This document shows, piece by piece, positions 1 through 64,000 of a DNA stretch of 64,000 nt (within the stretch, counting starts at the first letter, position 1; each line of letters begins with the position of its first letter). Source of the stretch: Eledone cirrhosa (taxonomy: Eukaryota); NCBI GenBank assembly GCA_964016885.1, contig OZ024740.1, positions 281,852,001-281,916,000 on the forward strand. Direction: 5' to 3'. Position numbers and translations under genes: made by a program. The notes below the pieces were generated by a model, which searched no databases, was not told the DNA's origin, and worked only from the letters and a program-made list of their open reading frames with translations.

Positions 1-81
1 GGATCTGAATGTCTACAGCTAGTACAAAAGTATACTAATGTTAATGCCTTTCTTATTGATGGACCATCTTCTTTATGGAAG
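1..81 (+). CDS. CRPPA: ISPD/CRPPA paralog A, exon 5 (truncated by window start)
   Basis: Translates GSECLQLVQKYTNVNAFLIDGPSSLWK then AAG|GTAATT. Homologous to 40443-40544. Confidence 0.92.
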
Positions 82-1122
82 GTAATTTTATTTATTTTCT
101 CTTTTATTGTATGAATCTTGAGTAATGATTGAAAGAATACAATCACAAATACAAGTAGCCAAAATGGGGTTCCTCCAATGGGTTTTTGGAGTAACGTTAC
201 TGGATAATGTATAAATCAAATGTAAGATTAATACGAACTGTTGTAAATAACAGCATGGCTAGAAAATAAAATATTTCTTAATCATGCAAATAATATTACA
301 ATAAACTTGATGTTACTTGATTGATAGATATGTTAGTATCTCCAAGTATTCTATGGCCAAATGTACCTGAAATATCTGGGCACTATTGAATCCTTTATTT
401 TTGTCAGTTGTGAAGAACTTGAGCTGTTTCCACAGTTCTAATGAAAAATGTAGTATTTTCCAACTATTCTCGAGTTACTAAATTTATTAAAAGTAATTTT
501 ATAGAGAAATGTATAGTTATTTCTCATCCTTTAATTTTTCTTTTCTCTCAACTCTGTCATTCCTGGATGACAGAGTTGTTGGAACGTTTACTTTAACTTT
601 AGTTTTCAATCACTGGTTGAACCAAAAGATTGTATGGAGTAAGTGGTTATGGGCATTGATCATTTGCTAGGTCTTGAGAAAGGAGCTATGCTCATGACCT
701 TTACAGGGCCTTCGCAACCATTGATATTGAAATTGTTTTATCAGATATAAGTATATGTAGATTCACTGTAGATACAGCTAATTCATACAATCACAGACAT
801 TAACTAGGATTTTTTTCAACACACTGGCGCATATGTGTGTGTATGTGCATATGCACACATTTATATGTATGAGAGTATAAATATAAACATGCACACACAG
901 CATAGCAAATGGAATGCCAGCCGCTGATTTTTCACCATTCCCTTCCTTACTTTTACATACACAAACACACACACATTGTCTGATGGACAGACGGAAGTCG
1001 CTCAAATTTATATATAGATAAAAATGATGATGATAACAGCAATGATTCTTAGTTTATCTTTCAGAATGTAAATTCAGTTTAATAAATCAACTACTTGTTA
1101 ACTTAGAAGTCTTATTTTTTAG

Positions 1123-1168
1123 GTGACGTATAGAAAAGATTTGTATACAGCAGAAGGAACACTGAAAG
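1123..1168 (+). CDS. CRPPA: ISPD/CRPPA paralog A, exon 6
   Basis: TTTTTTAG acceptor and G|GTACT donor, 46 nt. Translates VTYRKDLYTAEGTLK. Confidence 0.93.
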
Positions 1169-2339
1169 GTACTCTTTTAATTTTTTTTACTATTTTCTCT
1201 TATCCTACTATGTTTATTTGCATGAATACTTGGTCCTGTAACTCCTGAGGGAGTCAAAGAAGTGCCATATTGATATACAGCATTTCTTGGGCACTTTAAA
1301 ACCTGGCAGAGCCCATCTCTTCAGGCCTGATTACAGCAGATTTCTTCCAGAGAAGAATAGAGAGTGAGAAAATGGAAGTGCGAAAGAGATATAGAGGGAA
1401 AATCGACCCGAAAAGATGAAAGGCAAAGTTGACCTCGGCGAGATTTGAACTTAAAGAGCAGAGAGCCGGAACAAATACTGCAAAGCACTCTATCCGACAT
1501 TCTAATAACTCTGTAAATTTGCCACCCTTAATCTGCTTATTTACTTATGTTTAAAAAAAAAACTACAATTAGTCAATTTTTTTTGAAAGCTAAATACTGG
1601 TTTTTGGTACATAATGAATCAAAGTGTGTAGAAGAAACTAACATGAGAAAAGTAACTATTTATTTTATAGTCTCAAATCTAGAAAGAAAGTGAAACACTA
1701 AATTTGGTTTACAAGTTTTTGTGAAGCCCATTCACAGCTATTTATATCCAACTGGCCTACTTATAAGGATTGAAGTGACAACCATTGATTCTACTCTTTT
1801 TTTTTTTCCTATCACTACTAAAACCACATCAAATCATCAATCAACTGAAGTCAACTGCAAACATCAACTTAGAGATGCTCAAACTGAATTTAAATCATAT
1901 TGATCTCACCAGTTTCAGAAGAGCTATAAAGAGTATGGACACTGCCCTACCACAAGACGGGAATTTCCAGGTCATTTTAAAAACTAAGATAATAGTACAT
2001 AAGATTTATTATCTCATTGATGACATGTTATATTGCTGATGGTAAACATTTAAATAACTTGATGGTAACAGAGAGTTTTATCTCTATTCAAAGTGGAACT
2101 ATTTTATGCATATATAAAAAATATATTGTATATTCGGAGAGTCATGCTGCCAATCAAAATTCATGTACTGGTTGTGTTTCTCTTCAGTTTTATTAATTAG
2201 ATAATTAACCCATCAATCTGTTGATGTAGCAACTAATTATTGATTTAATTTTCATGGATAGTTTACTTAATTAATTAGTTGATTACTCAACTGATTGATG
2301 GATTAATTACCTGATTAATCAAACTGAATACAAGTGGCC

Positions 2340-2707
2340 GAAATGGGATTACTCCAAAGAGTCTCTTGATAAAGTGCGTAACTTGGCGATCAGAGAGTCA
2401 CTCCAGGTAGAATTGCTACTTCAAATTGAGAGATCACAGCTCTGATACTAGGGCCATGTGGTTAGAATGTCTCAGGAAAGAATATCGCTGGACAGATTTT
2501 ACGGCGAAACCAACAGGTAGGAGACCCAGGGGTAGACCCTGAGCAAGATGGCTGAATAACATCCATGAGCTTGGATGGTCACGTTTGGGGATCCAGCTGG
2601 ATGAGTTGGAGATGTTTGCTTCTGACAGAACCTGCTGGAAGGCGTGTTTGAGGACTCTGACCCCATGACCCTCTCAGGAATATGTAGGTGAAGAAAAAGA
2701 AGAAGAA
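2340..2707 (+). mobile_element. RTE-type LINE 3' fragment, second family (also 29112-29475 + and 34398-34830 -)
   Basis: Three mutually similar copies encoding decayed ...PTGRRPRGRP.ARWLDNI..., with a (GAA)n-type tail here. Confidence 0.8.
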
Positions 2708-4296
2708 AACTAAAGTGAGATCAACCAGTGTATGTATTTTGATTGACAGCATGACCCTCTCATAATACAACAATATACATTTCAACACATGGTGTCACAT
2801 CAAGAATCTTGATATCATTTACACATTGATTAGTAAAAATTGAAGTGGAATTCTTTGTTAGGATTCTAATTATTTTACATTTTTAAAAGTTATTCTTAAT
2901 TTAATAAAAACATAGTCTTAAGTACACTTACATTCTCCAATTTAAATAGTTTTCTATTCCAAGAAAGATCTCAGTTGCCTTAAGATATTTCTTTTCCTCT
3001 GTGCAAATAAACTGTACATAATATAATTATAATCAACATGTCAACCAGAAATTACTGTTTACACTTCTGAGATGAATAATTTATAATTAATGCTCACTAA
3101 ATTATAAATTATTCATCTCAGAAGTGTAATCAGTACATTCTCTGATTATTACTACCAAACAATTCTCAAAACTATTAATCTTTTGTTTTTATATCTACAT
3201 ACACTGTAAATGTGGTTGGTGTTAGGAAGGGCATCCAACTGTAGAAAACCCGCCAGACAGTCCTATGCGAGCAAGACAACCACTCTTGCCTCAAGTGGGA
3301 AAACCCCCGTCCAAACCCATGCAAGCGTGGAACACGGACGCTAAACCTGATGATGATGATACACTATATTTTTATATTTTAAATAGTTTTGAGAATTGTT
3401 TGGTACTAATAATGAGAGAATGTACTGATTAATGCATTATGTCGATAAAAATACAGAAGATGAAATTAATGGTGTGATTAAAACATAGACATTCTCATAC
3501 TAAGTTGCTTACTGAAATAAACATAAAAATAACTTAACCCATTGAGAATTCTTTTTTTCTTGTGGCCTGGAAAGGGTGTTAGGCCTTCAAATATTTTTTT
3601 TCTCTATGTTCCTCTCATCCACCATTTGTTTCTCATGTTCATCTGTAAGGTTATGGGAACATATAAGTGATCATTTCCTTTACTTCTTCAAAACATCCTT
3701 CTCAATGGTTTTCAGCATTGGCAAAATCATGGCAAACACCTGCTAAAAATATCTGAAGTAACTGATAGAAATAAACAATCTCTAAGTTTATTATTTAAAG
3801 TTATATTTCCAAAGAAATGATATTGATCAATCTTTGTGAAACTTTAGTGGCGCTGCGTGGCCTAGTGGTAAAGGTGTTGGACTTACAATCCTAATCCTGT
3901 GGGTTCAATTCCTAGTCTGAGTTGTGAGATGTATTCTTGAGAAAAGCACTTCATTTCATATTACTCCAGTATACTCAGCTGGAAATAAGTGCCAGCAATA
4001 GCTGAGGGTTTTACCTTGTGATGGACAGGCATCCTGTTCTGAGAGAAGTCTTGTACTTTCAGTTGCTTAATGCCATGGAAACCAGGTTAAGCATAGACCA
4101 GATGAGCCTACAGGCTCGAGACAGACTTCAGTCAAACTTTAATGTAATAATTAGCAAATTAGAATAGATTTTTATATTACTTTTTAAGCAAATTTTTATG
4201 TAATGTTTATTTGTTTAGGTTTTTGGTGATTTGTTATTAAATAATAAGGCAAGATGAGATATTTTCACTAATATTTATTTACTTTCATTTCCACAG

Positions 4297-4385
4297 AAAA
4301 ATTTTTAAAAGTTGGATTAGTCAATATTCCTGATTTGAATTTAGTAGCAGCTTTAAAGGGACACCTAGTAGATCATCACATTGAA
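4297..4385 (+). CDS. CRPPA: ISPD/CRPPA paralog A, exon 7
   Basis: TTTCCACAG acceptor and GTAAGT donor, 89 nt. Translates (E)KFLKVGLVNIPDLNLVAALKGHLVDHHIE. Confidence 0.9.
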
Positions 4386-4403
4386 GTAAGTAATTTTTAT
4401 ATG

Positions 4404-4632
4404 TTAACCTTTTAGCGTTTAAACCTGCCGTATCTGGCCAGAATTCTCTGATCTCTTTCTGTTCAAACCAGTTGTAACTGGCTGCTCATACTGACATTAA
4501 GGTATTGTTCTCCAAATAAATAACATAAAAATATCATAGATTCAATATTATGTGAGATAATTATGTAAGATAAAGCTTTTGCCACAAAAATACAATAGTA
4601 TATATAGAGGAATGTAAATACTAAAGGGTTAA
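4404..4632. mobile_element. piggyBac-like MITE (copies ~25454-25930 with nested SINE, 46796-47010, 54548-54777)
   Basis: Termini TTAA|CC(C/T)TTTAGC...CTAAAGGG|TTAA, with shared internal sequence among the four copies. Confidence 0.8.
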
Positions 4633-4639
4633 CCGAACA

Positions 4640-5230
4640 TTCTTGATCCAGGGTCTTGAAATCACTCAGGGAGGAGGAACTCCTCCCTGGACACCTTCCA
4701 CCGACCTCTGTCCCTTGCCAGTCTTGGCCATGAGGATCCCAGGTGGTTGGTAAATTTGTCTCGCCATCTTGCCCTTGGCTGTCTTTTTGATCTTGTCCAT
4801 TTTCTTGGTGTCCACTCTGACCTCTGCTCGTCCATCTGTTGTCACTGAGTCGCCAGATGTGGCCAGCCTATCTGTGTTTGTTCGTCTTGATGGTTGTTAT
4901 TGTGTCGCTGACTCCAGTTTGGTGTCAGATCCAAGTGTTCTTCTTGTCACAAAGAGTGATACCCAACATAATGCGCTCCATCTTCACTGGGTGACATTGA
5001 GTATGTTCTTCATGGTGTTATTCAGCACCCAGGTCTCACTGCCATACATCATCACTAACAAGATGTGCTTGTTGAAGATTTTCTGCTTTATTCTCATGGT
5101 GGCCTTGGGACTCTTCATGATGTTATATATACCTTTCCGAAGGCCACCCATCCAAGAGGAATTCTTCTCTTGATCTCCAGGAGAAGATCGCCAGCCTTTG
5201 TCACCATCTTCCCTAAGTAAACCGAACATT
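4640..5230 (-). mobile_element. RTE-type LINE 3' fragment
   Basis: Contains KQKIFNKHILLVMMYGSETWVLN and a downstream W.GH..R / GR W-type region. Confidence 0.75.
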
Positions 5231-6573
5231 GTAGAATGTAATATTCTACCATTTATACTTCTTTAGTCTCTTGGATGAGATAATCGTAATTGTGAGAGAA
5301 AATATACTAATTGGGATTTATATTGTGATTTTCATTATATTTGCTAATTATTAGTAACAGTTTGTGAAGACACATGACTTAGTGGTTAGAGGGTTGGGCT
5401 TGCAATCTAGAGGTTGTGAGTTTGATTGTTGGACCAGGTGATGCATTGTGTCCTTGAGCAAGACACTTTATTTCACATTGCTCCAGTTTACTCATTTGTA
5501 GAAATGAGTTGCAACATCATTGGTGCCAAGCTGTATCGGCCTTTGCCTTTTCCTTGGACAACATCAGTGGTGTCACATATATCCTAGCCATTAGAAAAAG
5601 CAAAAATGAATGCTTCACTTTCAAAAGAGGGAAGACTCAAGAAGAAGAAAAAGCAGGAGTTTTAAATTATTGAAATTATGATGGAATGTATTAAATTTTG
5701 ATTTCATTGTTCCTCTTTTCAATTTGATATCTTTTTATAAATGGTTTCATCATTATAAATTAATATTTGAATTCAGATTTCTTTTCCAAACATTGTTATA
5801 TAAATGTAAAGAATTCTCTATTCATGTTAACTAGAAGTTAACATGATGTACAGCTGTTCCACTTCACAAGGCTCCTTCCTCATGTACAACACTTCTCTCT
5901 TTTGGTAGAGGAAAATGGCAGTCTATGGATTAAGGACAACAGAATTCCCAACAGCAATTGTCACGAAATGAAATCTAACCATTAATACATTGTCTGCTCC
6001 GCTGAATTACAGGGGAACGTTGGCATCTATGGCCAAACTAATAAGGCTGGCTCAGAAGAATGTTGCACAACACATGGCATCCCAGATGCATGACTTACCC
6101 CCTCTCAAATGGGAGAAGTATTATGTCTTCTGAATGCTTGCTATTGTAATGGTAAAGATAAGTTGTGATGGGAACTCTGCAGCATTGAGTCTCTTTTTAA
6201 TCATTTAGTGTCGCATGGTATTAGGACAACAAGATGCAGTGTCTTATATACATGGAAACCAAGATTCAGATCAACTTTGATGTGTGTGAAAGTCCTTGAG
6301 AAGAGGGTAGGTACTGTATTGAGCCAAGCACTGCTTTTTGATTGTGAGGCAATCTGAAAGTAAGATGGTTTTACTTGAGGGAAGATTTGGCCATGTTGAT
6401 GTATTTCATATACCTCAATTATATGTATCTGTGTCAGCATCTTTTCAGTTAAGGAGATAACTTGGTGATGTTTGTTGAAGTTACTTTAGAATGTCTTATG
6501 GGTGTATTAGTTTTTAATTTAATTAATTTTATTGGGTGAATTTATAAAAATAAATTTCCATTGTTTTTGACAG

Positions 6574-6858
6574 GTTTGCACATTAGACTCTGCTGACCAG
6601 CTCCCAAAGCAACTAACTAGTGTAGTACTCAGCCAGTCGACTGTGAACTTAGACGAACTTCTTGAAACAACTGAGGAACTTGCACAAGTATGGACAGAAG
6701 AGGCTGGACGATTTATTGCTGGAGGCACAGTGATTTATTTGTTTCATACCTCTGAAGAAGAATGTTTTTCTGATGTTTGGGACCAACTACAGAAATCAGC
6801 AGAAACCCTGGCTGACAATTTCAAAGATAATATTTCTCCAATTTTCATTTTAACAAAG
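6574..6858 (+). CDS. CRPPA: ISPD/CRPPA paralog A, exon 8
   Basis: TTGACAG acceptor and AAG|GTATGA donor, 285 nt open frame VCTLDSADQLPKQLTSVV...NISPIFILTK. Confidence 0.9.
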
Positions 6859-7029
6859 GTATGACTTGTCTTTCCTTTAATAATTATATTTTGAAAGAAA
6901 AAATCTTGAAAATATTTATTTATATGCTTTTTTTTTGTGTTAATTCCCCCTATCTCTGTCTCTCCATTACAAGAGATTGATAAATGAAGAGAATAAATAG
7001 ATGAATGAGGGCCTACCCTATATAAATTC

Positions 7030-7900
7030 AACTGATGGACAAGCCATAAAAGTTGATACCTGCATGATAGACAATGCTTTAAGGATATGAAGGTAGAAAA
7101 GTAGCCGGACGTAGAAAAACCCATCTGGTATGGTAGGTTACAAGAAAGGGTTATAGCACAATTAATTAGTGACAGAATCAAGCTAGATAAGATGCAGTTC
7201 AGCTTTATGCCAGGTAGGGGTACTACTGATGCCCTTGTTCTTGTGAGATAACAGCAGGAGGAGCCTCAGTAATCTGACAGGCACTAAGACAAATGGCTTG
7301 TGAGGACCATATGAGCCAGATCTAGATGTGCAACTAGCAAGGTGAAAGTTGGCAATGAGTTGGGGTCTGCCAGGACTCAATCCTCAGTCTACTTCTGTTT
7401 ATCCTTGTCTTTCAGGCCATAACTTAAAGAGTTTCAGACGGACACTCTATGTAAATCTCTGTATGCTGATAATCTAGTTGTTTTCTAACAAAGTGAAGAG
7501 TAGATTATAATACCTGTGTGTGAACTGCAATGCTACATGTCAGTGAGATATGGACCTTGACTGCTGAAGGCCTGTGAATGCTACATGGCAGTGAGATATG
7601 GACCTTGACTGCTGAAGGCCTGTGAATGCTACATGGCAGTGAGATATGGACCTTGACTGCTGAAGGTCTGTGAATGCTACATGGCAATGAGATATGGACC
7701 TTGACTGCTGAAGGTCTGTGAATGCTAGAAAAATGGAAGCGAGTATGCACTGACAGATGTGTAATGTGTGCGCATGAATGACATAGCAGAATTGAGTTAA
7801 GAGAAAATCTTGGCATAAAAGAACTTGGGTGTATTAAGCAATGGAGATATTAAAGGACCACAAGGATTACTGACATGCTGTACTGGTGAAGATCTAGCTA
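7030..7900 (+). mobile_element. Decayed RTE fragment with internal tandem repeat (a related fragment lies at ~9090-9600 on the minus strand)
   Basis: Residual MQFSFMPGR.TTDA and LYADNLV motifs. Confidence 0.65.
7530..7727 (+). repeat. 48-bp tandem repeat x4 derived from RTE coding sequence
   Basis: Unit ATGCTACATGGCAGTGAGATATGGACCTTGACTGCTGAAGGCCTGTGA (MLHGSEIWTLTAEGL*). Confidence 0.95.
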
Positions 7901-8669
7901 TTAGCATAAAATGTGACCTGATCCATCCTTGTTTCTCTACCACACCTTTGTTATTCTCACCAACATTTTACACCTCCACTCTTAACACCAACATTATTCT
8001 GGTTCAGCCATCTCTCACTCACTCAATCTAGGTTTCCCCATTTTAAAATCCTGGCACACCAGTCATACCCCAACTCATACTATAGTAGGGATCACCTCCT
8101 CTTCCCCTTTAGTAGCTGTTACCATCACAGTACTTCCCATGCTATCCGAGATCATCCCCTCCTACTCACTACCCTGTTTATTCACATGACCCCCACCACA
8201 CTTGTCATATACCCATGATATAATTCTTATCCTCCCCTCCCCTTCCGTCTGATAGAAAGAGCTCTTCAGTTGAGTCAATGACTAAAAACCTCCCTAGTGC
8301 TGGTGCCATGAAAAATTCACCCCATGCATCCTGTATACAGGTTGATGATACAAATGGCATCCCACTGTAGAAATTTTGCCAAACAAAGGGTTGGGAGGAT
8401 TCTTCAGTGGTAGCCAAAATATGATTCCTTGAGCTAGTGCCACAATAAAATGTACTTGGTAGAGCGCAAAAACATATATGAGATCAGTCTTTGATAGGCT
8501 GTCCAACCTATCGGATATTAAATGATGATGATGATGATGATGATATACAATATATATATATGTGAGTGTATAGACATGGCATCATGAATGACCTGTTATT
8601 TTTCTCTAAAAACTTTTTTTTAGATTCCACCCCGCCCGTCCCTTCAATCTTTCTAATTTCTCATTCTTT

Positions 8670-8705
8670 GTTCTAATGAAGGACTAGCGTCCGAAACGTT
8701 AAGAC
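8670..8705 (+). ncRNA. Variant minimal hammerhead-like motif (second decayed copy at 46031-46080, minus)
   Basis: CTAATGA-A-GGAC tagc GTCC-GAAAC-GTTA. The core reads CTAATGA instead of CTGATGA. Confidence 0.5.
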
Positions 8706-9742
8706 CCTCTTCCTGCTATTTCAAGTGTTAACCTAATATATTCCTTCCATATACTGTACCAATTGTGTTGTTAATTCTGTTTACCTTCTACATATATATT
8801 TCTAAATCATCATCATCACTCAACATTTGTTTTCCCCGCCTGTAAGAGTTGGTTGTATGAATTATATTGAGACACCAACACTAGGGAGATTGTCATGTCT
8901 GACACAATTGAAGTGGCTGAGTGGCTGGATGCCTTTCCCATCACCAGTCACCTAACAGAGTGTAATGGGTGTATGTTTCATGGCACCATCACCAAGGAGG
9001 TTGTTGTGTTGTGACTGAATATTTCACAGGTTATACTCTGTGCACCATATGGAATTTCTGGCCACTTCACTGATGTTATTGTTGTTCCGTCATCTTTCCT
9101 ATTTATTAAGATTGCTAAATTTACTTTTAAGCCTTTCAAGTCTGGATTCTCCTTTTTTACCTCTGCTTCTCACACAAATTTAGCTATAATGACTAGATCA
9201 TCAGCATACAGAAGTTCATATGGTGTGCCAATCTTAATTTTTTCAGTTATAGCCTGTTATAAACAGAACTGGACTGATGATTGAGCCCTGGTGGAGCCTC
9301 ACTCGCACTGCAAATTCATCTCTGTTCTCATTGCCAACTCTCACCTTGCTGTTTGCATCTGTATATATGGCTTGCGTGCCCTTCATGAGCCATTTGTCTA
9401 TAGTTAATTTTCTTAGCAAACCACCAGATTATATAGCAGAGGACATTACCAAGGACCTTCTCCAGATCCAAAAATGTCAAGTACAGGAGCTTACCCTGAG
9501 CCTAGTTCTTTTCTTGCAATAATCTCATATGGAAATTTGCTGATTTGCATCTCATCTATCTTGATTCTGCTACTAATTAGTTGTAGTATGATGGAAAACA
9601 GATGTTAAATGATGATGATAATATATGCACACACACACACACACACATATTTATACAGACACATACTTATATGTATATATATATATATATACACATACAT
9701 ATATGTAAAATTGATTTTCATTTTTTCTTCTTCTTTTCACAG

Positions 9743-9835
9743 GATAACAAAAATGTTACAAGGATAGCAAAGATTGTGAAATCCCTTGTTTGGGAAATGT
9801 CTGATACATATGCAGGACAGGTATTCATTGCTTGA
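9743..9835 (+). CDS. CRPPA: ISPD/CRPPA paralog A, exon 9 (stop codon)
   Basis: Long polypyrimidine tract plus CAG. Translates DNKNVTRIAKIVKSLVWEMSDTYAGQVFIA*. Confidence 0.92.
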   Translation, partial: DNKNVTRIAKIVKSLVWEMSDTYAGQVFIA

Positions 9836-9967
9836 ACGTCCACTGTTATTCTTTAAAGACAGAAGCAAATCCGAAAGAAAACAGATATAAAGTAATTAAC
9901 ATTCACAACCGCTTTTGACTCAGTTCCCTTATTTCAGTATCAACAATAATCTGAAATATGAAGATAG

Positions 9968-9973
9968 AATAAA
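9968..9973 (+). promoter_or_regulatory. Candidate polyadenylation signal of paralog A
   Basis: First AATAAA after the stop codon. The hexamer is common in AT-rich DNA, so support is weak. Confidence 0.4.
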
Positions 9974-10987
9974 AGAGCTGAAATCTTTTGGTAAAAACCA
10001 TGTTTTTACATTATCAAAATCCTATTGATTCAACATCAATTTCATATACATTAAATGAGGTAAAAATTATTCTTTGCATAAATATGTTACTGTCATTGCA
10101 GCTTTTTACCTTTTTACTGTTAAAGTAGATCAGTGAAAAGGCCATACAATAGCAAATAATGTATATCTGACACATGTTTATTTCTAGTTGAAAGCAGAGT
10201 AGGAATATACATCCATGTACATTTATATGTGATTAACTGTTTGTGTTTGTTAGTGTGTGTGTGCATATATATACATATATATATATATCAAATTTAATAT
10301 AGAAGTGGCTTCTACAGGACTAGAAATCATCAGGAAAGCCAATGATTTCCTTCAAATGAAACAGTTCTAGTCCTCTAGAAGCCATTTCTATATTAAATTT
10401 GATATTTTCTCTCTACTAATATATTGAGTACCTTACATATTGTGGCAACTCCCAATTGAACCTGGGACTTGTATATATATATATATGGTGAGGCCAACAA
10501 CATTTGGACTCAATGCAGCCTTGAAGAAATGGTATCAATGGGATCAGGCGGTGAGTGCTATAGTTTTTGTAGTAGGCTCTCATCGCATAAGGTTCCCTCA
10601 AAGATTCTACTCAAGCCACACAGTAATTTATATAATATATATATGTGTGAGTGTATAGAGCAATAAAAATAAAATAAAAGTTGAAGATAGATTCTTAATT
10701 AGTTCATTGTTTTACAATCATGTCAGAGGGTTGATTGGTCATGGTAGATCGATATATTGACTAGCAGGTTGTGTTTATGTCATTACCTGCTAGTCAGCAT
10801 ATTGATCTTCTGAAACAATCGTAAAACAATAAACTAATTAAAAACCTATCTTTGACATTTGTTTTATTTTCATTGTTCAACAAACACACACACATATATA
10901 TGTGTGTGTGTATATATACACACATACACATACATACATATAAATGCACTCACACAAATATATATATATATATATATATATGTATAC

Positions 10988-11622
10988 TGAATACATATAA
11001 AAATGAGAAAACTCATTGTTAGAACAGCTGTTAAAACAGCTAAATAATGTCAAAGACAGTGATGGGCAAAAATGTCTCAGAGGACAGAGACCAGCAGCCA
11101 GTGGTCAACAGAGAGACAATCCACAAGGTGGGTGACAGGCAGATAAAATATAGAAAAGATTGAAAGAGGATGAGGACAAGGAGGAGGGCACTGGCACACA
11201 GAAGTGACTGGAAGCAGGATATAAAGAAAAGCGATGTACAAGACAAATTTCTGCGCACACACATCTTCAACCTCATCAGCTCTCAAACTAGCAAAATGGT
11301 TTTGCATGCATTTTTCTGGTTTGAAAGCTGATGAGGTTGAAGATATGTACGTGTAATGTAAACTTGTCTTATTCATTGTCTTTCTTTATTTATTTCTTCC
11401 AGTCACTTCTGTGTGGAGGTGCACATCTCCTTGTCCTCCACCTCCTCTTTCAATCTTTTTGATATTTCATCTGCCTGTCACCTTTGTGGATTGTCTCTCT
11501 GTTGACCACTGGCTGCTGGTCTCTGTCCTCTGAGACATTTTTTACCATCGCTGTCTTTGACATTATTTAGCTGTTTTAACAGCTGTTCTAGCAATGAGTT
11601 TACTCATTTTTATACGTATTCA
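10988..11622. repeat. ~630-bp imperfect inverted repeat (two ~310-bp arms, very short loop)
   Basis: Arms are reverse-complementary along their length and include an exact stretch of ~58 bp (AAAATGTCTCAGAGG...CCACAA). Confidence 0.95.
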
Positions 11623-12140
11623 ATCAAATACACTCTCGCTTCATCTCGATCAGAGACATTGTTTTAATTATATATATATACATATATGTCTTCTGCTGTT
11701 ATCAGTATACAAGGAATGTATGAATTTATATTCTTCTTATTTCATATCTTTCATGTCATTTTCTATGTGAATTTCTGATATGCTCATTGTTTTGTCTTGA
11801 ATTACATTGATGTTTTCCATGTCCTTTAGTATGCAATTGTTCATATCGCTTTATTCTATGTTAAAACTGGGAGATAATTAGCATCCTCCTTTGCCCAGGA
11901 CTGACAGCCATTTTGGTCATTTCCATACATATATTGCTTATTTTTTTTTAGCAATGTTGCTTTACACACTGCCATAAGATCAAGCATATTTGGGGTATGC
12001 CTGCTATTTGTCCAGCTCCGTCTCCCCCAATCTATCTATCAGTGTTGAACCTGTTAAGAGAGCAATCTCTTGTTAACAAAGCCTGAGGGATCACGGAAGG
12101 ACTCAAGTCTCTTCATTATATCATAGTTATGATCACATAG

Positions 12141-21245
<9,105 letters not shown>

Positions 21246-22249
21246 AGCATTAAAAGAATGACATATTTGGAACCAATATTACAAATATTATGGTCACACA
21301 AGTCACCCCAAAGCATTGACCTCAATGTTTTGGCTATGTCATTCCTCAACTGGAGACATCTAAGGTCTACTGTGTACTCAAGGGAGATTTTCAGTTCAAC
21401 ATATCCATGCTTAATTCCAATCTCGTCTCTGCTCATGTGACTCCCACCATATTTATTCATCTTTTTCTACCATGAGCAGATTCTATCACATATACATACC
21501 AGAGTATACATTTGCTATCACCAGTCCAGCTGCTCTTTTTCATATCATTTGTACTTTCTCTTACAAGTCAATGTTACACATACAATTCATCTAATTTTTT
21601 TAGCCTCAGAAATTTTCTGTATTCAAAACAAATACCATAGAGCAGCATGTTTTTACATATAGTTCTCATGGGTTTTTTTATGACAGAGAAGGAACAGCTT
21701 CCTAAATTTCTTTCTTGCTTTAGCTACTACAATCTCACTCAAACCAGTCTTAATATTAATTAAACTTTGCAGATAAAAAGATATCTTCTATATCTAATAC
21801 TTTTCATGGGTACCTTAGCTGTAAACTATTATTGTACATCTTGTGCATTTGAAGCATTGATTCTCTGCTAATTTGCCAGCGATCTCTTTGCTTCTTTTAT
21901 GTACCCATTCTTTGCTCTAAGTACATAATTTATGTTCTTACCCATTCGCTTCCTCTATATTTTCCAAATAACAGAGATTTGTGCTCTCTGTTAATAGTAT
22001 TTTTGGTTTTTGATAGGTAGACCTTTGAACTCTTGATCATTTTCCCAGACCTTAAACATGTGTGAAGGTCTGTGAGAAATTGTATTGTAAGAAAGTTACA
22101 TTATCAAGTTTGTAGTTAGATACTTTGTTTGTATCAATGACTGCAAATTTATTGTCTTAAAATTAATTTTTCTAACTGTACAAAAAGCTGTCCCAAACAA
22201 ATGACCAGCAGAAGAGATGTATTTTCCACTACCAATCATAATGATTGGG

Positions 22250-23900
22250 CATGGTCATTTCAATAAGACACAGACACTTAAAATTACAATCAAATTGTTG
22301 CAATTTAGCAGAATCTAATTTTATTATATTTTTTAATGATTTGGTCAGGCTGGTGAGATTGGTGTGGTTAATGTTCACTGGCAACATCCGTTTGTGAACA
22401 TCTGCATGAAAAACATGGGTTGGAAAAAAAAGCATTTTTCCAGAGAATTAATGGGGAAACAAGGATTTGGTTCGTACAGAGTATTATGTGAAACAGTATG
22501 GGTGATAAGAAGAGATGATGTGGGTGAAGGCAATATGCAATTCAGGTACTAGTGTGGTAAGCAGAAAAAGATGGTGCATCTGTGGGCAGAGTTTGTAATG
22601 TGTTGGTGAGTCTGCCAATCAAGTAGATCTCTTAGTTTTGGATGCAGTTTATAGTGTTTCTGTATAGCAGCAGCACTGCCCCAGTGATGGAAACAGCATT
22701 CTATTGTAGTTCTTTCGTCAGCTTTGTAGATCTTTGGGATATAGTTTTTGCTATTATATGTATGTGGGATCTCCAAAAAAAAAAATCATCAGAATTGTGA
22801 GGCTTAGCATTTGTAGTAACATTGTAGGATTTAATAATGTATTGTCCAAAAGTAGAGATGGTGAGGTACAGGAATGTTTCTTTGATATGAGCAGTGATTA
22901 TGTCTTTATTTTGTTGAAAGGGACAACATTGTAATGTCCCCATTGAAGAAATTTGTGGGCTGTGTTCATAGAGACAGTGTAGGTTGGATATGAGGTATAT
23001 CTAGGCTGCATGTGAAAGATGTCTGTGTGTGTGTGGAAGGTGAGGGAAAAGTAAAGTGTGGTATCATCTGCATAGGAGTGGTGTTAAAGGTGACAGTAAA
23101 GCATGTTTTAATGTACAGGAGGAAGCGTGTGGGGGCATAACTAACCTTGGAACATAGAAGAATGTGGATTAGAGAGAGAGCCCTGCCATTGCGTACTGCA
23201 ATATGACAGGAAACGTCCAATCAAAGATTATATAAAAAGATATATTGCATCCAATTTTGAAGAGATAAGACATAGAAATACCTTAGGTAGGCAATGTAGC
23301 TAGATTTTGATGCCAAATAAGACATTCTTTTTACTGATGTTCTCAAAGATGACATCGAAAAGCAGATAATCAGTAGATGTGACTCTATAGAAAGCCTCAA
23401 GGTATTGAAGAAGGTGGAATTGTTAACAGTTGTTTCCATCAGCTTTGAGATGTTGGTGGCAATACATCAGTACTTGACGAGGTGAGAGAAGTGGCCATTT
23501 TGTGGGATGGAACATGCTATGACATGATCCCAAAGATCAAAATAGTTTTCTGTAGTGAGAGAAAGATTGAAGAGTCTGGTGAGGATTAGCTCTGGAGCTC
23601 AATGTTTGAGAGTGAAAGAAGGGATATTGTCAGAGCTAGTTGTCTTATTGATTTAATGAAACCAAGAGGTTGTGACTTGGTATATATGTGTATGTGGTGG
23701 TGAAACTGGCAGGGTCATGAAGTTTTCGAAGAGTCTTGTATAGCATATGTGTATTGAAGAATTAGAAGCAAACGTTATAAATGTGAAACTTTTCTCTGCA
23801 AAAGTACTGCTTAAAGAGCCATCTTGAACGCTGTTGGGTTGGAGAATTAAGGAAAGTTGGTAGATATCCTCTTGGCAAAGGATCAAAAGACGGGTTGTAA
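22250..23900 (-). mobile_element. Old, heavily decayed APE-type LINE reverse transcriptase remnant
   Basis: Residual motifs ISKLMETTVN (~23440), QGS (~23183) and SYADDT (~23070) in RT order, with many stops. Boundaries approximate. Confidence 0.6.
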
Positions 23901-24727
23901 TTTGGGATGTGAGAAAACTAGTATCGTTTTTGAGTATCGTTCTTTTATTTAAAATATACTTCCTCCAAAAATTAATGAAAATACAAAAAGGGCTTGTTGT
24001 GTACGAAACCTGTCATTGGGACTACACGGCAAAACCCTGCTTTTGTGAAGATGACCATAAAATGCATGTTAATGTATGAAATAGTAATGTTGTAGAGAAC
24101 ACTTACTGTTTGAAAAATAGTGCCCAAACATTTTAAAAGCTGATACTCTGAATTTGGCAACTGTTAAAATATCTATTACAAAAGTATGCTTATATTAGCT
24201 CACTAAAGTCCTATAAATAATATAATCGTTTATATATATAAAATAATTGAAAACAATTCTTTATACATACTCCAAACCCATCTATTTTTAAAATACAAAA
24301 ATCAAGTTTTTACCATAAGACAGCCTGAAGATGTGCTCTTGTAAAATGGGTTTATTTCATTTCTTCTCATTTGGTGTTTTGTATGAAATGCTCTAAATCT
24401 TGATTTATATTGTATTTTTTTTCTTTTAAATTATAAAATATCAACCTGCCTGTTAGCTGAATCATGTCTTCACTATCATCTATACAATTTTTCATGTAAT
24501 AAAATGATGGGTTTTATACACAATTTTTAAAATATATGAAAATTACAAAAAATAAATAAACTGTACTTGAACATCAGACATTTGTAGTTTTGTTTTCTTA
24601 TTTTATGTGAATTTTTATTTTATTTATAACATATTGGACATTTGTTTACCATTATATCTAAGTTGGAAGGTAATAACCTATTACGAGTTGAAAATTCTTT
24701 ATGTTGAAATGCTTGGGATTAGAAGTA

Positions 24728-25258
24728 CAGTAATCCCCCGCTATATCACAGATCACTTTTTGTGGTCCCGCTAGATCGCGGATTTTTCCTTAGAACATAT
24801 CTATTTTCTTATCACAGTACGTACGTCTGAATAAAAAGTGTTTAGAATTTAAACTTATTAAATAAGTTTCGATGTGATTGAAATGTAAGGCTTTAACTAT
24901 AAAAATGTTTATATTCTTCATTCCATTAGTTTTACTGATTATGTTTTTCTCTAATCTCCTACAAACCCATCATAGATTGACGGGAGATGTGCAGTGTATT
25001 ATCAAGAGGCTAACGTGGCTGGTAATGGTCATCATTGGTAACTAGTGGTATGATCATTCGTGATAGTTTCTATACGATTGTTACTGGCTGTTTTCGGTGT
25101 TTAAATACAAAAGTGTGTTTTAATGAGTTTATATGTGCTTAAAGCATGTAGGAGAGGTATTTTGAGGCTTAAACTATGAAAACAACGGTTGTCTTTATGG
25201 TTTCTCTATATCGCAGTTGGTTCTGGAACATATCTCGTACGATAAACGGGGATTACTG
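24728..25258. mobile_element. Tigger/pogo-like MITE
   Basis: TA|CAGTAATCCCC...GGGGATTACTG|TA terminal inverted repeats with TA TSD. Confidence 0.85.
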
Positions 25259-28200
25259 TATATCGTATTTGGGAAAATTTTGTATATAGCTTGATGATGG
25301 AACCTAAGTCTAAACGCCAATATCTATTTACATTTCACAATACTTGAAGGTAGTTATAGATAAACTACACATGATAAACATCACCTGGGAACCTTCACAG
25401 TGCTTTGTGGTGAGTCGTGTCAGCATTAGAAAAACTGTCAGATAAAGGATTCTTAACCTATTAGCATTTATATTACTCTATATATGGTACGGTTCTGTAA
25501 CCCCTGATAGACATATGGCTTCAGTTGGGCATTTTAAGCCTGGCAGAGCCCATCTCTCTCCAGGTCTGAGTACAGCAAACTTTTTCCAGAGAAAAATAGA
25601 AAGTGAGAGAGGTAATGAGAAAGATATATAGACTGGTACTTTTTTATATCGACCTCGAAAGGCTGAAAGGCAAAGTTGAACTCAGAGAGCCGGACTGAAA
25701 ACCATAAAGCATATCCAATGTTCTAACGACTCTGCCAATTCGATGCCTTACTCCATATATACTGTTATATTTTATTGGTAAAGGCTTTATCTCACATATC
25801 GAATCTATGAGATTTTGATATTATTTATTTTGAGAACAATACCTTAACATCAGTATGCATGGCCGGTTTGAATAGAAAGAGGTGAGATAATTCTGGCCAG
25901 ATACAGCCGGTTTAAATGCTAAAGGGTTAACCAGTACTATTTTCTTTTCTCTGCTCCATCTATTTTTGAAGAAAATGAAGAAAAAGGAAAAACATGGAGA
26001 TAGAGAGTAAGAAAGAAATGAATCGGTGGAGATAAAGAAGAAAATAAAATGATAGAAATGTAAATAATAATTGTGTCTACTTTTGGCACGAGGCCAGCAA
26101 TTAACCAGTGCATTACTGGTACTTTATTTTATTGACCCCGTAAGGATGAAGGGCAAAGTTAACCTCAGCAGGATTTGAACTCAGACCGTAAAGGGCCGTA
26201 ACTCTACGCTGCAAAGCATGGTGTCCGACTCTCTACCAATACTGCCAATCCACCGCCCTAGAAGTGTAAATAATTATAAAAATAAGCCAGAACAAAAAGA
26301 AAGTAGAGAGTAATGAGAAGAGAATGTACAAGCAAGATTAAAAAGAAATTAACCCATTTGTTCCATATTTTTAATGAAAGACACTGCCTGTGAATTTTCA
26401 AATAATTTTGAAAATAATGTAGAATTTGGGAGGATTTAGTAATATAACTAACTTTCTTCTTATTAAGCTAATGTTATGATGGAAAGGTATTAAATAAATT
26501 ACACGCTGTGTAGTAAAGGAATTTGCTTTGCAATCATAAAGTTCTAGGTTATCATGCTGTGTGACACCTTGGGCAAGTGTCTTCCACTATTTATTGCCTC
26601 TGGTTAATCAGTGCCTTGTGAGTGGAATTTGGTAGACAGAAATAGCAGATGTGTGTATATGTCCATGTTTATGTTCATATCTGTGTCTCATAATTTAGCA
26701 GTTCAACAAAAAAAACTTGGATAAAATAAGCCCTGGAGTTGATATGATTAACTAAATTCCTTCAATATAGTACCCCAGCATTGCCACAGTCTAAAGACTG
26801 AAAATAGCAAAAGAATAGAATATATAAATGGAAGTTGTTTCTGTTTCTCTGTCTTGTACTCAAAAATTAGAAAACGAACAACCACAAAACTATATATATA
26901 TATATTCTGTTTACTACATTACCAGATATGTAATGGCAACATTTATTTTGATGTATGCTGATTCACGTGAATGAGTGTGTTTATACCATCATCATTTAAT
27001 GTCCATTTTATCTGCAAACAAGGGTTGGGTGAGTTATCACAGACCTAGTCAGTACTTAATCAGAGTTACTGACCTCTCTGGTTGGGAGGCCAGTACTAAA
27101 TCTGGGCTATATTTCACATTTCCACATTTTATTGTGTTTTAGCAATATTAGATTTTGTACTAGCAAGAGAAAATGTAGGTTTTGTTATGTGGCAATGTTA
27201 GCCGAAAGTGAATGTAACATAAAAGAAGTTGAAGTTAGTTGTTATTTGGTTGTCGCCATGGAAGAAGAGAATTTGCTGTTCTGGTGATAGAACCTTGGGA
27301 AAAAGATTTTCCCCTATCACGTCCAAGGTGGTGTCAGTAAAAGTATTATAAGACTTGGATGTGAAGGATACTTGTTCAGACATCACACGTCATTACCATC
27401 ATCATTGTTTAATGTCCATCTTCCATGCTAGCATGGGTCGGACGGTTTTGTCCCTCTTGAGGCGAGATTGGTTGGGAGACTTTGTATCGCTCGTACAGAA
27501 CTGTTTCTGGCAGATTTTCTACGGCTGGATGCCCTTCCTAACACCAACCATATTGACAGTGTGGACTGGGAGCCTTTTTACGATATCTCCTACATGACCA
27601 CTTTACAGTGTGGACTGGATGCTTTTTGTCGTGTCACCTACATGACCACTTTACAGTGGACAGAAATGGGAGGATGGAGTGGGGTGTATATTGGGTTTGA
27701 GCGACTTCCGTCCGTCCATTTCACAATGTGTGTGTGTAAAAGGAAGGAAGGTGGTGATGAAAAAACTATAACAAAACAGCGGCTGGCGTTCCATTTGCTA
27801 TGCTGTGTATGAGTATGTTTGTGTAAATGTATGTCTGTGTGTGTATTTTTGTAAGTGTGTCTGTGTTTGCGTGTTTATATTTACATACTCATACATATAA
27901 AGGCATGCATATGCAGTCACACACATACACATTCAACGTTAGTGTGCTGAAAAAATCCTAGTACACAAAAATTTTGTACATAGAAAAAATAATTATTAAT
28001 GTTTATTTTAAGATACTATAATGATTAATATTTCAATTTGCACAATTTTATACTGCAATTGTGTGATGAAAGATTGTTACTCATAATTAAAGAATAAAGA
28101 TCTGAATAAAAAATCAATTTGTATGTTTATTAATAAAAAAAATATACAGTGGATTTTTATATATTTGCTTTTTTAAAATGCATTTTTCATATTAAGTTAA

Positions 28201-29802
28201 ATGTAATATTAAGTTAAATGAAAAACATTTTCAAATAATTTAGAAAATAATCAAGAATTTGGAGAGATTTAGTATAACTTCATTATTCGGTGAATTGGCA
28301 GTATCGGTAAAGGGTTGGATGCCATGCTTTCTAGCATAGTTACACCCCTTTACGGTCTGAGTTCAAATCCCGTCGAGGTTAACTTTACCTTTCATCCTTA
28401 CGGGGTCGATAAAATAAAGTACCAGTAGAAACAATTATTAAGCTGGTATTTGGAACATAATCTAACAAAGGTTCTTACATAAAATTATGGTAGAAGGTGT
28501 TTAGATAAATATAAACAGCTTTCTACCATACAACTAGGGGCAGTTTCAAATGGCTTGGTACCAAAATAGTTAAATAGCTGTGTAAAGAAAAAAAAAAATG
28601 TTTCTAACAATATTTGAATTCTAAAATTAGTCTAGTATCACAATCAGAAGGTTTACTTCAAAGTAGTTCATTGTGTCCAATGATTAAGAACATATTGGAT
28701 CCCTTTCCGTGGTTTAGTGGTTAGAGAATTGGATTCACAATCATGAGGTTGCAAGTTCAATTCCAAAACTGGTTGATGCATTATGTCTTTAAGCAAGACA
28801 CTTTATTTCATGTTGTTCTTTCTGCCAATTATGACTGGTAGAGAGTACCAGCAATGAAAATACCAATGGAAACATTGTTTCCTTGATCCAATTTGACGAG
28901 CTCTACTCAAATCGGTAAGCAAATACGGTCTGGGACTATGTCGATTGTTCCTTCCTCTTTGGGAGAAAAATTTATTCATAAACAGTGAATATATTTGTTT
29001 TCTTTTTTACATTCATTTTTTCCTAGCGAAGAATATATTTTCACTGTAGCAATTGTTTTTACTACTGGATACTAATATATAGTATAAGTTGAAATTGATT
29101 TTGTCTGGCAGATAAAGTGGGGTTCCTTGGAAGGGTCTTTGGAGTAACATTACTTGATAGAGTGCATAGCTTGGAGGTCAGAGAGTTGCTTCAGGTAGAA
29201 CTGCTAATTCTGCGAACTGAGAGATCACAGCTCTGATATTATGAGCATGTGGTTAGAAAATCTCAGGAAAGAATTGCTGGACAGATTTTATGGGCAAAAA
29301 TCAACTGGCAGGGGACCCAGAGCAAAATGGTTGGATAACATCCATGAGCTTGGCTGGTCTCATTTGGGGTTCCAGCCAGATCAATTGGAGATGGTTGCTT
29401 CTGACAGGATCCACTGGAAAGAGTGTTTGAGGACTTTGCAACCACGGCCCTCTCAGGAATATGTAAGCAAAGAAAGTTATGTGCTTTGCTCAAAGATCAA
29501 ATACACTGGCAATAGAAGTAATATTTGAACTGATAACCATGTGGTTTATAGTCCAGCATCTTAACCACACAGCTAATTACTTCAATTATCTGTGTATCAA
29601 CTCTATAATTGTATTGATGAATACTTTTGAAAAAATATTTTCAGGCTATTAAGCTCATTTTTCGTTTTGCTTATTTTCTTGAAAAAGCAAAACCAAATAA
29701 ATGAGGGAAAAAAAGGTTAAAGTTAACTGAATAAATAAATGTCCTTATCATTATAATAATTAGTAGTATTAACTCATCTAAAAGGTTTTCACCTATGATT
29801 AT

Positions 29803-29812
29803 TTTATTTATT
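29803..29812 (-). promoter_or_regulatory. Candidate polyadenylation signals of paralog B
   Basis: Two overlapping minus-strand AATAAA ~35-45 nt after the stop codon. Confidence 0.3.
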
Positions 29813-29846
29813 GTATAATGAACTGATAAATTATATTTGAGCATAT

Positions 29847-29939
29847 TCATGCTACAAATACCTGACCCATAAATGTGTCTGACATTTCCCAAAGAAGTGA
29901 TTTAATCAGCTTTACAATTCTTTCAATGTTTTTCATGTC
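29847..29939 (-). CDS. CRPPA: ISPD/CRPPA paralog B, exon 9 (stop codon)
   Basis: TTTACAG acceptor. Translates DMKNIERIVKLIKSLLWEMSDTFMGQVFVA*, resembling the GQLLIA* end of vertebrate CRPPA. The nine exons sum to 1179 nt (392 aa + stop) with consistent phases. Confidence 0.92.
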   Translation of the reverse strand, partial: DMKNIERIVKLIKSLLWEMSDTFMGQVFVA

Positions 29940-30505
29940 CTGTAAAGAGAAAGAACATAATTTCTTTAGCAAATTCTTTTGAAAACATTACTGTATTCAG
30001 TCATTATTTAACAGTCATGCTGTGGCACTGCTATCAAGGGATTTAGTTGATCACATTGACCTTGGTACTTTATCTTTTTTCAAGTTTAGTACATATTTTA
30101 TTGATGTCTGTTTGTTGAACTGCTACGTTATAATAAAGATGCTATATATCACAAGCATCTGCATAGTTCTCATCTACTAAATTCACAAACAAGGTATTGA
30201 TCAACTTGAGGTTATAGTAGAAGGCACTTGCCTCAGGTTCCATACAGTAAAATCGAACATGGAACCATGTAATTGCAAAATTAACTTCTTGACCACACAT
30301 CTATACATATGCCTATAAAGAAAACTAGTTCAAAACATCAGAAATTACATTTTGTGTAAACAACTTGAGCAGGAATTAATTTTTAACCCTCTAGTTATAA
30401 TTCAAATCTTGCTGTAGGCAGTTTTAATGCTCATACAGTCCCACACTGTAAATGTGGTTGGTGTTAGGAAGGGTATCCAGCAGTAAAAGCCCCGGCCAAA
30501 TTTAC

Positions 30506-30682
30506 ATTCATTGAATTAGCTCAAGATATTCCTAATATTTTATTGTATTTGGAAATATCATCATCACCGTTTAACGTCCATTTTTCCATGCATGCATGGA
30601 AAAATGGACGTTAAACGGTGATGATGATGATATTTCCAAATACAATAAAATATTAGGAATATCTTGAGCTAATTCAATGAAT
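30506..30682. repeat. Near-perfect ~177-bp palindrome (retroposon tail + flank folded back)
   Basis: Centre CCATGCATGCATGG. The arms differ by one CAT/GAT unit. Confidence 0.93.
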
Positions 30683-30905
30683 TTTTTTCTCTCACATACA
30701 ACTTGTCTTCTTGAGTCATTCCTCTATTGAAGGTGAAACATTCATTTTGCTTTTTCCAATGGTTAGAATATATGTGGCTTGCCACATACAAAATTTAGTG
30801 TTATGCCCCATAAAAAAATCAAAAAAAATCAATACTATAAGATGTAAAACATTCACAAAATCAATTAGATTTAATTTTCCAATTTCATAAAATTGTAAAT
30901 TTTAC

Positions 30906-31193
30906 CTTTGTTAATATGAAAACTGGTGAAATATTTCTCTTGGATTTTTCAGTCAAACTTTTGGTATAATTTTGCAATTGATCCAACGTTTTAGAAAAAA
31001 TCATTTTCTTTGAGGCACAAATTAAAAAGATAATCATGCCCCCTTGCATAATTCTACTAGGTTCTTCAGTCCACATCTGTGATAATTCCTTTAAAGTCTT
31101 TAGAATTTCATCTAAATTCACAATGGTTTGACCAATTACAACACTGGTTAGTTGTTTAGGACATTGTTCTTCAACAGAATCTAATATGAAAAC
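30906..31193 (-). CDS. CRPPA: ISPD/CRPPA paralog B, exon 8 (C-terminal domain)
   Basis: TTAGCAG acceptor and AAG|GTAAA donor, 288 nt open frame VFILDSVEEQCPKQLTSVV...NISPVFILTK. Homologous to 6574-6858. Confidence 0.9.
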
Positions 31194-31870
31194 CTGCTAA
31201 GAAAGAAAACATAAAAATATGTCTAATGCCATTTGACTAAATTGGGAACTATATAAGATGTGAAAATAGTTTAGAAAACATGACTGATAATATTATCTAT
31301 TGGCCAACACATCAAAGGACAAATAGTGCTAGAAAATACTAAGGCACTCCACTTGATAATTAACTTAATTTTGTACTGTATGGAAAAATAAAATTACGAT
31401 GATTAATAATTCAGGCTTTTTATACTTTTAATGTATACCAAAAGAAACTTATTAAAAATCAGCAAAATATCCTTTTTAGAATGTTCTCTTCTTATTTGTT
31501 ATTGTAACCAGAATATGAACAGGATGGAAAAAGTTAAGAGAGCTATTACCTCTGCAGGCAATGATGGGGTCTCTTCGAAGCAGAAGGTAGATTATATGAT
31601 ACCTGCATGTAAAGTACAATGCTGTATAGCAGTGAAGTATAATACTTTGAATGCAGAAGATATGTAAAGACTGTAGAAAAATGAGCCATGTATGTGATGT
31701 GTATACATGATGATCATTGGGTGAAAAGTGCTAGGAGACATAAGTGAAAGAAAGAAGACCAAGGAAGACATGGGGAGAAGTAGTGAATATCAACCTTAGG
31801 ATGCTGAAAATAACAAAAAAAACTATGAAAACCAGATGTAGATAAATTGCCTATCAGGGTCATGCATGCT

Positions 31871-32203
31871 ATCATTCATTTCATTTCATTTTACGTCCGC
31901 TTTTCCCTGCTTGCAAGGGTGGGACGGGAACTGATTCTGGCTTGATTTCTACAGCTGGATGCTCTTCCTAACACCAACCTCATTTACAGTGAGTGCTGGG
32001 TGCTTTTTTGCCGTGGCGCCTACACGTCCACTTTGCAGTGGAATGATAGGGAACCCAGTCCCTATCATCTCATTTCTACAGCTGAGTAAACTGGAGCAAT
32101 GTGAAATAAAGTGTCTTGCTCAAGGAAACAACACATCACCCGGTCTGAGAATTGAACTCACAACCTTTCGATTGCAAGGCCAATGCTCTAACCACTAAGC
32201 CAT
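31871..32203 (-). mobile_element. tRNA-headed SINE family 2 with RTE-like tail (copies 33215-33610, 33611-33945, 62150-62505; related heads at 3849, 5365, 28705, 53520)
   Basis: Head CATGGCTTAGTGGTTAGAGCATT...GTGAGTTCAATTCTCAGACC. Tail TTGGTGTTAGGAAGGGCATCCAGCTGTAGAAA...AAAAGCGGACGTAAAATGA. Confidence 0.88.
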
Positions 32204-34990
32204 GTGCTATGTATAGAGAAATTGTCAACAAGGTGAGAGTTGACAATGAGTTCAGTGAGAAATTTAGGAAAGAAAATGGAGGGAAGTTATACTTGAAAAA
32301 AATAATTTTGAAAATAATCAAGGATTTTGAGGGATTTAGTAATATAACTAACTTTTTCATTTTTAAGTTACTGTTTGAAACATGACTGAACAAAATGACA
32401 TACAATTATGAAGGAAGGTTTAAATTTAAATAAAAACAGTTTATAAGAAACACCTTTATATCCTAGAACCAGTGGTGGTTTCAGCCGATTTGGTGTCAAA
32501 GGGGTTAATCTTTCAAACAAAAGCTATATGACAGTCATATGCAACAATGAAATTATTTACTTCTTTAATTATATTTCTGAGGTAATTTGTATTGTCTTAA
32601 GTTGTTTCGTTCTATTTTTTTTATATTAAACACAGATGATTTAAATGAATATTTCTCAACTGCGTGGGGCTTGAAGGGATATACTTAATCTTTAGGACCA
32701 TATGAAAAAAATGGCATAGAGGAGTTTGAAAACTGAGCACCAGTAGACATGCTAAATTTCTCACTGAACTCATTGTCAACTCTCACCTTGTTGACAATTT
32801 CTCTATACATAGCATGCATGACCCTGATAGGAAATTTATCTACATCTGGTTTTCATAGTAAATACCAGATTATGGAGTGTGGAACCTTATTAATAGTTTC
32901 CTCCAGATTGATGAATGATAGGCATAAGACTCACTCTTATCAAATTACTTCTCTTGCAGTGGTTTTACCAGGAAAATCTCATCAGCAGTACCTACTTATG
33001 GTACTAATTTTTTTCTTAATCAGAAGTACTAGAACACTTCTTACTACTTTCATAAAATGGCTGATCAGTTTGGTAACGTTGTAGTTTCTTCTTTCTAGAG
33101 CATCTTCTTTGCTCTTGTAGCAGCTGATGAACATACTGCTACACCAGTTTTTAGGTATGACACCTCCTTCTTTAATTTATCATCGATGGCTTGCCATTTA
33201 TAAAATAATAGATATCATCATCATCATCATCACCGTTTTATGTCCGTTCTTCCACGCTAGCATGGGTTAGACGGGTTGTCCTGTTGTGGGCAGTGCCAGT
33301 CGGCTAACCTTGTCTTGCTCATACAGGAACTGATTCAGGCTTGATTTCTACAGCTGATGCCCTTCCTAACACCAACCTCATTTACAGTGAGTGCTGGATG
33401 CTTTTTTTCTGTGGCGTCTACACGTCCACTTTACAGTGGAATGATAGGGACCCCAGTCCTATCATCTCATTTCTACAGCTGAATAAACTGAAACAATGTG
33501 AAATAAAGTGCCTTGCTCAAGAAAACAACACATCACCCGGTCTGAGAATTGAACTGACAACCTTTCGATTGCAAGCCCAATGCTCTAACCACTAAGCCAT
33601 GCACCTTCACATCATCATTTCATTTTACGTCCGCTTTTCCCTGCTTGCAAGGGTGGGACGGGAACTGATTCTGGCTTGATTTCTACAGCTGGATGCCCTT
33701 CCTAACACCAACCTCATTTACAGTGAGTGCTGGGTGCTTTTTTTCCGTGGCACCTCCACGACCACTTTGCAGTGAAATGATATGGATCCCAGTCCCTATC
33801 ATCTCATTTCTACAGCTGAGTAAACTGGAGCAATGTGAAATAAAGTGTCTTGCTCAAGAAAACAACATATCACCCAGTCTGAGAATTGAACTCACAACCT
33901 TTCGATTGCAAGGCCAATGCTCTAACCACTAAGCCATATGCCTCCATATATTAACCATTATAATACTTCCTGATTTGGTCATCATTTTTGCTTGGTTATT
34001 ATAGCCATATTGTCCATGAAGGATATTTCTGGGTTAGAGTATGCTACTTAATGAAGTGATTCATCATGCTATTTAGCTGACTGGTATTTATGGGGAATAT
34101 GGAATGTAACTGCCCTTGTACATTAAAAGGTACATAGATATATGTTTATGTCAAAAGTTAGAAGTGTATTTCACAACAGTTTTTGAATAAGTAAAAATGT
34201 AAGAAGCCAATACAACAGATTGGATTATGGAAACTATGCTTCTGTTAGATTTTCCATTGCTGATCCTAGCTACCAGTCACAGCACAAGGCAAGTTTCATA
34301 GCTTTTTCAGTAACAGGAGGTGGGATTTGAACTATGAACGCTCAGAGCTGGAACAGCAAGGTATTTAATTTGCCACACTAATAGGAAGTCCATATATCTC
34401 TTCTTCTTTGCTCACTTATTCCTGAGGGGGTCATAGGGCCAGCATCCTCAAACACACCCTCCAGTGGGTCCTGTCAGAAGCAACCATCTCCAACTGATCC
34501 GCTGGATCCCCAAGTGTGACCAGCCAACCACATGGATGTTGTCCAGCCATCTTGCTTGGGGTCTACCCCTGGGTCTCCTACCTGTTGGTTTCGCCTGTAA
34601 AATCTGTCCAGCGATTCTTTCCTGAGACATTCTAACCATATTCCCATAGCATCAGAGCTGTGATCTCTCAATTCAGAGATGTAACGGCTCTACCTGGAGT
34701 GACTCTCTGATCTCCAAGCTATGCACTCTATCGTGTAACATTACTCCAAAGACCCTTCGGAGGAAGCCTATTTCGACTGCTTGTAATCGCAATCGTATTC
34801 TTTCAGTCATTACCTTATGGTCATAAATCTTGTGTAACGACCAAAAGAAGTTCATGTATCTAACAAATTTAATTTTTTAGAATCTCTCAGACCTTTCTTA
34901 TGGTGAAGATGAAAAGCAACAGTTATAAATCTAGGTCAGTAAGTACAAATTATTTAAAATTCATATTAAGCAAAAATGCAAGTTACTAAC

Positions 34991-35076
34991 CTTGATAAGA
35001 TGTTCCTCTAAATGATATTTCAGAGCTGATACCAATTTGGAGTTTGGAATATTGACTAATCCAACGTTAGATTTTT
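34991..35076 (-). CDS. CRPPA: ISPD/CRPPA paralog B, exon 7
   Basis: TTTAG acceptor and GTTAGT donor, 86 nt. Translates (E)KSNVGLVNIPNSKLVSALKYHLEEHLIK, homologous to 4297-4385. Confidence 0.88.
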
Positions 35077-35479
35077 CTAAATAAATACATATTAATAAAT
35101 CATATATTCATACATACATATAATTATATACACATATATATTATTATTATTATTGTTATTGGCATTTGTCGGTCTCATAGGACAATGGATCTGCACCTGT
35201 AGAATTTTGTGTCAGCTGCTGATGGCAGTGCAGCGTCTGCTATGTATCATATATATATATATGATACATAGAACACAGAATATATTAGAAGATTTTAAGA
35301 TAAATGTAATGTAGATATAACTACACTTTTTAAAATTAGATACCTTGCTGTGAAAAGAAATGTAATCAGGGATGAAACCATGCTGTTTAGATGACTAGAC
35401 TTGTGTGCATCTTCATTATGTTAGGAATAACACTTAAGCAATCTCCAAATCCATAGCTAGACACTTTAGTTCCCTTAAT

Positions 35480-36348
35480 CATCTACTGTCAGCAACGATT
35501 TGCGTTGGACAAATCATGTCTCTAAGATTGTCAAGAAGGCCGAGGGTGTCTTGGCATCACTCAGCAAGACCTTTGTTAGCCGCTCTCCAGCCATCTATTT
35601 AAAACTGTATACAGCTATGGTACGACCACACTTGGAATTCGCATCATCAGTCTGGAACCCCTATCTTGCTCAGAACATTGACCTCCTGGAAACTGTTCAG
35701 AGACGTGCAACCAAGCGCATACCCTCCATCAGACACCTACCATACTCTGAATGCCTTGCTTCCCTGGGCATGGATTCATTGAAGCTCCGACGTCTGGCAA
35801 TGGACTTGGTGAATACCCACAAAGTTTTTAACCATCTCGCCAATTGCAACCCTGAGCGCCTCTTTGATCTCCATGTGTCTAACACACGTGGACATGCCTA
35901 CAAGATCAGAAAACAGCACAGCTCCCATGACTTTCGTAGACATTTTTTCACGCTCAGAGTTGCTGAAGCATGGAACAAACTGCCTGCGTCAGTTGTTGGC
36001 TGCCAAGACACTGCATCCTTTAAGACACTCATGCTTCCCGAAATACGCCAAAACTACACCTGATGTACCCCTTCCATACACATGCATGTGTGTACCATGA
36101 CCCGTGCACTGTTCATTTTACTGATGTTTGTGCATTGCCCTATGTACTGTACATGAACTTTTTTGATGAGTTGTGGTGCACCTGGGCACTGTACACAATA
36201 TTTCATTATTGTTATTATTATTATATCATGACTCATACACTGTTCATTTTCCTGACATTTGTACATTATTCTATGTACTATACATGCACCTTTGATGAGT
36301 TGTAGTGCACCTGAGTACTGTACACAATAATTTCATTATTATTATTAT
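35480..36348 (+). mobile_element. CR1-clade LINE 3' end with tandemly duplicated 3' UTR and (TAT)n tails
   Basis: Contains LYTAMVRPHLEFASSVWNPY...LETVQRRATK...TRGH...FFTLRVAEAWNKLP. The block TTTGATGAGTTGT(G/A)GTGCACCTG...CATTATT occurs twice. Confidence 0.9.
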
Positions 36349-37710
36349 GAGTAGATTCACCTTACATTTTGACTGAAAATACCTTCATAAATACAAAGAA
36401 AAAGATGTGATCTATTCCCGCAAGGCTTTTCCTTGCCCAAAGGTATTAATGAACATCTAACATTCTCCTAGTTTATCATTTTCTAGACATGTGATGCCAC
36501 TATCCCCCTTCATAATTATATCTATTTGTGTACTTGTTTCTATTGTTTAACTCTAGGTCTGATTTCATCAACAAGACCTCTGGTTGGAGGCATTCCAAGC
36601 ATGTGAGCCCCTTTGTTTATATGTCATGGACTGAGTTGTCCAATGTGTTTCATAATTTGTAAGACATCAAATGTTTCACTTGAATGAGATCTAGCTGCCA
36701 TTTCTGGTTGTCAAATGACTTCATGGAGGCTCTCTTGTTTGTAGCTATATAAATATATATGAAAATGTGAACATGCATATATATATATGTGTGTATGTAT
36801 ATTTGAATGTATGTGTGTGTGTATATGTGTAACTGGGAATAAAAAAACAGGAACTGTGAACCTTGAATACACCATAAAGAAAATCTGGAATGTTTATCAT
36901 AAGTTATACCAGAAGACATCTAGATGTTTTATTGACTATTCACCTCATCAACCACTGTTGAACTAAAGACAGTTAATCATTTTGCCACACAATATATAGC
37001 AGTTGTTGACTTCATAAATGATTGACATATGAACTGACTAGAAATGAACAAAGAAACGAAGTACTGTATATAGGTATATAAGACAAGGAACATGTGATGG
37101 AAAAAAAAAAAAAAAAAAAAAAAAATCGATGGTAAAATGGTGTAGGATTGGTTTATACAATGTGTTCATTAGCTGCCTCAGTTTATAAACAGGGTTTGCA
37201 CCTATTTCTCAGACATAAAATAGGGAGTCTGCAGTTATATTCGAGTATATACAGTAGTTACTTTGTATATCAGCAAGAAATGATAACTGTCCCAGAAAGT
37301 TCGTTAGAAATACCACGAGAGTGCCCCATTGGGAGAATATAGTAAGTTGGGATGCTTAAATACATCCAGGAGTTATATAGTAAATCCACATGAACCAAAG
37401 TAGTACAATTTTCATAAAATATATCACCTCAACGGGTGGTCAGTGTTATAACTTTATGTGAATTAAACAAACGGGGAAATGGAATATACCACATAAAGAA
37501 AGTATGGAATATTTACCACAAGATATATTTCATGGAACATCTAGATGTTTCAGTGAATATTCCTATATAAGTTTACCACAAAAGAAAGTATTTAAAAACT
37601 TCCTGAGAAGAAAATATACTTTGCACATGGCTCAAAGACAGAAAGAAAGAAAAAATCAATATGTGAAATAATTATAAAACAGTACTTGAAAATATATTTC
37701 TAAATGAGAC

Positions 37711-37756
37711 CTTTAAGAGATCCTTCTGCAGCATAATGGTCTTTTCGAAAGGTGAC
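37711..37756 (-). CDS. CRPPA: ISPD/CRPPA paralog B, exon 6
   Basis: TTTATAG acceptor and G|GT donor, 46 nt. Translates VTFRKDHYAAEGSLK, completing the KVTxxxD motif. Same length as exon 6 of paralog A. Confidence 0.92.
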
Positions 37757-40124
37757 CTATAAAAAACAAAAATAAAAAACCCAATAAATATAAGAAAATA
37801 TTTTTGAATGTAAGATATATACATAAACTGAGAAATAATAAATACATTATTTTTTTCTGTGGCAAAAAAACAGAATATATATATACACACACAAGTGTGA
37901 ATGATAACTCTGGATTAAATAAAAGAAAAACAAATATGAAATTGCCAAATATTAAATGCAGACGACCCTTAACAACAAATGACAGTGACATCTCTGTGTG
38001 TGTGTATCATCATTGTTTTACATCACCCTTCCATATTAGCATGGGTTGGATAGGTTGCCATGGTCTGAGACAAGACAGGTAGCAGAGACCTTCATCTTGT
38101 TCATACATTCCATAATTGGGATGGTTTCCATAGCTGAATGCCTTTCCTAACACCAACCACCATACAGGGCAGTTTATTGTAGTGCCAGCATGAACAATTT
38201 ACAGAGTGCAGTGGGAGCATTTTATTGTGTGTGTAAATATCATCATCATCGTCGTCATTTTAATATCTGTTTTCCCTGCTAGTAAGGGCTGGATGGGTCT
38301 ACATAGACCATTTCAGTACTGAAGCAAGGCTGCTAATCTGGACAGGCCAGGGATCTGCATGTCACTTATGTATGGTTTCACGGTCTACTGAGTGCATAGG
38401 AGAGGTTGTCATGTATTTGACACAACTTAGGGTCCCCCCCAACCCTTTGTTTGGCAAGCTTTCTACGGCTGGATACCCTTTCTATCACCAGCCACTTTAC
38501 AGTATGTACTGAGTGTGTTTATTGTGTAGATCACCAACACTAGAAAGGTTGCCATGCTGCAGCACGACTAAATAGTTTGTATGGTGTGCAGACATGTTGT
38601 GTGAAGGCAGACTGAGTTGGGTGTACTGCATGAGGATGGTGGAACGACTCTGCCCAAAGTGATTTGACGACGCAAGGTAAGTCCGAATGCCTCCGGCAAT
38701 CTTCCCCCACGGCAGCCCCACAGGTTATCTCGACTCCCCCCACCCCACATGTTTGTATTAACATTTTAAAACCATCAGTTTCATCTTCGGAGTGGAATGG
38801 TCATACTAGTGGTGTATTGGTCATGTGCTTAGCAATGGTCGTAAAGTATCATGGGTGTATTAGATCGTGGAAACCTAATACAAGCACTATACTTTCCCAT
38901 CAGTTAACAATGCATTTACAAGGAGCCATCACAACAGCTGAATGGAGGAAAGTGTGTAATTCTGTTCAACCTATAGCTACAAGATAAACCTTAGATTTAA
39001 TGGTAGCAAATAAATGGTAACTTTCCTCAATCTTTTAAAGATTCTTCTTTGTCATCATCATCAGCCAATGGCTAGTAAGCAGAAAACTGAACCAATCATA
39101 TACATTTTTATATCTACTTTTCCAGGCATGTATGTGTTGGATGTGTCTTATCAAATACAGCTTTGTTCCACTTGTTTTTTTTTTAATCTTTTTGGTGAAG
39201 AAGTGCTTCAGCACTGATTTGATCTATGTAGATCTGTCCAACCTTTGCTAGTTGGAAAAGTGCATGTTAAATGATAAAAATGTTAACTCCTCTGGGAGGT
39301 TCAGCATTTGGAGATCAGTACTCACAAATTCTGCCCAGGTTTTCCTTAGTCTTCTTCTTCTGTAACATCTTTCACCGGGAGTTTTTGCCACTTCTTTACC
39401 CAACAATCATCATCCATACATATCACATGTTCATACCAGTGCAATCTCCTTTCTTGTACTCTGCATCAGATTCCTCTTTTGCTTTGAGGTATTTACAACA
39501 CATACATCAATAAATGACAAACATCTTGATTCATCATCATCATCACCGTTTCACATCCATTCTTCCACGCTAGCATGGGTTAGATGGGTTGCCCTGTTGT
39601 GGGCAATGTCATGTCAGGTGACCATGCCTTGCTCATATGGAACTGATTTTGGATTGATTTCTACAGCTGGATGCCCTTCCTAAACCAACCTCATCTACAG
39701 TTGAGTACTGGGTGCCTTTTTACCGTGGCACATACACGACCACTTTACAGTGTGAACTAGGTGCTTTTTGTTGTAACACCTACACAACCACTTTACAGTG
39801 GGAAGGGGTGGGGGAATACTGTCTATATGCTTCAGCTTTGGCTTGTACCCATGGGAAGTCAGGTCTTCTGTATTACTGTGTAACACCAGATGGCCTTTGA
39901 GAGGTGCAATTGAGCAAGGTCAGCTTTTATCACCTCATCGCAGGTCTTCTTGTACATATGAATCAGTACACTTATGATCAAAGGACTTTTAGAAATGACT
40001 GAATGCAATAGTAGTATTCCTTGATACCAAGTAAAAATAAATGATGAAGAGTGTCAAGATGAGACGACTAGTACTCCTATAAGAGTCAATGATGTAGAAA
40101 CGGAAGTGAAGAAGATATAGATTC

Positions 40125-40345
40125 TTAACCTTTTCATTACCATATTTCTAATGAAAGACACTACCTATAAGGTTGAAATCATTTTGAAAATAACCAAGAA
40201 TTTGTAAAGATTTATTAATATAACTTTTGCATTATTAAACTAATGTTTGGAACATACAGATTTTTACATAAAATTAGGATGGAAAGTTTTTAGATAAACA
40301 TAAACATTTAATAAGAGTTGAAGAATCAGGGGTGATTTCAGACAG
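40125..40345. mobile_element. Second TTAA-flanked MITE family (related pieces ~26350, 28230-28572, 32270-32508, 48585-48937, 59730-59960)
   Basis: TTAA|CCTTTT...AAAAGG|TTAA termini. Shared internal TTTTGAAAATAA..AGAATTTGG motif. Confidence 0.7.
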
Positions 40346-40442
40346 TTTGGAATCAAAAAGGTTAAGCAAGAATAAACAAGCTTTTTGCTTTAACTGGATA
40401 AGTGCAATTTATCATTTGAATATTAGGTAATTCAATACTTAC

Positions 40443-40544
40443 TTTCCAAAGGGGTGGTCCCTCAACAAGGAATGCATTAACATTGGTATACCTTTGGACT
40501 AAATGTAAACATTCAGTGCTATATTCTATATCATCATTCGTACA
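40443..40544 (-). CDS. CRPPA: ISPD/CRPPA paralog B, exon 5
   Basis: TTTCCAG acceptor and GTAAGT donor, 102 nt. Translates CTNDDIEYSTECLHLVQRYTNVNAFLVEGPPLWK. Confidence 0.94.
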
Positions 40545-43500
40545 CTGGAAATGATTAAAAAAATGTAGATTGTGTAAAAGCTCAAAGTTATAAGCAAATA
40601 TGCAGATATTTCTTAAATATAAATGAATAATCACAATAATGTTGGTTAATTGTTAAATAAGGGGATAAAAATTATTTATTTTTCCAGTTTAGTTTTATTT
40701 CAGTTAAATATTTTAGATGAAGTATGGAAAGACTACACTAATGAATCAATAAGCACAATGTAGAATGTCTGGAGTGTAACTTCCACTTTTCAAGAGATTT
40801 CTCTTAGTATTTCTTAAGTTAAAAACATAATAATGATTTCTGATTTAGGCACAAGGCCAGCAACTTTGGGGGAGGGCAAAGGCAATTAAATCAACCTCAG
40901 TGGATACTGGTATTTTATTTTATTGAACCAGTAATGATGAAAAGCAAAGCTAACCTCGGTGGGATTTGAAATCAGAATGTAAAAGGCTGTAACTCTATGC
41001 TGCAAAGCATGTTGTCCGACACTCAACCAATACCACCAATAACATAATAATAACAATGATGGTAATAGCACCAATAGATTCTTCAATACTATGCATTACA
41101 TCAAGAAAAAAACCAAAACCTAATAGATCTGGAACTAGAGAACATCCACAAAACATTCTATGAAGAGACATTGTTTACCACAACAAATTAGATGTAATAA
41201 GATAGCTTGGGAGGACAAGAAGAGGAGATTGTAATGATATATTTAAAATAGGTCAATGTATGCCCAGCTTGGTCTTTGGAACAGATGGTATATAGAGATA
41301 CTGTTTGAAATTATTCCCCTCCATACTTATACATATAAACATCTGATTGGATTAATAAAAAGATCACCTGAATTATGAATGATAGAAGTAAAGGACAAGT
41401 GTTTGTGAACATTCTATAGTGTTTGTCTGATTTGGCCATAAAGAAAACAAAAACTATCACTATCATTATCATCATCATGTCTATTTTTCCATGTTTGCAT
41501 GGGTTGGACAGGTCTTTCTCAACATGGCATCTCTTCATTTGTCGCATTCCTTTGCCAACTACTCTGCAAGCCTTAGCAATTTAAGGTCAGCTCTCCCAAC
41601 CTCTGCCCAGATCTTTCTTGGTCTACTTCTGCTGCAGCTTCCTTTCATGATTAAGATCTATTTTCCATGCTTGCATAGATTAGATGAGTTGTCATGTACT
41701 GAGGATAGACAAGTCAGGTGACCATGTGTTGCTCAAATGCTGGATACTCTTCCTAATGCTAATCATTTTACAGCATGGACTGGTAATATTTTATTGTGAC
41801 TTTGGCATTATCACTTTAAAGTGGAGATTGGGTACCTTTTGTCATGGCAACAACACTACCACCTAACAGTGCTATCTGTCAGGAGAAATTCTGCATGATG
41901 ACTAACAGTTCTGTGAATTATCACATTAACACAAATGATATGGTTCTAAACTCCGGCTTCATCTAAATCTTCAATAATTTGGTCTAACTAATGTTATTAA
42001 GTGCACACAACAGATAGAGAACCGGTTTGTAAGAAAATGGTAAGTACTTTGGGTTTGTATCAGTTCAGAAAGAAATGTTCTAGAGGAACTCATTTTCTCT
42101 ACTTTTTTTCATTATTACTTCAATTTAGAGTGGTGGATTGGCAGAATTGGTTGAGTGTTGCACAAAATGCATTGCAGTATTTGTTCTGGCTCTTTAGTAG
42201 TTCAAATCCTGCCAAGATCAACTTTGCCTGTTATCCTTCTGAGGTTCATGAAATAAAGTACCAATTAAGTCTGGGGTCAATTTTATTGACTTTCTCTTTC
42301 CTTAAATTGCTGGACTTGTACCTAAATTAGAAACCATTATTACTTCAATTTCATAGGGTGGTGGATTGGCAGTATCGGTATAGGGTCGGACGCCATGCTT
42401 TGATGCATAGAGTTACAGCCCTTTCCAATCTGAGTTCAAATCCCGCCGAGGTTAACTTTGCCTTTCATCCTTACGGGGTCGATAAAATAAAGTACCAGTA
42501 ATGCACTGGGTAATTTGCTGGCCTTGTGCCAAAAGTAGAAACAATTATTACTTCAATTTCATTTTCAATTACTCTAAATGATACTGGAATTGGATAAGTT
42601 TAAGCAACTCTTCGTCAATAGAAAAATCTATTGATACATTAAAAGATAACTGTCAATACACAGACAGACAGATACATATATAGAAAATTATCTCATCAAA
42701 ATATATCCTCAGCTATGTGCATCCAGTTTAGAATAAGTACATTTTATCCCTCTGTGTAATATGAAGTGATTGAAAGAGTTTGCACCAGAAAGTACATTTG
42801 GTTATAAAGCATAGCTTCAGGAAGCACCACACGATGAGTGGTGCCAGTAGAGCTAAACCCTACTTCAGCAGGGCAAAATAGTCTTAAAACACTTGCTGCT
42901 GTATATCCCTATCCTGCATATAATCTAGTTAAGACACATTTTATAAATTTTTATTTTGCACTTAAATTGTTGTATGAGGCTTTTTTTATGTTTATTTTTT
43001 CTTTTCTGTTTCTTTACTTACTCATTTATTATTTGTGCATTTTGAAATACGTTAGTCCTAACTGCACTTTGGTTGATGACAGAGCAACTGATGTGCATTA
43101 CAAAAAAATATAAAAGTGAAAAAATTGAACATGATAAAACTCTATTTGAAAGTTGAATGACATTTTTAAGAAAGTTATAATTAAAACGTTTTAGGGTAAT
43201 AACTTCATCTGCACCACTTCCAGGTTTTCTTCTTCTTCGTGCTCTTGTTCAATGAGGTAGGGGTCATCATAAGCCAGCAAACCCAAAGCACCGTCATGCG
43301 TAGAGCTGACCAGGGCCACAATATTTCTAGGTACTAAACTTCATTCCAATCAGTTTATTCTCCAACTATTCTAAAGTGTTCTCTTCTCATACATGTACAT
43401 ATTTCTAGGCTGGATCTGAATGTATATGTTAGAAGAGGACATCTGAAGATGAGCAAAGTATTGACTAGTGAAATGTGGTAGGTTAATACAATAATGAGCA

Positions 43501-43927
43501 TTTTAAGGTTATTTTCATGCTAAAACTGGGATTAGCATTTTAGGCCCTATAACAGGTTTCATACTAATCACAGGGTGCTTTTTGAAGCAATGTTTTATGG
43601 CTGGGTGTCTGGAACCAACACTTGTAGTTGCCGCTTACAATATGGAGGGATATGGTACACTTAGTGTAAACCAGATCCCGTCTATTCTCGAATATAAGCC
43701 GATGCAAATATAAGTCCCCCACCCCCATTTTATGTTTGAGAAATAGGTGAAATCAAAACCCAGTCTATAAACCAAGGCAGCTAATCAATACATTATTTAG
43801 ATGGCATATATAAGCCAACCTCCCATTTTACCATTGATGTTTTGGTGACATATTCCTCAGCTTCTATTCAAGTATATGCAGCAATTTTTTTCTTTGTTTA
43901 TGGATTTCTTTAAAAATAAAGATTTAC

Positions 43928-44077
43928 CATTTCGTAGGCTTTCTTTAGTAAATCAAATCGGAATCCTTGAGGCATCTCACTGGCACGATGGAGGTTTTTA
44001 TCAAGAAACTCAGATAGGAAGCTGTTAGAGTTAACAGAGAGTATGTTTGAATTAAGGGGGTTGACTATCCCAGCAGC
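43928..44077 (-). CDS. CRPPA: ISPD/CRPPA paralog B, exon 4
   Basis: CAG acceptor and GTAAAT donor, 150 nt. Translates AAGIVNPLNSNILSVNSNSFLSEFLDKNLHRASEMPQGFRFDLLKKAYEM, with the HRASEMPQ motif. Confidence 0.95.
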
Positions 44078-44473
44078 CTGTATGGGAGAAAACAATAATC
44101 AGGTTTTAAATTTCAAAATACTTTAAAAACAATTTTACATTTTCTCATTCAAACTGTCCTTAAAGTTAGAATACTATTTGAATTAAAAATAGATATATTA
44201 CTCCATGTATTTCTGTATGGAATGATATGTCAATATGCACTGTGGCACCTGTTCATAAAACAAAAACTCCATCAATGATGAAGCTTCTATATGGTTGTTT
44301 AATCTACTAGAGAGAACAGCCACCTCTTTCAACCATCTTGAAAAAAAAAAAAAGATACAAGATATTGTAGTTATAGATACATCTAAAAAAACCTAGCCAC
44401 AACTGGAATGCAAGGCTGACCTGGAGCTAAACAACAATGACAACAACAATAATCTCAGTTAATCATCTAGAAT

Positions 44474-45772
44474 CGTCATCATCATCATCATCGTTTAACG
44501 TCCATGTTCCACGCTTGCATGGGTTTGGACGGGAGTTTTCCCACTTGAGGCAAGAGTGGTTGTCTTGCTCGCATAGGACTGTCTGGCGGGTTTTCTACAG
44601 TTGGATGCCCTTCCTAACACCAACCACATTTACAGTGTGGGGCTGGGAGGTTTTTACCGTGTTGCCTACACGGCCACATTACAGCGTGGACTGTCTGGCG
44701 GGTTTTCTACAGCTGGATGCCCTTCCTAACACCAACCCCATTTACAGTGTGGGACTGGGAGGTTTTTACCGTGTTGCCTACACAGTCACATTACAGCGTG
44801 GACTGTGTGTTTTTTTTGTTGTGACACCTACACGATCTCATTTGTTTCGGCCTGGATTTTGTGGCACCAACATAACTTTACATTGAAAGGGGCGGTGTGG
44901 ATGGGGTGGGGGTGGTGGGACGGGGGTGTATTTTGTTAGAGATGCCTACTGACTGTAGTAGGTTTTACTTTGTATTTAGGTAAGGCGGGTCTTCTCTATT
45001 ACTGAGTACCGCCAAAGGTCTCGGTCCAGTGACATTGTCTTGGAGAGGTGTAAGTGTGTGAGGTCGGAATTTATCAGCTCGTCCCAGGTTTTTCTGGGTC
45101 TGCCTACTCCGTGGCTACCGTCTATCTTTATTGCCCTGCACTTTACTATACAGCTGTCGTCTTTCATGCGCATCACGTGACCATACCAATGTAGCCTTCT
45201 CTCGAGTAAACAACATCTGATCCCTCTTATTTCTAATTTTTTCCTTAGTTCGTTTATGCTTTGCCGTTCGCGTATATTACTATTACACATCCAGCGGAGC
45301 ATGCAAGCTTCGTTCCTCTCTAGTCTGCGTATATCCTCTGCACACAATGCCCAGGTCTCACTGCCATGCAACATTGCTGTTCGTATGCAGGCATCATACA
45401 ACCTGCCTTTCATTTTTAGGGAGAACCCTTTAGCGGCTAATAGTGGTATAAGCTCTCTGAACTTTTTCCATCCCGTTCTGACTCTAGTTACTGTACTTTC
45501 AGAGCACCCTCCCCCACTGCTGATTTTGTCACCCAGGTAACGGAAGCTGTCCACTATTTCTATAGAACCCTCTGCGCAGTTGAAACAGCTAGTATTTTGT
45601 GGGCACTTGCTGCTACTTATTGCACCAGAGCACCGGCCACATGTAAAATCTGTGTTCTTAGTTAGCTTACCTGTGATCCCACTACATCTTTTATGCACCC
45701 ATACTTTGCATTTGGGATATAAAATGGAGTTTCTACCTACGCCTTTCCTACACACTGAGCATGGCCATTTTC
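44474..45772 (-). mobile_element. RTE-clade LINE 3' fragment, same family as 50252-52748
   Basis: 259-aa open frame closely similar to 51579-52350, plus a (GAT)n tail. Candidate TSD CTAGAAT at 44467-44473 and 45773-45779. Confidence 0.93.
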
Positions 45773-47062
45773 CTAGAATATGATATTTCCAAAATATGTT
45801 TGGTTAATCTATTCTGTATAGTAAAAAAGAACAGAAATAAAACAACAAAAGAAGAGGCAATAAATCATACACCAAAGATAGATATTAGGAAGTAAAGGAA
45901 AATAATTCATTGAAGACAAAACTATAGGATAGGGTTGAGAAAAAGGTTAAATCTAGAAAAATAACATTATATATGTATGTGAGAAGCAATGAAGATATAT
46001 ATTAGTTTAATGCTTGATATAATAGGAAAAGAGTCTTAATGTTTTGCATGCTTGTCATTCATTAAAAGATAGAATGAGAAATAAGGGAAGAAATAGAAAG
46101 ATAAAAGAGAGTGAGAAGAGGAAGAAACGGGAAAAAAATATTTTTGAGAAAAACCATATATAAAGCAAGTATACATATATAATATGACTTACTGTAAAGA
46201 TTGGAATTATGAAAGAACACTAACCACAAGTGAAGTTATTCTCTTTTTTTTCCATTATATATATATATATAATGAAAAAAAAAATTTTTTTTTGCTCTAC
46301 ATGGTTGAATACAATAAATGTAATCTGAGTTTTTCGAATATTAATAATAATATTTGATTCGTTTGCAATTATACAAACAAGCCTCTTGTTTTGCATAATT
46401 GCAAAAGAATCGAATATTATTATTAATATTCGAAAAACTCAGATTACATTTATATATATACATATATATATATTAAAGTTAAGCCAAATTTTAATTTGGG
46501 GTGATAAAATCTAGACCAAGTAAAATAAATCAGTTTTACTTATACAGTTCCTCGAGGATGGTTTTATTAATATATCTTATCCTTTCATTGAGATGTTTAC
46601 ATATTAGAGACAGCTAACTTTATAAATATATATATATATATACACACAATGAGCTTTCTCAGATTCCACCTCCCAAATTCATTCACAATGCATTATTCAG
46701 CCCTATAGTAGAAGACACTTGCACAAGATGCTATTATACAAATTCTTAACTACATAGCCATGCCTACACTTTACAGCCAGAACTAAATAAAATATTTAAC
46801 CCTTTAGCATTTACATTACTCTACATTTACTACTGTATTTTCGTGGTAAAGACTTTACCTCACATAACATCGAATGTATGAGATTTTGATATTAATTATT
46901 TTGAGAACAATACCTTGACATCAGTATGATTGGCAAGTTATGGTCAGTTTGAACAGAAAGAGGTGAGAGAATTCTGGCTGGATATGGCCAGTTTAAAGGC
47001 TAAAGGGTTACTAATTGCTTCAGTAGAAAATATTTTTAAATACACAAGTTGTAAATACATAC

Positions 47063-47163
47063 ACCATGTTTCTTCGCAGCAACAGCAACTTGTTGGATGA
47101 TAGATTCATTAATGAGTGGACGAACAGCATCATGGATTAACACAATGTCAGGATTTTTCCAAA
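47063..47163 (-). CDS. CRPPA: ISPD/CRPPA paralog B, exon 3
   Basis: TAATTAG acceptor and GTATGT donor, 101 nt. Translates (V)WKNPDIVLIHDAVRPLINESIIQQVAVAAKKHG, with the HDAVRP motif. Not in the ORF track. Confidence 0.95.
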
Positions 47164-47224
47164 CTAATTAAAGCAAATTAGAATTGATATGATATTATAT
47201 AATGATGATGATGATGATGATATA

Positions 47225-47717
47225 AAGGACTTATGGAACATGACTATCCAGTGCAATAATATAATAACAGGAAGGAGACATAACATAGCTGTGATAGAAA
47301 ATAAAAGAGAGGATATGTCAAATTATTGGTGTTGTCATTCCTGTAAATGACAGGATCTAACCCTCCCCACTACCACCACCAAATGGAGAAAGCAGATAAA
47401 TACTAGGACCTTAGAATTGAAGTCCAAAGAATATGGAGTATGAGAATGGTTGAGGTCATAACAATAGTAATAGGTGCTCTTGGTTGTGTGACCAAGAACT
47501 GAAAAAAATGGATAGAAAAATTTGGTATTCAGGTAAAGGTAGTATTCGTCAAGAAAATAACAACCCTAGGAACAGCTAGAATTTTGAGAAGGGAGATGGG
47601 AGCATAAACTTCAGTTGAAAGTAACCAAGAGTTCCTAGGTCATTAGTTATGACCCGTCCTCTTGGTTTGGTAATATGGCAAAAGAACAGCCTAGGAAAGA
47701 AGAAATAATAATAATAA
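47225..47717 (+). mobile_element. R4/Dong-like non-LTR element 3' remnant (restriction-like endonuclease domain)
   Basis: Decayed translation WNMTIQCNNIITGRR..I.VI...IIGVVIP...EKADKY.DLRIEVQRIW...VEVITIVIGALG, ending at a (TAA)n run. Confidence 0.7.
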
Positions 47718-48307
47718 TTGTTTCTACTTTTTGGCACAAGGCCAGCAATTACCCAGTACATTACTGGTACTTCATTTTATCAACCCCCGTAAGGATGAAA
47801 GGCAAAGTTAATGGCTTCTGATTTAGGCACTAGGCCAACAATTTTAGGGAAGGGAAAGTCGATTAAATCAACCTCAGTGCATTACAGGTACTTTATTTTA
47901 TTGAGCCTGTAAGGATGAAAAGCAAAGCTAACATCAGCAGGATTTGAAATCAGAATGTAAAGGGCTGTAACTATATACTGCAAAACGTGTGATGCTCTAC
48001 CGATACTACCAATCCTCCGCCCTCATAAAATAATAAATAACTTCATAAAATATTTAAAGTACACTTCACAAATCCATTATCAGTTTTCTATAGGAAAGTA
48101 TTTGGAATCATTGTCAACAAAAACATTTTATACAGAAAAACTACAAATAATCTATTGTCTCTATTTTTGTGAAAACTCTTCTCACACATAAACATTACAC
48201 ACAATCTAAAAAGTACAGTCATCATTGTTGTTGTCAACATTATCATCATTAATACTATTATTATCTTCAGCAACATCATTATAATATTATTATTTAGCAG
48301 AAATTTA

Positions 48308-48495
48308 GGGCGGTGGATTGGCAGTATCGGTAGAGGGTCGGACGCCATGCTTTCCAGCATAGTTACGTCCCTTTACGATCTGAGTTCAAATCCCGCCGAG
48401 GTTGACTTTGCCTTTTATCCTTACGGGGTCGATAAAATAAAGTACCAGTAATGCACTGGGTAATTGCTGGCCTTGTGCCTAAAGTAGAAACAATT
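48308..48495 (+). mobile_element. tRNA-derived SINE family 1 (other copies ~1400-1530 -, 26071-26258 -, 28290-28435 +, 40840-41040 -, 42128-42335 +, 42356-42543 +, 47718-48022 -, 55845-55972 -)
   Basis: Repeated GGGCGGTGGATTGGCAGTATCGGTAG...GAGTTCAAATCCCGCCGAGG (A/B boxes)...CATCCTTACGGGGTCGATAAAATAAAGTACCAG. TSD-like duplications, e.g. ATTATTACTTCAATTTCAT around 42356-42543. Confidence 0.9.
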
Positions 48496-50022
48496 ATTTA
48501 GCAGAATCATTAGATTGTCTGACGATGCATTTATGAAAAAATAAAATTTCACAATTTCAGTGACACAGTCTGTAGAACTTTCTTTAACCTTTATGATACC
48601 AACACATCCAAAACTGCCCTAGTTCTATGATGACAAGCCTCATTTTATATTATTCATATTTGAATAAAAGATAAAGTCAAAGAAAAATATCTTTGTTAAG
48701 CTATGTACAAGCAGAAGGAGTCACAAGCAGTTGTATAGAAAAGGAGATGTTAGAAAATATGAATGTGGCCTTATATATGTCATGGTATGGACGTTAGAGG
48801 AATCGCTGTTTCAAGTACAACGATATGATAGTATGGTTAGTTATGTTATTAAACCCCTTCAAATTTTCTATTATTTACCAAATTGATTGAAAAACAGGTG
48901 ATGTGTTTCATTAGAAATATGGTAATGAGTGGGTTAATAATTTGGAATAAGGAGTTTTGTCACTGATAATATTCAAAAACATTATACAATTGTTTAGATA
49001 AATGCACCCAGTACACTTTGTAAGGTGGTTGGTGATAGGGAGGGCATCCAGCTGTAGAAAGCTTCCTTAGTGTTGGCGATCTACACGATAAATACACTTA
49101 GTACATGCTGTAAAGAGGTTGGTAATAGGAAGAGCATCCAGCTGTAGCAAGCTTGCCAAACAAAGGATTGGGAACATTCTCAGTTGTGTCAACGACATGC
49201 CAACCTCTCCTGTGCATTCAGTAGAATGTGAAACTGTACATGAACTTGATACCGATCAATGATCTGTCTGGGAGAACACTAGCCCTGCTTCAGTAGACTT
49301 GGTCTATGTATACCCATCCAGCTCTTGCTAGCAGTGAAAATAGACATTAAAACGATGATGATGATGATGATTTTTGTTGTTCGAATACTTAGACAAAGTG
49401 TTGATAAAGTACATGATAAAATGCACCCAGTACAATCTGTTATGTGGTTAGTATTAGGAAGAATATCTAGCCATAGAAACAATGCCAAAAATTAGAATGT
49501 ACAAGCATGATATGGTTCCAATGACCCATCTAGGAGGGTAGTAACTCCAAATAAGAATTGCCTTGGACTGAAAGAACCTCTTCAAACAATTCAAACATGG
49601 AAAACAGATGTAAAAGGATGAAGGAAGAGAAAATTGTTTATTTACTCTCGAGGCTTGAATAACTTGAATAACTCTTTAATTTTCCAGGTTTTTTATTCAA
49701 TTTTGCTAATCTAACTCCAGCAAAATTTTTCTTTATACATTAAAAAATGACCAAAAAAGTACATTACTAGAAATTCCATACATTATAAAATAAATAGGAT
49801 GTGTTTGGGTTTCAATATGTAAACTAAATGACTGATTCTGGTTTTTAAAAAAATCAATGAAGGTAACCTAAAAAAAATTACCGATTTTCAACCCCCTTCC
49901 CTGCTTATTACAACCTCCCTATTATATGGGTTCCAAGAGTAAATGATGCAGAAGGACAGCAATTTTTATATAGGAAAGGAAATACACAGTTAATTTAATA
50001 GATAAAATAGTTCAGGGCTTAC

Positions 50023-50183
50023 CTAAAGAAAGTTTTTTAATGCCATTAAAGATTGACTGATGTCTGACATTTCCTCCGACTGACACTTCCACTTTATCTA
50101 AATGATACTGGCAAATCAAATTTTCAAGTTTTTCTATATATTCTTTTGCAACAGTAACAATTATTTTCTGCACCCATGAGATT
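50023..50183 (-). CDS. CRPPA: ISPD/CRPPA paralog B, exon 2
   Basis: TTTCTAG acceptor and G|GTAAGC donor, 161 nt. Translates (R)ISWVQKIIVTVAKEYIEKLENLICQYHLDKVEVSVGGNVRHQSIFNGIKKLSL, with the GGxxRHxSIFNG motif. Confidence 0.93.
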
Positions 50184-50251
50184 CTAGAAATAGAAGCACA
50201 AAACATTATACACATACACACACACATTATATATATATATATATATATATA

Positions 50252-52748
50252 TTGAAAGTAAACCTGCTGAAAGCAACGGATGAAATCTGTGGCTGGAGCA
50301 GAGTAACTTGGTGGTGGAACAGCAAGGTAGAAGAGACAATCAAGGCCAAAAAGCAGGCTTGGAAAGTATGGCAGGATGGCGGAAGTAGAGAGCACTATCA
50401 AGTGGCCAGGAGAAAAGCTAGGAGACAAGTGTACCTTGCAAAAAGGGAAGCAGAGGATAGAAAGTTCAAGCATGTTCTACAACGTGAGGACCAAAAACGC
50501 GAGGTGTTCAGGATTGCTAGACAATGTGTCAAGGAAAACTGTGATATTGTCGGGGAGAAGTGTGTCCGTAATGATAACGGTGTACTTGCCCTCACTGATG
50601 CTTATAAGAAGATAGCCTGGAAGTGTCACTACGAGAGACTATTAAATGAAGAGAATAAGTGGGAAAAAGATAGTCTGCCCCAAATCGATCCAATAGAAGG
50701 ACCAGTGGTGCAAGTTAAAGGTAGTATAATAAGTAAGGCAATCAAAGATATGAAGATAGGCAAGGCAGCTGGGCCTTCGGAGATAGTTGCTGAGATGTTG
50801 AAGGCATCTGGAATGGTGGGACATACTATGGTCACCCGTATAGTTAACCAAGTAATACAGAATGGGGTCATACCAAAAGACTGGCGTAGCAGCAGTATCA
50901 TTAACTGCTACAAGGGTAAAGGAGATACTCTAGATAGAGGAAACTATAGAGGTTGACCAGCTCATGAAGGTCACAGAAAGAGTTATAGCGCAACTAATCA
51001 GAGAGCAAATTGATCTAGATGAAATACAGTTTGGGTTTGTGTCAGGTAAAAGTACCACAGACACTCTTTTCCTTGTACGACAACTACAAGAGAAGTACCT
51101 AGCTAAAAGTAAACCCCTATACTTAGCTTTTGTAGACCTGGAAAAAGCCTTTGACAGAGTCCCCCGCTCCATTATCTGGTGGGCTCTTAGAAAACTAGGT
51201 GTAGATGAATGGCTTGTGAGAGCTATACAAGCTATGTATAATGAAACAGTCAGTAAGGTTAGAATTAACAATGAATATTGTGAAGAATTTAGTGTAAAAG
51301 TTGGTGTTCACCAAGGCTCTGTCCTTAGCCTCCTCCTATTTATTATTGCCCTTCAGGCTATAACAGAGGAGTTCAAGACCAGCTGCCCATGGGAACTCCT
51401 ATATGCAGATGATCTAACGCTCATAGCTGAATCAATGGCTGAACTAGAAAAGAAATTCCAAACATGGAAGCATGGCCTAGAATCAAAAGGCCTTAAAGTT
51501 AACTTGTCTAAGACTAAAGTCCTAGTTTGTAGAAAGGAAAATAAGGCATAGGTACCCTCAGGGAAATGGCCTTGCTCAGTGTGTAGGAAAGGAGTAGGCA
51601 GAAATTCAATTTTATGTCCCAAATGCAAAGTATGGGTACATAAAAGATGTAGTGGGATCACAGGTAAACTATCTAAGAACGTAGACTTTATATGTGGCCG
51701 ATGCTCAGGTGCAATAGGTAGCAAGTGTCCACAGGATACTAGCCCCTTCTATTGCCCAGATGGTTCTATAGAAATAGTAGACACTTTCCATTACCTTGGT
51801 GACAAAATCAGCAGTGGGGGAGGGTGTTCTGAAAGTACAGTAGCCAGAGCCAGAACGGGATGGAAAAAGTTCAGAGAGCTTATACCGTTGTTGGCCACAA
51901 AAGGTTTCTCTCTAAAAATGAAAGACAGATTGTATGATGCTTGTATACGAACAGCAATGCTACATGGCAGTGAGACATGGGCATTGCGTGCAGAGGACCT
52001 GCGTAGACTGGAAAGGAACGAAGCATGCATGCTCCATTGGATGTATAATAGTAATATACGTGAATGGCAAAGCATAAATGAACTAAGTGAGAAATTAGGA
52101 ATAAGAGGGATCAGATGCTGTTTACTCGAGAGAAGACTACGTTGGTATGGCCACGTGATGAGCATGAAAGACGACAGCTGTAAAAAAAGTGCAGGGTGAT
52201 CAAAATTGATGGTAGTTACGGTGTAGGTAGACCCAGAAAAACCTGGGACGATCTGATAAATTCCGACCTTACACACTTGCACCTCCCTAAGACAATGTCA
52301 CTGGACCGAGATCTTTGGCGTTACGCAGTAATACAGAAGATCCGCCTTGTATTTGTACGAAGCGAAACCTACAGTCAGTAGGCAACTCTTAACCAAATAT
52401 ACACCCCAATCCACTACCCCTACCCTATCCTCACACTCCCACCAACACCACCCTCTCTCTATAAAGTTGGTACCACAACATCCAGTCCAAATAAATGAGA
52501 TCGGAAAAAACACACAGTCCACGCTGTAATGTGGCCGTGTAGGTAACACGGCAAAAAGTTCTCAGTTCCACACTGTAAATGTGGTTGGTGTTAGGAAGGG
52601 CATCCAGCCGTAGAAAACCTGCCAGATAGTCCTATATGAGCGAGACACGGTCACTTGACCAACCTTGCTTCAAGTGGGACAACTCCCGTCTAACCCATGC
52701 TAGCGTGGAAAATGGACGTTAAACGAAGATGATGATGATGATGATGAT
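50252..52748 (+). mobile_element. RTE-clade LINE, 5'-truncated and disrupted (RT + Cys/His finger + 3' UTR + (GAT)n tail)
   Basis: ORF pieces with KAAGP, NYRG, QFGF, AFVDLEKAFDRV, VHQGSVLS, YADDL, LHGSETW, GRPRKTW. Frameshifts/stops near 50955, 51550 and 52190. Inserted in a TA tract in intron 1 of paralog B. Confidence 0.95.
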
Positions 52749-53641
52749 ATATATATTGTTATGCTTTGGGAGGGTCATGTTGCAAATCACAGAGGCAATA
52801 AACATAAATGAACTCCAACCAAAATTAAATAGAAAACATGAATGAAATAGCAACATCACAACTTACAATTAAGGACAAAATGAAAACACACACACACACA
52901 TAGAACAAACAACCAACCAGTAACATGTAAATAAACAAATAAAAACACACATAGACACCCGGATGTAACACATGCGCAAACTAAGCACACAACACACACA
53001 AAAACAAGATGGCATAGGACAGAACAAAGGAGAAGCACAAAACAAAGAAAAGAATCTCCAGTCACTGAAGAGGTCACAGAATGTGTGACGAAAGAACTTT
53101 GACAATATATGAACAACCGTCCGGTTATGGAACCAACCAACCAACCGGAAATTTATAAATTCTTAAATTTATAAATTTAATTTATAATAAATTGGAGTGA
53201 AAGCAACTGGTGCGTGTGTTTCTTATTGGCAACATGACTCTCCCAAAGTATAACAATATCGGTTTCAACACACGATTTCAGATAAAGAATCTTGCTAAAC
53301 AAATTCAGAAACGAAATATATATAAATATCTATCTATCTAGGGCGGGTAAAATTCCTGAGATCCATGGACGAGTTCTCTCCAGCGGTCTCTGTTCCTCAT
53401 TATCGCTGCCATGTCCTGCGTCTCCAACTGACCAGTGTCTGTCCTTAGGAGGGCATCAACATACGTTAACCTTGGTCTTCCAGTCAATTGACTTTCGTCA
53501 ATACTATCTATCGGTCGCAACGTGAAATAAAGTGCCTTGCCCAAAGACATAACGCACCACCTGGTCCGGGAATCGCACTCACAACCTCACAATATTGAAT
53601 CCAATTCTCTAACCACTCAGCTACATACGTCCACTACATAT

Positions 53642-53689
<48 letters not shown>

Positions 53690-53776
53690 GTAGTGGAGGC
53701 GTGTAGCTGAGTGATCCCAAGGCTCTGATACCATCAACACCATAAACACAGAGCTGGCATATCTAAGAACTGACTA

Positions 53777-53839
53777 ACTGCCTGATGAGGTCATAGCCAT
53801 TCAATGGCTATCATCAAAATATATATAGCAGTAAATAAA
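53777..53839 (+). ncRNA. Degenerate minimal type-I hammerhead ribozyme motif (Penelope-like)
   Basis: ACTGC-CTGATGA-[ATAGCCA ttcaa TGGCTAT stem II]-AAAA (GAAA with G>A)-TATATATA-GCAGT, followed by AATAAA. Stem I (ACTGC/GCAGT) is perfect. Confidence 0.6.
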
Positions 53840-53959
53840 GGATTATGAGTTCATGCAATTGACCTATGTTTCGTCACTATATATTTTATATATATATATA
53901 TATGTTAGGTTATATTGGAGTTTACCAATATATATCCTGGTCAAGATTATAGAAGCTCA

Positions 53960-54430
53960 ATGCTATGAATCCTGTGTGAGGAGCGCGATGCTGCATGGTA
54001 GTGAGACATGGGCAGCAACTGCAGAGGATATGCGACCAATGGAGAGAAATGAGGCAAACATGCTCCGTTAGATGTGCAATGTCAATGTGCGTGAACGACC
54101 GAGCATGGATGTGTTGAGAGAGAGAAACTGTGTCTGAGAAGGATAGATTGTAGTGTGCAGGAGAGGAGACAGTGGTGGTATGGACATGTGATGCGCATGG
54201 AGGATGACCGATGGGTGAAGAAGTGCCAAGAAACGGCAGTTGAAGGAAGACGCAGTAGAGGTAGACCACGAAAAGCATGAGCGGAGGTGGTGAGAGCAGA
54301 CCTCAGATCGCTGAATCTCAAGGTGGAGATGATGAAGAATCGTGACAAGTGGAGAGATGCTGTGCTGAATAGGACCCATCTCACCCTTGCAAGCAGAGAA
54401 AAGCGGATGTAAAATGATGATGATGATGAA
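53960..54430 (+). mobile_element. RTE LINE 3' fragment with (GAT)n tail
   Basis: Contains YESCVRSAMLHGSETW...ERNEANMLR, then W.GHV.R and RGRPRK. Confidence 0.85.
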
Positions 54431-54848
54431 TGCTAATCAGTATCCTTGATCCAGCAGTAACCCAAAAAGGCTCAAGGAGTTTTCAACCTCTGTAGATTAT
54501 GCTATTGACTGTTATGGCACAGACTGCAGAGCTCAAAATTTAATAAATCAACCCTTTAACATTTACATTACTCTATATAAACTATTGTATTTTCACTGTA
54601 AAAGCTTTATCTTACATAATTATCTCACATAATATTGAATCTATGAGATTTTTGATATTATTCATTTTGAGAACAATACCTTAATGTCAGTATGAGTGGC
54701 CAGTTATGGCTGGTTTGAACAGAAAGAGGTGAGAGAATTCTGGCTGGATACGACCGATTTAAATGTTAAAGAGTTAAGAGTGAATAACCAATTTAGACTT
54801 ATAACATAATTTATATACATACACAAACACACCATACATACATATAGA

Positions 54849-55044
54849 CAAGGGTTGGTTGAAAAGTTCTGAGGCTGACTATGAAGGAGTAATTATAATG
54901 CGGTGAAAACTTGCATGCATTAATTTCAACTCTTCTTGTTAATAACTACACTGTTTCTTTCCAGGGACACTGTTGAAAATTAAACTTCATTTGGTTATTC
55001 CATGAGAGTAACTTGGCCAGCCTATGAATTTTTCAGCCAACCTT
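54849..55044. mobile_element. mariner-like MITE
   Basis: Imperfect TIRs AAGGGTTGGTTGAAAAGTTC / GAATTTTTCAGCCAACCTT. Confidence 0.7.
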
Positions 55045-55539
55045 TATATAAGACAAAAGATTAGAAAAAAAAAACAGATGAAAACAATACATTGCAATAA
55101 TAGTATATTTTAACAAGCATTTTGAAAATTGAATTAGAAGATCTCGTCTTAATTGTGACTAAATTAAATATTCTAATAATAACAGGGTGTATATATCTAC
55201 TGAATGGAAAAAGATGGGCACCAGCACCCATGGAGTCAAACCCATACCCCATGTTTGCTGGCCATGTGTGTACTATCTATGCCAATTAATCTAGCCATCT
55301 CCTTCTATTTTTAGGAGCTATGACTTAATAGCGACAGGCAACTTTGTGATATATTCACATAGGAAAATAGAGAGTACCAGCAATGAAAATACCAATGGAA
55401 ACATTGTTTTCTTGATCCAATTTGATGAGCTCTACTCAACTCGGTAAGCAAATGAGGTCTGGGACCTTGTCGATTGTTCCTTCCTCTTTAGTGTTACTGC
55501 AAATTAAATGTAACCAGCCAAGATCACACTATATGCAAA

Positions 55540-56640
55540 TGAGCAATAGTATCTGCATACCTGGTCCTGACTTCCTTATCCACCAATGCTTCCCACTGAA
55601 TCCTGTAGGTCACCCTGGACCTGCCCATTTTGTGGGCTTCTTTAGCTTTAGGTACTCTCAAGTGCAGGTAACTAGATGGTGATCAGTTGACAGCTCAGCA
55701 CAGAATTGTAGAGATCAGAGACAATAACAAAATCAATTATTAATCTCTGTCCCTGATTCCCCTTATACCATGTATATTTATGGATGTCTCTGTGTTGATA
55801 GAAGGTGTTTATAATAGAGAGACCATTGCGAGAACAAAAGTCTATAATTGTTTCTACTTTTGGCACAAGGCCAGCAATTACCCCAGTGTATTACTGGTAC
55901 TTTATTTTATCGACCCCATAAGGATGAAAGGCAAAGTTAACCTCGGCGGGATTTGAACTCGGTCCGTAAAAGGGAACAAAAGTCTAATAATGCCTCTCCA
56001 TTTGTATTTAGATCAGAGGCGCCATTCCTTCCAATCACTTCTTTCCATGTCAGGTGGTCAGTGCCAACATGTGCCTTGAAGTCTCCCATCAGGATATATG
56101 ACTCTGCAGTGACTTCATCTAGGATCTGTATTCGGACCCCTTGCACCACCCAAGAGGCAAATCTCTCTCCTAATGGGATCCAGTCCATAACACATTCTGA
56201 CAGCCGGGGGCTTGTGAATATCCTCGCTCTCGTCTGTGCAGTCATTTCTGGTGCCACACCTGAATAGTGGAGTTTCCATCTTCCATCCAAATCTACAGTA
56301 TAGGAACTTTGTTGAGGAAATGCCGACTATATCTAGTCAGTAGCATCTACCCTCCTCCACTATTTTCTGCTCCTTACCTGTAAATGTTATGATGTTCCAG
56401 GTTCTAATTTTCAAGGTTTGCTCCTTTCTGGACCCTCTTTGGGGTCTCAGGATACGCAATCTTTGTGCGTCTATTCCACGCCTCCCAGGACAGGTCGCAA
56501 ACCCATCGCCAGTTTTTGCGGCATTAAATGGAGACTGCAATATATTTTTCGAACAGGCCCTTCTACCTAAGGCCTGAACGCGTACCTTGTTAACCCGCGC
56601 GAAGGACGATGCGGTATGATTCTTTTTTTCTCTCACCACA
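55540..56640 (-). mobile_element. RTE-type LINE 5' part (APE endonuclease), interrupted by a SINE
   Basis: Motifs LKIRTWNI, ILMGDFKAHVG, NGEALLDFC and INTFYQH..HKYTW...IDFVIV. SINE at ~55845-55972. A related 5' segment lies at ~58380-58520. Confidence 0.8.
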
Positions 56641-57348
56641 TTGCAGTTGCGGTGGTCTTATTCACGCCAGTACCAATCTGGTACTTTGTCAAACCCACAA
56701 AGACTAGGCTTTTTTAGAGGCGGCCTTTACTTGTCTTGTCATTGGGTTCTGAGAGTTTTCTTGGGAGCTACAGGTTTCACCTATTGCTTCATTACCCTAG
56801 TAGTTTACCGCTATTCATACACAAGTTAATCATCAGTCACGGAGCGTAGACACCAGAAAACAGCATACAATATAAGTTGTTTAAATCCATATATTTACTA
56901 TTTCGAATATATCTCTGATATAGTTCCATACCTTCGATTCACGAACGTCAATCTACCTGTCCAGTAATCGCCTGTTGTGCTTAATTAACATCATTCATTA
57001 TCGAAATTGAAAGGAAATTTAGTTTGCGAAAGCACTTTATACTTCAGGATCGCCGATAAGAACCAGACCGTCATGTATTTAAAAGTTTGTTTCAGACCGC
57101 ACAGTACGCAATATACTTGCTATAAGAATATTGCTGCACGTTTAAACTTCTTGTTCCTATAGGAATGTTGTTTTAATTTGTATAAAATTATTATTCCTAC
57201 TAGAAGCAGTATTATTTTTTATATTATTCATTTTCAAAACAAAAAAGAGAAGTTAGTTTGCGAAAGTGCAACCGGTACGTTATACTTCATGATCACTCTA
57301 CGCTAGCAGGCTATTGGAAATAATTTATTATAAATCATTTTGACTTAC

Positions 57349-57500
57349 CTGTTAAACTCCTGAAGGGTATAGACAATTAACGGTTTATCTGAGATTAACC
57401 AAAACTGTTTGGGTGTGGAAACACCTGTACGAACCCCACACCCTCCAGCCGGTAGAACAACACACACATCGAAATCAACAGGAGCATTGTATTCAGACAT
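57349..57500 (-). CDS. CRPPA: ISPD/CRPPA paralog B, exon 1 (start codon)
   Basis: Translates [50 protein letters not shown], containing the IspD signature LPAGGxGxRxGxxxPKQF. Ends AG|GTAAGT (phase 2). Confidence 0.95.
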
Positions 57501-57605
57501 TACAAAATGTTTTGTTAGTGATAGATATATTTTAAAAGCGACACTGTGATTGGTTACTGTAAATTCAACCAATCAGAATTAACAATGTTCAAAGCATTAG
57601 GAAAA
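57501..57605. promoter_or_regulatory. Compact bidirectional promoter region with two inverted CCAAT boxes
   Basis: Lies between divergent ATGs. TGATTGGTT (57547-57555) and AACCAATCA (57567-57575) are exact reverse complements. Confidence 0.7.
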
Positions 57606-57720
57606 ATGGATGAAACAGCTGATGAACAATCAGATAATTTAGTTGGTAAATTTCACTTTAAAAAGTCTTCTCGGAAGCAATCTACCCGGGCGAGAAAAAG
57701 AAGTGGCAGTGATTCAGAAG
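57606..57720 (+). CDS. RNF113A: RNF113A/Cwc24-like splicing factor / E3 ligase, exon 1 (an in-frame ATG at 57585 is an alternative start)
   Basis: Translates MDETADEQSDNLVGKFHFKKSSRKQSTRARKRSGSDSE then G|GTATAC. The FxFKK...RKR + acidic/Ser pattern resembles the RNF113A N-terminus. The zinc-finger and RING exons are not in the window. Confidence 0.7.
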
Positions 57721-58682
57721 GTATACATTTGAAGTTTATTATTATTGATACAAATGAATGTATTTTGTTATTGCGTGCGTGGCGCGCTTAATTCAATCTT
57801 CTTGTTACAGCAATAAACACATTTTTCTTATGTTTTTTAAACGATTGAGACGATGCCGACTATCAACAGACTGTCGTATCAATTACCATGGCCTTTCTCA
57901 TTTTATGTAAAAATAATTCAGTAGTTGATACAGTGAATCTCGCATCAAGTCATCTGAAAGTCACGCCAAGCGATCTCTGACTGGAGGTAAAAACCAAATT
58001 TACCTCAAATAACATCCTACCGTCTTTAGAAGACGTGGATAAGGTAATAAACAATGTTACAGTCGTCAAATCAAAATAAAACACCAACAAAGCAGAATAG
58101 CAGAACATTATAAACACGAACGTCATTAAATTGAGTAAGAAACAAACAAATAATTTTTTTCTTCTATTTATACAATATATATACAAGGAGAACGCACGCC
58201 ACATTCGATGCTCTATGCATGCATCATTTCTTATTCCGGTGCTTTACAAGAACAGTTTCCCTACCCTCGAAAATTTCATTACAATCTTTTCTACCCCTTT
58301 TTTTAGTATGTTTTGAACGAATCTAACCTTCAAAACCGCAGTAAGGGTTGTCACACTCTAATTGCCAATTGTTAATGTTTGCTCCCTTCTGGATCTTTGG
58401 GGTCTTAAGATATGCAATCTTAGTGCGCCCATTACACACTTCCCAGGACAAGTCACAAGCCTACCCCAGTTTTTACAACGTTAGCTGGAAACTGATATAT
58501 TTTCGAACAGGCGCCTGAACATGCTCCTTGTTCCTCTGTATTTAGGACAATGTGGTATGTTTTTATTGCATCTGACCATAATGCAATTTTTGGTGGCCTT
58601 ATTCATGCCACTCACCAATTTGGTAATTTTCTCAGACCTGTCAAGACTAAGTTTTTTCAGAGGTGCTTTTCGTTTTCCTGTA

Positions 58683-58727
<45 letters not shown>

Positions 58728-60643
58728 CCAAGGTTTAATGCATTAATATAATCTACCTTATATATATTCAAGATAATACCATTAGATTGAACAGTGTACT
58801 GTATGCTCTTCTACAATCATAATCTATGAGCTAACAGAGAGTAATGTTGGGTATTGGCATCTTTGTTCCATGTTTTTTCTAGACAAAAAAAAATTAAAAT
58901 AAACAGTTTAAAGAATAAGGAGTTTAAATCTTAAATAGTTAAATGCTTCACTGTCTCAAAAAATCTAATACAATAGTTTTAGAAGCCACATACTCTGTTT
59001 ATGAAACAAGCCTCACAGGGGGGAATAACTCTTTATTTCTGTGACTTGCTGCGAATCATATCTGGTTTGGTTTCTTCCCATTCTCATTGCTGAGGCTCGG
59101 GAATCATGAACAATTGCACCAATGTTCATCTATCTGATGCTTTATGCTCATGATTTTCATAAGGAAAAAGTGACTTCCGTTGGACTCGAATCCTCGTCCG
59201 ACCAGTTCAATAACAGATAAAGTCTTACCTGCTACATAAGTTTTGTTTAAGGGATATATGCTCACTTTGAAGTGACATTCTTCACTTAAGTGAAAGCTAA
59301 TAAATTACTGATGGAAATTCTCAAAGGAAATGGGAAATTACTTAATATCATTTGTGGGTATTATTTGGTTCAGTGAATTTCAGGATCACTGAAAATGCTT
59401 TTAAACATACCATTTGTTAACCTCATATAACTCTAAAAGATGAATTTAGTAAAGCAAAGGTGTTAGCACAAATCGGTTTGAAAATGTTGATTATCTTAAA
59501 GACTTGTTTTCCTTTTTTGTACATATGCACAAAGAAATCTGGTAGCCATTATCTAAGTTTTGTAGTTGTATCTTTAGGTAAGTCAATTCTCCTCTTTTGG
59601 CTTTTAAAATGAGAATAACTATAAAAAACCTTTTGGAGGGAAGTTTCTTTTGTTAAGTTTGTAACATGTCTACTATAGAATAGGATGTTAATTATTCCAA
59701 GGTAAATTTTGGCCCATAATATTAAACCTTTTATTTCCATATTTTTTATAAAAGAGACTATCTAATTTTTCAAATCATTTTGAAAATAATGAATTTGGAA
59801 AGAATTTGTAATATAACTGTTTCATTAAGCTGATGTTTGGAGCACAACTTAACAAAGGTTCTTACACAAAATTATGATGGAAGGTTTTAAACACTTTAGA
59901 ATCAAGTTTTGTATCACTGAACCAGGAGTGGTTCTAGGTGGTGTGTTATCAAATGTGATTATAGTTTAGCATAGTACATTTCAAATTGTGAGTTTGGGTT
60001 AGCTCATAGGTGTAAAGGCTTTAGGTGATAATAATTTCTTCTCTGATGTGATAGTTCTAGATTTTCGATAACTTACAGTATTTATGACTAACAAGAATAG
60101 AGAGGCTAAGTCATTAAAATATTCCAACAGTAGTCTAGCTATCATCAACATCATTCTTGCATCTACTTTCCAAGTGGGCTAAGTTTGAACATGACATTAT
60201 GGTCTTAGTCAGTTCTTATTCAGAGCTACTACCTTCAAAGATGGGTTAAAAGACCATGTCTCACTTATATATTCCATTTTAGGCATGGTTTCTATGGCTA
60301 GATACCCTGCCTAATCCCAACCACTTAATGTGCTTGGTGCAGTTTATCGTAGCACTAGAGGCATTGCTATGTTCTCAGCAAGACTAAAGGGTCTTCTTGA
60401 CCCTATCATTATGTACAAATATACTATTGTAATTGAGGGGCTGAGAAAATTATTTTTTTGATTGAATATATTTTGTGACTTATCTGTTGGTTTAACATGT
60501 ATCTTTGAAAGACTAGTTCAGACAACTTGTATATAGCCTATTTTGAAATGCTTTTAGTGTGTAGTTTTTAAAGCATGCTTTCATATGTGTATACTTATAT
60601 GTTGGTATTATATTTGAAAAGTCACATTTATTTTATTTTATAG

Positions 60644-60717
60644 AAAATGAAAATGAAACCACAAAGATATTCATAAAACATAGAGGTGTTGCAAGCAAGA
60701 ATCCACTCGTTCAGTGT
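60644..60717 (+). CDS. RNF113A: RNF113A/Cwc24-like, exon 2
   Basis: TTTTATAG acceptor and GTAAGT donor, phase-compatible with exon 1. Translates (E)NENETTKIFIKHRGVASKNPLVQC, matching the conserved NP(M/L)xQxT motif. Confidence 0.7.
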
Positions 60718-62504
60718 GTAAGTGTATTAGCATCATCATCATCATCCTCATTTTACATCCACTTTTCTTACTGGTATTGGTAGGACGGTCAGTTCTTATT
60801 TAGAATTACTAAGCTCTGCAAGCTGAGAGACTACATCAGAGAGATTTGTAACTCTGAATACATATGCACACACACATATATATATATAATCTTCATCACC
60901 ATTTAACATCTATTTTCATGAGGTTCTATGGCTAGACAGGTCAGGTGATCATATTCTGCTCATATTCTAATAGAAAATAAAGCATCATTTGTGTGACAAA
61001 AATTCCTTAGCTGAATTTTTGATGACATAAGAGAAAGAGATGCTTTGTCACATAATTTGTAATCTTTGTCAACAGAAGTAATAACTGGGAAATACGAAAT
61101 ATATCTAATTAGGTGGACCTAATTAAAATATAACTCGTGCATCTTCATGCTGAAATTACTCTAAAATCTAAGGATACATTGCATTTTAAATGTCATCTAA
61201 TTTTAGCTTCATATTTGCATATTTTAGTATTTTTAGAACAACTTTCAATAAATATTAAACTTCATTTCAACTAATTTTATAGAATATTCATTAAATCAAT
61301 AAAAATTCCTTTTAAGTAATTTTGTATTAAGAACGTAGAAACGTGTTAAGCAAAGTAATTTTCATATTTAAGAGGCATTCTGGAGCCTGTTACTAATGTC
61401 TTAGTGACATTACAATTTAAAAGGTCTTCATAAGTGGGAAGGCAAACAAGAACCTCTTACCTTTAGGGAGGTAGCTTTATTCGATATGTCAAAAAGGTGT
61501 GGGCAGGAGTTCCTTAAGGTGTATACAATGTAATCCATGGATACACAAAATATGTAGTTGAATTGCAGGCAGGTTGATGGAGAAGATAGACTTTGTTTGC
61601 AGAGGACAAACAGGAGAAGTAAGCACTAGGAGCACACGTGAAATAGTTTCCTTTATTGCCTGGGAGGGTCCCAAGAGGTTGTTGACAGTTTTGTTTGCTG
61701 AGGTGACTTAGTCAGCCATGTATGATATGTTGTAAAGGGTGTGTAAGAGTTATTTAAGGTGCACACAGTGTAATCTACGGAGGGGTAATACGACATCTGT
61801 CAAAAAACATCTTGACAAATACTGCAGCCAAGACATTAAGGCCAGCATAGAGGAATGTGGGAACTTTAAGAATCAAGGAAGCCATTATCATAAACAAGAA
61901 AAAAACAGAAATAAATAACTGGTTGGAAATGCATGAAACAGATTGGCTACTATAGCAGTTCTACGCATGTATATTTTAGACACGTACACTAGTTAGGGAA
62001 GAACATATTGGTTGTTCATTTGTTTTGAACCATTTTTGTTTCACATTTGAAAAGAAGGTATTAGCCCTGAAATATGTTGAAATATATTGGATAAAACATT
62101 ATTTTGTTTTGTTTTATTTGTCATCCTTCTGAAACTTATCAGTCATTTACCATCATCATCATTTTACGTCCGCTCTTCCCTGCTTACAAGGGTGGGACGG
62201 GAACTGATTCTAGCTTGATTTCTACAGCTGGATGCCCTTCCTAACACCAACCTCATTTACAGTGAGTGCTGGGTGCTTTTTTTCCATGGCGCCTACACGT
62301 CCACTTTACAGTGTGGGCTGGGTGCTTTCTTGCCGTGGCACCTCTACGACTACTTTGCAGTGGAATGATAGGGGCCCCAGTCCTATCATCTCATTTCTAC
62401 AGCTGAGTAAACTGAAGGAAACAACACATCACCCGGTCTGAGAATTGAACTCACAACCTTTCGATTGCAAGCCCAATGCTCTAACCACTAAGCCATGTGC
62501 CTCC

Positions 62505-62693
<189 letters not shown>

Positions 62694-63701
62694 ATCACAT
62701 CATCATTTGACATCTATCTTCCATGCTTGCATGGGATGGGATGGGTTAGACGGGAATTGTCCCACTTGAGGCAAGATTGATTGGGTGACTGTATCTCGCT
62801 CGTATAGTATATATATATATATATATTATATATATATATAATTTGAAATATGTGCATCCCAACGCAAACTATCATAATAATAGTCTATCACGATAAATAA
62901 TAGTTGAGAAAATTGTGCGAAGTACCCCCTGGAGGTACCTGCAGAGAATTGAACCTGCACCTCTAGGATGCCAGGCAGGTGTGTTAATCACTGACTACCA
63001 ATTCTATCTTTTTAGAAGATTTTAAACAACCATTTATTTACACTTTGAAATTTTCCCAATGCTTAAGATCAACATCAACATCATCATATATTGATATTTG
63101 CGTGTGTCTGTATACATACACAACAAGCATTTGATCCCTGCTGCTGGCCCAGTGACAGCCTTAATCATGTCCATCATACATTTTGAAGCAATGTTTTAAA
63201 ACTGAATGCTCTTCCTGGTGCCAACCCTTTTAGTTGCCTCATACATTACACATGGATATGGTGTACCTATTCTAAACTGGGCTCACACAGCTGATACAAA
63301 AATATGTATGTGCCCCCCCCCCCCCCCCCGCCCCATAATAGTTGTGTCCAATCACTAGAATGTCCAATACATTGAAAAAAATCCGACCAGTGTTATTTTG
63401 TAGTCTTGTCTCATATTCATAACTATTTTATCTATAGTAGAAGGTTTTTAGGACCTATTGGTGCACTATCAAGAGTCGTTCTGACTCAGCACCTGTATTT
63501 GCAAAGACACCCTGTAAACAGCTGATGAATGGGAAATTTCTGTGTATCCGCCTATTCTTAGTTTTCAGTGTCTTTCATTTACTCCATGTCTTATTTTTCT
63601 TTATGTATGTATGTATGTATGTATATATGTGTGTGTGTGTGTCACAATAAAAAGCACTCAGTCCTCATTGTAAATTGGCCTTCTTAGTGCCACGGTAAAA
63701 A

Positions 63702-63828
63702 GCATCCAATTCACTCTGTAATTGTGGTTGGATGAGGAAGGGCATCCAATTCACTCTGTAATTGTGGTTGGATGAGGAAGGGCATCCAATTCACTCTGTA
63801 ATTGTGGTTGGATGAGGAAGGGCATCCA
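63702..63828 (+). repeat. 40-bp tandem repeat x3 inside a SINE/RTE-tail sequence
   Basis: Unit GCATCCAATTCACTCTGTAATTGTGGTTGGATGAGGAAGG. Confidence 0.95.
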
Positions 63829-64000
63829 GCTGGAGAAACCAAGCCAGAAACAGTTATGTATGAGCAATGCATACTCATCTGATCTGACTTGTCTCATAAT
63901 GTGACAACTCATCTAACCCATGCTTACATGGAAAATGGATGTCAAACAATAATGGTGATATATATATCATCATCATTATCATCACTTTACGTCCGCTTTT

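Follow-up and report, generated by a model that had tools for sequence, protein, structure and literature searches.

Human CRPPA (ISPD) is a D-ribitol-5-phosphate cytidylyltransferase needed for muscle glycosylation; it is single-copy and carries the canonical residues throughout. The locus of Eledone cirrhosa considered here holds two CRPPA genes of nine exons each, arranged tail-to-tail and 20 kb apart, and raises the question of what keeps both. The window, the whole stretch of DNA that was analysed, comprises 64,000 nucleotides (contig OZ024740.1, positions 281,852,001 to 281,916,000).

A tail-to-tail pair of intact genes had been proposed from the letters of the window, here called the sequence-only reading, and is confirmed by the full gene structures. 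Copy B, on the minus strand, has 9 exons running from 57500 to 29847, GT-AG introns and an open frame of 392 aa. The window includes exons 6-9 of copy A, on the plus strand, and the last 81 of the 105 nt of its exon 5; exons 1-4, which that reading expected upstream, were recovered there, and the joined exons give a complete, stop-free frame of 393 aa. The donor of intron 1 in A is GC (AG/gcaagt), a detail beyond the reach of the sequence-only reading, and this cut preserves the frame. As had been noted, the intron phases are the same in the two copies (2,1,0,0,0,1,0,0), and exon lengths match save for in-frame differences in exon 5 (105 nt in A, 102 in B), exon 7 (89/86) and exon 8 (285/288). 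The features are listed below; upstream exons carry window-relative numbers in which 0 is the base preceding window base 1.

-9698..-9547, + strand, upstream of the window: A exon 1, with the P-loop and the GC donor.
-3217..-3057, + strand, upstream of the window: A exon 2.
-2719..-2619, + strand, upstream of the window: A exon 3, with N115-E116 instead of the signature H-D.
-1075..-926, + strand, upstream of the window: A exon 4, with the canonical beta-arm (R144, T149, S162, R165).
1..81, + strand: 3' part of A exon 5, the first 24 bases of which precede the window; codon 4-6 encodes S198, replacing a conserved Thr (human T238).
1123..1168, + strand: A exon 6, whose 46 nt are the stretch joining exons 5 and 7 in a spliced contig.
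4297..4385, + strand: A exon 7, also in the spliced contig.
6574..6858, + strand: A exon 8, C-terminal domain, also in the spliced contig.
9743..9835, + strand: A exon 9 and stop codon.
9836..29846, no strand: 20-kb spacer between the A and B stop codons.
12157-20941, inside the spacer: TA/ATGT microsatellite of 8.8 kb.
29847..29939, - strand: B exon 9 and stop codon.
30906..31193, - strand: B exon 8, C-terminal domain, fast-evolving.
34991..35076, - strand: B exon 7.
37711..37756, - strand: B exon 6.
40443..40544, - strand: B exon 5, with T198 retained and G197S in Eledone cirrhosa.
43928..44077, - strand: B exon 4, with a degenerate beta-arm: N144, N149 (codon 44047-44045), F162 and K165 (codon 43999-43997).
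47063..47163, - strand: B exon 3, with the canonical H115-D116 (codons 47134-47129), matching the IspD signature.
50023..50183, - strand: B exon 2.
57349..57500, - strand: B exon 1, with the ATG and the P-loop.

The A and B proteins are identical at 248 of 391 positions, and the identities counted by hand in the sequence-only reading were borne out (11/15 in exon 6, 51/95 in exon 8, 20/30 in exon 9). Blastn of the two gene regions returned matches in exons and in introns, the latter scattered, out of collinear order and resembling mobile repeats common to both regions; no collinear intron homology was found in this comparison, in line with the earlier impression. The dN/dS between the copies is 0.15 (bootstrap 0.08-0.22; window's coding DNA only), and both frames are under purifying selection. 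Copy A is transcribed, with its exons joined, as seen in a spliced contig from one sequencing run (X4); none of the runs is labelled RNA by its record, and X4 is counted as such only because of this contig. The same run, whose tissue is not on record, also contains most of B exon 8 (0.96 of its words), which fits co-expression of A and B in one sample. An assembly artefact or a pair of allelic haplotigs is ruled out by the 63% identity, the opposite strands and the presence of both copies in four other species. A pseudogene is rejected for A, which is complete and spliced, and unlikely for B, whose frame is open in 5 species, with one of the models partial, and whose dN/dS is below 1. Genome searches with B exon 8 and with B exon 4 each returned exactly the A and B loci, and the evidence for two copies extends as far as these two single-exon searches. 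Profile searches of the genome with ISPD_C and IspD gave no match, missing even A and B, and thus say nothing on further copies. No match was found for B exon 8 against longer proteins, a search that was insensitive, since B orthologs exist.

Both copies have already been automatically annotated in three Octopus species and in Argonauta, A and B under one and the same name. The Octopus vulgaris pair consists of CAI9721434 (A) and CAI9721431-3 (B), and that of Argonauta hians of GAB1606714 (A) and GAB1606715 (B); annotated pairs are also found in O. sinensis and O. bimaculoides. Adjacent accession numbers, together with contigs of equal length, suggest that these pairs share the neighbourhood seen in the window. 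The orthologs are 89-95% (A) and 63-80% (B) identical to the window's proteins and carry the same substitutions; among the B proteins compared, only that of Eledone cirrhosa has R165K and G197S. No paper on the octopod CRPPA pair was found in a literature search. The closest outgroup is CRPPA of the cuttlefish type, of which one cluster was found: Sepia pharaonis CAE1257462 together with Logan sequences that share 93-97% identity with it. This protein has 393 aa, as A does; its identity to A is 82% and to B 63% (C-terminal domain 88% and 58%), and none of the seven positions of interest (H, D, R, T, S, R, T) is altered in it. Among mollusc CRPPAs it groups with A and B in a single coleoid clade (100/100). 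The best tree groups A with B (84/69, not starred; 17 rows, LG+G4), and the same analysis left both alternative topologies unrejected (p-AU 0.27 for A with the cuttlefish type, 0.086 for B with it); a quick tree of 38 rows did not settle the branching order, and polarised characters for dating the duplication stood at 1 versus 2.

From these comparisons, A and B appear to be an old local inverted duplication of CRPPA common to incirrate octopods. That the duplication is old and under selection had been proposed before and agrees with the dN/dS of 0.15, the recovered A exons 1-4, the splicing of A and the occurrence of both copies in Octopus spp. and Argonauta. The suggestion that it concerns cephalopods in general was too wide on these data: the pair turned up in incirrate octopods alone, and the cuttlefish type is represented by one cluster with canonical residues. 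A second CDP-polyol synthase or tissue-specific glycosylation, also put forward there, are candidate roles. The pair is documented, through the automatic NCBI annotation of both genes, which by the terms of the sequence-only reading counts partly against it, but it is not widespread in molluscs.

Family membership was scored on orthologs; those of O. vulgaris show 94% (A) and 80% (B) identity to their counterparts in the window. Pfam IspD (PF01128) gave 125 bits for A and 116 for B in O. vulgaris, and 120 and 113 bits in Argonauta (cut-off 27); ISPD_C gave no score on the orthologs of either copy. The best sequence match was human CRPPA/ISPD, PDB 4CVH (E 5.5e-68 for A, 2.9e-63 for B). This structure is also the best fold match over both domains for models of the O. 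vulgaris proteins, with a TM of 0.76 each (Foldseek; 407 and 411 columns), and A and B are predicted to share the two-domain fold of human ISPD. Equivalents of the human P-loop, R126, K263 and SEMPQ are retained in the octopod copies. Bacterial and plant IspD and TarI have the catalytic fold, the homodimeric state and the beta-arm in common with the octopod proteins, whose oligomer is a prediction; they lack the C-terminal domain, and their described structures are homodimeric.

The active site was compared in several sets of homologues. In the combined set of 249 non-cephalopod homologues, 31 columns reach a conservation of 95% or more and are unchanged in the cuttlefish-type copy. Copy A has three fixed changes in this set, all in the catalytic core and present in 4/4 A proteins: H115N (His in 236/242 homologues), D116E (Asp in 242/242, with non-Asp in none) and T198S (Thr in 234/243, Ser in 4/243). 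Copy B leaves these positions unchanged and has one fixed change, in the dimer beta-arm, T149N/D in 5/5 B proteins (Thr in 239/240 homologues). Four further changes in B are partial: L146V and R165K in the arm (Arg in 240/241) and A185S and G197S in the core, the last in the window's B (Gly in 233/243). No column is altered in both copies. The close set, 115 sequences with columns conserved at 98%, gave 43 core and 9 arm columns; A alters 3/43 and 0/9 of these, and B alters 0/43 and 3/9 (R144, T149, S162), a split with Fisher p=0.004 for an arm boundary drawn after the data were seen. R144 (76/124) and S162 (85/126) are variable in a further, wide set and were dropped as essential residues, which leaves T149 as the only firm loss across all B proteins. 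In the combined set the arm-versus-core split is 3 versus 1 columns, too few for a test. The changes are complementary on alignment, each copy altering a different near-invariant residue of the putative active site; non-overlapping losses are firm for D116, H115 and T198 in A and for T149 in B. The IspD signature is matched by 0/4 A proteins, which have N-E for H-D, by 5/5 B proteins and by 103/115 outgroup sequences. T149 and R165 are present in 4/4 A sequences; R165 is Lys in the window's B and Arg in the other 4. That neither copy has the canonical residue set, and that the changes complement each other, had not been noticed in the sequence-only reading.

It has been described that IspD is a homodimer in which the beta-arm (E. 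coli 137-159) links one subunit to the other and carries the site where MEP binds, and that Asp106 is strictly conserved and Arg157 binds MEP (PMC11770629, PMC5099578). The literature searched (PMC5099578, PMC6297244, PMC5114681, PMC3562076, PMC10918830, PMC13576159, PMC5961758) yielded no explicit statement of a role of the arm in trans. For the octopod proteins, arm action in trans, heterodimer formation and impaired homodimers are inferred. Richard et al. (2001/2004) are said to have placed IspD arm residues at the partner subunit's site, and we know of no paralog heterodimer in the IspD/TarI/CRPPA family.

If the arm of one subunit completes the partner's sugar-phosphate pocket, as is reported for IspD-type dimers, then A:A and B:B dimers would contain altered pockets only. 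A would contribute a kept arm and a changed core (H115N, D116E, T198S), and B a kept core and a changed arm (T149N/D, with R165K in Eledone cirrhosa). In an A:B dimer, the B core and the A arm would form one canonical CDP-ribitol site, and the A core and the B arm a second site, carrying both change sets, idle or retuned. Both genes would be needed for the canonical site, which would explain their retention. In our judgement the chances are about even that A and B function jointly as such a heterodimer, and somewhat below even that CDP-ribitol for dystroglycan comes only from it, the second site, with all the changes, perhaps serving another substrate. Support may be seen in the reciprocal constraint within each clade, on the arm in A and on the core in B. 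Between the window and Argonauta, the arm agrees at 21/22 positions for A but at 10/22 for B, the HD segment at 9/12 and 10/12, and whole-protein identity is 89% and 63%; HD and TE are the only segments of 11 in which the window's B is nearer the cuttlefish type than the window's A.

The A core would be expected to drift if its site were fully idle; however, A retains all CTP-binding and catalytic residues checked (R24, K31, R91, R119, K223), and the P-loops of the window's A and of Argonauta A agree at 22/22 positions. R24, K31 and K223 (P-loop/catalytic; E. coli R20, K27, K213) are present in every A and B sequence that covers them. The A changes are of a conservative kind (D to E, T to S) and the same in 4/4 sequences, and a retuned working site would fit equally. 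It is unlikely, in our view, that A is neofunctionalised, with a pocket retuned (N115, E116, N196, S198) for another sugar- or polyol-phosphate, as the sequence-only reading had suggested, while a B homodimer or mixed dimer makes CDP-ribitol. The four identical pocket changes and intact CTP-binding residues agree with this, as do the at least 9 LicD-domain frames in the genome, candidate users of other CDP donors, and the side activity of mammalian ISPD on other pentose and pentitol phosphates (PMC4873967). Human CRPPA is described as having no CDP-glycerol synthase activity, which belongs to PCYT2 (PMC8587909); moreover, Asp is invariant at 116 in the homologues, and the T149 change and arm drift of B beside the canonical arm of A would be left unexplained.

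B evolves fast throughout and in the window has G197S in its core as well, so that its arm drift may reflect general relaxation. Both copies could be ordinary homodimeric CDP-ribitol synthases with tolerated or compensated changes, A the workhorse and B relaxed, restricted to a tissue or stage and kept by split expression. The slower change of A relative to the cuttlefish type, the conservative substitutions, the occasional Ser198 and the purifying selection on both frames are compatible with this reading, which we hold improbable: D116 and T149 are near-invariant, A fails the IspD signature, both sequences occur in one run, and the reciprocal constraint would have to be coincidence. It is very unlikely that A serves as a pseudo-enzyme which binds CTP and regulates or scaffolds a B active by itself, or that a function of its C-terminal domain is the main reason for its retention. 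In favour of this reading are the lost signature Asp of A, its kept P-loop and a C-terminal domain much better conserved than that of B. Against it, the lack of T149 (and of R165 in the window) makes full activity of B on its own doubtful, and the strong conservation of the A arm points to a site-completing role. Should one of these rivals hold, an otherwise invariant Asp or Thr would be replaceable in a working enzyme, or a new CDP-polyol synthase would be at hand.

Homomers have become obligate heteromers after duplication, for example in the fungal V-ATPase Vma3/Vma11 ring, where complementary paralog losses likewise make both copies necessary. In such rings the losses concern interfaces, whereas those proposed here, as read from sequence, lie in two halves of one active site. 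If an A:B heterodimer is formed, the octopod pair would be a clean two-gene case in which complementary losses within one shared active site have made a homodimeric enzyme an obligate heterodimer; with the single canonical cuttlefish copy as control, the lock-in of complexity by neutral losses would be testable with three purified proteins.

The pair would also represent natural intragenic complementation at positions mutated in human CRPPA muscular dystrophy. With human numbering mapped through 4CVH, octopod A alters the equivalents of H155, D156 and T238, and octopod B those of R184, T189 and S202, with R205 also altered in the window's B. An A:B heterodimer would lead one to expect partial complementation in human compound heterozygotes for a core-side (H155, D156, T238) and an arm-side (S202, R205) allele, and none between two alleles of the same side, which bears on the reading of genotype and phenotype in CRPPA dystroglycanopathy. 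The literature search did not find D156N and related variants. PMC12336902 gives patient variants H155R and T238A at A-changed positions and R184G, S202L and R205C/H at B-changed positions. At the shared positions the human substitutions differ from the octopus ones.

Both CRPPA/ISPD paralogs, copies A and B, were found to be complete nine-exon genes on contig C1 of a 3.0-Gb genome. Their parts in the window are as follows.

57500 to 29847, - strand: copy B, complete, nine exons, 392 aa
In-window part of copy A, + strand: exons 6-9 and most of exon 5, with the remainder upstream

Exons 1-4 of A, which the sequence-only reading had proposed to recover upstream, were present in the adjoining 10-kb stretch (L001, one of 16 flanking 10-kb stretches retrieved), and the full A frame of 393 aa is intact, with no stop. 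Other structural claims of that reading also held: intron phases are the same in A and B, all three length differences are in frame (divisible by three), and the introns lack visible homology, their matches being only scattered and non-collinear. Its hand-counted identities were reproduced as 11/15, 51/95, and 20/30 (exon 8 had been put at about 51/96). Full-length identity between A and B is 248/391, and the two stop codons are 20 kb apart. Searching the genome with two single exons gave matches at the places of A and B only, and protein comparison placed the window proteins nearest to Octopus. An 8.8-kb TA/ATGT microsatellite (window 12157-20941) occupies nearly half of the spacer between the convergent genes. 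Intron 1 of A is of the GC-AG type, with the donor AG/gcaagt at the exon 1 end (L001, about 9.5 kb upstream of the window); B has a GT donor at this place, and the junction sequence in the O. vulgaris protein is the same as that of A. ATTGG/CCAAT boxes just 5' of both start codons (window 57575-57545, - strand, and about 80 bases before the A ATG in L001) are possibly a shared promoter element.

The dN/dS between A and B was 0.147 by NG86 (bootstrap 0.08-0.22, 196/200 draws usable) and 0.218 by LWL85, both values being qualified by a dS near saturation (1.1-1.6). Expression of A, put forward earlier as a check, was confirmed by a 696-letter contig in sequencing run X4, in which A exon 5 is followed by 46 letters, as many as A exon 6 has, and then by exons 7 and 8, with the introns skipped; A is thus spliced. 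From this splicing and the dN/dS of the pair, both genes look alive. Run X4 also holds 0.96 of the 27 words of B exon 8. That exon was present in four runs of one study, of unrecorded kind, and in three of them the A region was covered in 30/30 bins, which is DNA-like. The sole difference in the X4 contig (depth 7), C for T at window 6735 in A exon 8, is probably an allele of another individual.

A profile search scored 7999 candidates and gave 1024 matches. Among the best 120 of these, the five top clusters were all cephalopod (A and B of Octopus, A and B of Argonauta hians, and one cuttlefish-type cluster, the canonical Sepia pharaonis CAE1257462 and relatives); below them scores dropped from 570 to 350 bits, the next being a chiton. 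Cluster members named both copies in O. vulgaris, O. sinensis, and O. bimaculoides. Within these best 120 matches a second copy was seen neither for the cuttlefish type nor for any other named mollusc, with squids, vampire squid, cirrates, and Nautilus possibly undercovered. The trees placed an A clade (100/98) and a B clade (100/100) within the coleoid clade, and they lean (84/69) towards a duplication later than the split between octopuses and decapods. B evolves much faster than A, being 63% identical to the cuttlefish-type copy where A is 82% identical.

Residues are numbered on the 393-aa proteins, which from residue 110 on follows the 4CVH chain, human numbering being 40 higher; this was checked by hand against about 15 residues of a patient table (PMC12336902). 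A closer set of 115 non-cephalopod homologues, mostly fishes, was obtained from 143 after 17 isoform/cluster duplicates were dropped and 11 cephalopod proteins set aside; a wide set added 134 new sequences from 150 listed 50%-cluster representatives, fragments and distant members included. In the union, 31 catalytic-domain columns had a conservation of at least 95% and an unchanged residue in the cuttlefish-type copy. Changes are fixed in A at three of them (conservation in brackets), H115N (236/242), D116E (242/242), and T198S (234/243), and A fails the IspD signature (as given in PMC5020098). B has one, T149N/D (239/240), and the window B alone adds R165K (240/241) and G197S (233/243); none of the 31 columns is changed in both copies. 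Relative to the closer set, R144N and S162F/C are fixed in B as well, but the wide set varies at both columns. Constraint is reciprocal between the copies, on the beta-arm of the catalytic domain (146-167) in A and on the HD segment around H115-D116 in B: between the window and Argonauta, A agrees at 21/22 residues of the arm and 9/12 of the HD segment, and B at 10/22 and 10/12. Octopus B proteins (P0013/P0134/P0132) have Pro at 159 in the arm strand, a place occupied by Leu in 112/115 homologues, which also points to decay of the arm in B.

D116, T149, and R165 are taken here to be E. coli D106, T140, and R157; the latter two reportedly reach into the partner subunit's site (work of Richard et al. 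from 2001 and 2004). Arabidopsis IspD aligns with Asp, Thr, and Arg at these three places. D156N is reportedly a human CRPPA variant. IspD forms homodimers; the beta-arm (E. coli 137-159) joins the subunits and holds the MEP-binding site, Asp106 is strictly conserved, and Arg157 binds MEP (PMC11770629). The beta-meander forms most of the dimer interface (PMC5099578). The patient table pairs H155R with T238A in one individual; R184G, S202L, and R205C/H come from other patients (PMC12336902). Models of the O. vulgaris proteins (A, mean pLDDT 87; B, 85) each match human ISPD best, at TM 0.76.

We give about even chances to a putative A:B heterodimer as the only pairing with a canonical site. If the arm of one subunit works in trans on its partner's site, the altered core in A:A would meet a good arm, and the good core in B:B an altered one; A:B alone would give one canonical site, its second site collecting both sets of changes. 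Complementary loss is already known as a route to paralog heteromers. Against the heterodimer, A keeps every CTP-binding residue checked, with a P-loop identical to that of Argonauta, its changes are conservative and fixed, and the firm loss in B is a single column in a copy relaxed throughout. That A acts on a new substrate is rather unlikely. Mammalian ISPD has weak side activity with other pentose phosphates (PMC4873967); CDP-glycerol is made by PCYT2, not CRPPA (PMC8587909). It is similarly doubtful that the copies are both ordinary homodimers whose expression is split. That A, with its failed signature and retained CTP contacts, is a regulatory pseudo-enzyme seems improbable.

A and B are both in NCBI already, under one and the same automatic name. 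The available part of an animal survey of the pathway's enzymes (PMC8478517), whose supplement may bear on the point, makes no mention of an ISPD duplication, and one further paper concerns bacteria. Among the literature matches listed, with subscription papers mostly uncovered, none mentioned octopus, and by their ranking none combined octopus, ribitol, and cytidylyltransferase.

At least nine LicD-domain matches were found in long open frames (279-517 aa) elsewhere in the genome, four of them clustered on C4 and two on C3.

LicD-domain frames (loci L019-L022): C4:62.67-62.79 Mb, C3:51-63 kb, C2:282.05 Mb, C6:76.38 Mb, C10:9.05 Mb

The two frames inspected resemble fukutin/LicD-like genes that have a single exon and encode type II membrane proteins, and the LicD frames are possible users of CDP-linked donors.

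Within intron 3 of B, window 44979-45803 (- strand) is a 275-aa open frame that matches a PHD finger weakly and then what looks, read by eye, like the end of a LINE-type reverse transcriptase. A 499-bp part of this element shares 95% identity with sequence in A intron 1, which suggests that the retroelement was recently active.
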